From an uncultured delta proteobacterium (GTDB lineage Bacteria > Myxococcota_A > Polyangia > Haliangiales > Haliangiaceae): DNA of 64,000 nt. Made by a program: the position numbers and the translations under genes. Shown here piece by piece: positions 1 through 64,000 of the stretch. Location: positions 192,001 through 256,000 of the forward strand of contig CAWKDB010000011.1 in assembly GCA_963848295.1 (NCBI GenBank). Reading direction: 5' to 3'. Numbering within the stretch: position 1 is the first letter of the stretch; each line of letters begins with the position of its first letter. Under the pieces are notes generated by a model. It saw only the letters and a program-made list of their open reading frames with translations. It was not told the origin of the DNA and did not search any database.

Positions 1-639
1 CGCGACCTCGCGCGCCGCGCTCTTGCGCGCGAGCATCATGTCGCCAGCGTGAACGCGGGTCTTCGGCAACGCGACCGAGCTGACGTCCGCATCGCCGAGG
101 AAGTACCACAGCTCGTCGCGATCGGTGGAGCGCAGGCCGGTCGACGCGCCCGCCTTGATCGCGAGCTCGAACATCGAAGCGGCGGGATTGCCCGTGTTCG
201 TCTCGTCGAGCAACACCGCGACCGAGACCTCGCCCTGCGCTTTCCACGACACGAGCTTGCGATCGATCAGGCTCTGGCCGCCGACCTTCGCGAAGTGGAA
301 CGGCAGCTCGATGGTCTTGCCGGCGAGCGGCGGAGGGAACTTGTAGACCGCGAACGCGCCGATCAGGCACGACGTCACGGCTTCGCTGTTCACCGTGTCG
401 TGCACCGGCATCGCCGTGGCGACCGAGCGATGGGCGCCGAACTCGACCCGCAGTGTGAGGTCGCCGTAGATATCGTAGCGCTCGGTCGCCGCGACCGCCC
501 AGCAGCTCTGGGCGATCGACGAGAAGTCGTTCATCACCTTGGTGACCGCGACGCCGAAACTGTCGTCGGTGTCCTTCGCGTCGGCGACCGAGCACGCGAG
601 CACGCTCGCGGCGAGCGCGGCGGCGAGCCGAAGCTGCAT
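1..639 (-). CDS. Secreted AgmX/PglI C-terminal (TonB-C-like) domain protein with a following cupin-like region; runs off the window start
   Basis: Not in the ORF track because it is open at the edge. Hand translation from ATG 639 (TGATG overlap with the upstream gene): [21 protein letters not shown]...IAQSCWAVAATERYDIYGDLTLRVEF...VTSCLIGAFAVYKFPPPLAGKTIELPFHF, then ...DRDELWYFLGD...VHAGDMML (cupin-like). Confidence 0.6.
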   Translation of the reverse strand, partial: MQLRLAAALAASVLACSVADAKDTDDSFGVAVTKVMNDFSSIAQSCWAVAATERYDIYGDLTLRVEFGAHRSVATAMPVHDTVNSEAVTSCLIGAFAVYKFPPPLAGKTIELPFHFAKVGGQSLIDRKLVSWKAQGEVSVAVLLDETNTGNPAASMFELAIKAGASTGLRSTDRDELWYFLGDADVSSVALPKTRVHAGDMMLARKSAAREVA

Positions 640-1049
640 CACGCGACCTTCGGGCGCAGGTAGCTCTCGACCCATTCGACGATCTCGTTCGTGCTCGCGC
701 CGGGCGTGAAGATCTTCGCGACCCCGATCGCCGCGAGCTTCGGCAAATCGTCCTTCGGCACGATCCCGCCGCCGAACACGATGACGTCGCCCGCGCCGCG
801 CGCCTTGAGCGCATCGAGCACCGCCGGAAACAGCGTCATGTGTGCACCCGACATGATCGACAGCCCGACGGCGTCGACCGCTTCCTGCACCGCGGCCGCC
901 GCGATCATCTCGGGCGTCTGATGCAGGCCGGTGTACACGACTTCGTAGCCGGCGTCGGCGAGGGCCCGCGCGACGACCTTGGCGCCGCGGTCGTGGCCAT
1001 CGAGACCGGGCTTGGCGACGAGGATGCGGAGCTTGCGCGGGTCGGTCAT
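639..1049 (-). CDS. Cobalamin B12-binding domain protein (small subunit of a methylmalonyl/isobutyryl-CoA mutase)
   Basis: [18 protein letters not shown] (DxHxxG), [25 protein letters not shown] at 1049. Confidence 0.93.
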
Positions 1050-1074
1050 CGTCGCGCGCAGTAGTACCAGAAAA

Positions 1075-3075
1075 TCACCGGACGAGGACCGGGTTACTGG
1101 TGCCCGAGAAGTAGACCGTGCGCTCGGTCGCGAGGACGTGGGGGTTCGCCGCGCCGACGACATTGAGCCGCGACCACGCCGTGCCGTCCCAGTGGACCAC
1201 ACCCGCCGGCCCGCCCGCCGCCCACACGTCGGACGCGCTCGTCGCGGAGATCGACCGTCCTCGAGAATCGGGATCCGCGGTCCACACGCCGCCGATCGAA
1301 CGCGCCCCGGCTTGCAGGCCGGCCGCAAAGATATCGCCCGCCGGATCCATCGCGACCGCGTCGAGCGCCGAGGCCGTCGTGCGATAGATCTCGTTCCACT
1401 GCGTGCCGTCGAGTTGCCACACGACGCCCGCAGTTCCGCACTTGCCGCTCGCGAGCACGGTCATCCCGTCGCCGGTGACATGGGCGAGGTCGCAGCCGAC
1501 GTCGCCGACCGGCGGCTCGAGCGCCGTCGCCGTTCCGGTCGCCGACACCGCGAGTGATAGTCCACCGGTGCCGACGACGTAGACCGCGACCGACGCCGTG
1601 ATGTGCGGTGCCCACAGCGATTCGATCGTGCTCGTGCCGATCTGGATCGGGATGGTCGTCACCGTGGCATCGTTGACCACGTGATAGAGCTGCGTGCTGT
1701 CCGACGTGTAGAAGTCGTCGACCGATATGCCGCTGATCGCGGTGAGCTCGACCGCGATCGACACCTGGTCCCACAGGTAGTAGTTCCCGGGCTGCTCCCA
1801 GAACGCCTCATCGGCGCCGCACATCGCGACCGTGCCATCGCCGAGCATCGTGACATCGCGGACGTCGCTGCTCTGCACGCCGCGGGCGGCGTACTCGATG
1901 CCCGTGTACTCGTAGATGCCGTCGCCGACCTCGTACATGTGCGTGCCGTCGGAGATCAACAGTCCGCCGATCGGCGTATCGATGGCCTCGGGCTCGGCGC
2001 CGAGGAAGCGATACGCGATGAGGCCGAGGCCGCCGAACACGCCTTGGTCGAGCCCGACCGCTTGGGTCACCGAATTCGGATAGGTCGTCTGCGTACCGCC
2101 GTCGAACGTCTCGACCGCGGCGAGCGTCGCGGCGATCGCGACGCCGGCATGGAGGTCGAGCTGATAGATCGTCGACCCGGTCGAGAACAACGGCGACCAC
2201 GTCGCGCCCGTGAAGTGCAACACGGCGCCGCCGAGCACCGACGCGTTGTGCGTCGCGAGCAACGTCGTGCCGTCGCGCGACACCATCGCATCGCAGTGAT
2301 CGACGGTCTGCAGCGTCATCTGCCAGCCGCTGCTCGGTGGCTTGCTGTAGACCTCGCAACCAGTCCCGGAGTCGAGCCCGACGTGTAGCGTGCCGTCGGC
2401 GGCGAGCGCCGCGGCTTGGATCGCGTTGCCGCCGCCGGTGGGTGACAGGTTCAACGCCGTGGTATCGAGTGCGGTGAACGTCGAGCCGTCGAGCGCCGCG
2501 AGATCATACGGTCCCCACGCGATGATCGACTGCGCGTTGCCGACCAAGTGATAGAAGGTCGGCATCGGTGTATCGAGCGACGCGATCAGCGCGCCATTGC
2601 TCGTGACGTCGATGCCGCTCATATCGCCGCGCACGATCGCGAGGTGCGCACCGTCGGTCCACGCGTCGGCTGCGACCTCGGGGGACACCAACCGCCAACC
2701 GAACCTCGTGCAAGTCCCGACCAGATCGAGCACGCAGCTCACGCATGTCGGGATCCCGAGGTCGAACCCGAACGCGACGCAATCGGTACCGGTCACCGGA
2801 CCATCACATTGCTCCGAGCCTTCGATCACCCCGTCGCCGCATACCGGCGCGAAGCACGCCCCGCCGAGACACGTGCCGGTAAACTGCGCGGTCATGCACG
2901 CGGCGCCTTCGTCGAGCCCGGCACACGCCGCGGCTTGATCGCCGGGCACGCACGTGTCGTCGGCGAGGCACACCGAATCGCTCGGGCACACGAGCGCACC
3001 GCACGCGATCTCGGGCGCCGGCTTGATGCACGCCGCGACCGCCACAACGAGCGCGACGAGGCTCAGCCTCCCCAC
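1075..3075 (-). CDS. Lipoprotein with a myxobacterial Cys-rich repeat and a beta-propeller-like body
   Basis: Lipobox [18 protein letters not shown] repeat, and repeated xxWDGxxW / [12 protein letters not shown] motifs. Confidence 0.75.
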
Positions 3076-3092
3076 GATGTGATCGTCGCCCG

Positions 3093-4241
3093 CTACTGCG
3101 CTGCGCGCAACAGGTTCCGGGCGATCACTATGCGCTGGATCTCACTGGTACCTTCGTAGATCCTCGTAACCCGCACGTCCCGGAGCGCACGTTCGACGGG
3201 GAAATCGCGGACGTAGCCGTAGCCGCCGTGGACCTGCAGCGCGATGTCGCAGATCTTCCACGCGTGCTCGCTCGCGAACAGCTTCGCCATCGCGGCTTGC
3301 TGCGAGAACTGACCGCCCGCTTCCTTGAGCGCGGCGGCGCGCAGGGTCATCAGCGTCGCCGCATCGAGCCACGTCGCGGCGTCGGCGAGCATCCCCGCGA
3401 TCGCCTGGTGCTTGATGATCGCCTGGCCGAACGTGTGGCGCTCGCCGGCGTAGCGAATCGCCGCCTCGAGCGCCCCGCGCGCGATGCCGATCGCCTGCGA
3501 CGCGATCCCGATCCGGCCGCCGTCGAGCGCCATCATCGCGAGCGCGAAGCCCCGACCGGGGGCGGCGAGCACGGCCTCGTCACCGATCTCGACGTCGTCG
3601 AGCACGAGCTGCGCGGTCGACGAGCCGCGCAACCCGAGCTTGTCCTCGAGCCGCGCGGTCGTCAGGCCCTTCGCGTTGCCCGGGACGACGAACGCGGTGA
3701 TGCCTTTGTGGCCCGCCGGTGCGTCGGTGACCGCCCACACGACCAGCACGCCGGCGCGATCGCCCGTCGTGATCCATTGCTTCGCACCGGACAGGCGCCA
3801 GCCGCGCTCGGTCTTCGTCGCGGTCGTGCGCATCGCGGCCGGATCGCTGCCGGCGTCCGCTTCCGACAGCGCGAACGCGCCCGAGAGCAGCTCGCCCGAG
3901 GCCAGGCGCGGACACCACGCGCGCTGCAGCGCGGGCGTGCCGTTCTTCCAGATCAGCTCGCCGACCATGTTCGTCACCGACACCGCGACCGCGACCGAGG
4001 CATCGCCGCGCGCGAGCTCTTGCATCGCGAGCGAGTACGCGACCGGGCCGGCACCCGCGCCCCCGAGCTCGTCCGGGATGTTGATCGCGAGCAGCCCGAG
4101 CTTGCCGAGCTGACGCAGCTCCGCCTCGGGAAACTCGCAGGACTCGTCGCGCGCCGCCGCTTTCGGCATGAGCGTGCGCTCGGCAAAGTCGCGCGCGGTG
4201 CGCTGGATCAGCAACTGCTCTTCGGTCGGAGCCAAATCCAT
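3093..4241 (-). CDS. Acyl-CoA dehydrogenase
   Basis: FALSEADAGSD, GAKQWIT, LDGGRIGIA, QVHGGYGY, IYEGTSEIQR. ATG at 4241 (MDLAPTEEQ). Confidence 0.95.
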   Translation of the reverse strand: MDLAPTEEQLLIQRTARDFAERTLMPKAAARDESCEFPEAELRQLGKLGLLAINIPDELGGAGAGPVAYSLAMQELARGDASVAVAVSVTNMVGELIWKNGTPALQRAWCPRLASGELLSGAFALSEADAGSDPAAMRTTATKTERGWRLSGAKQWITTGDRAGVLVVWAVTDAPAGHKGITAFVVPGNAKGLTTARLEDKLGLRGSSTAQLVLDDVEIGDEAVLAAPGRGFALAMMALDGGRIGIASQAIGIARGALEAAIRYAGERHTFGQAIIKHQAIAGMLADAATWLDAATLMTLRAAALKEAGGQFSQQAAMAKLFASEHAWKICDIALQVHGGYGYVRDFPVERALRDVRVTRIYEGTSEIQRIVIARNLLRAAQ

Positions 4242-4248
4242 GAGTCGC

Positions 4249-4974
4249 TCAGTTCGAAGCCCGATAGTGGACCGCGAGCTTCGCGATCGGGCCTCTCGGA
4301 TCGGGGAGCCGCCAGGCGAGCGCTGCCTTCTCGGCGCAGTCCGCCCACTTATCGGCGATCTCGGTCTTCGCCGACGCGAAGCCGACCGACTGCGCCTTGC
4401 CGCGCGGCCCGACGTACACCGTGATCGTGACGTCGTTCGGCGCCGCCGATCTCTTGGCGCACGCGTCGAGCTTCGCGAGCTGACCGCCGACGGCCTTGAG
4501 CGCCTTGTCCTCGTCCCACGGCAGCGTTTCGCCCTTCGCCGAGAAATCGAGCGGGATCGTGACCTCGGCATCGCCACCGATCGGCTTACCGAGATCGATG
4601 GCGCGCGCGACCTCGACCAGGCACTTCTCGATCGCATGTGCGCCGAGGTCGCTCTCCGCGAGCTTGACCGAGCTCACCGTGCCTTCCTTCGTGACGTCCC
4701 AGTGGACGACGACGTGGCCGCCGAGCCAACGCCGACGGCCGACCCGCGACATGTAGCAATCCGACAGCGCCTCGTTGTGCGGCGCGAGCGCGGCCTCGAC
4801 GGTCGCCTGGTCCAGGTGCCCATGACCGTTGACCATGGTGACGCCGTCCTCGGGCTCGGAGTCGTCGACCGGCACGCGCTTCGCGACCGGCGGCGGCGCC
4901 GGCGGTGGTGCCGGCGGTGGCGCCTTGCCACCACACGCGGCAATGGCGACGGCGAACGCGACGAACGACCGCAC
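4249..4974 (-). CDS. Lipoprotein with tandem AgmX/PglI C-terminal (TonB-C-like) domains
   Basis: GTG 4974, lipobox IAAC, Pro-rich linker, LSDCY...GHVVVHWDVTKEGTVSSV...IEKCL...VTIPLDF, then a second similar unit. Confidence 0.75.
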   Translation of the reverse strand: MRSFVAFAVAIAACGGKAPPPAPPPAPPPVAKRVPVDDSEPEDGVTMVNGHGHLDQATVEAALAPHNEALSDCYMSRVGRRRWLGGHVVVHWDVTKEGTVSSVKLAESDLGAHAIEKCLVEVARAIDLGKPIGGDAEVTIPLDFSAKGETLPWDEDKALKAVGGQLAKLDACAKRSAAPNDVTITVYVGPRGKAQSVGFASAKTEIADKWADCAEKAALAWRLPDPRGPIAKLAVHYRASN

Positions 4975-4979
4975 GCGAG

Positions 4980-5396
4980 TCAGTTCGCTTCCATCGCGTA
5001 CTCGTACGACGTCTCGTAGCGCCGCGGGATGTGCGGGAACTCGATCTCTTGCACGTGCTTGGTCGCGCAATCGATCACCGACTTCGCCGTGAGGTTGGTC
5101 TTGATCACCTTGACGCTCGTGGCGCTGCCGTTCGTGCCGACCACGACCTCGAACGAGACCTCGCCGTGAGTGCCGCGCTTGACCTCTTGGGCGTCCATCG
5201 CCATCGCGAGGCAGTTCGAGATGATCTCGTTCTTGCGCTCGAAGTCATGCTGGATCTCGTCGATCTGCTCGGGCGCGACCATCGTGCCGCCATTGTCCGG
5301 CGGTGGGGGCGGCGGAGGCGTCGTCGTCGTCGAGGCTTGCTTGTGGCCGCCGCAGGCGGTGATAGCGATCGCGATCGATAGTGTCGTGAATTTCAT
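4980..5396 (-). CDS. Lipoprotein with an AgmX/PglI C-terminal domain
   Basis: MKFTTLSIAIAITAC lipobox, poly-Pro, ISNCL...GEVSFEVVVGTNG...VIDCATKHVQEIEFP. Confidence 0.75.
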   Translation of the reverse strand: MKFTTLSIAIAITACGGHKQASTTTTPPPPPPPDNGGTMVAPEQIDEIQHDFERKNEIISNCLAMAMDAQEVKRGTHGEVSFEVVVGTNGSATSVKVIKTNLTAKSVIDCATKHVQEIEFPHIPRRYETSYEYAMEAN

Positions 5397-5397
5397 G

Positions 5398-6540
<1,143 letters not shown>

Positions 6541-6544
<4 letters not shown>

Positions 6545-7338
6545 TGGCCCTTGAACTGCGCGGCGCGCCGCGGCTTGGCGAGGAACGCCGACATGCCCTC
6601 GCGCTGATCCGCGGTGGCGAACAGCAGGCCGAAGCTGCGCTGCTCGAGCGCGAGCGCGTGATCGAGCGTGGTCGACTGGCCGATCTGGATCAGCCGCTTG
6701 CACTCCGCGACCGCGAGCGGACCGTTCGCCGCGATCTTGCGCGGCGAGCTCTTTGACCTTCGCGTACAGCTCGCGCGTGCGGCACGACCGCGTTCGCGAG
6801 GCCGATGCGCAGCGCCTCCGCCGCGTCGATCGGATCGCCGATCAGGCACAGCTCCTTCGCCTTCGCGACGCCGACTCGGCGGGCCAGGCGCTGGGTGCCG
6901 CCGAAGCCCGGGATGACGCCGAGCTTGACCTCGGGCTGACCGAACTTCGCGCGATCCGAGGCGTAGATGAAGTCGCACGCGAGCGCGAGCTCGCAGCCAC
7001 CGCCGAGCGCGAAGCCGTTGACCGCCGCGATCCACGGCTTGTCCGACGTCTCGATCGATTGGCCGAGCGCGCCGCCCATCTCGGCGAACGCGTGCGCCTG
7101 GGTCGGCGACAGCTCCTGCATCTCGGCGATGTCGGCGCCCGCGACGAACGCCTTGTCGCCCGCGCCGGTCAGCATGACGACGCGCACGATCGGTCGACAC
7201 CTCGAGCTCCGCGGCCGCGTGGGTGAGCTCGGCGATCACGGTCGTCGACAGCGCGTTGAGCGCGGCCGCGCGATCGATCGTGATCGTGGCGAGAGGACCG
7301 TCGACGGCGATCCGGATCGTTTCGAATTGTTCGTTCAC
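6541..7338 (-). CDS. crt: Enoyl-CoA hydratase/crotonase with three apparent +1 indels (~7189, ~6775, ~6741)
   Basis: [62 protein letters not shown] spread across frames. GTG 7338. Confidence 0.88.
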
Positions 7339-8259
7339 GGCTTCCTTTGCCCTTGCGAGTCGTACTCGTAGAACCCGCGCCCGACCTTTCTGCCGAGCCA
7401 ACCCGCCGCGACGTACTGGCGCAGCAACGGGCACGGGCGGTACTTGTCGTCGCCGAGCTCGCGGTGCAGCACCTCGGCGATCGCGAGGCAGGTGTCGAGG
7501 CCGATCAGGTCGGCGAGCTCGAGCGGCCCCATCGGATGGTTGAGGCCGAGCCGCACGCCGGTGTCGATGTCGATCGCGGTGCCGAGGCCCTCGTACAGGC
7601 CGTAGCAGGCCTCGTTGAGCAGCGGGATGAGCATGCGGTTGACGATGAAGCCGGGGATGTCGCGCGCGCCGATCGTCGTCTTGCCGAACCGCTGCGCGAG
7701 CGCGGTGATCGTCTCGTTGGTCTGATCGCTCGTCGGCAAGCCGCGCACGATCTCGACCAGCTTCATCACCGGCACCGGATTCATGAAGTGCATGCCGATC
7801 ACGCGATCGGGCCGACCCGAGGCCGACGCCAGCTTCGTGATCGAGATCGACGACGTGTTCGACGCGAGGATCGCGTCGTCGCGCGTGACCTCGCCGAGGC
7901 TCTTGAAGATGGCGAGCTTGAGCTCTTCCTTCTCGGGCGCCGCTTCGACCACGACCTCGCAGTCGCGCAGATCGCGATGACCGCCGCCCGCTTTGAGGTG
8001 GCTCATCGTCCGATCGCGCGCTCGCCACGTCGAGCTTGCCCTTCTCGACGAGCCGATCGAGCTGCTTGCGGATCTTCGCGATCCCGGCGGTCGCGAAGTC
8101 GGGCGCCGCATCGACGATCAGGACGTCGACGCCGGCCTGTGCCGCGACCTGGGCGATGCCCTGCCCCATCTGGCCCGCGCCGACGACGCCGAGCGAGTCG
8201 ATCTGACCGCGCTGCCTGCCGCCGAGCGTCCGCGCGTCCTCGGGCGCGACTGCGGTCAC
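7335..8259 (-). CDS. hbd: 3-hydroxybutyryl-CoA dehydrogenase with one apparent +1 indel (~8022)
   Basis: GVVGAGQMGQGIA, ASNTSSISIT, GMHFMNPVPVMKLVE, PGFIVNR, NHPMGPLELADLIGLD. Confidence 0.9.
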
Positions 8260-9476
8260 GCGCGCTCCACCAAGAGCGCGATGCCCTCGCCGCCGCCGAT
8301 GCACAGCGACGCGCCGCCGGTCTTCGCGCCGCGCGCCGCCATCGCGTGCAACAGCGTGACGAGGATGCGGCAGCCCGACGCGCCGATCGGGTGGCCGAGC
8401 GCGACCGCACCGCCCCACACGTTGACCTTCGCGGCGTCGAGCCCGAGTAGCTGGTTGTTCGCGAGCGAGACGACCGAGAACGCTTCGTTGATCTCCCACA
8501 GGTCGACCGACTTCGCGTCCCATCGGTCGCGCGAGCCAGACTCGCCCGACCGACCATTGGCCAGCAGTTGGGCGCGGCCGAGCGCGTTGTGGATCGCCGG
8601 CGCCGGCGCGGTGGTGAACCACTCCGGCGCTTGCGCGTGATAGCCCGACGCGACGAGCCGGGCGAGCGGCTTGCACCCGCGCTTCTTCGCTTCGTCGGCC
8701 GACATGAGCACGACCGCGGCGCCGCCGTCGTTGATCGAAGACGCGTTGCCCGCGGTGATCGTGCCGTCCTTCGCGAACGCGGGGCGCAGCGATGGCAACT
8801 TCTCGATGTTGCCACGACCGGGCTCCTCGTCGGTATCGACCGACACCTCGCCCTTCTTGTCCGCGATCTTCACCGCCGCGATCTCGTCCTTGAACGCGCC
8901 GCTCTTGATCGCGGCGAGCGCGCGCTTGTAGCTCTCGGCCGCGAACGCGTCCTGCTGCTCGCGCGTGAAGCCCATCTCCTTCGCACACAGCTCCCCGCAG
9001 TTGCCCATGTGCTGGTTCGAGTACGGATCCCACAAGCCGTCGACGACCATCGAATCGACGGTCTCGAGCGGGCCCATCTTCGTGCCGGTGCGCGAGTGGC
9101 GCAGCAAGTGCGGCGCGTTCGACATCGACTCCATGCCGCCCGCGACCGCGATGTCGAGCTCGCCGAGCTGGATCGAGCGCGCCGCGCCGATCACCGCTTC
9201 GAGGCCGGAGCCGCACACCTTGTTCACCGTCACGCACGGCACCTTGTCGGGCAGCCCGGCGCCGAGCGCCGCTTGCCGCGCGGGCGCCTGGCCAACCCCG
9301 GCGGGCAGCACCATGCCCATGTGCACCAGCTGGACATCACCCGGCGCGACCCCTGCGCGTTCGAGCGCCGCTTTGATCGCGGTCGAGCCGAGCTTGGGGC
9401 CCGACACCGATGCGAGCGAACCTAAGAAACTTCCAATGGCGGTGCGCGCAGCACCGACGATGACGACGTCGCGCAT
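8256..9476 (-). CDS. Acetyl-CoA C-acetyltransferase (thiolase)
   Basis: VNKVCGSG, EINEAF, GGAVALGHPIGASG, CIGGGEG. Carries a ~15-aa insertion before WDAKSVDLWEINEAF. Confidence 0.95.
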   Translation of the reverse strand: MRDVVIVGAARTAIGSFLGSLASVSGPKLGSTAIKAALERAGVAPGDVQLVHMGMVLPAGVGQAPARQAALGAGLPDKVPCVTVNKVCGSGLEAVIGAARSIQLGELDIAVAGGMESMSNAPHLLRHSRTGTKMGPLETVDSMVVDGLWDPYSNQHMGNCGELCAKEMGFTREQQDAFAAESYKRALAAIKSGAFKDEIAAVKIADKKGEVSVDTDEEPGRGNIEKLPSLRPAFAKDGTITAGNASSINDGGAAVVLMSADEAKKRGCKPLARLVASGYHAQAPEWFTTAPAPAIHNALGRAQLLANGRSGESGSRDRWDAKSVDLWEINEAFSVVSLANNQLLGLDAAKVNVWGGAVALGHPIGASGCRILVTLLHAMAARGAKTGGASLCIGGGEGIALLVERA

Positions 9477-9558
9477 GGGTGTGGCTTACCGCGCTGTTAC
9501 AAAGCGCGTCAACCTGCCGGCTCGAGCTGAATGAATCGTGACGAGCCAAAACGGTCGA

Positions 9559-9567
9559 TGCTATAGT
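9559..9567 (+). promoter_or_regulatory. Extended -10 element (TGcTATAGT), probably leaderless
   Basis: TATAGT at 9562-9567 lies 5 nt before ATG 9573. No SD. Confidence 0.6.
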
Positions 9568-9572
9568 GCCAA

Positions 9573-9848
9573 ATGCGAAAAACCTTCCTCGCCGTGCTAC
9601 TCGCGGGGTGCTCCGCAACACTGATGGTCCCCACGGTCCAGACGCGCGCGGCCTTCGATTTGTCGTGTTCTAAAGACAACTTGAACATCATCAAGCTCGG
9701 TGGCGGTTCCTACGGAGTGCGAGGCTGCGGCAAGCAAGCCACGTACGTCGTCGATGGTCCGTGTGGCCTCGAAAACGACCAGCGCTGTACCGCGGAGCTC
9801 AACAGCGAGGTCCAGCCCGACACTGCCAATAGCGCCGTTCAGCGCTGA
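9573..9848 (+). CDS. Small Cys-containing lipoprotein (RAAFDLxC...GVxGCG..ATY type)
   Basis: Lipobox LAGC, four further Cys, somewhat lower GC than the flanks. Confidence 0.75.
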   Translation: MRKTFLAVLLAGCSATLMVPTVQTRAAFDLSCSKDNLNIIKLGGGSYGVRGCGKQATYVVDGPCGLENDQRCTAELNSEVQPDTANSAVQR

Positions 9849-10021
9849 GCGCGGGCCCTAGCCACGATCGCGGGCAACAGCTCGAGCACGCGATCGATCT
9901 CGCCCTCGGCACCTACCTGGGGACGGTGTTCACTTTGACAACCGCGGAGACGACCGGTCAGTGCTGAGCGCGGGCCCGAGCCACGATCGCAGGTAGCAGC
10001 TCCAGCACGCGATCGATCTCG
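9839..10021. repeat. Direct repeat of the last 64 bp of the cysteine desulfurase gene (9839-9902 and 9958-10021)
   Basis: 58/64 identical by manual alignment. The copies encode EIDRVLELLPAIVARARAQR* and EIDRVLELLPAIVARARAQH*. Confidence 0.92.
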
Positions 10022-11061
10022 TCGCCGGTCGTGGCCACGCCGAGCGAGAACCGCACCGCCGCGAGCGCGCGCTCCGGCGCATAGCCGAGCCCGAGCAGCA
10101 CCGGCGACGGCTGGACGCTGCCGCTCGTGCACGCCGCGCCGGTCGACACCGCGACGCCCGCGAGGTCGAGCGCGATCGCGATGTCTTGGCCGCGCGCGCC
10201 AGCAAAGCCAGCGTTGATCGTGCCGCCGATGCGCGGATGATCGGCGCCGTGAATCCGCACGCCGGGCAGCGCGAGGAGGCCGGTTTCGAGCCGCTCACCG
10301 AGCTGTTCGACGGCGCGCCACGAATCGAGCCCGCGCGCCGCCGCTGCCGCGCCGAACCCGACGATGCCCAGCACGTTTTCGGTGCCGGGCCGCCGCCCGC
10401 GCTCCTGGTGTCCAGCCTCGACGAGCGGCAAGCCATCGTCGAGCGCGATCGCGAGCGCCCCGACGCCCTGTGGCCCGCCGAGCTTGTGTGCCGAGATCGC
10501 GAGCGCATCGGGCGAGATCCGGTCGAGCCCGGACTTGCCGGCGGCCTGAACCGCGTCGAGGTGAACCAGTGCGCCGATCGCCTGCGCGCTCGCGAGCAGG
10601 GCCGGCACTAGCAGCGTTCCGACCTCGTGGTTGACCAGCGACGTCGCGAGCAGGCCGATCGGCTCGCCGACCTCGGTCGCGAACGCCGGCAGCGTGACCA
10701 CGCGCCAGCCGCGGCGGTCGAGCGCAGCGACGGCACCGAGTAGCGACGGGTGCTCGATCGCGGTCGTCGCGGCGACTTTCGTGAGGCCGCGGCGTTCTGC
10801 GGTCACGGCGAGCGCGGCGACGCCGAGCTGGTTGGCCTCGGTGCCGCCGCTGGTGAACACGATCTGCTCGGGCGGCCGCCCGAGGAGCCTGGCGACCTGC
10901 GCCCTGGCCCGCTCGACCCGATCGCGCGCGCGGCGACCCTCCGCGTGGATCGACGACGGGTTCCCGGCCTCGGCCATAGCCTCCGCCATGGCCGCGCGCG
11001 CCGGCTCTACGAGCGGCGCGGTCGCGTTGAAGTCCAGGTAGATCCGTCGTTGCGTTGACAT
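9958..11061 (-). CDS. Cysteine desulfurase (IscS/NifS family)
   Basis: IYLDFNATAP, GNPSSIH, FTSGGTEAN, SAHKLGGP (PLP Lys), STGAACTSG (catalytic Cys). ATG 11061. Confidence 0.93.
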   Translation of the reverse strand: MSTQRRIYLDFNATAPLVEPARAAMAEAMAEAGNPSSIHAEGRRARDRVERARAQVARLLGRPPEQIVFTSGGTEANQLGVAALAVTAERRGLTKVAATTAIEHPSLLGAVAALDRRGWRVVTLPAFATEVGEPIGLLATSLVNHEVGTLLVPALLASAQAIGALVHLDAVQAAGKSGLDRISPDALAISAHKLGGPQGVGALAIALDDGLPLVEAGHQERGRRPGTENVLGIVGFGAAAAARGLDSWRAVEQLGERLETGLLALPGVRIHGADHPRIGGTINAGFAGARGQDIAIALDLAGVAVSTGAACTSGSVQPSPVLLGLGYAPERALAAVRFSLGVATTGDEIDRVLELLPAIVARARAQH

Positions 11062-11079
11062 AGGCGGCTCGCTGTCGAC

Positions 11080-13686
11080 ATGATCGCCGACGGGCTGGGA
11101 GTTGTCCCGTCCCTTTGGTTTACCTTGGCCGACGACGCCAGTGCGCTTTTGGTGCGGTCCGGGCTGGTGTCCACCACGGCCCTCGACGAGGCGCGCGCGC
11201 AGATCGGCGAGAATGGCGGCACACTCGGCGAACAGCTCGTCATCGACGGCACGGTCTCCGACGACGCGCTGACCGAGTTCTATAAGACGCGGCTGCTCGT
11301 CCCGCAGGTCAACCCGAACACGCTCGCCCGGCTCGCCGCGAAGGTCGTCGCCGTGATCCCGAGTCATATGGCGATCGATCTGCGCGCGATCCCGGTGTCG
11401 CTCGACGACGCCAACAACCTGACCGTCGCGATGGGCGACCCGTCGGATCGCCAAGCCGTTGACCAGATCGCGTCGTTTACCGGCGCGTACGTGGTTCGGG
11501 CGTGCGCGACCCAGATGCAGATCGCGTGGTGCCTCGCGCACTATTACGGGCATGTCACCCCGCTCGGCGAACGCCTGCTCGCCGGTCGCGCCGGCCACGA
11601 TCCGCAGCGGGTCAAGGCAGCAAAGGCCGCGGTCGCACGCACCAAGGGACTCACCGGTCAGGTCCAAGCGCAACGCCATCGCGCGATCGCGCCGGTCACC
11701 GGGCCGGTCGAGATCGTCGCCCCGCCCGTCGTCGATGTCCAGCGCCCGCCCGACGTGCACGGCGACATCGAGCCGACCGCGGTGGTCGCGGACAACGGTC
11801 CGGCCCTGGTCGACGAGACGGACGGCACGCCGCAACCCCGAGCGCGCAGCGTGTCCGGCGAGATCCGGGTGCCCCGCGCGCGCGCCGCGTCGATCAAGCC
11901 GGCAATCGAGCCCGTAAGCGACGACGAAAGCGGGCCGGTGATCTCGATCTTTGGCGAGCCAAGCGGACCGATGCGCACGCTCGAGCCGGACTCCAGCGGA
12001 CCCGTGATCGAGATGATCGTCGGCGAGCCGAGTGGGCCCGCCGCCGCGGCTGCGGCTGCGGCCGATGTCGTCGCCTCGCTCGAGGCCGACGGTGAAGACA
12101 CCGATCAGCTGCGGCCGGCACCGCCGCGCCGGACCCGCCCGGCCGAGCCCGATCCGCCGGAGCTAGCGGCGCGCCACGGCGAGGTTCAGATCGCGAGCGG
12201 CCCGACCCGCGCGGTCGACGATGAACCGCGGATCGTGATCGCGCCCGACGCGCTGCAAGATCGCACCTCGCCGGTCCCGAACCCCGAGGTGTCCGGCGAG
12301 TTCCGCGCGATCCGCCACCGCGACAGCGAGCCGCCCCCGAGCATCACGGTCGAGGTCAGCGACGACGTCAGCGCCGGTGTCGTGATCCACGAGCACCGCT
12401 CGGTCGAGTCGGTGCCGATCCTGCTCGATCGCAAGCGCCCGATGACGCTCGACCCCGATCTGCTGGAAGACGATCCCGATGACGTCGCCGAGCAAGAGGA
12501 TGACGATGAAGTCGTCGTGCTCGAGACGAAAAAGCCAGCCGCACTGGCGACCGGCCGGCCGCGGCTCGAGCGCCGCACCCAGATCGGCGTGGCTGTCGCG
12601 AGCTCGGCCGCGGGGCGCGCGGTCCGCGACACCGAAGCGACCCCGGCGGTCGGCGAAGATGCCGATCCGACGCGCGTCGACACCAGCGTCGCGCCCACAG
12701 CGGACGAGCGCACGACCTCGGACGAGATCCTCGCCGCCCCGCCGGGCCCGATCTTCGACGACGACACCGAGCCGGTCGAGGCGATCGGCCAGGCGCCACC
12801 GCCGATTCCGATGGACCGGGTCGTACCGCGCGCACCGAGCACCGGCGACGACGACGATGATGACGACGACGGTGACGTGCGCGAACGCGGCAAGCCGACC
12901 GCCGTGATGTCGGCGGTCGAGCTCGACTCGGTGATCCCACAGCGCACGACCGCGACGACCCAGTTGCAGCGCAGCGTCGACTACGATCCGGTCGACGACG
13001 GCTGGGGGCCACCCGGCACGACGATCCCACCCCCGCTGCTCGGCGCGATTCCCGGCAGCATGGCTGGCGGTTCGGCGTCGGGGATCATCCCGGTGCCCGA
13101 CATCGACTCGGCGCCGCTGATGATCGCGCCACCCGCGCCACCCGAAGCGATGCGCGCCGCGGGCGCTAGCGACGCCTCGGCGCTCGGCCTGGTCCGCGCG
13201 CTCGAAGAGGCGACGGCGCGCACGCTCGCGTTGATCCACGCGCTCGATCAGGCCGAGACCCGCGACGAGGTCATCGAGCTGATGATCGATCACCTCGCCG
13301 AGACGCATCGCCGCGCCGGGTTCTTCTCGATCAAGGGCCCGAGCCATGGCGGCGAGCTGTCGTTGTTCGCGATGGAGCCGCGACCGGCCGTGCAGCCGTC
13401 GATCTCGCTGCGGCTCGATCGCCCATCGACGTTGCAAGATGTCGTCGGCACCCGGTTGCCGTATCGCGGGCCGATGCACGACGACGCGAGCCGGACGTTC
13501 CTCGGCTCGGTGCTCGGCGCGTGCCCGCCCGAGATCCTGCTCGTGCCGGTCGCGATCCGCGAGCGCGTCGTCGGCGTGTTGTTCGGCGAGCATCGCATGC
13601 GCCACACGTTCGACGATCAGCTCGCGCTCGCCGCGCGCGCGGCCGGCATGGCGCTCGAGCGCGCGCTCAAGTCGAAGCGCGGCTAA
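11080..13686 (+). CDS. GspE/PilB N-terminal (MshEN/T2SSE_N-like) domain protein with a long acidic linker and C-terminal GAF-like domain (FrgA-like); true start probably slightly downstream
   Basis: LLVRSGLVS...TLGEQLV; IPSHMAIDLRAIPV...LTVAMGDPSD; C-terminal LLVPVAIRERVVGVLFGE. Confidence 0.75.
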   Translation: MIADGLGVVPSLWFTLADDASALLVRSGLVSTTALDEARAQIGENGGTLGEQLVIDGTVSDDALTEFYKTRLLVPQVNPNTLARLAAKVVAVIPSHMAIDLRAIPVSLDDANNLTVAMGDPSDRQAVDQIASFTGAYVVRACATQMQIAWCLAHYYGHVTPLGERLLAGRAGHDPQRVKAAKAAVARTKGLTGQVQAQRHRAIAPVTGPVEIVAPPVVDVQRPPDVHGDIEPTAVVADNGPALVDETDGTPQPRARSVSGEIRVPRARAASIKPAIEPVSDDESGPVISIFGEPSGPMRTLEPDSSGPVIEMIVGEPSGPAAAAAAAADVVASLEADGEDTDQLRPAPPRRTRPAEPDPPELAARHGEVQIASGPTRAVDDEPRIVIAPDALQDRTSPVPNPEVSGEFRAIRHRDSEPPPSITVEVSDDVSAGVVIHEHRSVESVPILLDRKRPMTLDPDLLEDDPDDVAEQEDDDEVVVLETKKPAALATGRPRLERRTQIGVAVASSAAGRAVRDTEATPAVGEDADPTRVDTSVAPTADERTTSDEILAAPPGPIFDDDTEPVEAIGQAPPPIPMDRVVPRAPSTGDDDDDDDDGDVRERGKPTAVMSAVELDSVIPQRTTATTQLQRSVDYDPVDDGWGPPGTTIPPPLLGAIPGSMAGGSASGIIPVPDIDSAPLMIAPPAPPEAMRAAGASDASALGLVRALEEATARTLALIHALDQAETRDEVIELMIDHLAETHRRAGFFSIKGPSHGGELSLFAMEPRPAVQPSISLRLDRPSTLQDVVGTRLPYRGPMHDDASRTFLGSVLGACPPEILLVPVAIRERVVGVLFGEHRMRHTFDDQLALAARAAGMALERALKSKRG

Positions 13687-13716
13687 TCCTTGGGCCGAGG
13701 GCCCCCGTTCACGGGG

Positions 13717-15147
13717 CTATTTCTTTAGCTTCGCGTCGAGCTCGCGGAACCTGCGCTCGGCGGTGTCCTTGAGCGCGGCCCATAGCGCGGGAAATGCGCC
13801 GGCCAGCTCGTAGAGCTCGCGCGCTGCCAGCGCGAGCAGCTCGCAATCGAACGCGGCGACGACCTTGATCGCCGACGGCTGGCGCGCGAGCAGTGCAGCC
13901 GCGCCGACGTAATCTCCGTCGGTGAGCGGCTCGAGCTCGATCAGCGAACCGTCGGGCCGGTCGACCCGGATCGACAGCGTTCCGCTGATCACGACGAAGA
14001 ACGAATGGTTCGTCTCGCCTTGCCGGATCACGACCGTCCCGGCGCGCACGCGGCGCGCTTCGAACCGAGCCAGCACCGCCGAGCGCTTGTCCGCCGGGAT
14101 CTTCGCGAAGAACGGCCCGGTCAGCGGGTTGTCTTGCAGCGCGCGCGGCTGCGTGCGATCGCCATCGTCGGGCACGTCGCCGGTGATGTCGCCCGAGATG
14201 TCGCCCGACGACTCGCTCGCTAGATCGACGGGCTCGGTCGGCGTCGCCGGTCGCGTCCAGCCCGGAAGGCGCGGCGGAGGCGTCGGCAGATCGTCGAGGT
14301 CGTCGAACCGCGGGGTCTCGGCGCCGTCGGGACCGAGCAGCCCCGAGATCCGCCGCGCGGCTTGAGCGAGCCCGGTGACCTGCGCGCGCCGGAGGTCGGC
14401 GCCCGGCCGCGTCTGCGCGCCCTCTACCACGGGCAAGTCATCGGGATCGAGGGCCGGGACCTGCGCCCCGCCCTCAGCACCGCCGAATGGCGGCGCGGTT
14501 AGATCGCCCCCGGGGACCTGCGCCCGGCCCTCAGCGCCGCCGAATGGCGGCGCGGTCAGGTCAACCCGCTCGCGCCCCGCCGTCGGATCGTAGACATGAT
14601 GCGGCACCGCCTTCGGCAGCGGCGTGGTCTCGCCCGACGGTGGCGCCTTCCCTCCCGCCGGCAGCGGCACCGAGGGGCGCATCGAAGGACGCGGCGCGGG
14701 CGCGGGCACCGGCACCGACGGACGCGACGGCCGGGGTGCTGCCATCGGCGGAACGCTCGATGCCTTCGGCTGCCGCGGACCGGCTCCCGTGCCGGTCGCG
14801 ACGCTGCGTTCGTCGCTGCCGTCCGGCATCTCGCGCGGCGGCGGCGTCCCGGCTTCCATCTCGACCGCGGCGGGCGGCGCCTCTTGGCTCGCGACGAGCT
14901 CGGCGAGCAACGCCTGGCAACCGAGGTCGCCCGGTGCGATCTCGAGCACCGCCCGGCAGACGACGAGCGCCTGGTGGGTCCGGCCTTGATCGCGATATGC
15001 AACCGCGACCGAGCGATAGAGCTCGACCCCATCGCCGTTGCGCCCGGCCTCGCACAGAGCGCCGGCGAGCGCCACACGCAGGCCGAGGTTGTCCGGCTCC
15101 TTGGCGAGCCGCTTCTCGAGATCGCGCAGCTTCGCCGCGCGGCTCAC
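13717..15147 (-). CDS. TPR-like N-terminus, Pro-rich linker and C-terminal cyclic-nucleotide-binding domain
   Basis: GTG 15147 (GTGA overlap). VVIRQGETNHSFFVVISG...GDYVGAAALL...SAIKVVA. Confidence 0.8.
   Translation of the reverse strand: MSRAAKLRDLEKRLAKEPDNLGLRVALAGALCEAGRNGDGVELYRSVAVAYRDQGRTHQALVVCRAVLEIAPGDLGCQALLAELVASQEAPPAAVEMEAGTPPPREMPDGSDERSVATGTGAGPRQPKASSVPPMAAPRPSRPSVPVPAPAPRPSMRPSVPLPAGGKAPPSGETTPLPKAVPHHVYDPTAGRERVDLTAPPFGGAEGRAQVPGGDLTAPPFGGAEGGAQVPALDPDDLPVVEGAQTRPGADLRRAQVTGLAQAARRISGLLGPDGAETPRFDDLDDLPTPPPRLPGWTRPATPTEPVDLASESSGDISGDITGDVPDDGDRTQPRALQDNPLTGPFFAKIPADKRSAVLARFEARRVRAGTVVIRQGETNHSFFVVISGTLSIRVDRPDGSLIELEPLTDGDYVGAAALLARQPSAIKVVAAFDCELLALAARELYELAGAFPALWAALKDTAERRFRELDAKLKK
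14456..14562 (+). repeat. Two tandem copies (57-bp period) of an intragenic palindromic element
   Basis: GGGACCTGCGCCC(C/G)GCCCTCAGC(A/G)CCGCCGAATGGCGGCGCGGT(T/C)AG twice. Encodes DLTAPPFGGAEG(R/G)AQVP twice. Confidence 0.9.
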
Positions 15148-15728
15148 GACGGCGTCAGTGACACCTGCGCTCTGAACGTCATCGCGGGCGAGTTTTGCGG
15201 CAACGACCACTTGGCCGCGAGATCCTTCATGCAGCTATCGAACTTGTCGTTGATCGGCGGGTTGAAGGCCGCCTGCTGATAGGCGCCGGTGCCCGAGAAG
15301 CTCGCCGACACGGTGAGCGTCACGGTCCTGGCCTGCAGGCTCGTATCGGTCTTGAGCGCGTGCTCGTAGCACTTCTGGATGCTGCCGCGCGATTTCTGCA
15401 CGAGGTTGACGAACAGCTTCGACGCGGCGGCGGTGACCTTGTCGTCGACCGGCGGCGCCGCCGAGCCAGGCTTCGGCGGATGAACGGTGAGCGTGTTGCC
15501 CTCGATCGACACCACGATCTCGGCGCCCGACCCGGCTTTGCGCATCAGGTCGGCGTTCTCCTCGACGAGCTCGGCGATCCGGCTGTCCTTGGCCTTCTTG
15601 TCCTCGTTGCAAGCGTCGAGATCGGTTTGGGTCTTCGGATCGGGTTTGTACTTGGTCTCGCCCTTACAAGCGGCGAACCCCACAACTCCCGAGACGACGA
15701 TGGCGATGGCTGCACGCGTCCGCATCAT
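15144..15728 (-). CDS. Lipoprotein with a coiled coil and AgmX/PglI C-terminal domain
   Basis: Lipobox FAAC; SRGSIQKCYEHALKTDTSLQ...FDSCMKDLAAKWSLP. Confidence 0.75.
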   Translation of the reverse strand: MMRTRAAIAIVVSGVVGFAACKGETKYKPDPKTQTDLDACNEDKKAKDSRIAELVEENADLMRKAGSGAEIVVSIEGNTLTVHPPKPGSAAPPVDDKVTAAASKLFVNLVQKSRGSIQKCYEHALKTDTSLQARTVTLTVSASFSGTGAYQQAAFNPPINDKFDSCMKDLAAKWSLPQNSPAMTFRAQVSLTPS

Positions 15729-15730
15729 AG

Positions 15731-16135
15731 TTAGCGATCTTTCTGTCTGGATCCTAAGGGGTCCGACGGATGGATGCCAGGGAGCTCGACCAGCTCCCGC
15801 ACGATCTGGCCACCTGAGACGTGTTGACGAACGACACGTTCCACCCTCTCCGCATCGACCCGATTATACAAAGCTGTAGCGCCGCGAGGGCCCGGGAGCG
15901 TCGCAAAGCCGGTGCCGATCGTAGGGGCCCCCCCCACGGTGATCTCGCGAACGAGCACGTTCGGGCCTTGCGTGCAACGGCCGAAACAGCTCTGCCAGGC
16001 CAGCTCGGTGCGCTCGTGCAGCCGATTCGCGTCGATCGCCGTGCGAAATAGCTCGTGGAGCACGGCAGAGCCACGCCGGTCGCCGCATTCGGGGCCCCGG
16101 CAAATGACGATCCGATAGCGACGGCCCCCCGACAC
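15731..16135 (-). CDS. Thioredoxin-like [2Fe-2S] ferredoxin
   Basis: CRGPEC and CFGRCTQGPN Cys pattern, LYNRVD...VVRQHV. Start approximate (GTG 16135). Confidence 0.8.
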   Translation of the reverse strand: MSGGRRYRIVICRGPECGDRRGSAVLHELFRTAIDANRLHERTELAWQSCFGRCTQGPNVLVREITVGGAPTIGTGFATLPGPRGATALYNRVDAERVERVVRQHVSGGQIVRELVELPGIHPSDPLGSRQKDR

Positions 16136-16175
16136 CGATCGAGCCTGACGGCGGAACCGACGACTGTCAACTATG

Positions 16176-17966
16176 TCATTCCACGAGCGCGTCGTTGATC
16201 GCGGTGACGAGGCTCGGCACGGTGCGTGGATCGAGCGCGATCTGATGCAGGAGCTCGTGCTCTGCCGGGCCGCCGTGATCGACGAGCGCCCGCACGATCG
16301 CGCGATCCCAGCCGGCGTCGCCGGCGATCTCGTCATCGGAGTGGTACAGCAGCACGTGCGAGGTCAGCGCCGCACGCTCTGTGCCGCCGCCGATCGCGGC
16401 GAGCGCGTCGATGACGAGCACGAGATCGGGAATCGGCGTGGTCGGTGCGTCGAGGTGGCTCTCCAAGCCCGAGACCGCTGCGGCGACGTCGACCGGATCG
16501 AGCGGCGCCGCGCCGATGCCCGCGATCGCCTTCGCGACCGGGCCGAGCGACTCGGGCTGGGTCTTCGCGAGGTAATCGGCTTGGGTCAACAGCTGCGCGG
16601 TCAGCACGGGCAGGCTCGACGGATCCTTGCGCTTCACGATCAGGTCGACGACGTCATCCTTGAGCGCGAGCGGGGCCCGATCATCGGCGAGGATCGCGAG
16701 CAGCTGGGTGGTGACCTCGGGACCGGGCAGCTTCGCGAGCGTCGCGACCGCGAGCTCCTTGACCCGCTCGAACCGCGCATCGTGATCGCGCGCGATCTCG
16801 ACGAGCGCGGTCAGCGTCTTCGCCGGCTTCGCGTCTCCCGGTGGCGACCAGCCGTCGGCATCGAACGTCGCGCCGAGCACCGGTGCGGTCGTGCCGAGCG
16901 AGAGCTCCTGGCGCACGCCGCCGGTCTTCGGGTCGAGCTCGACGATATCGCCGTTCGCCGCGACCGCGAGGATCGCCGCACCCGTGTGCGCGCTCGCGAT
17001 CAGCTCGATCCTGGGGTGGTCGTACGCCCAGGTCAGCGCGCCCGTCTTGTCGAAGCCGAACACGTAGCGAAAGTACGCGATCGCGTAACCGCCGCCGGCG
17101 AACTTCATCGGGCCTGTATCGGTCGGCTCGGTCGCCCACAACACGCGTGCGCGATCGTTCGCGCTGTAGGTCGCATCGATCGGGTCGTACATGTCGCGGC
17201 CGTAGCTCGCGCGATCGAGCTGGGGCGGGATCGTGACCTTGCCGTAGGTCGCGCCTTCGCGTGTGCCGGCGACGCTGCGCGCATCGAGCTCGAACACGCC
17301 TTGCTTCGAGCCGTAGTAAGCGACGCGGCTCGTCACCCGCAGCGTCGAGATCTGCTGGTCGATGCCGCGCAAACGCGCGAGCTGGGCGCCGGTCTTGCCG
17401 TCGAGGATCGACAGCCACTGCTCGAGGTACGGCACGTAGACAATGCCGCCCTGCGCCGCGGGGGCGCCGAGCTTGCCGGCCGAGCTCACCTTCCACTCGC
17501 GGTTGCCGCTCGAGCCGTCGAACGCCGCGATCGTGTAGCTCGCGCCGTCGTGCCACACCGCGTACGCGCGATCGCGATCCGCCGCCGCGCCGACCAGCTC
17601 GCCACCCAGGCTCACCTTCCAGCGCACGTCGCCGCGGCTCTGATCGCGCGCCACGAGCTGCTGCGCCTCGACCTCGATGATGAAGTTGCCTCCGACCCAG
17701 ATCCGCGACTGGACCTCGGCGTTGGCCTTCCACAGCCGCGCGCCGGCCGCGAGATCGAACGCCACGATCGACTTCGGGCTGGTCGCTTGCACCGCGAACA
17801 CCCGAGGCTTCTGCCAGCCGTTGACCGGCGATGGCGATGGCGGCAGCTCGCGATGCGCGAGCGCCGCGGACAGGGCACCGCGATCGTTGTCGGTCATCGC
17901 CGACAGCGAGAACACGCCTGGACCGCCGCACGCGACCAGCGCGACGGCCACGATCGCGCGGTTCAC
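16176..17966 (-). CDS. Lipoprotein with a PQQ-like beta-propeller and C-terminal HEAT-like repeats
   Basis: GTG 17966, lipobox LVAC, repeated AFDxxxGxxxW motifs, helical C-terminus. Confidence 0.8.
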   Translation of the reverse strand: MNRAIVAVALVACGGPGVFSLSAMTDNDRGALSAALAHRELPPSPSPVNGWQKPRVFAVQATSPKSIVAFDLAAGARLWKANAEVQSRIWVGGNFIIEVEAQQLVARDQSRGDVRWKVSLGGELVGAAADRDRAYAVWHDGASYTIAAFDGSSGNREWKVSSAGKLGAPAAQGGIVYVPYLEQWLSILDGKTGAQLARLRGIDQQISTLRVTSRVAYYGSKQGVFELDARSVAGTREGATYGKVTIPPQLDRASYGRDMYDPIDATYSANDRARVLWATEPTDTGPMKFAGGGYAIAYFRYVFGFDKTGALTWAYDHPRIELIASAHTGAAILAVAANGDIVELDPKTGGVRQELSLGTTAPVLGATFDADGWSPPGDAKPAKTLTALVEIARDHDARFERVKELAVATLAKLPGPEVTTQLLAILADDRAPLALKDDVVDLIVKRKDPSSLPVLTAQLLTQADYLAKTQPESLGPVAKAIAGIGAAPLDPVDVAAAVSGLESHLDAPTTPIPDLVLVIDALAAIGGGTERAALTSHVLLYHSDDEIAGDAGWDRAIVRALVDHGGPAEHELLHQIALDPRTVPSLVTAINDALVE

Positions 17967-18778
17967 TTCGCACCTCCGAGTCGCGCGTCGAGCACCTTCT
18001 GCGCCGCTTTGCGCGATTCGCGCGGTGGCGCCTTCGGTGCACCGTCGACGTACTGAGTCAGCTGATCGATCGCGGCGGCGTCGGAGATCTTGGCGATCGC
18101 CCCCACGACGTCGACGCGGGCCGAGTCCGGTCCGAAATCGGGCCGGCGCAGGACGAGCCCGAGGCATTCGGCGAGCAAGGGATCCGGCGCCTTGCCGAGG
18201 TGATCGCCGATGCGACGAGCCAGGTCCGGATCGGCGAGCTCGGCGAGGGCTTTGGCCGCTGGCTCCTCACCGAGATCGAGCAACGCGAACAGCGGATCGT
18301 ACGCCTCGCGCACGCGGCCCTTGGCAGCCGCGCTCGCCGCCTGCGCGCGGACGATGCCCGTCGGATCGTGCAAGCCAGCGACGATCGCAGCGTGCGCGAG
18401 CGGATCGGGATACGCCGCCAGTGCGTCGAGCGCCGCGCCGCGCACGGAGGGGTCCTGATGCCCGGCGTAGCGCCGGAGCGCCGCGACATCGGCCGGTGCG
18501 GGGTGCGCGACCAGCGAGAGCATCGCGGGGACCGCGACCGCCGGAGCGAGCCCGAACGCGAGCGCGTCGAGCAGCGCCTCGTGTGCCGCCGGATCGGGCG
18601 TTTCGGCGAGCGCATCGGCCGCTCGCTCGGCGAGCTCCGCATCGGTCCCCGACAGCGTCGCCGCGACTCGCGCGACATCGATCTTGGCCACCTTGGCGTG
18701 CACCGGCTTCGGCGCCGCACCGGCTGTCGAACCCGCACACATGAAGACCACGGCGTGTGCCCAGGAGATCCGCGTCAT
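17963..18778 (-). CDS. Secreted HEAT-repeat protein
   Basis: Signal-like N-terminus; DPSVRGAALDAL and DPTGIVRAQAASA repeats. Confidence 0.75.
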   Translation of the reverse strand: MTRISWAHAVVFMCAGSTAGAAPKPVHAKVAKIDVARVAATLSGTDAELAERAADALAETPDPAAHEALLDALAFGLAPAVAVPAMLSLVAHPAPADVAALRRYAGHQDPSVRGAALDALAAYPDPLAHAAIVAGLHDPTGIVRAQAASAAAKGRVREAYDPLFALLDLGEEPAAKALAELADPDLARRIGDHLGKAPDPLLAECLGLVLRRPDFGPDSARVDVVGAIAKISDAAAIDQLTQYVDGAPKAPPRESRKAAQKVLDARLGGAK

Positions 18779-18852
18779 AGCGAGCGTCGTACCTAAAACG
18801 GGGTCGCGCCGCAACTTCAGGCGAGACGCGTACGTTATACACGGCCTCGCCC

Positions 18853-19662
18853 GTGGATCCCGCCGTTCTGTCGATCCTCGCCTGCCCGCGCTGTCGCGTC
18901 GCCGCGCCGTTTGCTGACTTGCGCCACCCGCGCTGCAAGTCGTGCGGGCTCGAGCCGGCGCACACCGCCGCAAACGTCCTCGACTTGATCGACGTCGGCG
19001 CCGGTGAGCCGACGCCCGCGAACACCGAGCAGCGGCTGATGGAGAGCGACCTCGTCGCGCGCGTCTATGACCGGGTGTGGCGGCCCCTGTTTGTTCGGCT
19101 CCTCGCCGGCAAGGGCGCCGGCGCGTCGGTCGGTGGGCTGTCCGGCGAGCTGTTCATTCACAAGCACAGCCTGGCGCTCGACGATCGGCCCGGCCCGTGG
19201 CTCGACCTGTCGTGTGGTCCCGGCGCGTTCGCTCGTGCGCTCGCCGCCGCGGCGCCGGGTGCGCTGGTCGTCGGCCTCGACATCTCGCGCGCGATGCTCG
19301 ACGTCGCGGCGCAGCGCACCGGCGGCTACACGAATGTCGTGCTCGTGCGCGGCGACGCCCACGCGCTGCCGTTCATCGATGGCGCGTTCGGCGGGGTCAA
19401 CAACGCGGGGGCGCTCCACGCCTACGACGACCCCGAGCTCGTGTTCCGCGAGATCCACCGCGTGCTTCGCCCGGGTGGGCTCTACGTCGGCTCGACGTTC
19501 GCGGAAGCGCCGTCGTTGCTCGGCCGGCTCGCCGCGCGCGCCGCCGGCATCCGCCGCTTCGATCCCGGCGAGCTGCGCGCCTGGTTGCAGCGCATCGGTT
19601 TTCACGACTACGAAGACGTGCGCCTCGGCGGTGCGCTCGTGTTCCGCGCCCGCCGGCCTTAG
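18853..19662 (+). CDS. Class I SAM-dependent methyltransferase with an N-terminal Trm112-like Zn ribbon
   Basis: ILACPRC...[38 protein letters not shown]. Confidence 0.88.
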
Positions 19663-19854
19663 GCCGCGCTCGCGTAGCCGCCGCGCCCGCCGGCCTTAGG
19701 CCGCGCTCGCGTAGCCGCCGCGCCCGCCGGCCTTAGAACGCGCTCGCGTAGCCGCCGCGCCCGCCGGCCTTAGGCCGCGCTCGCGTAGCCGCCGCGCCCG
19801 CCGGCCTTAGAACGCGCTCGCGTAGCCGCCGCGCCCGCCGGCCTTAGAACGCGC
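19644..19854. repeat. 37-bp tandem repeat, about 5.7 units, between convergent genes
   Basis: Unit CCGCGCCCGCCGGCCTTAG(GC/AA)CGCGCTCGCGTAGCCG starts at 19644, 19681, 19718, 19755, 19792, with a partial unit at 19829. Confidence 0.95.
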
Positions 19855-21241
19855 CGCCGACCACGGTCAGCGCGAGGCCCTTTTGCGGCGCGAGCGCGGG
19901 CGACAACGGCGACACCGCGAACGGACCGAGGTCCCACCGGCCATCGGAGCTGCGCCCGACAATCGCGGGTGGCGCATCGCTCGGCTTGGTGTCCTTGACG
20001 TCGAGCCCTTTGTCCATGTTGCGCGTCAGGTAGAACCCGAGCCACGCGCCGGCGACCAGCCCTGCGGTCGACAACAGCCCGGTGACGCGCTCGTCCGCGG
20101 TCGTCGACGGATCGTTGATCCCGGCGTAGAGCAAGAACGGCACGGCGCCACCGGCCGCGGCGAGCCCGGCGACGCGCAGCATGCGGCGCGGTGTCGTGTT
20201 CGCATGCGGGGCCACGATCAGGCCCGTGACGACGCCCGCCGCGGTACCGAGCGCGGCGTTGAGCGAGTAGCCCTCGGTCTGCGCCGGCTGCATCAGCATG
20301 CCGATCGTCAAGCCGCCGACCGCGCCCATGCCGGCGAACGTGTCGACCAGCGCGACGTCACCCCGAGTCAGCGTGTCGTTGCTAGCGTAGAGTCCGCCGG
20401 CGAGCGCACCCACGGTCGAGCCAATCGCGGCGCCGGTCAGGACGTCGCTCGCATCGGTCGAGCCGCCGTTCGCGCCGGTCGCGATGTTGCCGAACAAGCC
20501 GCCGACCACGCCGGCCCACACGCTCGCCGCGCCGGCGGTCCGGACCTGCGCTTCGCTCCAGTTCAGCTTGTCGATCGCGCGCGGCAACAAGATCGCGCCG
20601 AGCAGGCCAGCGCCGATGCCCATCGGGACCGCGCCACTGGCCGGGTTGTTGGTGTCGAAGTACGAGCCGATCGTCGCGCCGATCAGGGCGCTGTAGATGC
20701 CCGCGTGGACCATCGCTGCGGTGTGACCGCTGTGATAATGACCCTCGGCCGGCGGAGTCACCGGCGTGACCGGCAGCGTCGGATCGACGATCGGCGCGTG
20801 GTCGACGACTGGCGGTTTGTGGTCGCCCGGGACTTCTTCGCGAATGCCGAGCTGTTGATTGGCGACCTTGATGATGTAGCGCGCGTGGTCGGCGGCCGGG
20901 CCCTTCGCGCTCTCGACCAACGCTTCGACTGCGAGCTGCTTCGCATCGACGTAGATCTTCGCGTCGAGCAGCTCTTGCGCGCGAGAGACGAGCGAGTCGG
21001 CAACCTGTTCCGCGAGCACGGGATCGCCGTTGATCGTGTACGGATCCTGCGGGCCCGAGGTCGGCCCGGGAGCCGGCGTGGATGCTGGTACCGGGGGCGG
21101 GGCCGGAGTTGGGGCGGGTGCCGGAGCAGGTGCGGGTGCCGGGGGTGCGCCGTACGGATCGACCGGTTGCGCGCTCGCCGCGCGGGCCATCGCCCCGACC
21201 ACACCGATCGCGAGCACCGTGTGAAGACGAGAAGCGAGCAT
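19844..21241 (-). CDS. Secreted/membrane protein with a Pro-rich N-terminus and Gly-rich hydrophobic helices
   Basis: Signal peptide ...ARAASA-Q, many GxxxG helices, C-terminal LTVVGGAF. Confidence 0.7.
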   Translation of the reverse strand: MLASRLHTVLAIGVVGAMARAASAQPVDPYGAPPAPAPAPAPAPTPAPPPVPASTPAPGPTSGPQDPYTINGDPVLAEQVADSLVSRAQELLDAKIYVDAKQLAVEALVESAKGPAADHARYIIKVANQQLGIREEVPGDHKPPVVDHAPIVDPTLPVTPVTPPAEGHYHSGHTAAMVHAGIYSALIGATIGSYFDTNNPASGAVPMGIGAGLLGAILLPRAIDKLNWSEAQVRTAGAASVWAGVVGGLFGNIATGANGGSTDASDVLTGAAIGSTVGALAGGLYASNDTLTRGDVALVDTFAGMGAVGGLTIGMLMQPAQTEGYSLNAALGTAAGVVTGLIVAPHANTTPRRMLRVAGLAAAGGAVPFLLYAGINDPSTTADERVTGLLSTAGLVAGAWLGFYLTRNMDKGLDVKDTKPSDAPPAIVGRSSDGRWDLGPFAVSPLSPALAPQKGLALTVVGGAF

Positions 21242-21305
21242 GAGAACTTGGGTACCACCGACGGCGCGCGTCATCAACCAACCGTTCCTGCAGCCATGCC
21301 GCACG

Positions 21306-22748
21306 TCACGTTTTGGTGGTGGCGAGCGGTCCAGCTTCACCGCCTCCGGGGCGGACCGGACCGGTGTCGGAGCGCTTCGGCAAGTCCTTCGCGCTCTTTC
21401 GATAGAAATACATGAAGATCACCTGGATCGCGGCAAGAACCGGCACGGCGAGCAGCGCGCCGACCAGGCCGTAGCTGTACTCGCCGAGGAACAGCGCGAA
21501 GATCACGAGCACGGGGTGGATCTTCGCGGCGGTGCCGATGATCTTGGGGTTCAGCACGTTCGCCTCGATCAAGTGGATGCCGACGATCCACAGCAGCATC
21601 GCGATGCCGCGCACGATGTCGATCCCTTCGGCGCCGGACGCCAGCGCGACGATCACGATCGGCACCGACGACAGGATCGATCCGAAGATCGGCACGAGGC
21701 TCATGAGGCCCGCGACCACCGCCAGGATCAGCTGATACTTCACACCGAACACGAGCAAGCCGATGAACGTGAACGACGCGTTGATCAGGCAGATGAGGAG
21801 CTGGCCGCGGATCACGCCGGACAGGCCGCGATCGATGTCGCGGATGATCTGATCGTAGTCGTCGCGAAAGTTCACCGGAAACAGCGTGCGCAAGAACGCG
21901 TGGACCTTGTCGAGATCGATCAGCAGGAACGCGCCGATCATCAGCGTGAAGAAAAATCCGAAGATGCCCCTGATGAACTCGGTCAGCACGGTCTGGCCGA
22001 ACCGCACGCCTTCGTCGAGCTTCGACTTCAAGCCCTCGATCGACTTCTTGACCAAGACGCGCAGCTTGCCCTCGAGCGTGAGCTGCTCGGGGCGCGTCTC
22101 GACCGGCTGCACGTGAAAGCCGCCGTCCGCGGTCGGCTTGATGTCGAGCCCGTTCTGCGCGACCTCGATCGCGAACCGGCCGTCGGGCAGCGGGGTCACG
22201 GTCAGCGAGGTCGCCGGCGGCAGCGGCACGTCGCCGACGACCGGCGGCTCTTCCGGCGATGGCGTGTCGTTCGTCGCGAGCGACGGGAACCGGTCTTCGA
22301 GCCAATGCGCGACCTTCGGGGTCCACTCCTCGTTGATCCGGCGGTACGAGACTTCGCCCGCGATCCGGCGCACGTCGCTCGACAACCGCGGCACGAGCAG
22401 GAACATGAAACCGGTGACCGCCGCGAGGAACACGATGTAGCAGATGATGACCGCCAGCCCGCGCGGCATCCGCTGCGTGCCGTTCTTGCGCAGCGACATC
22501 GCTCCGACGATCGGCGCGAGGATGTACGCGATCAGGCTCGCGAACACGAAGGGCAGCAGCACCGCGTGGCCGACGATCAGCACGGCCACGATGAACAGCG
22601 TCAGACCCCAGCGCGACAGGAACCGCCGCGACCCGGTGTTCTCCCCGAACCACGTCGCGCTCCGCGACCGCCCGGAGGTCGACGTCGGCCCCGTCGGATC
22701 GGTGCGCGGCACGCCCTCCGAAGGGCCCGGTGGATCCGCCGGCGTCAT
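21306..22748 (-). CDS. AI-2E family (PerM) transporter
   Basis: LLPFVFASLIAYILAP, GVIRGQLLICL, EANVLNPKIIG, IHPVLVIFAL, GALLAVP. Confidence 0.9.
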   Translation of the reverse strand: MTPADPPGPSEGVPRTDPTGPTSTSGRSRSATWFGENTGSRRFLSRWGLTLFIVAVLIVGHAVLLPFVFASLIAYILAPIVGAMSLRKNGTQRMPRGLAVIICYIVFLAAVTGFMFLLVPRLSSDVRRIAGEVSYRRINEEWTPKVAHWLEDRFPSLATNDTPSPEEPPVVGDVPLPPATSLTVTPLPDGRFAIEVAQNGLDIKPTADGGFHVQPVETRPEQLTLEGKLRVLVKKSIEGLKSKLDEGVRFGQTVLTEFIRGIFGFFFTLMIGAFLLIDLDKVHAFLRTLFPVNFRDDYDQIIRDIDRGLSGVIRGQLLICLINASFTFIGLLVFGVKYQLILAVVAGLMSLVPIFGSILSSVPIVIVALASGAEGIDIVRGIAMLLWIVGIHLIEANVLNPKIIGTAAKIHPVLVIFALFLGEYSYGLVGALLAVPVLAAIQVIFMYFYRKSAKDLPKRSDTGPVRPGGGEAGPLATTKT

Positions 22749-22774
22749 GTCGCCGGGTATACCAGAGCCGAGCC

Positions 22775-22834
22775 GACGTGGACGTCGACCTGAACGTCAA
22801 CGTGAACGCCAACCTCGACCTTGACGTCGACCTC
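22775..22834. repeat. Array of 10 degenerate hexamers, (G/A)AC(G/C)(T/C)N
   Basis: GACGTG GACGTC GACCTG AACGTC AACGTG AACGCC AACCTC GACCTT GACGTC GACCTC, intergenic. Confidence 0.85.
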
Positions 22835-24407
22835 AGCTCTTGCGCCGGATCGATCGCGTGAACCAACCACCGACCCGGCCGAGCAGCGAACGGCGCGTCC
22901 CGGCCTCCGCCAGCTCGTCCTCGGTCAACCCGGTGTCGAGGGTCGCCGTCGGCAGCGCGGCGTCGGGCGCGGCGCCGAGCAGGCCATTCAGCCGAGCCTC
23001 GCGCGGTGCGGCCCGGCGATCGCGCGGTGCGATCGGCGGCGGCTCGACGCCGGTCTCCATCCGCAGCGTGCCCCAGCGCCGGCAATGCCCGCACCGCCAG
23101 CTGAATGCAGCCGGACGCGCGCCGCAGTGCGCACACTGCCAGCGCCCGCGCAGCGTCCACGCGAGCGCACCGTCTTCGGCGGCGAGCTGCGCGAGGGCGT
23201 CGCGAATCGCGCCAGCATCGCCGGTCGCGAGTGCGAGCCGCGCGGTCGCGACCCGGGCTGCCAACGCCTCCGGAAAGCGCAGCGCTAGATCTTTCGCGAG
23301 CGCCACGCCCGCGCCGGCATCTGCCGAGGTCGCGAGCTGGGCGCGAATCAGCGCGATCTCCAGGCGCGGGCCGGTCTTGGCTTCGATCTCGGCGAGCGTG
23401 GCGAGCACGCGATCGGCGACGCTCGCGACAGGGCGCGCGGTGGACATCAACGGCACCCCGAGCGCTGGCGTCGCGAGCTTCGGAGTCGCCGGCGCAGCCG
23501 CGACGATCGCGGTCGTGCCCTCGCCTGCCGCCAGCTGCGGCGCGTTCAGATCGGGCTGAGCCGGCTCGTCGTCGTCGAGATCGTCGCGGCTCGGGGCGGT
23601 CCGGCCGTCGAGATGACCCTCGGCCGCGATCAGGCCTGGCAACACGTGCGGCACGAGCGACGGGTCGGCGAGCAAGGCCTGCTTGAGGCGCTCCTTCGCA
23701 GCGCGATGGTTGCCGCGCGCGGCCGCGAGCTCGGCGGCAGCGGCGAAGAAATGCGCGGACTCGGGGCTCACCAGCTTCTGCGCCGCTTTCAGCAGGTGCT
23801 TGGCCGAATCGAGATCGTCGCGGCCGAGCGCCGCCTGAGCCGCGGCGACGAGCAAGTGGTGCTCGCGGTCGGACGTGTCCTCGTTGCGGCGCTTACCGAG
23901 GCGTTGCCACAACCCGGCCGCTTCGTTGAACCGCGCTTGCTCTTCGTACAGCGCCGCGAGCGCACGCAGCGCGCCTTCGTGGCTCGGCTCCTCGAGCAAC
24001 ACCTCTTCCATCGCCTTCGTCGCGCGGCGCGGCATGCCGGCGGCGCGGAAGTCGAGCCCGAGCTCGTACATCGCGCGGTGGCGGAGCTTGCGCTTGTCGC
24101 GTTCGCGCAGCGCGAGCGCCTGGTGTACGCGGATCGCGCGCTCGTGCTCGCCGCGGCTGCGGAACATCGCGCCGAGGGCGAAGTACGGCTCGACGTCGTC
24201 GATGTTCTCCTCGACCACGGTGCGCAGCTCGTTGACGACCGTGTCTTGATCGCGCGCGATCAGGTGGCTGAGCGCGCGCATGTAGGCGCGAGCGTGACGC
24301 GCGCTGCGCCGTAGCTGGCGATCGTCGGGTACGTAGTAGCGCCCGATCAGCACGCCCGCGGCCATCGCGCCGAGCCCGACGAGCAGAAGGACGAGCGCCG
24401 CTCCCAT
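22833..24407 (-). CDS. lapB: LapB-like protein (TM anchor, TPRs, rubredoxin-like CxxC...CxxC)
   Basis: YFALGAMFRSRGEHERAIRVHQ, ELGLDFRAAG, WQCAHCG...WRCGHCRRW. Confidence 0.8.
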   Translation of the reverse strand: MGAALVLLLVGLGAMAAGVLIGRYYVPDDRQLRRSARHARAYMRALSHLIARDQDTVVNELRTVVEENIDDVEPYFALGAMFRSRGEHERAIRVHQALALRERDKRKLRHRAMYELGLDFRAAGMPRRATKAMEEVLLEEPSHEGALRALAALYEEQARFNEAAGLWQRLGKRRNEDTSDREHHLLVAAAQAALGRDDLDSAKHLLKAAQKLVSPESAHFFAAAAELAAARGNHRAAKERLKQALLADPSLVPHVLPGLIAAEGHLDGRTAPSRDDLDDDEPAQPDLNAPQLAAGEGTTAIVAAAPATPKLATPALGVPLMSTARPVASVADRVLATLAEIEAKTGPRLEIALIRAQLATSADAGAGVALAKDLALRFPEALAARVATARLALATGDAGAIRDALAQLAAEDGALAWTLRGRWQCAHCGARPAAFSWRCGHCRRWGTLRMETGVEPPPIAPRDRRAAPREARLNGLLGAAPDAALPTATLDTGLTEDELAEAGTRRSLLGRVGGWFTRSIRRKS

Positions 24408-24419
24408 GCGGCGTACAGG

Positions 24420-25019
24420 TTATTCGATCTCGCTCCAGCCGGTGCCGTGGCGGGCGAGAAAGAACTGCCCCTTCGATTGGCATTGGCCGTCTGCCCACGC
24501 GTTGCAGCCGTAGGTCACGACGAGGTCGGGTTTGTGATCGCCATCGAGGTCGATCGCGCCGACCTCGAGCTTGTCGAGCGCCTTGTGGACGCCGGCGAGC
24601 ACTTCATCGCGCATCAGGGCGGCGCGGATCGCGACGAGGTCGGCCTTGCTCGGATCGACGAGCCGCGGATGCGCATCGCCGGGGATGACGAGCACGCCAG
24701 CGTCGCCATCGCGCCGATCGAAGTTGAACCACGGCATCGCGATGCGCCCGCCATCGACGTGACCGCGCGCGATCACGCCGAGCCGCGGCTGGAGCACCAG
24801 TACGTCGCCGGTAGCGGGTGCCCCGCCTTCCGAAGGGGCGAGCACGCGCACCACCCCGGCGAGCTGGACGAACGCGGGTACGGTGCAGTCGAGGCAGCTC
24901 GGCGGCGCCTGCGGCGCTGGCTCGAACGTGCCGATCCATGCGGGTACGGGCGGCGGCGTCTTATTGCCGCCGGCGGCGGTGAGCAGCGCGAGCACGCATG
25001 CGATTGCAACGACACGCAC
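24420..25019 (-). CDS. Hypothetical secreted protein with a DxDGDxxPD motif
   Basis: Signal-like VRVVAIACVLALLTAAG; IDLDGDHKPDLVV. Start approximate. Confidence 0.6.
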   Translation of the reverse strand: MRVVAIACVLALLTAAGGNKTPPPVPAWIGTFEPAPQAPPSCLDCTVPAFVQLAGVVRVLAPSEGGAPATGDVLVLQPRLGVIARGHVDGGRIAMPWFNFDRRDGDAGVLVIPGDAHPRLVDPSKADLVAIRAALMRDEVLAGVHKALDKLEVGAIDLDGDHKPDLVVTYGCNAWADGQCQSKGQFFLARHGTGWSEIE

Positions 25020-25109
25020 CTTCTGAGGATGAGCGATCCAACGACGGTCGCAAGTTTGTGGCGGTGAGCGTGGCCGTACACGTGGCACGTACACGTCCAC
25101 GATCAGCGC

Positions 25110-26096
25110 TTACAGCATCCCGTGCGCGCGGAACCACACGAGCGCGTCGCGCACCGCCGGCTCGAGCGGGCTGATCGCGTAGCCGAGCTCGCGCTGCGCT
25201 TTCGCGCTCGTGAACCGGAACTTGTCGGTGTACGCGTAGCGGATCTGGGTCGAGTTGACGACCGGCTCCTTGCCACGCCGCTCGACGCGATCGCCCCACT
25301 TGCCGACGAGCGCAGCGATCGGCCGCGGCACGCCGAACCGAGGCGGCTTGACGCCCGCCTCGCGCGCGATCAGCTCGAACGCGGCGCGATAGGTCAGGTC
25401 GTGGCCGCCGAGGATGTAACGCTCGCCGCGTACGCCGCGCTGCCACGCCGCGATCATCCCGCGCGCGACGTCGCGGACGTCGACGAAGTTGTTATGGCCG
25501 GGCGTCCATCCCGGCACCCGCCGGCGTACGACATCGACGATCAGCTTGCCGGAGCTCGGCCGAGCATCGCGCGGTCCGAACAGGTACGTCGGGTTGACGA
25601 TCACGCAGTCGAGCCGATCGCGCGCCGCGCTCACGACCTGCTCGGCCTGATGCTTCGTGATCGCGTACGCGTCGATGAGTCCTTCGCTATCGAAGTTCCA
25701 CGCCGCGGTCTCGTCGCACGGCGCGCCATTCGTCGACAACCCGACCGCGACGACCGACGAGGTGTGGACGAGGCGCTGGACGCCCGCCGCGATCGCCGCC
25801 TCGATCACGTTCGAGGTGCCGGTGACGTTCGCCGCGGTCATCGCCGGAGTCACCTCGCGCGCGACGGTGACCGCCGCGGCGCAGTGGAACACGGCGTCGG
25901 CGCCGGAGAACGCGCGCGTCAACGCCTCGATCGAGCCGAGCTCGGCGTCGCGCCACTCGACCGCGAGGTCGTCGAGATGCGCGATCTTCGTCGAGCCGCG
26001 GCGAATCGCCGACACGTGGGCACCGCCGGCGATCAGCTCGGCGGCGAGGTTGCCACCGAGCAAGCCGCTGGCGCCGGTGAGGACGACGCTCGCCAC
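25110..26096 (-). CDS. NAD-dependent epimerase/dehydratase (dihydroflavonol reductase/HpnA-like SDR)
   Basis: LTGASGLLG, FHCAA, HTSSV, YAITK, VDVRDVARG, GERYIL. Confidence 0.9.
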   Translation of the reverse strand: MASVVLTGASGLLGGNLAAELIAGGAHVSAIRRGSTKIAHLDDLAVEWRDAELGSIEALTRAFSGADAVFHCAAAVTVAREVTPAMTAANVTGTSNVIEAAIAAGVQRLVHTSSVVAVGLSTNGAPCDETAAWNFDSEGLIDAYAITKHQAEQVVSAARDRLDCVIVNPTYLFGPRDARPSSGKLIVDVVRRRVPGWTPGHNNFVDVRDVARGMIAAWQRGVRGERYILGGHDLTYRAAFELIAREAGVKPPRFGVPRPIAALVGKWGDRVERRGKEPVVNSTQIRYAYTDKFRFTSAKAQRELGYAISPLEPAVRDALVWFRAHGML

Positions 26097-26097
26097 G

Positions 26098-26514
26098 CTA
26101 TCGCGCCGTGATGCCTTCGTCGTCGAGTGCGTTCATCACGCGCGCGGCGTTCGAGCTCGGCGTCTCGGGCAGATCCTCGAGTGGCGCGGGCTCGACGAAC
26201 GGCAGGTTGCGGAGCTTCGCGAGCTCGCGTTCGAGCCGGTTGATCAGCGACTCGTACTGCCGGCGCCGCCACACGTACAGCATGCTCCACAACACGAGCG
26301 CGGCGAACAACGCCGCCGCCGCGAGCCACCCCGCGATCAACGCGGGCAGCCAGACATCGTGCGGCTTGTCGCCGAACAGACTGGTCAACCACGGATGGAT
26401 CTTCACCGGCACCCAGCCGGCGTTCTCGACCAGCAACAGGCCTGCGATCACGCCCAAGCCGATCATCGACAGCACGACCGTCGCGATCGAGATCAACCTG
26501 AGCCAGCGCAGCAC
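26098..26514 (-). CDS. lapA: LapA-like membrane protein
   Basis: Two TM helices with EN..V, followed by coiled coil RLERELAKLRNLP. Lies downstream of rpsA and upstream of the lapB-like gene. Confidence 0.65.
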   Translation of the reverse strand: MLRWLRLISIATVVLSMIGLGVIAGLLLVENAGWVPVKIHPWLTSLFGDKPHDVWLPALIAGWLAAAALFAALVLWSMLYVWRRRQYESLINRLERELAKLRNLPFVEPAPLEDLPETPSSNAARVMNALDDEGITAR

Positions 26515-26658
26515 GACCGCAATGTACTACAGCCGTTACGGGTCGGGTTCGGTCGGGTCGAACGGGCCCGAGGTCACTCGGTCGTGAGTCCGAGACCGAG
26601 CACGACGCCGCAGAACCGCGCCCCGAGCCATCCCGATACGCGATGCCTGCACGAGCCG

Positions 26659-26689
26659 AAAACGAAAGCAGCCGCCCTTCGGCGGCTGC
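26659..26689 (-). terminator. Intrinsic terminator of rpsA
   Basis: Minus strand GCAGCCGCC-GAAG-GGCGGCTGC followed by TTTCGTTTT, about 18 nt after the stop. Confidence 0.85.
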
Positions 26690-26707
26690 GACGAACGCCA
26701 CGGCGAG

Positions 26708-28436
<1,729 letters not shown>

Positions 28437-28499
28437 GTTCAAGCAGACTCCTAAGAACCGATTTGCGTCGAGCCTAGGCGGGCCCGCCGCAGGGGGAGC

Positions 28500-28528
28500 T
28501 TGGTACCTTCCATGCCCTGCTTTGTCAA
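28500..28528 (-). promoter_or_regulatory. Sigma70-type promoter of rpsA
   Basis: TTGACA (28528-28523), 17-nt spacer, TACCAA (28505-28500). AGGAG SD lies upstream of the start. Confidence 0.75.
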
Positions 28529-28564
28529 CCGATTCCGAGGTCTAGACCTCGAACGCGTGCGGCG

Positions 28565-29256
28565 TTAGCGCACGGCCGCGCGGGCAGCCACCAGCGCCGC
28601 CAGTGAATCCACAACCTGTCCAATGGTTTGCGCCGAGCTGTCGACGATCACCGCGTCGTCCGCCGGCTTCATCGGTGCGACGTCACGTCCGGAGTCGCGC
28701 TGGTCGCGTTCTTCGATCTCCCGCCGGGTCGAGACCGCATCCGCGGCCCGACCGTTCGCGACCAGCTCGGCGACCCGGCGCCGGACGCGCTCGTCGACCG
28801 TCGCGATCAGGAAGACCTTCGCCTCGGCGCGCGGGAACACGACCGTGCCGGTATCGCGGCCTTCGACCACGACGCCGCCGCCCGCTCCGAGCCTGCGCTG
28901 GAGCTCGAGCAAGCGCGGCGCGGACCTCGGGATGCGCCGAGACCTGCGACGCGCCCTGCGAGATATCGGGCGTGCGGATCTGCGGGGTGACGTCGGCGCC
29001 GGCGACGAACACGTGGTTCGTGTCGCCGACGAAGTCGAACGTGATGTCGAGAGCGCGCGCGACCTCGGCGCAGCGAGCCCGCATCGGTCCAGGCGATGCC
29101 GCGCTGCTGGGCGACCAGCGCGACCGCGCGATAGATCGCGCCGGTGTCGAGCAGGCGATAGCCGAGCTGGCGAGCGAGCTGCTTGGCGACGGTGGACTTG
29201 CCCGCACCGGCGGGGCCGTCGATCGTGACGACGATGGGCTTCACAGGCGCCATCAT
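28565..29256 (-). CDS. cmk: Cytidylate kinase with two apparent +1 indels (~29079, ~28913)
   Basis: [50 protein letters not shown] in three frames. Confidence 0.92.
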
Positions 29257-29304
29257 GCCGTAACCGCAAGCGCCATGCGGCGACGCGTTGTACATTCAGC
29301 GCTC

Positions 29305-30089
29305 GTGGCCGAGCCGGCGACAGCACGGAGATGGAAAGCGTTCGCCGATGGGGTCGCGTTCGCCCTGGGCGTCAACGTCTGGGTCTCGATCGTGATCCTG
29401 CCCGCGGCGTTTGTCGGCGTGTTGAGCGGCGGCAGCCATCTCGCGGCGGCTGGGCTGCCGTTCGCGGTGCTGCTGCTCGGGCTCGCCCGGCGCAGCGAGG
29501 CGATCCTGCTAGGGCTGTTCCCCGCCGCCCTGCTCGTGCCGGTCTCGCTCGAGCCGCAGATCGCCTCGTCGTATGTCTACGGCCCGGCTCGGTTCGCGCT
29601 GTGTCGCGATCGGCGTCGTCGCCTATCTGTTCGGCGTGTCGTTCTTCACGACGTTTCACGAGCCACCCGCGCCTCGCTCGGTCCGCGGCTTGACGTCGGC
29701 GCAGCTCGGGCCGGCCGTCCGGTGGCGGCGGCGCGAGCGCGATCTATTGGATGTTGACCGCGATGTCGGTCATCTTCCCGACCCTGCTGATCGCCTGGGT
29801 CAACTACGACAGTGACATCGCGGCGTTCCTCGGTGCGAACTACCCCGGTCGGGTCGCCTTGATGACCACCGCGCTCACCGCCGGCGCGATCGTGCTGTGG
29901 CTCGCTATCTATCACTATGCCTTTCTCGGCGCGCTGCGCCCGCATCGCACGGGGGATCGCGACCTCGTGATGCTGCTCGCCCGCGCTCGCGCGGATGCCA
30001 AGTCCGGCCGGCCGCGCCAGCGGTTCTACCTGTCCGTCGCGCTCGCGATCATCGCGATGGTCGCGCTGCTGCTGTTCCACAAACACTGA
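29305..30089 (+). CDS. Hypothetical multi-pass membrane protein with two apparent indels (~29601, ~29740)
   Basis: Hydrophobic segments continue across three frames (...GPARFAL | VAIGVVAYLFG...RRRER | IYWMLTAM...). Start approximate. Confidence 0.65.
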
Positions 30090-30097
30090 GGTGATCG

Positions 30098-30328
30098 ATG
30101 GATGCTCTCGTGCGTTTCACGCGGTGGGTCGGCGGGGTCGTCCGCAAGTACTTCTTCGAGTTCCTCGCGCTCGCGCTGATCGGTGGCAGCCTGATCTTCT
30201 TCTTCGAGACGTTGCACTACCTCGCCGAGCGCGAGTATGTCGCGGCGTTGTTCGTGATGGTGATCGGCGTCGCGGTGATCTCGGTCGGCAAAGAGATGGC
30301 GCGGCTCGCGCTGGTCCAACGCGACTGA
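30098..30328 (+). CDS. Small two-TM membrane protein
   Basis: 76 aa, GAGG SD, two hydrophobic helices. Confidence 0.7.
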   Translation: MDALVRFTRWVGGVVRKYFFEFLALALIGGSLIFFFETLHYLAEREYVAALFVMVIGVAVISVGKEMARLALVQRD

Positions 30329-30330
30329 CG

Positions 30331-31260
30331 ATGCGAGCCGCGGTCGCCATCGCCCTCGTCGCCGCGTGCGCGACCACTCCGCCGGCCACGCCGCGGGGGG
30401 CCCCTGCGGGCATGACCGCGACGAGCGCTGGCTCCGACGACGCCATTGTCGCGCGGGTCAACGGCCGGCCGGTGTGGGCGTCATGCGTCGCGATCCAGGC
30501 GGCGCGCGCTCGCAACCCGAGCGGCGATCGCGCGGCGCGGCTCGCGGCGGCGACCGACGAGTGCATCTCGTTCGAGCTGCTCGCGCAGGCGGCCGAGCGG
30601 CGCCAGCTCGCGAGCGATCCCGAGGTCGAGCTCGCGACGCACACCGCACTTGTCGACGCGGTCCTCGCCGACGAGTGGGAGGCGAAGTACACGACGCGCG
30701 AAGCTTTCGGAGAGGCCTGGGATCCGCTGGTCGCGCGCAACCTGCCGCTCGTCAGCCATCCCGAGGCGCGCGCCTCGGCCTACGTCCGTGTCGTCGTGCC
30801 GCCGCACGCGCCGCCGGAGCAAGATGCCGCCGCGCACGACATCGCCGAGAACGTCGCGGCCGCGCTCGCTCCCGAGCAGGGCTTGATGGCGCCGCAGTTC
30901 GTCGAGCTCGCGCAACACGCCGCCGAAGGGCACGAGCTCGTGCACCAGGTCGGCCCCCCGTTGTACGCGAACGAGATCCGCCTCGACGCGGTGTACGCGA
31001 AGGCGCTGTTCTCGATCTCCGAGATCGGCCGGACGACGCCGCACGCGGTACGCACGTCGCTCGGCTGGGACGTGATCTTGTGGACCGACGTCGTGCCGGC
31101 CGCGTCGCCGAGCCCGGCGGAGATCGAGGCCGACATGCTGCCCGGTGTCCAGCACGTGTACTTCGCGAAGTGGGTCGAGGATGTCGCGAAGCGCGCGGGT
31201 ATTCACCACGAGCTGATCGACGACAACCTCCACTGGCTGGATCAGGACACACCGCGATGA
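30331..31260 (+). CDS. SurA/PpiC-like foldase lipoprotein (degenerate parvulin)
   Basis: Lipobox VAAC, IVARVNGRPV, ELLAQAAERR, ALFSISEIGRTTPHAVRTSLGWDVI. Confidence 0.65.
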   Translation: MRAAVAIALVAACATTPPATPRGAPAGMTATSAGSDDAIVARVNGRPVWASCVAIQAARARNPSGDRAARLAAATDECISFELLAQAAERRQLASDPEVELATHTALVDAVLADEWEAKYTTREAFGEAWDPLVARNLPLVSHPEARASAYVRVVVPPHAPPEQDAAAHDIAENVAAALAPEQGLMAPQFVELAQHAAEGHELVHQVGPPLYANEIRLDAVYAKALFSISEIGRTTPHAVRTSLGWDVILWTDVVPAASPSPAEIEADMLPGVQHVYFAKWVEDVAKRAGIHHELIDDNLHWLDQDTPR

Positions 31261-31625
31261 TCGAGACGCCGTTCCAGGCGATCTTGCGGCGCGCGGTCGA
31301 AGCGACCCCGAACGCGATCGGCGGCGCGTTCGCGTGCGCCGACGGAGAGATGGTCGACAGCTTCGCGACGATCGACGCCCACGACTGGGCGGTGCTGACC
31401 GCGCACTACGGCATCGTCCTGCAGCAACTGCACGACGCGTTCGGCACGTGGCACTACGGCGGCCCGGAGTACTTCATCGCCGAGCACAAAGGGCTCGATG
31501 TCGTCGTCCACATCGTCGAGGGTGGCTACTTCGCGTTGCTCGCGGTCAAGGTGCCGGCACCGATCGGCACCGCGCTCGCGAGCTTGCTCGAGGCGGTCGC
31601 GGCGCTGAAGAAGGAGATGGCGTGA
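31257..31625 (+). CDS. Roadblock/LC7 (MglB-like) domain protein
   Basis: FQAILRRAVEATPNAIGGAFACADGEMVD...GYFALLAV...LKKEM. ATGA-coupled. Confidence 0.8.
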   Translation: MIETPFQAILRRAVEATPNAIGGAFACADGEMVDSFATIDAHDWAVLTAHYGIVLQQLHDAFGTWHYGGPEYFIAEHKGLDVVVHIVEGGYFALLAVKVPAPIGTALASLLEAVAALKKEMA

Positions 31626-32947
31626 AGGCGCTCGCGATCGCGGTCATGGTCGCGCTCGCCGCAGGCACCTCTCACGCACAGCTGGTCGACTACGATCCGA
31701 ACAGCGACGCGTGGAACGGGCTGTCGAGCTTCAAGGCGCTCGCCGGTGGCATGGGCAAGGACGTCACCACGCCGAGCTCGGTCGACTGGAGCGAGCTCGG
31801 CGCCGAGGACATCCTCGTGATCATCTATCCGCTGCAAGCGATCGACGCGCGCCGGCTCGAAGAGTTCATCCAAGCGGGCGGCAACGTCCTGATCGCGGAC
31901 GACTTCGGCGAAGCGCGCGACGCGATGGCGCGGCTGGGGCTGATCCGCGCGGACCGCTACGTCGCCACCCGGTTCTACGACAACAAGGTGTTCGCCCCGA
32001 TCGCGACCGCGAAGGCGAGCGATCATCCGATCGCACAGGACGTCGGTGATGTCGTCACGAACCACCCGGCGGCGTTCTCGCACGTCTCGGACGGCACGGT
32101 CGTGTTCGGGTTCGACGAGGGCGCGCTGGTCGTCGCGGGCAAGCGCGGCACCGGGCGGTTCGTCGCGCTCGCCGACCCGAGCATGCTGATCAATCGCATG
32201 CAGCAACAGCAATTCGGCGGCAACGTCCAGCTCGCGACCAACATCTTGCGCTGGCTCGATCGCGACGGGCGCGCTCGCCGAGTCGTCATCCTGCGCGGCG
32301 AGGTCTCGATGTTCGGCGATCCGCAGTCGTTTATCGCCGATCCGAACGACAGCTCGGTCGCGCGTTCGATCGACGAGATCAACAAGTGGCTGCACGGCGC
32401 GAAGGACTGGCTGCTCATCCCGAGCGGGATGCAAGGCCTCGCCGCCGCGCTCGCGACGCTGCTGCTCGTGCTCGCGGTCGCCGCGCTGCCGGTGCGCCGC
32501 GGCCCGAAGATCGACGGCGCCTGGCTGCGGTTCGGCCGGCCGGTGCGCCGCGACGAGCCTCACGCGGTGGTCGCTGCGGCCGAGCGCGCGGCCGACGGCG
32601 GTCCGTTGAACCGGGGGCGCGGGGCCGGCACGCTGCTCGTGCTCGCGTGCGTGATGCGGGACCAGGTTCAGGGCTTGCTCGCCGCGGCGGTCGGCAAGTC
32701 CGAGCCGTTGTATACGATGCCGGAGAGCGAGCTCGTCGCGCGGGTCGCGACCGCGCGCGGGACAGAGGCGGGTATCGCGCTGACCCGCGTGTACCGCCGG
32801 CTGCGGGCGTTGCCGAGCCGAGGTCAAGCGGCGGCGCCGTGGAGCGCCGGTCAGCTCGCCCGGCGCGATTTCGATGCGTTATACCGAGACGTCGCCGAGC
32901 TGTGTCGTACTCTCGGTCAGCCCCTCAGCGAAGCCGTGGAAGCCTGA
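31622..32947 (+). CDS. DUF4350-like domain protein
   Basis: Signal peptide, NSDAWNGLS, FIQAGGNVLIADDFG, GRFVALADPSMLIN, TM helix. Precedes moxR. Confidence 0.75.
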   Translation: MKALAIAVMVALAAGTSHAQLVDYDPNSDAWNGLSSFKALAGGMGKDVTTPSSVDWSELGAEDILVIIYPLQAIDARRLEEFIQAGGNVLIADDFGEARDAMARLGLIRADRYVATRFYDNKVFAPIATAKASDHPIAQDVGDVVTNHPAAFSHVSDGTVVFGFDEGALVVAGKRGTGRFVALADPSMLINRMQQQQFGGNVQLATNILRWLDRDGRARRVVILRGEVSMFGDPQSFIADPNDSSVARSIDEINKWLHGAKDWLLIPSGMQGLAAALATLLLVLAVAALPVRRGPKIDGAWLRFGRPVRRDEPHAVVAAAERAADGGPLNRGRGAGTLLVLACVMRDQVQGLLAAAVGKSEPLYTMPESELVARVATARGTEAGIALTRVYRRLRALPSRGQAAAPWSAGQLARRDFDALYRDVAELCRTLGQPLSEAVEA

Positions 32948-33919
<972 letters not shown>

Positions 33920-33949
33920 CGCGGCGATGCCGCGCGTCGGAGCCGGCGT

Positions 33950-35620
33950 TTGATCCCGCGCCTCGCCGCCCGCGGCAAGTACGTGCTCGGCACGGCGCTG
34001 CTGTTTCTCGTCGTCGGCGCCCTGCACGGCGCGCCGCCGCTCGTCGCTCTGGCGGGCGCGATCCTCAGCGTCTTGCTCGCGCTCTACTTGATGTTCTATC
34101 CGACCGCGATCTTGCTGCGGCGCAAGAAGATCGAGCTGTCCTGGTGGGTGCCGCCCGGCGACCAACCCAGTGGCGCGCTCGCCGCGGATCGGCCGTTCTT
34201 GTTGCACCTCGCGTTTCGCAATCACGGCAGCCGCAAGCTGCGAATCCTGTCGACCAAGATCCTCGCCGGCTCCGGCCTGCACATCGAGGAGCGGCCGAGC
34301 GCGACCGTGAAGCGCGGCGAGCAAGTCGAGGTCACGACGACGGTGCGCGCGCTCGCCGCGGGCTATCACGTGTTGCACGGCGCGGCGCTCGCGTTCGGCG
34401 ACGCGCTGGGCCTGTTCGACATCGAAGCGTTCTTCCCGAACCCGATCGCGGTCAAGGCGTTCCCGCGCACGACGGTGCTGCGCGGCGCGGCCGTGCGCGC
34501 TGGCCTCGGCGCGCTGCACGAGCAGGTCGGGCTCCATCACGTCCGCCGCCGCGGCCTCGCCGGTGAGCTTCGCGAGATCCGCGAGCACAGCCACGGCGAC
34601 CCGTTCAAGTTCATCGCGTGGAAGGCAACCGCGCGCCGCCAGCAACTGATGGTGCGCGAGCTCGAGAACGAGATCGTGACCACCCACGTCGTCATGCTCG
34701 ACGTCGGGACGGGCATGCGCGCCGGCCCACTCGGCAAGACCGCGCTCGACTGGGCGTGCGATGCGACCGCTGCGGTCGCGAAGATGGCGGTCGCGTCGAG
34801 CGATCGTATCGGCCTGGTCGCGTACGACACGCGCCCGGTGCTCGAGCTCGCGCCCGACACCGGCCATCACCACTACCTCCAGCTTGTCGACCGCTTGCTC
34901 GACACCCGGGCGATCGTCGACGCCGATCTCACCGACGTCACCGCGGGCGAGCTCGTGGCGCTCGTCGCGCGCTACCTCGCGCACCAAGAGGCGATCGACG
35001 TCCGGATCAAGATCGCGCCTCCACTCGACGATCCACACTGGAACGCGATCCAGGCCGGCCCCGACGGCCAGCTCTACGACGTCGCGGCGACCGCGCGGAT
35101 GTGCAAGCGCCTGATCGACGCGACCGGGGCGCGAGACGGCCTGGACAAGCAGCGCGCCCCGGTCGTGGTCGACGACGATCCTCAGATGCGGCCGCTGCGC
35201 GCGCTGTGCCGACTGCGCGGCATCGAGCTGCCGTATCGCACGGCGTGGGAGCACGGTCGACGCGCCGCCGGGCTCACGGCCGCGGTCGAACGCGCGGTCG
35301 CGGGTGGCCGGCCCGACGTCGCGATCATCGTCAGCGACCTCGCCGGCCTCGGGGAAGACGAGCCGCGTGCGACGCGGGCGATCGCGCGCCTGCGCCGAGC
35401 CGCAGGCACGGTCGTGGCATTGGTGCCGTCGCCCGCGGTGTTCTTGCCGGTGGCGCACACCACGCACGGCCGGCGCGCGAGGGAGTTGATGGTGCGCGAT
35501 GCGCGAGCGGCGCACGAGGCGGGACGCAAGCTGCTCGTTCGCCACGGCGTCCGGGTCGTCGAGGCGTCGGGGGCGGTCCCCCTCGACGCGCTACTGCACG
35601 GCCGGCGTAGCGCCGCTTAG
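33950..35620 (+). CDS. DUF58 domain protein (MoxR-associated, VWA-like)
   Basis: ELREIREHSHGDPFKFIAWKATAR, LMVRELE, VMLDVGTGM, DRIGLVAYD. Confidence 0.88.
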   Translation: MIPRLAARGKYVLGTALLFLVVGALHGAPPLVALAGAILSVLLALYLMFYPTAILLRRKKIELSWWVPPGDQPSGALAADRPFLLHLAFRNHGSRKLRILSTKILAGSGLHIEERPSATVKRGEQVEVTTTVRALAAGYHVLHGAALAFGDALGLFDIEAFFPNPIAVKAFPRTTVLRGAAVRAGLGALHEQVGLHHVRRRGLAGELREIREHSHGDPFKFIAWKATARRQQLMVRELENEIVTTHVVMLDVGTGMRAGPLGKTALDWACDATAAVAKMAVASSDRIGLVAYDTRPVLELAPDTGHHHYLQLVDRLLDTRAIVDADLTDVTAGELVALVARYLAHQEAIDVRIKIAPPLDDPHWNAIQAGPDGQLYDVAATARMCKRLIDATGARDGLDKQRAPVVVDDDPQMRPLRALCRLRGIELPYRTAWEHGRRAAGLTAAVERAVAGGRPDVAIIVSDLAGLGEDEPRATRAIARLRRAAGTVVALVPSPAVFLPVAHTTHGRRARELMVRDARAAHEAGRKLLVRHGVRVVEASGAVPLDALLHGRRSAA

Positions 35621-35634
35621 AAAAGCGTGTGCTG

Positions 35635-35865
35635 CTACTCGCCGATCTCCAGGTGCGACTGGACGACGGTGATGCTCCACGCATGGGCCGCGTCCTTACC
35701 AAACGTGGTGGTCGAGGCCGAGACCGCGTCTCCACCCTTGCCGGCCGCCTTCGAGGTCACCGACCCGATCGAGATGGCGGTCAGCAAGACGGCCGCCCCG
35801 ATGAACAGAGCGTCCCTCCAGCGATCGCGGAGATGACGGCGAGCGATGTCGGTCAGATTCCCCAT
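35635..35865 (-). CDS. Small single-TM hypothetical protein (76 aa)
   Basis: GGAGG SD 7 nt before ATG 35865; MGNLTDIARRHLRDRWRDALFIGAAVLLTAISIGSV... Confidence 0.7.
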   Translation of the reverse strand: MGNLTDIARRHLRDRWRDALFIGAAVLLTAISIGSVTSKAAGKGGDAVSASTTTFGKDAAHAWSITVVQSHLEIGE

Positions 35866-36103
35866 GGCAGTACCTCCAGCTAAAGAACTCCCACCATAAC
35901 AATACCAAGTCCCATGTCGGGTGTCACGCAAATCGCGTGAAAACGACCCTCCGGGGGGATCGATGTTGTCGTCGAGAAATGCCGAAACATCGCGACACCG
36001 AGCACCCTGGCCTACATCACGGGACAACACGTACGTGGGAGTCACCTACACGCCGTCACGTGGATGCTGCACGCCCCCGACCCGCGGTTGACGCGTCGTC
36101 GTT

Positions 36104-37285
36104 CTACGAGAGTCGTTCTTCGGCCTCGAGGCGATCCGACAACGATGCGATGTCGCCGCGCAACGCCGCGCCACACACATGACAGTGCGTATCGCTGTCG
36201 CGCACGATCGCCGAGCAGGCCGAGCAGCGCGGCACGCGCACGCGCCGACCGACGACATGGCCAGCGCACGCGCTGCCGAGCGCGATCACCGGCGCCGCGC
36301 CACGGCTGGCGACGAGCGCGGCGATGCCGACGCCGAGCACGGTCCCGGCGACCATCCCTACGCCACCGCGGTTCGTGCGCCAACGAAACGCGGTGCGCTC
36401 GATCGCGACCGGCTCGTCGAGCGCGACCGCTTCGAACGGCTCGATCGCGGGGCGCGTCGCGATGGCAGGGAGGTCGACCGCGATACCGAGCTCGGCGCGC
36501 AGCTCGCCGCCCGTGTCGCGCAGCGCTGCCATCCACGCGGTGACCTCGTCGCGCTGCGGCGGCTCGAGGCCACGCGGCGGGGTGGTCTCGCCGCGCACGA
36601 CGGTCTGCACCGCGAGCAAGAACGCGAGCTCGGACATGTCGAGGTACCCGGCCTGCAGCACGTCGTACTCGATCGGCGCGTAGCCGCCGTAGAACCGACC
36701 GCTGCGCGTGTACTGCTGGAACGCGGCGTTCACGGCGAGCACCCCGAGCCCGAGGTAGACCGTCGCGATCGAGCCGCGCTCGTGGTCGCGTTCGGGATCG
36801 ACATCGATCTCGTCGCGCTCGTTCGCGCGATACGGGTCCGGCGCCAGCTGGCGCGCGATCATCGCGTGCGCGACACCGACTTCGTGCGCGAGCGTGCCGG
36901 CGACGTTGTCGTCGCCGATATGCATCGCGGACAGCACCGCGACAAACCCTGCCGGCGATTGTTCGTCGGTGGGACGGAGCTCGATCACCGCACAGTCGGT
37001 CGCGGGTTTGCGCTCGGTCGGTGGCGCACCGACCAGCTCGTCGAGCACGACCGCGCCGCACAGCGGGCGCGGGTTCGTACCGGCCGCGTTCGCATGCGAG
37101 ATCAATCGCCGCACGAGCAGCTCGACCCCCGAGCAACTCGGGGCCCACGGCTCGGGGAACGCCGCTGGGCCGGGCACGACCGGCGGCAGCAGCAGCGAGG
37201 CCGCGCCGCCTGCCGCGATCAGCTCCGCCAGAGCCGCGAGTAGATCGCGACGCCGCTCGGGCTCCGGCTGCTCGGGCACCGCCAC
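36104..37285 (-). CDS. Hypothetical protein with a degenerate zincin-like motif, two TMs and a C-terminal double CxxC
   Basis: LAHEVGVAH, ATVYLGLGVLAVN, AGYL, CSAC...CHVC. Confidence 0.7.
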   Translation of the reverse strand: MAVPEQPEPERRRDLLAALAELIAAGGAASLLLPPVVPGPAAFPEPWAPSCSGVELLVRRLISHANAAGTNPRPLCGAVVLDELVGAPPTERKPATDCAVIELRPTDEQSPAGFVAVLSAMHIGDDNVAGTLAHEVGVAHAMIARQLAPDPYRANERDEIDVDPERDHERGSIATVYLGLGVLAVNAAFQQYTRSGRFYGGYAPIEYDVLQAGYLDMSELAFLLAVQTVVRGETTPPRGLEPPQRDEVTAWMAALRDTGGELRAELGIAVDLPAIATRPAIEPFEAVALDEPVAIERTAFRWRTNRGGVGMVAGTVLGVGIAALVASRGAAPVIALGSACAGHVVGRRVRVPRCSACSAIVRDSDTHCHVCGAALRGDIASLSDRLEAEERLS

Positions 37286-37305
37286 GCCTGGCTATGTAGC
37301 ACGCC

Positions 37306-41376
<4,071 letters not shown>

Positions 41377-41443
41377 GGCACTCCGCTGACTAGCCGCGGC
41401 AGGGTGCACCAACCCTATGACACTGACGTGCTATCACGTCGGG

Positions 41444-43186
41444 GTGCGCTGGGTAGCTGGCATCGCGATCGCGCTGTGTACGGCGGTGGCCGTCGCCGCG
41501 CCGCAGGTCGATATCAAGGCCCAGACCCAGGTCTCGCTGAGCTCGTTCCGGCTCGCCGGAGCAGGTCGCGCCGAGGTCCGAGGCCGGCTCACCGACAAGC
41601 TGACCGGCGAGGGGCTCTCCGGCGAGATCGTGACGATCAGGGTCGGGTCGGAGACCGTGCGAGGCTATACCGAGCTCGACGGCACCTTCACCGCGCAGCT
41701 CGATGTCGACGACGGCCCGCAGGTGGTCACGCTCGCGTTTCCCGGCGGCGGTGCGCTCGATCCGGCCAGCCCCACCACCGTGACCAGCGATCCGTCGAAG
41801 GCGCCGGTCGCGCTCGATGTCCGCAAGGTCGATGACGATCCGCGCGGGGTCAAGCTGATCGTGCGGGCCAGCGTCGACGGCGAGCCGATCGCACTGCCGA
41901 TCGCGCTATCGATCAGCGCGCCGGGCAGCGACAAGCGCGTCGAGCTGCCACCAGCGACGTCGAACCAGCCGCTCGTGGTCGGCCGCAAGCAAGTCGGTGG
42001 TCCCGGGCCCAAGCAATTGCGCGCCGCGTTCGCGGGCGATCTCACCCACCAGCCGGCGAGCGCCGAGACGACGTTCGAGCTGTCCGCGACGACGCAGACC
42101 ACGATGTCGTTGGCGAGCGCGACCTTGCCCTTCGAGGACAAGCTCGCGGTCACCGGCCAAGTCATCGACGAGGACGGCGCGCCCGTGCCGCTCGCGGCGG
42201 TCACTCTCAGCGCAAACGAGCGAGAGCTCGCCCACGGCCAGACCGGCGACGACGGCCACTATGCCTTCGAGGTCGAGGGCGCGGTGATCGCGCCAGACAA
42301 GACCGATCTGCCCGAGCCGTTCACGCTGCAAGTCGCGAGCGATCCGGGCAAGCCGTTCCTGACCTCGAGCAAGTCACCGCCCGCGACCGTGAAGGTCGAG
42401 AAACCGCAGCCCGTGCCTGTGTCGTACACGATGGGTGCGTTCCTCGTCACCGCGCTGGCCGCGGGCGGGTTCTTCGCCGCGCGCGGTAAGCCGTGGCAAC
42501 GGTTTCGTCGCCGCGCGCCGCCGGCCGAAGCGACGGAGGCCGCCGAGCCCGTGGTCGCGCGCGACGGCGGCATGGTGATCGCGAAGCCGAGCATGATGTC
42601 GACGCTGCGCCGCGCCGCCGATGACGGGTTCTCGGGCGCGGTCCGCGACACGGTGCGCGGCCGTCCGGTCGGTGAGGCGGTCGTCCGCCTGGTGTTCGGT
42701 GCGCTCGACGGCCGCGGCTTGCCCGCGGTCGGCAGCGCCGCCGAAGGGCGGCGCGGTGAGAGCGAGCTGGAAGCTCGGACCGCCGCCGACGGCAGCTTCG
42801 CGTTCGAGCGGCTCGAGCCCGGCGAGTGGCGCGCCGAGGTCGCGGCGCCCGGGCACGTCACCGAGCGGTTCGCGGTCACGATCCCGCATCGCGGCGAGCT
42901 CCGCGGCGTCCGCGTCGACCTCGTGCCGGTGCGCGAGCGCGTGTTCCAGCTCTATCGCCGCGCCGCCGAGCCGGTGCTTCCCGAGCCGCGGCTGTGGGGC
43001 GTGTGGTCGCCGCGCCAGATCGTCGATCACGTGCGCGCGCGTCGGCCGAGCCCTGCGCTCGCCGAGCTGACCGACTTCGTCGAAGAGGTCTACTTCTCGG
43101 CGCGATTGTCTGAAGAGACGGCGCTCGTCCTCGCCTCTGCGCGCGTCGATCGCGCGATTGCGGAACGAGCGACAGGCCGCGCTTAG
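41444..43186 (+). CDS. Secreted/membrane protein with Ig-like and carboxypeptidase-regulatory-like domains, a TM helix and a DUF4129-like C-terminus
   Basis: Signal peptide; GQVIDEDGAPVPLAAVTL; RTAADGSFAFERLEPGEWRAEVAAPGH; WSPRQI...LTDFVEEVYF. Confidence 0.7.
   Translation: MRWVAGIAIALCTAVAVAAPQVDIKAQTQVSLSSFRLAGAGRAEVRGRLTDKLTGEGLSGEIVTIRVGSETVRGYTELDGTFTAQLDVDDGPQVVTLAFPGGGALDPASPTTVTSDPSKAPVALDVRKVDDDPRGVKLIVRASVDGEPIALPIALSISAPGSDKRVELPPATSNQPLVVGRKQVGGPGPKQLRAAFAGDLTHQPASAETTFELSATTQTTMSLASATLPFEDKLAVTGQVIDEDGAPVPLAAVTLSANERELAHGQTGDDGHYAFEVEGAVIAPDKTDLPEPFTLQVASDPGKPFLTSSKSPPATVKVEKPQPVPVSYTMGAFLVTALAAGGFFAARGKPWQRFRRRAPPAEATEAAEPVVARDGGMVIAKPSMMSTLRRAADDGFSGAVRDTVRGRPVGEAVVRLVFGALDGRGLPAVGSAAEGRRGESELEARTAADGSFAFERLEPGEWRAEVAAPGHVTERFAVTIPHRGELRGVRVDLVPVRERVFQLYRRAAEPVLPEPRLWGVWSPRQIVDHVRARRPSPALAELTDFVEEVYFSARLSEETALVLASARVDRAIAERATGRA
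42714..42760 (+). repeat. Intragenic palindromic element copy
   Basis: GCGCCGCC-GAAG-GGCGGCGC hairpin. 37/47 ungapped identity to 14513-14559. Confidence 0.8.
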
Positions 43187-43210
43187 AAGGTTGCGGTATA
43201 CGTCCGGGCG

Positions 43211-44407
43211 ATGCAGACAGAGCTGATCGAGCTCGCCGGCGCGATCGTCGGACTCGCGCTGATCATGTTCGTGTTGCGGCGCGCGTCGGCCAGGAGCCGA
43301 GAGCGAGCGCCGGACAGCATTCGCGAGCGACTCGGCGTCGAACCGGCGCAAGAGCTCGCCAAGCCGCGCCGCGAGCGCAAGCGCCCTCGCCCGGGCAAGC
43401 CCGAGCCCGCGAAGGTTGAGAAAAAGCCGGCCAAGAAGCCCGAGCCCGAGGACGAGCACGAGGAGGAGCACGAGGACGGCCACGCCGATCCCGAGGCCGC
43501 GGCCGCCTACCAGGCCGGGCTGGCGAAGACGCGCGGCGGGTTCGTCGCGCGCCTCGGCAAGCTGTTCGGCAAGAAGAAGATCGACGCGACCACCCTCGAC
43601 GAGCTCGAACAGGTGCTGTTCACCGCCGACATCGGGCCGCGCGCCGCCGATCGGATCTTCCAAGCGGTCAAGCTCGGCTTGTCGAAGAACGAGCTCGAGG
43701 AGTCCGACAAGATCTGGGTGAAGATCAAACAGACGTCGCGCGAGATCCTCGCGGTCGACGCGCCCGAGCTCGACCTCGAGCGCGCACATCCATTCGTGCT
43801 GCTCGTGCTCGGCGTCAATGGCGTCGGTAAGACCACGACGATCGGCAAGCTCGCCGCGAAGTGGAAGGCCACCGGCAAGAAGGTGCTGCTCGCCGCCGGC
43901 GATACGTTCCGCGCCGCCGCGACCGAGCAGCTCGAAGAATGGGCCAAGCGCGCCGAGGTCGAGATCGTCAAAGGCAAGGCCGGTGGCGATCCGTCGTCGG
44001 TGATCTTCGACGCGATCAAGCGCGGCGTCGACGAGGGCTTCGACCTGGTGATCTGCGATACCGCCGGCCGGCTGCACTCCAACGCGGGCCTGATGGACGA
44101 GCTCAAGAAGCTGCGCCGCGTCAGCGACAAGGCGATGCCCGGCGCGCCCCACGAGACCTGGATGGTGCTCGATGCGACGACCGGCCAGAACGCGATCGAA
44201 CAGGCCAAGACCTTCAAGAAGGACATGGAGATCACCGGGATCGTCCTGACCAAGCTCGACGGCTCGTCGAAGGGCGGCGTCGTGCTCGGCATCTGCGACG
44301 AGCTCAAGGTCCCGGTCAGGTTCATCGGCGTGGGCGAAAAGATCGCCGACCTCCGGCCGTTCGAGCCGGAGGTCTTCGTCGAGGCGCTCTACGACAAGGC
44401 CCCGTAA
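43211..44407 (+). CDS. ftsY: Signal recognition particle receptor FtsY
   Basis: [53 protein letters not shown]. Confidence 0.97.
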
Positions 44408-44561
44408 CCGCCGATCGATCGGCCCACGTCGGGGCCGGTTCCCAGACATCTGCTGACGTCCCCTAACCGGAGCGCAATAGGGGGCTGGCTTTATGTGTCA
44501 GCCGGCCACCCGCCCGGTCAAACCGTGGCAGCCGGCTTGAGGGCCGAGAAAGTCACGTGTT

Positions 44562-45614
44562 ATGAAGCGTCTACGAATGGGGACTCTCAAACATCGATCG
44601 ACGTCCTGCCTGATCGTGGCCCTGGCGCTCGTCGCTGGTTCCGCGCTCGGGGCTCCGAAAAAGGGCAGCAGCGGCGCCAAGAAGGGCGGCGCCACCCCCG
44701 CCAAGGGTAGCGGCTCTGCCTCTGGCGACGCGGGCGAGATCGAGATGGACGACTCCGGCGGCGCCAAAGGCGGTGGCGGGGGATCGGCGGCAGGGGCCGG
44801 TAGCGGCGGCGGCAGCGGTGACAGCGGCGAGATCGAGATGGACGATGACAGCAACAAGCCGCCGAGCGACCTCGCGGCTGATCTGGCCAGCTCTGGCAGC
44901 GACACCGGACCGGTCAAGGTCGGCGCGGTCAAGAAGACCCCGCTGTCGTGGGCCGACATCCTCGTCGTCGTGCGCAAGCCGTTCTTGAAGACCGGCCGTA
45001 CCGAGCTCGCTCCGTTCGTCGGCATCACGATGAACGACAACATCATTCGCCACCAATCGATCGGCGGCGAGCTGTCGTACTACCTGACCGACGTGCTCGC
45101 GATCGGCGTCGAGGGCCAGTACTTCACGCATACGTTCGAAGAGCCGTTCGACCTCGTCGCGCGCCAGGCGCGCCGGCTGCCGACCGTCAACGATTACAAG
45201 TGGGGCGCCGCGCTCGACTTCCACTACGTCCCCGTCTACGGCAAGTTCGCCGTGCTCGACCACAAGCTGGTGTCGTGGGAGGTGTTCTTCACCGCCGGCA
45301 TCGGCGCCGGTCAGAGCGAGGTCATCCCGCGCGATTCGCGCTACCCCGGGTTCACGAACTTCCTGATCCAACCGAACGTCGGCGCGAGCATGCGGTTCTT
45401 CCTCGCGAAGTGGCTGACCGTCAGCCTCGGCGTGCGCGACTACGCCTTCATCGACCACTTCGAGCCCGTCGACCGCGGCGGGCCGATGATGCAGAACGTG
45501 ACCGCGAGCGAGGCGTCGGCGAACGCCGACAGCTCGTTCATCAACAACATCATGTTCCAGGTCGGCATCAGCTTCTGGCTCCCGACCTCCTTCGAATACA
45601 CCACCTTCCGCTGA
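44562..45614 (+). CDS. Myxobacterial outer-membrane beta-barrel protein (GltA/GltB-like family) with a Gly/Ser/acidic N-terminal extension
   Basis: [64 protein letters not shown]. Confidence 0.8.
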
Positions 45615-45625
45615 CCGGAGCGATC

Positions 45626-46486
45626 ATGGCCAAACCAGCATTATTCGTGGCCGCGCTGATCGGCGTGGCAATCACAGCGAGCCGGGCGAACGCCGACGAC
45701 TACATCGGTCACCGCACGAACAATCTCGCGAAGGACGTCGCGGTCCGCCATCGCCGGTTGCTCGTCAAGCATCGCATCGAGCTGACCCCGTTGTTCGAGT
45801 CGACGATCAACGCGGACTACCAGCACATCGTCGGCGGCGGCCTCAAGTTCGAGTACCACTTCAGCGACATGTTCTCGATCGGCGTGATCGGCGTCGCGTC
45901 GACCGCGTTCCACACCGCGCTCGTCGACAACATCATCAACTCGCCGCTGCCGGATAGCCCGACCGCGGGCGTCCGCGACCCGAGCAAGACCGAGTACCTC
46001 GATCACCTCAACTCGATGCCGTTTCACGGCGCCGCGTACCTGAGCCTCACGCCCTGGTACGGCAAGCTCGCCGCGTTCAGCTCGGCCTACGTCGCGTTCG
46101 ACTTCTACTTCCAGGCCGGCGTCGCGTTCGCGTCGCTGTCGAGCAACTGCCCGGTCAGCGTGTGCAGCGATCCCGATCCGGGGAAGCCGACGACCAACGC
46201 GATGGGCATGACCGTGCCACCTGACCTCAACCCGAACAACGATGCGCCGCTCAACAGCGGCGGCCGCGTCGGTCTCTACCTCGGCGGCGGCATTCACGTG
46301 TTCCTGAACGACTTCCTCGCGCTCGACCTCACGGTCCGCGACTACGCGTTCTCGGACAACCCGTCGGGCGCCGACGTCAACGCCGACCTCGCGGTGACCT
46401 CGGCGGACAACCAGTTCCTGAACCACCTGTTCTTCGGCGTCGGCCTGTCGATCATGCTGCCGACGACCGTCGTCCGCACGCCGTAG
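45626..46486 (+). CDS. Second myxobacterial outer-membrane beta-barrel protein (GltA/GltB-like family)
   Basis: VAVRHRRLLVKHRIELTP...INADY, LTPWYGKLAAF, GGIHVFL, LTVRDY, HLFFGVGLSIMLP. GGAG SD, ATG 45626. Confidence 0.8.
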   Translation: MAKPALFVAALIGVAITASRANADDYIGHRTNNLAKDVAVRHRRLLVKHRIELTPLFESTINADYQHIVGGGLKFEYHFSDMFSIGVIGVASTAFHTALVDNIINSPLPDSPTAGVRDPSKTEYLDHLNSMPFHGAAYLSLTPWYGKLAAFSSAYVAFDFYFQAGVAFASLSSNCPVSVCSDPDPGKPTTNAMGMTVPPDLNPNNDAPLNSGGRVGLYLGGGIHVFLNDFLALDLTVRDYAFSDNPSGADVNADLAVTSADNQFLNHLFFGVGLSIMLPTTVVRTP

Positions 46487-46512
46487 CCCCGAGTTGAATC
46501 GATCGGCCGGGC

Positions 46513-46884
46513 CTACTGGCAGTAGTCGGTCCCGCTCTGCTGGCCGTCGCGGAGCACGACGCAGGTCGAGACCGTCTGCTGGTTCGTCGTGATCGAGACG
46601 ACGACCTGGTTGCCCACGACCGCCGGGAACGGCTGCGTGGTGAAGCTGCCGTCGTCGCTGATCCGCTGGATCACCCCGCTGCCGACCGTGTCGTTGAACA
46701 CGTAGGCGGTGCCCGCCTCGTACAAGTCGTTCGACGGATAGCTCATGACGCCGGTCCCGGTCGACGTCGAGTCCGGCGGCGTGATCTGCACCGTCATCTG
46801 CGACGGGTCGGGCGGCGGGATCGGGATCGATGGCGTCACACAGCCGGCGAGGCTGACCAAAGCGATGACGACGAGGCGGCGCAT
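46513..46884 (-). CDS. Small lipoprotein
   Basis: Lipobox LAGC followed by PSIPIPPP. Confidence 0.75.
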   Translation of the reverse strand: MRRLVVIALVSLAGCVTPSIPIPPPDPSQMTVQITPPDSTSTGTGVMSYPSNDLYEAGTAYVFNDTVGSGVIQRISDDGSFTTQPFPAVVGNQVVVSITTNQQTVSTCVVLRDGQQSGTDYCQ

Positions 46885-47078
46885 GGCTCGGCTCTTCCAA
46901 GAGCAAGCGGCGATCCACGATCCGCCGCCTGATCTTGGCTAGTTATACGCCGGTTCCGCCAACAGCGTTGGCAGGGCGCCACCTTCGGTGGGGCCGCGAC
47001 GCCAGCGCAGCAAGACGGCCGACCGAGTCCTCAGGCCGAGGGTCTACGAGCCTCCAAGGCCGACGATCGGTCCCCGCC

Positions 47079-47591
47079 CTAGTGGTAGTCGTAGTGCGGG
47101 CTGGTCGCGAGGGTCGGGCGAAGCGTGCGGACCGTGCCGTCGTGCTCGATCGTGAGCACCGCGCTCGTGCCCGGCGCCGTCGACGAGATCCGTTGGATCA
47201 GCTCTGACCGGGTCTCCATCGGGACGCCGTCGACCGCGAGGATGTGGTCGCCGCGGGACAGCCCGATCGCTTCCGCCGGAGTGCCGTGGATGACCTCGAT
47301 CACCGCGAGCTTGCCATCGACGAGGTTCGTCGTCACGCCGAGGTAGCCGCGCGGCTGTTCGAGGTCGGCCGGCACCTCGACCATCCGTGCGTACGGACAG
47401 TGCGTCGTCATGCTGTCGGCGACTTGCATCGCCATCAGCGTCGTCGCGAGCGCGAGCCCGGACGCCACGCCGGCCATCGTGCAGACGACGGCGACCGTAC
47501 CGAGGCCGCGGTTGCGCTCGTTGGGGAGCAGCGCTTCACGACGAAGCACCGCGGGGAGAAGACTAGGCTCGGGGTTCGGCTCGGCAGACAT
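47079..47591 (-). CDS. Membrane-anchored PDZ domain protein
   Basis: TM helix; GYLGV, VIHGTPAEAIGLSRGDHILAVDG. Confidence 0.85.
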   Translation of the reverse strand: MSAEPNPEPSLLPAVLRREALLPNERNRGLGTVAVVCTMAGVASGLALATTLMAMQVADSMTTHCPYARMVEVPADLEQPRGYLGVTTNLVDGKLAVIEVIHGTPAEAIGLSRGDHILAVDGVPMETRSELIQRISSTAPGTSAVLTIEHDGTVRTLRPTLATSPHYDYH

Positions 47592-47728
47592 CTCAGGTCC
47601 CTCGCTTTTTGGTCTTACTCACCACTATACGCCGCGCGCGCCGCAACACCATCGGGAACAATCACCGACGACAATTAATCCCCATGAGGTCCGAATTTTG
47701 AGAGCCGTGTTACCGTCTGGGCCGTAGG

Positions 47729-50700
47729 GTGAAGAGGTCCCAACGGCGACGCCTGCGGTGGTTCCTCGCCATCGCGCTCTCGGTCGTGCTCGTGCTGGGC
47801 GTGGCCTTTGCGGTGCTGCGCATCAAGTTCGAGGGGGCCGGTCTCGCGGACAAGGTCGCGTCGATCCTCAACAAGCGGATGCGCGGCCGGATCGAGATCG
47901 GGTCGATCGAGTGGCCGACCTCGGCGCTCGAGACGGCGGTCACGGGCGGCTGGATCCCGATCACGGTGCACGATGTGCGCGTGTGGGACGATTGCGCACT
48001 CAGCGCGGCGATCCCACAGGGCGATCCCGACGAGATCCGCAAAGGCGATCCGAACGAGGACTGCACTCCGGACGACCGCCCGGACCCGGATCCGAAGTCG
48101 AAGCGGCAGCCGCGCAAGCTGCTGCTGTCGACGCCGCTGATCACCGGCGAGATCGATGCGCACGCCGCGATGTTCGGCAACCACAACCTGGTGGTTCGCA
48201 ACCTGTGGGTGCACGGCGGCCAAGCGCTGCTCGAGCAGACGCGCGAACCGCAGCCGCTGCACGCCTACGATCGCACGATCGTCAGCATCGTCACCGCGTT
48301 CTATCCCCGGCTCAGGGCCGGCTTCCGGGCAGGCATCTTCGCGGACACCGCGCCGCCGATCTTCGATCTGCGCGACATCCACATCGAAAACCTCGATCTC
48401 ACGGTCCACGTCGCGCCCCAGAGCACCAGCGACGGCTCGGTCATGTACGGCATGACCGCGCAGGTCGACGGCGTCAACGTCGATGCCGGCCCCGACGCCG
48501 GGACGCCATGCGGCGGCAAGCACGAGTGCGCGTCGCTGTACATGGACGGCACCGATCCGCTCGTCGCGAAGTTCTACGTCAACCTCGCGTTGACCGGCCG
48601 GCACGGCACGGTGCGTATCCTCGACAAGGGCCCGCGCGAGTCGTTTCGCATCGCCGCCGAGAATCCCGATCGCCACAAGCGCCATGCGCGATACCAGATC
48701 GAGCTCGCCGACATTCGCCTCGATCGGCTCGCGCAGCTGCCGACGGATTGGGCGCGCCACAACTTCGTCGCGAATACGCTCGAGCTCGACGGCACGCTGC
48801 ACACCCTCGCGTGCGCGGGCGACGACGGTGTCGCGGCCCCGGCGACCGACGGCGCCGAGGTTCACATCGGCGGCGAGCTGCTGAACTACTGGGATCGACC
48901 GTACGACGGCGAATGGGCGCTCGCGCTCGACGCCAAGAACCTCGGGCCGACGCTACGGACGTGCATCAACCACAAGCTCGGCGGCGACAACCTGGCCGGC
49001 ACGATCGCGCTGTCCGGCCCGTTCATCGCGCAGCCGAAGGTCCGCCTCGATCTCCACGATCTCGACTTCGACCTGCCGCTGCGGAGAGATCAGGAACCGC
49101 TGAGGCTCACGCTCGCGGAGGTCCACGGCGAGATCGATCTCGTCAACGAGCACGGCTCGATCGAGAAGACCAAGGCGCTCGTCCGCAACGGCAAGGAGCC
49201 CGGCGAGATCGAGGTATCGGCCGACTTCGACCTCCGGCCGTATCGCGCGACCGCGAGTGTCGACATCACGAAGCCGATCGACGTCGGGCGGTTCTTGCCG
49301 GTTACGATCGCGAGCTCGGTCGGTCGGTTCCTGTCCGGCAAGCTGACCGCCGAGGGCGACGTCGACACCGGGTTCGCGCTGCGCGACTTCGACCTCGCGC
49401 TCGGCGACACGCCGGCCGACAGGGTCGTGCGGGTCCATGCCTCGGGCACCGGTCAGATCTTCACGGCAGATGGCTTCGATACGATCCAGATCCGCCGCGT
49501 CATGGTCGACGCGGGGCAGACCCACGCGCAGTTCGACGGCCCGATCTTCATCGCGAAGAACGACATGCGCGTGCACTGGACCGGCGAAGCGCCCGATCTC
49601 AAGGTCTGGCTCAAGCGCTTCGGCCTGCCCGAGTTCGCCCAGAGCGCAGGCGGCGGCGGCGATCTGACCGGGCCGATCACGTCGCCGCGGATCACCGTGA
49701 CGACCGAGCTGTCGGGGATCCCGTGCATCGACAAGATGAAGGTGCAAGACGCCGAGTACGCCGACGGCATGATCACGATCAGGCAGCTGTCGACCGAGGG
49801 GCTCGGCGGCGCGATGACCGCGACCGGCGTCATCCACGTCGCGAACGGTCAAGCGATGATCGAGAAGCTGCACATGTCCGGGACCGGGCTGCGCGGCGAC
49901 AAGCTGTGCGGGCTCGGCGGCGACCGGCTGAAGGGCACGATCGACAGCGCCGAGATCGACGTCCGCGGCACGGTCGACAAGAACCGGTCGATCGTCGACT
50001 GGCTCGATCACATCAAGCTGCGCGCGACCGCGAAGCAGCTCAACGTCTATGGCGACGGCTACTCCGATGTCGCGGTGTGCGTCAATCGCGACGACGACGC
50101 GACCTGCCGGCTGCGCACCACCGACGTATCCGCGAACGATCTCGCGCAATGCACCGCCGCGAAGCAACGCGGCGGCTCGTGCGCGGTGGCGTCGGCCAGG
50201 CGCGACGACGGTGGCACGCTCGACGTCACGCTCGCGAAGCTGCCCGCGTCGGGCGCCGGCAAGCGCGCGACCCCCGCGATGCTCGCCGGCGCGATCGCCC
50301 TCGATGCGGTCCCGCTCGCCGCGCTCGACCAGCTCCTCGGCCCGGACACGGTCGGCGGCATGCTCAGCGCGCGGCTCCACGTGTCCGGATCCGCCGATGC
50401 GAGGGGCGTGTTCAACCCTCAGCTCGCGGGCAAGCTCGGAGTCACCGGCGGTCGCGCGCTCGATGCGTTCATCGGCGACGCGGTGCTCGCGCTCACGCCG
50501 GTGACCGTGCGCGGCGTGCCCGGGATCGAGCTGCGCGGCAAGCTGCTCGCCGACCGGCTCGACATCACCGCGCGGATCGGCACGCGCGCGCCCTACCCGG
50601 TCGAGCTCGTCGTGAACGCGAGGCGAGTCGAGATCGATCCGTTCGTCGACATCGCGAAGGCGCTCGGCATCTCCGAGACGGTCCAAGCCTGGGCGTCGGG

Positions 50701-52903
50701 GCGCGTCACGCTCGACACCGAGCTCGCTCCGCTCGACGGCAAGCCGGCGCAACCCGAGGCGTGGGTCGAGCTGTCCGAGCTCGCGGTCATGGTCGACCAT
50801 CGCGCGCGCGATGGCCGGCTGACCCAGCTCGGCGTCGAGCTCGTCGATCAAGGGCCGGATCGCCCGGCGATGTCGATGCACCTGACCAAGTCATCGCTCG
50901 TGCTCGCCTGCCGCGACGCGCGATCTCCCGCCGGCTCGCCGTGTGACGCCAAGCTGCGCACGCCTGCGGGCGATGTCGTCGTCAGCGGCCAAGCGACGGC
51001 CGCCGGCATCGCGTTCAACGCGAACGGCGATCTCGACCTGCACCGGCTCGCCGGCATGCTCGACAACCAGTTCGACGACGTGCGCGGCGGCCTGCTCGTC
51101 GCCGCCAGCGTGACCGGGCCTTTGTCGAAACCGAGCTACCAGATCACCGCGGACCTCGACGCGCTCCAGCTCCGGCCGGTCGGCAGCGACACCGTGATCC
51201 AGGTGTGCCGCCGGCTGATCGATGTCGATCATCCCGACGCCACCGACCTCGTCCGCGATCCGGATTGCCAGATCAAGCTCGCGAACGGCAGCCTCGGGTT
51301 CAACAACCTCAAGCTCAGCGTCAAGGACGAGCGCAGCTATCAAGAGGGCGAGCTCGTGATCCACGGCGGTATCGGCCTCGACGGCTTGCGGCCGAAATCG
51401 TGGGGCGTATTCATCGAAGGCACGATCGCCGGCAAGATGTTGCTCGCGGCGATCCCGAGCCAGTTTTCCCAGGCGAGCGGCATCGCATCGATCGACGGCG
51501 AGCTCGTGCTCAGCGGCAGCGGCCCGCTACCGCTGCTCGACGGCGCGATCAGCTTTAGCGCGCCGAAGAAGGGCGATCCGCCGCTCGCGGTCACGGCGCG
51601 GGGCTTTCGCCACGAGCTCGAGCTCCGCGATGGTCGTGTCGAGGTCCGCACCGAGGCGGTCGGCGACCATCGCGAATACACGCTCACGATCGGGTGTGGC
51701 CTCGACGCCGACGCCGATTGCGACCCCCACGACGACATCACGGCCGCGATCGACGGCGAGGGCTCGATCCACAACTTGCACGGGAGCGTGACCCTGCGCG
51801 ACGGCCTGCCGACACGCGCGCACGTCGAGCTCGACGCCGACGACCTGCCCTATCGCGTGCCGGGGACGCTCGACCTCCAGCTGTCGGCGCGCGACGTCTC
51901 GCTCGACTTGCCGGACGAGCACTCGCCGGTCAGAGTCCGCGGCTCGATCTCGGTCGTCAACGGCCGCTATCTGCGCGACGTCCAGGTCACCGACGCACTC
52001 AAGCTCGCACCTACGACCGCGGCTCCCGCCGGTGGACTCGTGACGACCGCGTTCGGCGGCGCCGATCTCCAGCTATCGCTCGATATCCGGCGGTTCAGCG
52101 TCGTCGACAACCTCGGCACGATCGATCTCGAGGGCTCCTCGATCCAGATCAAGGGCACGCCGCGCGATCCGCGGCTCAACGGCTCGATCCGGGTCACCCG
52201 CGGCGACTTCAAGATCCCCGGTACGCGTGCTCGGTTCACGCGGACGAGCGGGTCGATCGACTTCGCGGAGAACGCGCGCGCCGGCAACCCGCGCCTCGAT
52301 ATCACCGCAGACGACCCGGCCTTCCTCGATCTGTCCGGGCAACAGCACATCATCACGCTGACCGTCACCGGCACGCTCGAGCAGCTGCAGTGGGACCTGC
52401 GGACGTCGACCGGCTACAACAAGTCGCAGACGCTGTCGCTGCTGCTGCTCGGCCGCAACCCCGAGCAGCTGCGCCGCTCGCTCGGCGATCAATCGCTCGG
52501 CTCGAACCCGACGCTGATCGATCCGACGACGAACCCATCGACCGGGTTCGCGGACGAGATCGTGAAGGATCTCGCCGGCGACTGGGTCTCCGGCCTCGTC
52601 GGCCAGTCGGTCCAGAAGATCCTGCCGCTCGATGTCCTGCGGTTCGAGCTCGGGTTCGGCACGGTCGGTGTCTACGCCGAGAAGAAGGCGCTCGACAGCA
52701 TCAAGTTCATCGGCCGCGCCGAGCAAACGATCCGCGGCACATCGCTCGAGGTCCGCGGTGAGCTGCAGAGCACGCTCCACGTGTTCTCCGGGGATTCGCC
52801 GCGCCTCACCGCCGGTCTGCTCCAGAAGAACTACTACGACCCGTCGGAGATCGACATCACCGATTGGCACGCCAGCCTCGCGTATCGCCTGTTCATCCCG
52901 TGA
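47729..52903 (+). CDS. TamB/AsmA-like translocation-assembly module protein (1724 aa)
   Basis: N-terminal TM anchor, long beta-rich body, C-terminal IQIKGTPRDPRLNGSIRVTRG...GSIDF...NPRLDITA (DUF490-like). Coupled to an Omp85 gene. Confidence 0.8.
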   Translation: MKRSQRRRLRWFLAIALSVVLVLGVAFAVLRIKFEGAGLADKVASILNKRMRGRIEIGSIEWPTSALETAVTGGWIPITVHDVRVWDDCALSAAIPQGDPDEIRKGDPNEDCTPDDRPDPDPKSKRQPRKLLLSTPLITGEIDAHAAMFGNHNLVVRNLWVHGGQALLEQTREPQPLHAYDRTIVSIVTAFYPRLRAGFRAGIFADTAPPIFDLRDIHIENLDLTVHVAPQSTSDGSVMYGMTAQVDGVNVDAGPDAGTPCGGKHECASLYMDGTDPLVAKFYVNLALTGRHGTVRILDKGPRESFRIAAENPDRHKRHARYQIELADIRLDRLAQLPTDWARHNFVANTLELDGTLHTLACAGDDGVAAPATDGAEVHIGGELLNYWDRPYDGEWALALDAKNLGPTLRTCINHKLGGDNLAGTIALSGPFIAQPKVRLDLHDLDFDLPLRRDQEPLRLTLAEVHGEIDLVNEHGSIEKTKALVRNGKEPGEIEVSADFDLRPYRATASVDITKPIDVGRFLPVTIASSVGRFLSGKLTAEGDVDTGFALRDFDLALGDTPADRVVRVHASGTGQIFTADGFDTIQIRRVMVDAGQTHAQFDGPIFIAKNDMRVHWTGEAPDLKVWLKRFGLPEFAQSAGGGGDLTGPITSPRITVTTELSGIPCIDKMKVQDAEYADGMITIRQLSTEGLGGAMTATGVIHVANGQAMIEKLHMSGTGLRGDKLCGLGGDRLKGTIDSAEIDVRGTVDKNRSIVDWLDHIKLRATAKQLNVYGDGYSDVAVCVNRDDDATCRLRTTDVSANDLAQCTAAKQRGGSCAVASARRDDGGTLDVTLAKLPASGAGKRATPAMLAGAIALDAVPLAALDQLLGPDTVGGMLSARLHVSGSADARGVFNPQLAGKLGVTGGRALDAFIGDAVLALTPVTVRGVPGIELRGKLLADRLDITARIGTRAPYPVELVVNARRVEIDPFVDIAKALGISETVQAWASGRVTLDTELAPLDGKPAQPEAWVELSELAVMVDHRARDGRLTQLGVELVDQGPDRPAMSMHLTKSSLVLACRDARSPAGSPCDAKLRTPAGDVVVSGQATAAGIAFNANGDLDLHRLAGMLDNQFDDVRGGLLVAASVTGPLSKPSYQITADLDALQLRPVGSDTVIQVCRRLIDVDHPDATDLVRDPDCQIKLANGSLGFNNLKLSVKDERSYQEGELVIHGGIGLDGLRPKSWGVFIEGTIAGKMLLAAIPSQFSQASGIASIDGELVLSGSGPLPLLDGAISFSAPKKGDPPLAVTARGFRHELELRDGRVEVRTEAVGDHREYTLTIGCGLDADADCDPHDDITAAIDGEGSIHNLHGSVTLRDGLPTRAHVELDADDLPYRVPGTLDLQLSARDVSLDLPDEHSPVRVRGSISVVNGRYLRDVQVTDALKLAPTTAAPAGGLVTTAFGGADLQLSLDIRRFSVVDNLGTIDLEGSSIQIKGTPRDPRLNGSIRVTRGDFKIPGTRARFTRTSGSIDFAENARAGNPRLDITADDPAFLDLSGQQHIITLTVTGTLEQLQWDLRTSTGYNKSQTLSLLLLGRNPEQLRRSLGDQSLGSNPTLIDPTTNPSTGFADEIVKDLAGDWVSGLVGQSVQKILPLDVLRFELGFGTVGVYAEKKALDSIKFIGRAEQTIRGTSLEVRGELQSTLHVFSGDSPRLTAGLLQKNYYDPSEIDITDWHASLAYRLFIP

Positions 52904-55900
52904 TGATCCGCGCTCGTCATTGGCTCGTCGTCGTCATCATCACCGCGGTGACCGGACGCGCGCACGCCGACGGCGCGGAAGTAGTGGCGAATCGCGTCCC
53001 GCAGCTCGATCTCGCACAGTGCATCAAGCAACGGGTCAACACGACGCCCGGCGAGCTGCCGCAGGTGGCGCCGCAAGCGGGCGGCGACTTGCCGATCCCG
53101 TGGACCGAGCTCGAGATCGCCGGCCCGTTGGTCGATCCGCCGGAGACGGTCAAGGGCCTGCTGCAACCGACGCTCGCGGGCATGCAGACGAGCCTGACCG
53201 AGGCGCGCATGCCGGAGCTCGCGAAGCTGGTCTCGGCTTTCGGCTACCAGCTCGTCGCGAAGACGACAAGCCCGTCGGGCAATGGCATCAGGCTCACGCT
53301 GCACCTCGCGCCGCTGCCCTTGATCCGCAAGGTCACGGTCTCGGTCTCGCAGGGCTGGTTTCCTTTCCAGAAGCCGTTCGACACCGAGATCCAGCGCCGG
53401 ATGAGGCTGCGCGTCGACAGCTACCTGCCCTACGACGCGCTCGCTCAGGATTGCGCGCTGGTCGAAGAGCAAGAGCGGATCCTCAGCTACTTGAAGGACG
53501 AGGGCTACTACGACGCGAAGGTCCACGTCACCCGAGCGCACGAAGCGGCGAGCGTCAACCTCAAGGTCCATGTCGACCTCGGCAACGAGTATCGGATCGG
53601 CAAGGTGACGACCGAGCCGAAGACCGGCCTCGCGCTCGATGCCGCGACGATCAAGAACACGCTGACCGAGTGTGCGCACGCCCTCAACTCGGAGAAGAAG
53701 TGGCTGTGCATCGGCACCGCTCGGTTCACGCGCGCGGGTCACCTGGCGGACCTGCAGCGCCTGCGCAAGCAATTCCAGCAGCGCGGCTACCCATCGGTGC
53801 GGATCCAATCGAGCTTCGATCAGCAACAACCCGACATCGACCGGCGGACTCACACCGTCAATGTCGCGTTGACGATCGATCAGCGCCGCCGGCTCGACCT
53901 CGTGTTCGAAGGCTTCGATCGCGACACGGTCAGCGCCGAGCAGCTGCGCAAGGCGACGACGTTCGACCAATCCGGGAGCGCCGACGACGTCGATGCCGCG
54001 GACTCCGCCCGCGCGCTGACCGCGTACCTCCAGGGTCGCGGATTCTTCGACGCACACGTCACGTGGACGCGCGATCGGTTCGACGACTTCGATCGGCTGA
54101 TCTACCGCATCGATCAAGGTCGGACGCGCGAGGTCACGAGCGTGACGTTCGCGGGCAACCGGCACCTGTCGAGCGAGACGCTGGCCGATGTGGTCGCGAC
54201 CAAGGTCGTGACGATCGCGGCGAGCTTGTTCGGCAGCGGCTCGGCGGTGACGTCGCCGCAGCTCACCGACGACGTCGCGCGCCTCGTCGACAAGTATCGA
54301 ACCGAAGGCTTCCGCGACACGAAGGTCTCGGTGTTCGCCGCGCCCGAGCTCGCCGCGCTCGGCGACCCGGCGCTGACCGCCGCGATGCTCGTCGCGAACC
54401 ACGGCGACCGGCTCGACGTCCGGTTCGACATCGACGAAGGCCAGCCGACCCTGTTGACCCAGATCGAGCTCACGATCGACGGCGATACCAAGGGCGAGCT
54501 GTGCAACGCCGCGCTCGCCGAGCTCGCCGAGCTGCTCGGCGACAAGCAGGTCGCGAACCGCGCACCCGGCACCGCGTGCATCACGTACCCGACGAACATG
54601 CGCTATCGCGAAGACGCGGTCACCGCGGCCAAGGATCAGCTGCGCGACTGGATGTTCGGCCTGGGCCGACCCCGCGCGAAGGTCGAGGAGCTCCCGATCG
54701 AAGCACCGTTGCCCCACCGCGTGATCGTGCACTACCGGATCTCGAACACCTCGGTGCTCCGGGTCGGCAAGATCGTCGTGCGCGGCAACTTCAAGACCCG
54801 GCAGTCGGTGATCCTGCAGCTCGCGAAGCTCAAGGAAGGCGAGAAGCTCACCCGCGACCGGCTCGCCGAGGGGGCGCGCAAGCTGCGCAACACGGGCCTG
54901 TTCAACTCGGTGCACATCGAGCTCCCGGAGCTCGATCAAGACGAGACCGGCGCGGCGAGCGATGTCATCAACGCCGTGATCGAGGTCGAAGAGCGCTACG
55001 ACAACACCGCGCAGATCGACCTCGAGCTCGGCGGTTCGACGTACAGCGGGCTCTACGTCAAGATCGAGGACACTCAGGCGAACATCTTCGGGTCGGGGCT
55101 TTCGCTCAACCTGTCGGGCACGCTCGGCACTCAGATCCAAGACCTCGAAGGCACGCTGACCATCCCGAACTGGCTGGTCGATCGGGTCTCGCCGATCGAT
55201 TTTCGCGGCGATATCACCGCGCTGATTCGCCAGCAACAGACCGTGCGGTTCGGTCAGCTCACGACGAAGGGGGTGACCGTCGGCGGCAGCCACACGTGGA
55301 ACTTCCCACACACGCGCAAGCAGGTCGCTCACACGATCAACCTCGGCTTTCACTACGACTTCCGGTTGCGCACGCGCGACGTCGACGCGCTGCGGCCGAT
55401 CGGCGCGGACAACGACGCGCCGCAGGTGCCGGTGTCGACGAACGCCGGCTCGGTCGGCGCCGACTTCTACTGGGAGCAGCGCGTCGATCGCAACGGCGCC
55501 GCCGCACCGCTCGCGCCGGAGGAGGGCTTCCGGCTCGAAGCCTCGGCGTCGATCGCGAGCACGGCGCTGTTCGGAGACGATGACTTCATCAAGGTCTCGG
55601 CCTCGGCGTCGCGATTCCACCTCGTCGGGAAGAATCTGCTGCTGCGCGCCGACTTTCGCTACGACCAAGGCTTCCCGCTCGGCGGTGCGGTGCTGCTGCC
55701 CGAGGTCGAGCGGTTCTTCGCCGGCGGCGACACCACGGTGCGCGGCTACAACGACGATAGACTCGCGACCGAGGTCGTCCAGGTCGGCGTGCCGCCGATC
55801 GGCAACGTCTCGCAGATCCGCGTACTGCCGGCGGGCGGCAACATCCGCCTGCTCGGCAGCCTCGACGCCCAGCTGCGCATCAAGAGCGTGTTCGCGACCG

Positions 55901-56109
55901 CGCTGTTCCTCGACACCGGCATGATCACGAACCAATGGGCCAACGTCACGACCGACAACATCCGCCCCGCCGTCGGCATGGCGCTCGTCCGCATCGTCAC
56001 CCCGTTCGGAGCGCTCGCCCTCGAGTACGCCGTCCCCCTCCACCCCGAGCTCGGCGACGACCCGCGCGGCCGCTGGCACATCAGCTTCGCGGCGCGCGCC
56101 CAGTTCTAA
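52903..56109 (+). CDS. Omp85 family (TamA/BamA-like) protein with POTRA domains
   Basis: Repeated Y...G(Y/F) POTRA motifs, VRGNFKTR, ERFFAGGDTTVRGY, TPFGALALEYA, terminal Phe. TGATG overlap. Confidence 0.9.
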   Translation: MIRARHWLVVVIITAVTGRAHADGAEVVANRVPQLDLAQCIKQRVNTTPGELPQVAPQAGGDLPIPWTELEIAGPLVDPPETVKGLLQPTLAGMQTSLTEARMPELAKLVSAFGYQLVAKTTSPSGNGIRLTLHLAPLPLIRKVTVSVSQGWFPFQKPFDTEIQRRMRLRVDSYLPYDALAQDCALVEEQERILSYLKDEGYYDAKVHVTRAHEAASVNLKVHVDLGNEYRIGKVTTEPKTGLALDAATIKNTLTECAHALNSEKKWLCIGTARFTRAGHLADLQRLRKQFQQRGYPSVRIQSSFDQQQPDIDRRTHTVNVALTIDQRRRLDLVFEGFDRDTVSAEQLRKATTFDQSGSADDVDAADSARALTAYLQGRGFFDAHVTWTRDRFDDFDRLIYRIDQGRTREVTSVTFAGNRHLSSETLADVVATKVVTIAASLFGSGSAVTSPQLTDDVARLVDKYRTEGFRDTKVSVFAAPELAALGDPALTAAMLVANHGDRLDVRFDIDEGQPTLLTQIELTIDGDTKGELCNAALAELAELLGDKQVANRAPGTACITYPTNMRYREDAVTAAKDQLRDWMFGLGRPRAKVEELPIEAPLPHRVIVHYRISNTSVLRVGKIVVRGNFKTRQSVILQLAKLKEGEKLTRDRLAEGARKLRNTGLFNSVHIELPELDQDETGAASDVINAVIEVEERYDNTAQIDLELGGSTYSGLYVKIEDTQANIFGSGLSLNLSGTLGTQIQDLEGTLTIPNWLVDRVSPIDFRGDITALIRQQQTVRFGQLTTKGVTVGGSHTWNFPHTRKQVAHTINLGFHYDFRLRTRDVDALRPIGADNDAPQVPVSTNAGSVGADFYWEQRVDRNGAAAPLAPEEGFRLEASASIASTALFGDDDFIKVSASASRFHLVGKNLLLRADFRYDQGFPLGGAVLLPEVERFFAGGDTTVRGYNDDRLATEVVQVGVPPIGNVSQIRVLPAGGNIRLLGSLDAQLRIKSVFATALFLDTGMITNQWANVTTDNIRPAVGMALVRIVTPFGALALEYAVPLHPELGDDPRGRWHISFAARAQF

Positions 56110-56134
56110 AGGTGACGCTGTCTCTTTTGTCAAC

Positions 56135-57505
56135 TTAGGGGCAGTTCGCGGTGCGCCACGCGTTGGTCGGGTAATCGATGAACGTGCCGACGTAGTTCGA
56201 TCCCGCCTGGGCCTGCAGCTCCGCGCCGTTGACCGTCACGTAGTACTCGACCTGGAGCTGGACGTACATCCCGTCGCTGGTCGGCGACGCCGGCAGCTCC
56301 GGGCAATGGAAGTCGCGGAACGGATCGAGCGCGCGCCATGACTGCGCGTACTGCGCGTTGTTGCCGACCTGTGCGTCGTAGCCGACCGGCGTGATCGTCC
56401 AGTCGCTCGCCGCGGTCGGGTTGACGACGCGCCAGTGCAGCTCGGCGTCGAGCTGCTTCCACAGATCCGGATCGGGCACGTCGGTCTCGCCCGGCTGATA
56501 GACCTGGAAGCACAGGTTCGTGATCGTCGCCTGCTCGCGCGCCCACGTGTCGTAGGTGAAGCCGGTGACCGCGTCCGCCGCGCCATCGCAGTGGCTCGAG
56601 TCGTCGCGCGTGATGAGGTTGCCGGCGAGGCCGAGCCATTGCGGCGGGGTCTCGATCGCGAACTGGTAGTTCGCGCCTTCGTTCGAGTCATACGAGGTGC
56701 AACCCGTGGCGTCGGTGTTCACGAACCACACCTCGATCCCGCGCGCGCCGTCGGTCGGGATCGTGAACGTCGCGGTCGCGTTCGCGACGCTGGTCGCGAG
56801 CAGCTCGCCCGAGCCATCGAACAGGAGGTTCGCGGTGACGTCCCAGCCGGCGCCGCGGCAGGTCGGTGCGCGCGAGGCGTCGTAGACGATCGTCACGGTG
56901 CCGCCGGGGACGAGCACGCCGGTCTGCTCGACCGTGAAGTCAGGCGCGAACGTCAGCGTCGCGCCGCGCGAGTCGGTCGGCGCCTGGCAGGTGCCCGGCG
57001 CATCCCAGATCGACCAATCGTTGTCCGGGTTCGCCACGTAGGCCGCGAGGTCGTCGGAGTTGCGGTTGTGGTCGAACAGCCTGCCGCCACCGGGCAGCGG
57101 CAGGTAGGGAATCGCGGTCAGCGCCTGGTTCGCGGTGTCCGGCCCCGGGTCATCCTGGTCGATCGTGATCGTGAACCGCAGCCCCGTGCTCGTCGGATCG
57201 ACCAGCCCGGACACGCTGGCCCAGCCGCCGTCGTTGGTCTGGTACAGCATCGACGGAACCAGACCGGCGGTCGCCGCGTCCTGGGAGATCGTCACGTCGG
57301 CCACGAACACCCAGCCATCGGCGTCGGTGATCGTCGCGCCGCTGCCGTCGGTAGCGCGCAGCATCTGGCGCAACACGACGTTGCAGTCGCGATCGGCCTG
57401 GTCGCTGCCTCCCGAGACATCGAGCTGCGGCGCAGGCGCCGAAGGCGTGGTCGTGGCGGGATCGGCGCAGGCGGCGAGCGCGACAAGGCAGACGAGCGAC
57501 TTCAC
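56135..57505 (-). CDS. DUF6209-like lipoprotein
   Basis: Lipobox [18 protein letters not shown]...[26 protein letters not shown]. Confidence 0.75.
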
Positions 57506-57518
57506 GCGCGCGGACCTC

Positions 57519-57533
57519 GCACGTCACGTGCCA
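57519..57533 (-). promoter_or_regulatory. Sigma54 -24/-12 promoter
   Basis: TGGCACG-TGAC-GTGC on the minus strand (consensus TGGCACG-N4-TTGC), ending 13 nt before GTG 57505. Confidence 0.7.
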
Positions 57534-57646
57534 GGGCTCCCCCACGCGGAATCGACCGGTTGCAGCCGCCAGCGCGCACGAGCGCTGCCGAACGCAACAT
57601 CGGCGGTGGCGGTTCTGCTACAAGAGTCGCCCACAAGGAGACCACG

Positions 57647-57784
57647 ATGGGACGCGGAGACAATCGTCGGACCTGGAAGATGCGGCGCAAGAAGCGCCAG
57701 ACCAAGCTGAAGGCGCGCACGAAGCGGCACATCGCCGTGGGCAAAGCCGCGAAGAAGCCACCCGAGAAGAAGAAGAAGGGTTAG
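57647..57784 (+). CDS. Small very basic protein (45 aa)
   Basis: AAGGAG SD 6 nt before ATG; upstream TGcTACAAG -10-like element; [45 protein letters not shown]. Confidence 0.75.
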
Positions 57785-57831
57785 CGCTCCGCCGCTCGCG
57801 AGAGTCCGCGGTCCGGGCTACGCTCCGCGCA

Positions 57832-58308
57832 GTGACGCCCGAGCAGACTCGCTGCGTGATGACGCAGATCGTGATGCCGATGCACACCAACGGTGCCGCC
57901 GGCGTCATGTTCGGCGGGATCATGATGCAGTGGATCGACGTGTGCGCCGCGATCTCCGCGATGCGCCACGCGAGCGGCCAGGTGCTCACCGCCGCGATCG
58001 ATCGCCTCGACTTCTTGTCGCCGGTCCATGTCGGCGAGGTCGTCGTGCTGCAAGCGCAGGTCAACTACACCTCGAAGACCTCGATGGAGGTCGGCTGTCG
58101 CGTCGAGACAGAGGACATGCGGTCTGCGACCCGGCGTTACGTCACGAAGGCGTACTTGACGTTCGTGGCGACCGACGAGATCGGCCGGCCGCGCAAGATC
58201 CCCGCGATCACGCTCGCGAGCGACGAGGATCGCCGGCGCCACGGCGAAGCGGAGGCCCGCCGGCGCGAACGCCTGCGCGCTGCCGGTCGGCTTGGAGACT
58301 CACCATGA
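57832..58308 (+). CDS. Acyl-CoA thioesterase (hotdog fold)
   Basis: [47 protein letters not shown]. Confidence 0.92.
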
Positions 58309-59123
58309 TCGATCGCACCGCAATGCCCTCTGGCGACGCCGCCGGCGCGGCGCAAGCACGGACCGTCGACCGCAGCGACTGGGGCCGGCTGCGGTTGACC
58401 GGCGGCGATCGCCAGCGCTTTCTCCAAGGGTTGACGACGATCAACGTCGACGCGCTCGCCGACGGCGCCCATGGCTGGGGCGCGATCCTGTCGCCGAAGG
58501 GTCGCGTGCTCGCCGTGATCGACGTGGCACGCCAAGCGGACGCGTTCGTCGTGAGCTGCGAGCCGGCGATCGCGGACAAGACGCGCGCGCTGCTCGAACG
58601 CTACGCGGTGATGGACGAGGTCTCGTTCGAGCCCCTCGCCGGTCCCGCGCACCAGGCGTGGACCGACGCGCCCTCGGTGTGGACCGCGCCGATCATCGGC
58701 GCCGCAGGACCCGGTGCGCTCGGCGATGGCGATCCGGCGATCGACCGCCTGCGCATTCACGCCGGGTTCATGCGCTACGGGGTCGATGTCGACGAGGACC
58801 ACTTCCCGTTCGAGACCCCGCTCGTCGGCTTCCTCGACTACGGCAAGGGCTGTTACGTCGGCCAAGAACCGGTGTTTCGCGTCCACGCGCAAGGCAACGC
58901 CGCGCGCGCGCTGCGCGGGTTCGCGATCGAAGGTGCAGGCACGATCGCGGCCGGTACGCCGATCAAGCACGCGACGCGTGACAACGCCGGTGTCGTGACC
59001 TCGGCGATCGGCGACGGCGATCGCACGATCGCACTCGGCTACTTGCACCGCACGTGCTGGGACGTCGGAGGAACCGTCGAGATCGACGGGCGCACCGCGA
59101 TCGTCCAGGCGCTGCCGTGGTGA
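58305..59123 (+). CDS. ygfZ: Folate-binding YgfZ/GcvT family protein
   Basis: [22 protein letters not shown], signature KGCYVGQE. Confidence 0.88.
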
Positions 59124-60403
59124 GACTGGCGGTGCTGGCGTTGCTCGCCGGCTGCAGCTACCTGACGAGCAGCTTCGTCGACAACGATTTCTCCGGCGAC
59201 TCGTTTCCGATCGCGGTCGACACCTCGAGCGGCGCGCTGATGATCGGTGTGCGCACCGATGGCGCGGCGGATCGCATCGGCGTGCTCGACGTGCTGTCGC
59301 CGATCACGGTGTTCGACAACGGGATCGATGCCACGCCGTCGATCTCGAATCCCGATCGCGTCACGCTGCTCGGCGAGGACGCCTCGGGAGCGCTCACCAT
59401 CCCGCGCGCGTCGCTGCAACAACCGCAAGTGGTCTCGTTGCATCCGTGCGCGGCGGATGACTGCGTGGTCGGAACGCCGTCCGCGCCGGTCGAGTTCGGC
59501 GCGCTGATCGGAGATGACGCGTTCGGCGGGGACGCGCTGCGCCTGCACCTGGCCGAGAGCCAGATCTTCGTCCTGCCGGACATCGCCGGCGACTCCGAGC
59601 ACCGCTCGTACGCGTGCGACGGCGTGTTCGGCGGCGACTCGAGCACGACCCCGTTTCGCGGCGGCGGTACGCTCGTGCTCGGCGGCACCGAGGTCGACTT
59701 CACGAACTGGCGGATCACGATCGACGCCTGTCTGTCGCCGAACCCGAGCGCAGCGCTGCAGAGCGATCGCGGCACCGACGTGCTGCTCGTCGCGTCGACC
59801 GCGCTCGGCGTATCGCTGCTCGACGAATCCGCGTACGCGCGCTACCTCGAGAGTCATCCGACCGCGCCACCGCTCGACACGCTGCCGATGGACTCGGTCA
59901 ACCTGCCGTCCGGTCCGGTGACCGGACATCGCACGTCGATCTCGACGCTCGCACTGGTCGCGAACTCGTCGAGCGAGCCGCGCTCGCCATGCCGCCAGGT
60001 CTACGCGCACCACCTGCTCGAGCTCCGTGACTGCAAGCCCAGCGATGACTGCCCGTGCACGGTCAACGACCCCGACGACAACCACCACTTCTGCACCGTG
60101 CCCGCGATCACCGAGATCGGCCCCGCCGCCGGCATCGACTTTCTGATCATCCCGGACGACGATCCGACGCTTCAAGCGCTGACCACCGAGCTCGAGCCCG
60201 ATCAGCCGATCGTCGACGGCATCCTCGCGAACGGGGCAATTCACGACACCGACGTCGATATCGATTACCAGCACGATCGCCTGCTGATGCGCTGCGCGGA
60301 CCCCTCGGCGCCGACCTGCAAGATCCGGCCGGAGATCGTGCGCGCCGCGGATCGCGTCGAGGTCAACGCCTGCATCGGCCATACGCCCGGCCCCGTACGC
60401 TAG
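59120..60403 (+). CDS. Lipoprotein with a degenerate two-lobed aspartic-protease-like pattern
   Basis: Lipobox LAGC; VLDVLSPITV, GALIGDDAF, LLVASTALGVSLL, VDGILANG...VDIDYQHDRL. Confidence 0.65.
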   Translation: MRLAVLALLAGCSYLTSSFVDNDFSGDSFPIAVDTSSGALMIGVRTDGAADRIGVLDVLSPITVFDNGIDATPSISNPDRVTLLGEDASGALTIPRASLQQPQVVSLHPCAADDCVVGTPSAPVEFGALIGDDAFGGDALRLHLAESQIFVLPDIAGDSEHRSYACDGVFGGDSSTTPFRGGGTLVLGGTEVDFTNWRITIDACLSPNPSAALQSDRGTDVLLVASTALGVSLLDESAYARYLESHPTAPPLDTLPMDSVNLPSGPVTGHRTSISTLALVANSSSEPRSPCRQVYAHHLLELRDCKPSDDCPCTVNDPDDNHHFCTVPAITEIGPAAGIDFLIIPDDDPTLQALTTELEPDQPIVDGILANGAIHDTDVDIDYQHDRLLMRCADPSAPTCKIRPEIVRAADRVEVNACIGHTPGPVR

Positions 60404-60500
60404 GAGCGACTCGAGGGCATCACCGAGACCGCGGTGCCCGGTGAGAGGCTGACAGCCGGCTTCGGTCGACACGCCGGCGCCGCGGAGGTCTGCTGCCGCG

Positions 60501-61697
60501 ATGCTGAACGCTCGAACCGTCGCGCTCGCCGTCCTCGTCGCGGGCTGCGGTGACAACCTCGCCACCCCTCCCGATGCCGCCAGCCCGGACGCCCCGATGG
60601 CCGACGCGCCGTGGGCACCTGCCGCGCACTACGCGCAGCCACAGGGTACGACGCTCGGTGGGCCGACGCTATCGGCGCCGAACGTCGTCCCGATCTTCTT
60701 CACCGGCGACAGCGACATGCAGGGCCAGATCGAGCGCTTCCTCGCTGCCCTACCCGGCTCGCCATACTGGAGCGCGACGACGAGCGAATACGCGGTCGGC
60801 GACATCACGATCCAGCCGAGCATCGTGTCGAGCGACCCACCGCCGACGACCGACGACGCGTTGCAGGCGTGGATCGTCCAGAACAGCGATGGCCTGCACG
60901 ACTGGCCGGCGAACACGCCGAACACGATCTACACGGTGTTCTTGCCCGATGGCGTGACGCTCTCGACGCCGTTCGGCGCCAGCTGCTCGTCCTTCGGCGG
61001 GTACCACGACGAGACCCAGGTCGGCGCGGTGGTCTACGCGCTGCTGCCGCGCTGTCGTGCGGGCGTGCTCGACTCGATCACGCCGGCGATCAGCCACGAG
61101 CTGGTCGAGGCGTCGACCGATCCATTTCCCGAGACGATGGGAGCGTATCAAGACACCGATGCGGCGCACGCGATCTGGAGCCTGATCCCGGGCGGCGAGC
61201 TCGGCGACATGTGCGAGTTCGTCGACAGCGCGTTCGATCGTTCCCTCGGCAGCTACCTCGTGCAACGCACCTGGTCGAACGCGGCCGCGGCCGCCGGCCA
61301 TGACCCGTGCGTGCCGCAAGACCCCGCGACGGCGTATCGCGGCGCGGTGCCGCTGCTCACCGATCACCTGCCGTTCTTCGATGAAGTCGGCAACTCGGTG
61401 ACGACCGACGGCGTCGCGGTCGCGACCGGGACATCGCGGACCGTCGAGGTCGATCTATTTTCCGATCTGCCCACCGACCTGTGGCAGGTCGAGGCGATCG
61501 ATGTGGCTTCGATGTTCGAGGGCAGCGCGGCCGAGCTGCAACTGTCGCTCGATCACAACGCCGGCAAGAACGGCGACAAGCTGCAGCTGACGATCCACCG
61601 GATCAAGGCTGGCCAGGAGGGCGGCAGCGTCGCGCTGATCGAGTCGTTCATCGGTGGCAACACGGTGAGCGAATACTGGGTGTGGGTGAGTAACTAG
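60501..61697 (+). CDS. Lipoprotein with a Phi-1/EXORDIUM-like or zincin-like HELxE motif
   Basis: Lipobox VAGC; FGGYHDE, ISHELVEASTDP, GELGDMC, VQRTWSN. Confidence 0.7.
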   Translation: MLNARTVALAVLVAGCGDNLATPPDAASPDAPMADAPWAPAAHYAQPQGTTLGGPTLSAPNVVPIFFTGDSDMQGQIERFLAALPGSPYWSATTSEYAVGDITIQPSIVSSDPPPTTDDALQAWIVQNSDGLHDWPANTPNTIYTVFLPDGVTLSTPFGASCSSFGGYHDETQVGAVVYALLPRCRAGVLDSITPAISHELVEASTDPFPETMGAYQDTDAAHAIWSLIPGGELGDMCEFVDSAFDRSLGSYLVQRTWSNAAAAAGHDPCVPQDPATAYRGAVPLLTDHLPFFDEVGNSVTTDGVAVATGTSRTVEVDLFSDLPTDLWQVEAIDVASMFEGSAAELQLSLDHNAGKNGDKLQLTIHRIKAGQEGGSVALIESFIGGNTVSEYWVWVSN

Positions 61698-61699
61698 AC

Positions 61700-62383
61700 T
61701 CAGTCGCTGAGCACGTCGGCGGGCGTGCCGGTCTTGACGATGCCGCCGCGCTCGATCCGCACGACGCGATCGGCGAGCACCTTTGCCTCGCGCTCGGAGT
61801 GCGTGACGTAGATGACCGGGACCGCGAGCTCGGCCGCGAGATCCTTGACGAGCGCGGCGAGCTGGCCCCGCAGGTCGCGATCGAGTGCCGAGAGCGGCTC
61901 GTCGAGCAGCATCAGCTTCGGCGACCGAGCAATCGCGCGAGCGAGTGCGACGCGCTGCGCTTCGCCACCCGACAGCGTGCCCGGCTTGCGATCGGCGAGC
62001 TGGGCCGTGCCGACGCGCTCGAGCAGCGCCCTCGCCTTCTGAGACCGCGCCGCTCGGGGCAGCTCCGCCATGCCGTACTCGACGTTCTCCGAGGCCGTGA
62101 GGTGCGGAAATAGCGCGAGTCCCTGGAACACGAACGCGAGCGGCCGCGCGTGGACGGGCACGTCGATCTTGCGAGCCGCATCGAACCACAGCTCGTCGCC
62201 GAGCGCGATCCGTCCGCGATCCGGCCGGAGGAGGCCCGCGAGCAACGCGAGCAGCGTGCTCTTGCCTGCGCCCGACGGGCCCATGATGCACGTGATGCCC
62301 GGGGGACACGTGAGCTCGAGATCGAGCACGAACCCGTCGGTGCGCGCGAGTGCGACGGTGGCCGTCAACGCCGCGCTAGCCAC
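61700..62383 (-). CDS. modC: Molybdate-type ABC transporter ATPase (short, no TOBE domain)
   Basis: GPSGAGKST, VFQGLALFPHL, LSGGEAQRV, LLDEP, YVTH. Confidence 0.85.
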   Translation of the reverse strand: MASAALTATVALARTDGFVLDLELTCPPGITCIMGPSGAGKSTLLALLAGLLRPDRGRIALGDELWFDAARKIDVPVHARPLAFVFQGLALFPHLTASENVEYGMAELPRAARSQKARALLERVGTAQLADRKPGTLSGGEAQRVALARAIARSPKLMLLDEPLSALDRDLRGQLAALVKDLAAELAVPVIYVTHSEREAKVLADRVVRIERGGIVKTGTPADVLSD

Positions 62384-63059
62384 GGCGATGCAGCCGCCTC
62401 GTCATGCGGTTCGCGAGGTAGAGCAGCAGCACGCCGACGACCGTCATCGCGATCGCCATCGTGAACGCGTTGTGCTCGTGATGCGGCGTGATGTATTCGC
62501 CGTAGACATAGATCGAAGCGGTGCTCGCGTCGTGGATGCCGACGCCATCGACGCGCGAGCCCGCGACCATCATCGTGATGCCGTAGTCGCCGAGCGAGCG
62601 CGCGAACCCGAGCATCGCCCCGGCGACGATCCCCGGCGCGGCGAGCGGCAACGTGATCGTCATCAACACCCGGCCCGGCGCGGCACCGAGCGTGCGAGCC
62701 GCGGCGACGAGCTTGCCGTCGACCGCGTCGAGCCCGACCCGGATCGCGCGCACGACCAGCGGCAACGAGCCGACGGTCGCCGCGATCACCGCACCGGTGA
62801 ACGTGAACGCGATCGGCTCGCCGAACACGCTCTCCCACGCGCGACCGACGGCGCTATCCGGCCCGAGCGACACGAGCAAGTAATAGCCGAGCACGGTCGG
62901 CGGCAAGACGAGCGGCGCCGACACGATCGCATCGAGCAAGTGCCGGCCTGGCAGCTTCGGCGAACCGAGCGCGAGCGCGAGCACGGTGCCGAGCACGACC
63001 GCGACGATCGTCGCGATCGTCGCGATCTGCAGCGAGAGTGCGAGGGGCGCCCAGGTCAA
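62376..63059 (-). CDS. modB: Molybdate ABC transporter permease
   Basis: PLALSLQIA, PLVLPPTVLGYYLL, AARTLGA, FARSLGDYGITMMVAG. Confidence 0.88.
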   Translation of the reverse strand: MTWAPLALSLQIATIATIVAVVLGTVLALALGSPKLPGRHLLDAIVSAPLVLPPTVLGYYLLVSLGPDSAVGRAWESVFGEPIAFTFTGAVIAATVGSLPLVVRAIRVGLDAVDGKLVAAARTLGAAPGRVLMTITLPLAAPGIVAGAMLGFARSLGDYGITMMVAGSRVDGVGIHDASTASIYVYGEYITPHHEHNAFTMAIAMTVVGVLLLYLANRMTRRLHRRG

Positions 63060-63068
63060 AGGTGACGT

Positions 63069-63884
63069 CTACTCGATCGCGGGATTCTTCGGGATCCGCA
63101 CGACGAAGACCGCGCCGAGGTCGCCGCGGGTCTCGACGTGGATCGTGCCGCCGTGCGCTTCGATCGCGAGCTTGCAGAAGTAGAGGCCGAGGCCGCGATT
63201 CGCGCGCGCCGAAGCGCGCCGGCGCTCGACCTGGAAGTAGCGGCCGAAGATCCGATCGCGCTCCGCTTCGGGGACCGGCGGACCGTTGTTGCCGATCGCG
63301 ACCTCGAGCGAGGCGCCCGCGACGCTCGCAGCTTGCCCTCGAACGTCAGCGCTCCCGGGTGGCGGTGCGGGTGTGATGAACCGCGCGCCGATCGCACACC
63401 GGCCACCGCGCGGCGCGTAGCGCGTCGCATTGTCCAACAGATTTTCGATCACGCGGCCGAACAGCTCGCGATCGACGTTGACCAGCATGTCGGGGTCGAC
63501 CTCGACGTCGCAACCGAGCTGGCGGACCTCGAAGTGTGGGCGGGCGCCGGCGCGAGCGCGATCGACCAGCTCGATCAGTCGGACCGGCTGGATGTTCGCG
63601 TGCAAGATGCCGTCCTCGAGCTCGTCGACATCGAGGATCGTCGAGACCAGGCCGAGCGCCTTGCCGAGCAGCGTCGTCGCGTCGTCGATGTAGCCGTTCG
63701 CCTGCTTGGCGTCGGGATAGCTCGAGATCTCCTCGCGGAGCAGCTCGAGGTAGCCCTGGATCGCCGACAACGGGCTGCGCAGATCGTGGACGACGAGCGC
63801 GGCGAGCACGCGCTTCTTCTCGCGCAGCTCGCGCGCCGAGTCGCTCTCGTCCTGCGTATCCGCGCGCTTGACGCCAGCGGTCAC
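63069..63884 (-). CDS. Sensorless histidine kinase (HisKA + HATPase)
   Basis: VHDLRSPL, ENLLDNATRY, NNGPPVP, IFGRY, GLGLYFC, HGG. Only about 30 aa precede the H-box. Confidence 0.9.
   Translation of the reverse strand: MTAGVKRADTQDESDSARELREKKRVLAALVVHDLRSPLSAIQGYLELLREEISSYPDAKQANGYIDDATTLLGKALGLVSTILDVDELEDGILHANIQPVRLIELVDRARAGARPHFEVRQLGCDVEVDPDMLVNVDRELFGRVIENLLDNATRYAPRGGRCAIGARFITPAPPPGSADVRGQAASVAGASLEVAIGNNGPPVPEAERDRIFGRYFQVERRRASARANRGLGLYFCKLAIEAHGGTIHVETRGDLGAVFVVRIPKNPAIE
63328..63370 (+). repeat. Degenerate copy of the intragenic palindromic element
   Basis: 32/43 ungapped identity to 42714-42756. Encodes PAPPPGSADVRGQAA within an HATPase loop. Confidence 0.65.
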
Positions 63885-64000
63885 CTAGCCGACCACCTTG
63901 TTGCGGCCGCCTTCTTTCGCCGCGAACAGATTGGTATCGGCACTCTTGATGAACTCGAGGGCGTCCTCGACGTCGCCTTTGAGCGCGGCGACCCCGATAG
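63885..64000 (-). CDS. GGDEF diguanylate cyclase, C-terminal end (partial)
   Basis: Hand translation IGVAALKGDVEDALEFIKSADTNLFAAKEGGRNKVVG*. Confidence 0.85.
   Translation of the reverse strand, partial: IGVAALKGDVEDALEFIKSADTNLFAAKEGGRNKVVG

What the first reader, a model, noticed from the sequence alone, without database searches (positions are those of the whole stretch)
14456..63370. Palindromic DNA element family inserted in-frame inside unrelated protein-coding genes (4 copies, translated on both strands)
Seen in sequence: one ~45-57 bp motif with core CAGCGCCGCC-GAA(G/T)-GGCGGCGCGGT(N)AG, whose GCGCCGCC arms form an 8-bp hairpin. It occurs at 14456-14505 and 14513-14562 (tandem, 57-bp period, cNMP-protein linker), at 42714-42760 (carboxypeptidase-regulatory-like domain) and, degenerate, at 63328-63370 (histidine kinase HATPase loop). 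Manual ungapped identities are 37/47 (14513 vs 42714) and 32/43 (42714 vs 63328). The minus-strand hosts read it as LTAPPFGGAEGRAQV or TPAPPPGSADVRGQAA, while the plus-strand host reads the opposite strand as GRGLPAVGSAAEGRRGE, so conservation is at the DNA level, not the protein level. In the kinase and the 41444 gene it sits where such folds normally have a short turn, adding roughly 17-20 aa without breaking frame. Established knowledge: Rickettsia palindromic elements (RPE) insert into coding regions this way, and REP elements are spread by RAYT-type transposases. Inference: a possibly undescribed myxobacterial REP/RPE-like mobile element that creates new peptide loops.
Basis: partly seen in the sequence, partly recalled or inferred. 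Interest (0 to 1): 0.85.

Follow-up and report, generated by a model that had tools for sequence, protein, structure and literature searches.

The report
57-base jumping hairpin inside myxobacterial genes
A 57-base twin-hairpin DNA element occurs 175 times in this genome, mostly in frame inside predicted genes such as the single-copy era, where relatives lack exactly those 19 codons; it likely spreads by single-strand "peel-and-paste" transposition into TCGA sites and would add loops to proteins much as Rickettsia palindromic elements do.

Summary
Confirmed, and much larger than reported. The motif is part of a 57-bp element with two covarying hairpins: 175 copies at 152 sites in the genome, 0 in a Markov control. 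115 sites lie in frame in 108 predicted genes, including era, recG, lhr, plsX and an EF-G paralogue. A sister genome (~90% flank identity) gives 32 exact 57-bp empty sites. They show insertion 3' of a TCGA core, with the element ending in its own ATCGA and no target duplication. Frame use follows the codon phase of TCGA. The family is essentially confined to one genus (Kofleriaceae, inferred from record titles). Lineages with 58/59-bp units are intergenic; the high-copy lineages mostly have units of 3n bases. The end anatomy is that of an IS200/IS605-type non-autonomous element. However, no mobilising gene was found: 0 of 59 Y1 transposase loci are flanked, and there is no replichore bias. In-frame palindromic elements are a known kind (Rickettsia RPE, intragenic REPs). 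This scan has noted RPE-like families on other DNA but not this family. Verdict: new variant of a known kind; enzyme unproven.

The parts
14447..14450 (+). TCGA target core, 5' of the tandem pair (flank-derived by analogy with the empty-site analysis)
14451..14507 (+). 57-bp element, first copy of the tandem pair; read antisense in the linker of the TPR/cNMP-binding protein
   Evidence: matrix 73 bits; 3 of 4 orthologues lack about 34-38 aa here, the fourth about 21
14508..14564 (+). 57-bp element, second copy of the tandem pair (local duplication, inferred from shared rare bases)
   Evidence: matrix 60 bits; 86% identical to the first copy
13717..15147 (-). host gene: TPR-like and cNMP-binding domain protein
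42705..42708 (+). TCGA target core, present once in the empty allele of G125
42709..42765 (+). 57-bp element read in sense frame; hairpin 1 at about 42709-42731, hairpin 2 at 42735-42754, then the tail and terminal core
   Evidence: matrix 69 bits; exact 57-bp gap in G125; 16 of 19 orthologues have a 19-residue gap, 3 of 19 an unrelated insert
41417..43186 (+). host gene: carboxypeptidase-regulatory-like domain protein
58309..58365 (-).
   Evidence: matrix 53 bits; host family
63323..63379 (+). degenerate 57-bp element read antisense inside the HATPase_c domain
   Evidence: matrix 36 bits; 4 of 4 orthologues lack 19 aa here
63069..63884 (-). host gene: histidine kinase (HisKA, HATPase_c)
39273..39327 (-). 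decayed, shortened copy in frame in smc; weak
   Evidence: nhmmer E 0.057, first-half score 23 bits; G125 contigs break here, so no empty-site test

Best explanation
This is a 57-bp two-hairpin mobile DNA element that sits directly 3' of a TCGA core and ends in its own ATCGA, without target duplication, and it is likely moved in trans as single-stranded DNA by an HUH (Y1) transposase, like a minimal IS200/IS605 non-autonomous element. Shown: mobility (filled and empty alleles), the target rule, both stems, the length, and in-frame residence. Inferred: the element would be cut at the flank core and at its terminal core, circularise, and insert after another TCGA. Because 57 is 19 codons and most frames are open, insertions into surface loops and linkers survive. 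Each insertion regenerates a terminal TCGA, and local re-copying gives head-to-tail arrays. Old copies decay, often by in-frame deletion. The peptide is likely a tolerated passenger, not a selected domain. The enzyme is not identified; the RAYT-like Y1 proteins are the only single-strand transposase family found in all high-copy genomes tested.
For: Target and polarity: in 31 clean empty sites the core is TCGA in 14 and within one mismatch in 26 (random 1.3% and 9.4%). The empty core matches the left copy beyond shuffles (101 vs 93, 0 of 5000) but not the right copy (91 vs 89, p=0.23), and this holds when stratified by frame. No left-right core covariation in 115 single copies, so no duplication. 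This is the TAM/TEM, no-duplication pattern described for IS200/IS605 (passages of 10.1101/2023.03.14.532601 and PMC5027513). Both stems covary (43 double-change cells vs 12.7 shuffled). One strand folds better (97 of 120 with DNA parameters, 102 of 120 with RNA). The loops keep C-Y-Y-G and G-N-A patterns, which I recall as stable DNA mini-loops. Y1 found in 5 of 5 high-copy genomes, IS110 and TnpB in 0 of 5, Y2 in 1 of 5. Frame classes 93/20/2 of 115 match the TCGA codon phase (chi-square p=0.75).
Against: No autonomous element with these ends was found. None of 59 Y1 loci is flanked within about 1.5 kb, a Y1 profile hits 0 of 161 element loci, and the genome's Y1 genes carry a different upstream repeat. 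Y1 occurs in 88 of 91 genus genomes, so its presence does not discriminate, and G116 (100% complete) has 10 pattern hits but no Y1 match. No replichore bias: 78 vs 73 sites, p=0.74, whereas IS608/ISDra2 favour the lagging-strand template (PMC5027513). No guide-core covariation at the ten position pairs tested. Weak microhomology beyond the core (p about 0.01-0.02) and doubled divergence next to junctions (23% vs 10%) are not predicted by precise peel-and-paste.
Confidence: 0.45

Rival explanations
1. No dedicated transposase: host replication or repair copies the element by template switching or microhomology-primed gene conversion at TCGA, with the hairpins stalling or bridging the fork.
For: No flanked mobiliser; no replichore bias; element bases 55-57 and 6-9 resemble the target flanks slightly more than shuffles do (p 0.009, 0.02, 0.008); junction-proximal mismatch 23% vs 10%; adjacent array units are 98% identical vs 67% for random pairs, so local copying does occur.
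Against: Insert length is exactly 57n at 32 of 50 non-shared sites. The core is strict and polar. Both stems are kept by compensatory change across dispersed copies, which implies recognition at each round of spread. The family is restricted to one genus with bursts in some genomes.
Confidence: 0.25
2. A site-specific recombinase (tyrosine, serine or IS110 type) crosses a circular element into the TCGA core, as proposed for the cyanobacterial module SDR5 at HIP1.
For: One shared core at the empty site and two at the filled site, with no duplication, also fits a core crossover. SDR5 inserts precisely inside GCGATCGC (passage in PMC4390886), and the element's end contains GATCG.
Against: IS110 found in 0 of 5 high-copy genomes. 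The empty core follows the left copy through all four bases rather than splitting within it. TCGA and CGATCG are not over-represented (O/E 0.99 and 0.96). A 57-bp double-stranded circle is very strained (own knowledge). Tyrosine and serine recombinases were not surveyed.
Confidence: 0.15
3. The element is a small structured RNA copied back into DNA by a reverse transcriptase such as a group II intron maturase.
For: Strand-asymmetric folding with G-T pairs more common than A-C fits RNA as well as single-stranded DNA; G000 has 3 maturase matches.
Against: Group II maturase found in 0 of the 6 other top-copy genomes (G125, G081, G085, G094, G107, G098). No Rfam match at E<=1 in 5 loci. Hairpin 2's loop is G-N-A-K, not GNRA. 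Other reverse transcriptase classes were not surveyed.
Confidence: 0.07
4. The repeats are kept for a host function (a shared peptide tag, or an mRNA/DNA regulatory hairpin), and mobility is secondary.
For: One frame class is favoured (antisense 65 vs sense 28 at the same codon phase, p=1.6e-4). Intergenic sites are enriched (23 of 152 vs 7.5% of TCGA sites, p=0.002).
Against: Four different peptides are made from the same DNA. In 5 shared in-frame pairs pN/pS is 0.67 in the insert vs 0.12 and 0.34 in the flanks. Only 18 of 68 comparable G125 sites are shared with G000. Most genus members have 0-2 hits. The frame bias is partly explained by a TAG variant absent from sense-frame copies (0 of 24 vs 12 of 68).
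Confidence: 0.08

Closest known systems
Rickettsia palindromic elements (RPE; Ogata et al. 2000, 2002, as summarised in passages of PMC10969869, PMC3184786 and section 15 of PMC3733652; the originals were not read)
   Same: Palindromic DNA repeat inserted in frame in unrelated, often housekeeping genes, apparently compatible with the fold; no encoded mobiliser.
   Different: 57 bp vs about 105-150 bp; two short hairpins; a defined TCGA target and polarity from 31 empty sites; a GC-rich 7.8-Mb genome; 115 in-gene sites vs 44 insertions with nearly half in ORFs as the review puts it (I recall several hundred RPEs over all ten families; not checked); no RPE-type NCBIfam hit.
IS200/IS605 non-autonomous elements (PATEs; passages of 10.1101/2023.03.14.532601 and PMC5027513)
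   Same: Two hairpins, insertion 3' of a short flank motif, an element-encoded terminal motif, no target duplication, no coding capacity, a preferred strand for folding.
   Different: No cognate IS with the same ends and no TnpB found; the left hairpin abuts the target with no room for a 5' guide; no guide covariation found; no lagging-strand bias; mass in-frame residence in genes.
GTAG/CGTC REPs and RAYT (TnpA-REP) REPtrons (PMC3733652 section 15 and passages; passages of PMC8266576)
   Same: Short GC-rich hairpin repeats, tandem arrays, patchy abundance among relatives, some intragenic copies (O. terrae, R. conorii); RAYT-like Y1 genes present in the genome.
   Different: No fixed GTAG/CGTC tag at a hairpin foot (GTAG occurs only in the tail of some copies, mainly in the intergenic lineages); a fixed two-hairpin unit with defined ends; mostly intragenic; no flanked transposase.
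Cyanobacterial SDR5 / HIP1 (one passage in PMC4390886; Elhai et al. 2008 not held)
   Same: Very small module inserting precisely at a short palindromic site related to GATCG.
   Different: The target here is a 4-base core that is not over-represented, the host phylum differs, and no sequence comparison with SDR5 was possible.

Membership tests
RPE | palindromic repeat in frame in unrelated ORFs, with empty orthologues | tested here: met
RPE | length about 105-150 bp | tested here: not met
   57 bp; RPE lengths from PMC3184786 and PMC10969869
RPE | sequence kinship with Rickettsia RPE families | tested here: inconclusive
   no RPE-named NCBIfam hit on 6 proteins or segments at E<=0.1; I did not confirm the RPE models are in that library and had no RPE DNA to align; the GTDB-wide pattern scan returned no Rickettsia record
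RPE | insert expressed in the protein | not testable with these tools
   no proteomic data; open frames and an intact single-copy era are indirect
IS200/IS605 non-autonomous element (PATE) | insertion 3' of a 4-5 base flank motif | tested here: met
IS200/IS605 non-autonomous element (PATE) | no target site duplication; element-encoded terminal motif | tested here: met
IS200/IS605 non-autonomous element (PATE) | hairpins at both ends, strand-specific | tested here: met
IS200/IS605 non-autonomous element (PATE) | guide sequences 5' of the hairpins that covary with the motifs | tested here: inconclusive
   no covariation in ten position pairs or among the top 30 pairs; the cores vary little
IS200/IS605 non-autonomous element (PATE) | cognate autonomous IS with the same ends | tested here: not met
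   0 of 59 Y1 loci flanked, 0 of 161 element loci with Y1, TnpB 0 of 5; the assemblies are incomplete
IS200/IS605 non-autonomous element (PATE) | lagging-strand-template bias | tested here: not met
   78 vs 73 of 151 sites, p=0.74; replichores inferred from a weak GC skew
IS200/IS605 non-autonomous element (PATE) | circular single-stranded intermediate made by TnpA | not testable with these tools
   needs biochemistry
GTAG/CGTC REP with RAYT | conserved GTAG or CGTC tag at the foot of the palindrome | tested here: not met
GTAG/CGTC REP with RAYT | mostly extragenic | tested here: not met
   115 of 152 sites in genes in G000; met only in the 58/59-bp lineages
GTAG/CGTC REP with RAYT | RAYT gene flanked by the repeats | tested here: not met
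Classical MITE | terminal inverted repeats and target site duplication | tested here: not met
   the ends are a direct core repeat that does not covary
SDR5/HIP1-type module | target is a highly over-represented palindrome | tested here: not met
   O/E 0.99 for TCGA and 0.96 for CGATCG against a maximal-order Markov expectation

The most novel reading that the evidence does not exclude
A 57-nucleotide minimal peel-and-paste transposon, moved in trans by the genus's RAYT-like Y1 enzymes, acts as a natural in-frame linker-scanning mutagen. Lineages whose unit length drifted to a multiple of three escaped confinement to intergenic DNA and colonised over a hundred proteins, including essential ones, so unit length modulo three sets the element's niche and copy number. 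It would give the first defined target rule and a candidate enzyme for RPE-type protein-coding palindromes.
Probability: 0.35. Interest if true: 0.82.

Novelty: new variant of a known kind. Interest (0 to 1): 0.6.

Why it matters
How RPE-type palindromes move into genes is, to my knowledge, unresolved; the papers I read name no mobiliser for them. This family gives dozens of exact filled/empty allele pairs, a target rule, a polarity, and a 57-nt substrate short enough to order as an oligonucleotide, so the mechanism becomes directly testable. It is also a natural map of 19-residue insertions tolerated in more than 100 proteins. A rough estimate is that 25-45% of coding insertions survive relative to intergenic ones. 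The length variants across one genus form a natural experiment on how a non-coding repeat becomes protein-coding. It is not a new category: in-frame palindromic elements are known.

Tried and rejected
Mobiliser hunts that found nothing: Y1 loci in 11 genomes (59 loci, scanned; only weak partial hits, and G125:C41 has two copies 1.8 and 2.3 kb from a Y1 gene); IS110, TnpB and Y2 in five genomes; separated left and right ends enclosing a gene in G000 (read by eye); recurring neighbour families in 161 element loci (only response regulators, kinases and other common families); group II maturase. No copies in viral contigs. One weak 81% match each in plasmids and phages, taken as chance. No Rfam match. 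Target-site duplication rejected. HIP1-like over-representation rejected. Loop-as-guide idea rejected. Replichore bias absent. Sequencing runs: no RNA holder listed; three DNA runs with small shares, contigs only, no listed joint that skips an element (only the best-supported joints were shown), so uninformative. The Era tree is unresolved at depth, so monophyly of the high-copy genomes is neither shown nor excluded. The first Era extraction picked the neighbouring GTPase and was redone. Ogata 2002 and Elhai 2008 are not held. No covariance-model search or R-scape run was made.
Full report
OBSERVATION. The four stretches are present as described, and the identities 37/47 and 32/43 are exact. 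A short-word BLAST against the whole assembly G000 (7.78 Mb, 11 contigs, 85% complete) returned many further copies. An iterated ungapped 62-column matrix gave 175 hits above 12 bits against 0 in an order-7 Markov simulation of equal size; nhmmer gave 169 against 0 at E<=0.01. The window holds five matrix hits and one decayed copy.

ANATOMY. The 62 columns are a left NTCGA, 52 inner bases and a right ATCGA, so the period is 57. Mutual information among 123 distinct copies picks out two stems: columns 6-13 with 21-28 and columns 32-39 with 44-51. On 30 of the copies (those in the host loci I had fetched, plus the window), 91.5% of cells pair and 43 cells change on both sides, against 12.7 in shuffles; slid registers give 35-55%. 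That control ignores relatedness among copies. The plus orientation folds better in 97 of 120 copies with DNA parameters and 102 of 120 with RNA parameters. The loops keep C-Y-Y-G and G-N-A-K; that these are stable DNA mini-loops is my recollection. There are 10 head-to-tail arrays of 2-5 units; adjacent units are 98% identical against 67% for random pairs. No Rfam family matched 5 loci at E<=1.

POSITION IN GENES. I called genes with a self-trained dicodon model (6995 genes, 90% coding), not a standard caller. Of 175 copies, 131 are inside genes, 15 overlap a gene end and 29 are intergenic. Collapsed to 152 sites: 115 in 108 genes, 14 partial, 23 intergenic. Of the 115, 75 are internal with coding signal on both sides and 17 lie within 30 codons of a predicted start, so those may be extragenic. 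Pfam on 26 hand-picked hosts names Era, an EF-G, RecG, Lhr (three copies), UvrD, a glycerol-phosphate-oxidase-type flavoprotein, PlsX, CinA, a SNF2 helicase, sirohaem enzymes, a transpeptidase and others; 2 of 26 had no family. Era has no second copy in the genome, whereas the EF-G is one of three paralogues. In an AlphaFold model of Era (mean pLDDT 75) the insert region, residues 158-176, is a coil with pLDDT under 50 between a helix and a strand.

EMPTY SITES. At 42709-42765, 16 of 19 orthologues have a 19-residue gap and 3 carry unrelated inserts (one of the three is the unpublished G010). G125 lacks exactly the 57 bases and keeps one CTCGA. The kinase lacks 19 residues in 4 of 4 orthologues; the cNMP linker lacks about 34-38 in 3 of 4. 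Era lacks the peptide in 29 of 29 orthologues fetched, of 85 genomes with a match (28 of 28 without G010). I took 90 G125 loci covering part of its 142 pattern matches. They gave 85 sites: 18 shared with G000, 32 empty in G000 with an exact 57n difference, 18 with another difference (11 of them multiples of three) and 17 without an orthologue. One misregistered site was dropped. In the other 31 the empty core is TCGA in 14 and within one mismatch in 26, against 1.3% and 9.4% at random. The empty site follows the left flank through column 5 and the right flank from column 7. Its core matches the left copy beyond shuffles (0 of 5000) and the right copy no better than chance (p=0.23). Left and right cores do not covary in 115 single G000 copies. 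So the element is columns 6-62, inserts 3' of TCGA, carries its own terminal ATCGA and makes no duplication. Direction (gain in one genome or loss in the other) is fixed by outgroups only for the window sites and era. One search showed the same pattern on titled records; these may overlap with handle genomes and are not added to the counts.

SELECTION. TCGA falls at codon phases 79/18/3% and in-gene sites at 93/20/2 of 115 (p=0.75), so frame use is a by-product of the target. At the main phase the antisense reading is favoured 65 to 28 (p=1.6e-4), partly because a TAG variant is excluded from sense copies (0 of 24 vs 12 of 68). Intergenic sites are enriched over the 7.5% of TCGA sites; relative retention of coding insertions is roughly 0.25-0.45, assuming intergenic ones are neutral. 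In 5 shared in-frame pairs pN/pS is 0.67 in the insert against 0.12 and 0.34 in the flanks (small sample). Column variability correlates 0.93 between antisense-frame and non-coding copies, 0.6-0.8 for most other pairs of classes and 0.3-0.6 for the smallest class.

DISTRIBUTION. A hairpin-2 pattern with one mismatch over 138 family genomes gave 10 or more hits in 15 of 91 genus genomes (110, 108, 60, 56, 49, 34, 27, 18 and down), at most 2 in the 47 others, and 0-3 for the reversed control. The exact pattern hit 38 of 90 other genus genomes and 2 of 56 outside the genus. These tallies include the unpublished G010 and G088 (0 and at most 1 hit). A scan of 185,579 species genomes gave 48 loci from 11 assemblies: 38 loci titled Kofleriaceae, 8 Deltaproteobacteria and 2 Acidobacteriota, the last aligning to G000 at 75-88% in their flanks. 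The family placement of G000 is inferred from this. Unit length varies by lineage. G016 (58) and G091 (59 in one array, 57 in another) were intergenic at 5 of 5 sites each, G114 at 6 of 6, and a related metagenomic subfamily at 22 of 23. G098 (60) was in genes at 5 of 6, G107 (57) at 3 of 5, G085 (54/57) at 2 of 5 with three cut by contig ends, G008 at 2 of 6, and G127 at 2 of 2 for the 57 type and 0 of 1 for the 58 type. Against a simple rule: G030 (54 in one array) was intergenic at 5 of 5 and G081 (51/54/56) at 3 of 3. The seven highest-copy genomes all show mainly 3n periods. These are samples of the first-listed loci, kin are not independent, and the Era tree is unresolved at depth.

MECHANISM. 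Insertion 3' of a short flank motif, an element-encoded terminal motif, two hairpins, strand asymmetry and no duplication are the features described for IS200/IS605 elements and their non-coding derivatives (passages of PMC5027513 and 10.1101/2023.03.14.532601). Y1 HUH proteins of about 250 residues are the only single-strand transposase family found in all five high-copy genomes tested; IS110 and TnpB were found in none and Y2 only in G000. The link is not made, however. None of 59 Y1 loci is flanked and none of 161 element loci holds a Y1 gene. The Y1 genes carry another upstream repeat. Y1 is in 88 of 91 genus genomes and missing from G116, which has 10 hits. Orientation is unrelated to replichore (78 vs 73), and no guide covariation was seen. 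Weak microhomology just outside the core and doubled divergence beside junctions are unexplained and favour a host-copying rival. I put HUH peel-and-paste at 0.45, enzyme-free copying at 0.25, a core-crossover recombinase at 0.15, a host-function reading at 0.08 and an RNA route at 0.07. That the element is mobile DNA with this target and length I put at about 0.95. That the inserts are translated is inferred from open frames and an intact single-copy era.

WHAT IS KNOWN. It works like an RPE but fails RPE membership on length; it has PATE-like ends but lacks a cognate IS; it is not a GTAG/CGTC REP or a classical MITE. Papers seen: PMC10969869, PMC3184786, PMC4390886, PMC5027513, PMC8266576 and the bioRxiv preprint as passages; PMC3733652 as passages plus section 15. 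The Ogata and Elhai originals were not held, and no supplements were read (the intragenic REP table of PMC3733652 could bear on scale). The main text of PMC3733652 does not mention Haliangium, Sorangium, Anaeromyxobacter or Myxococcus. Searches for a description of this family found none: Kofleriaceae + repeat + palindrom, 0 papers; palindromic element + protein-coding + in-frame + insertion + Myxococc, 1 unrelated paper; Myxococcota + MITE + REP + intragenic, 7 papers, none containing Myxococcota. The library lacks most subscription journals. The scan's own index has no record of this sequence but lists eight RPE-like findings in other taxa.

VERDICT. Real, large and cleanly defined; a new variant of a known kind. 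Interest 0.6, or about 0.82 if a Y1 enzyme is shown to move it.

Noticed in passing
window 19630-19865: 37-bp tandem array of about six near-identical units between genes 18853-19662 (+) and 19844-21217 (-).
   Followed up: no
G000:C10:1438964-1439173 and 11 other places: A different repeat of about 180 bp lies upstream of most of the RAYT-like Y1 genes; 12 matches in G000. Possibly the real substrate or a leader RNA of these transposases.
   Followed up: partly
L035, L038, L047 (G010, unpublished), L032, at the site matching window 42709: Unrelated inserts of 16, 16 and 13 residues at the same turn, and 10 residues just beside it: the loop is an insertion hotspot.
   Followed up: no
G000:C2 near 586999 and C10 near 3847880; window 39273-39327: Decayed copies 15 bp shorter than their orthologous copies, having lost most of hairpin 2; the smc copy is also shortened.
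   Followed up: partly
31 G125/G000 junctions: Mismatch next to junctions is 23% against 10% further out, with weak microhomology at columns 55-57 and 6-9; unexplained.
   Followed up: partly
G000:C10:52819-54262 (L211): An IS91-type Y2 transposase, found only in G000 among five genomes; no element within its locus.
   Followed up: partly
genus g1: RAYT-like Y1 genes are in 88 of 91 genomes, up to 37 matches per genome: an expanded family in its own right.
   Followed up: no
L079, L095: Two loci titled Acidobacteriota align to G000 at 75-88% in their flanks, suggesting a mislabelled or mixed bin.
   Followed up: no
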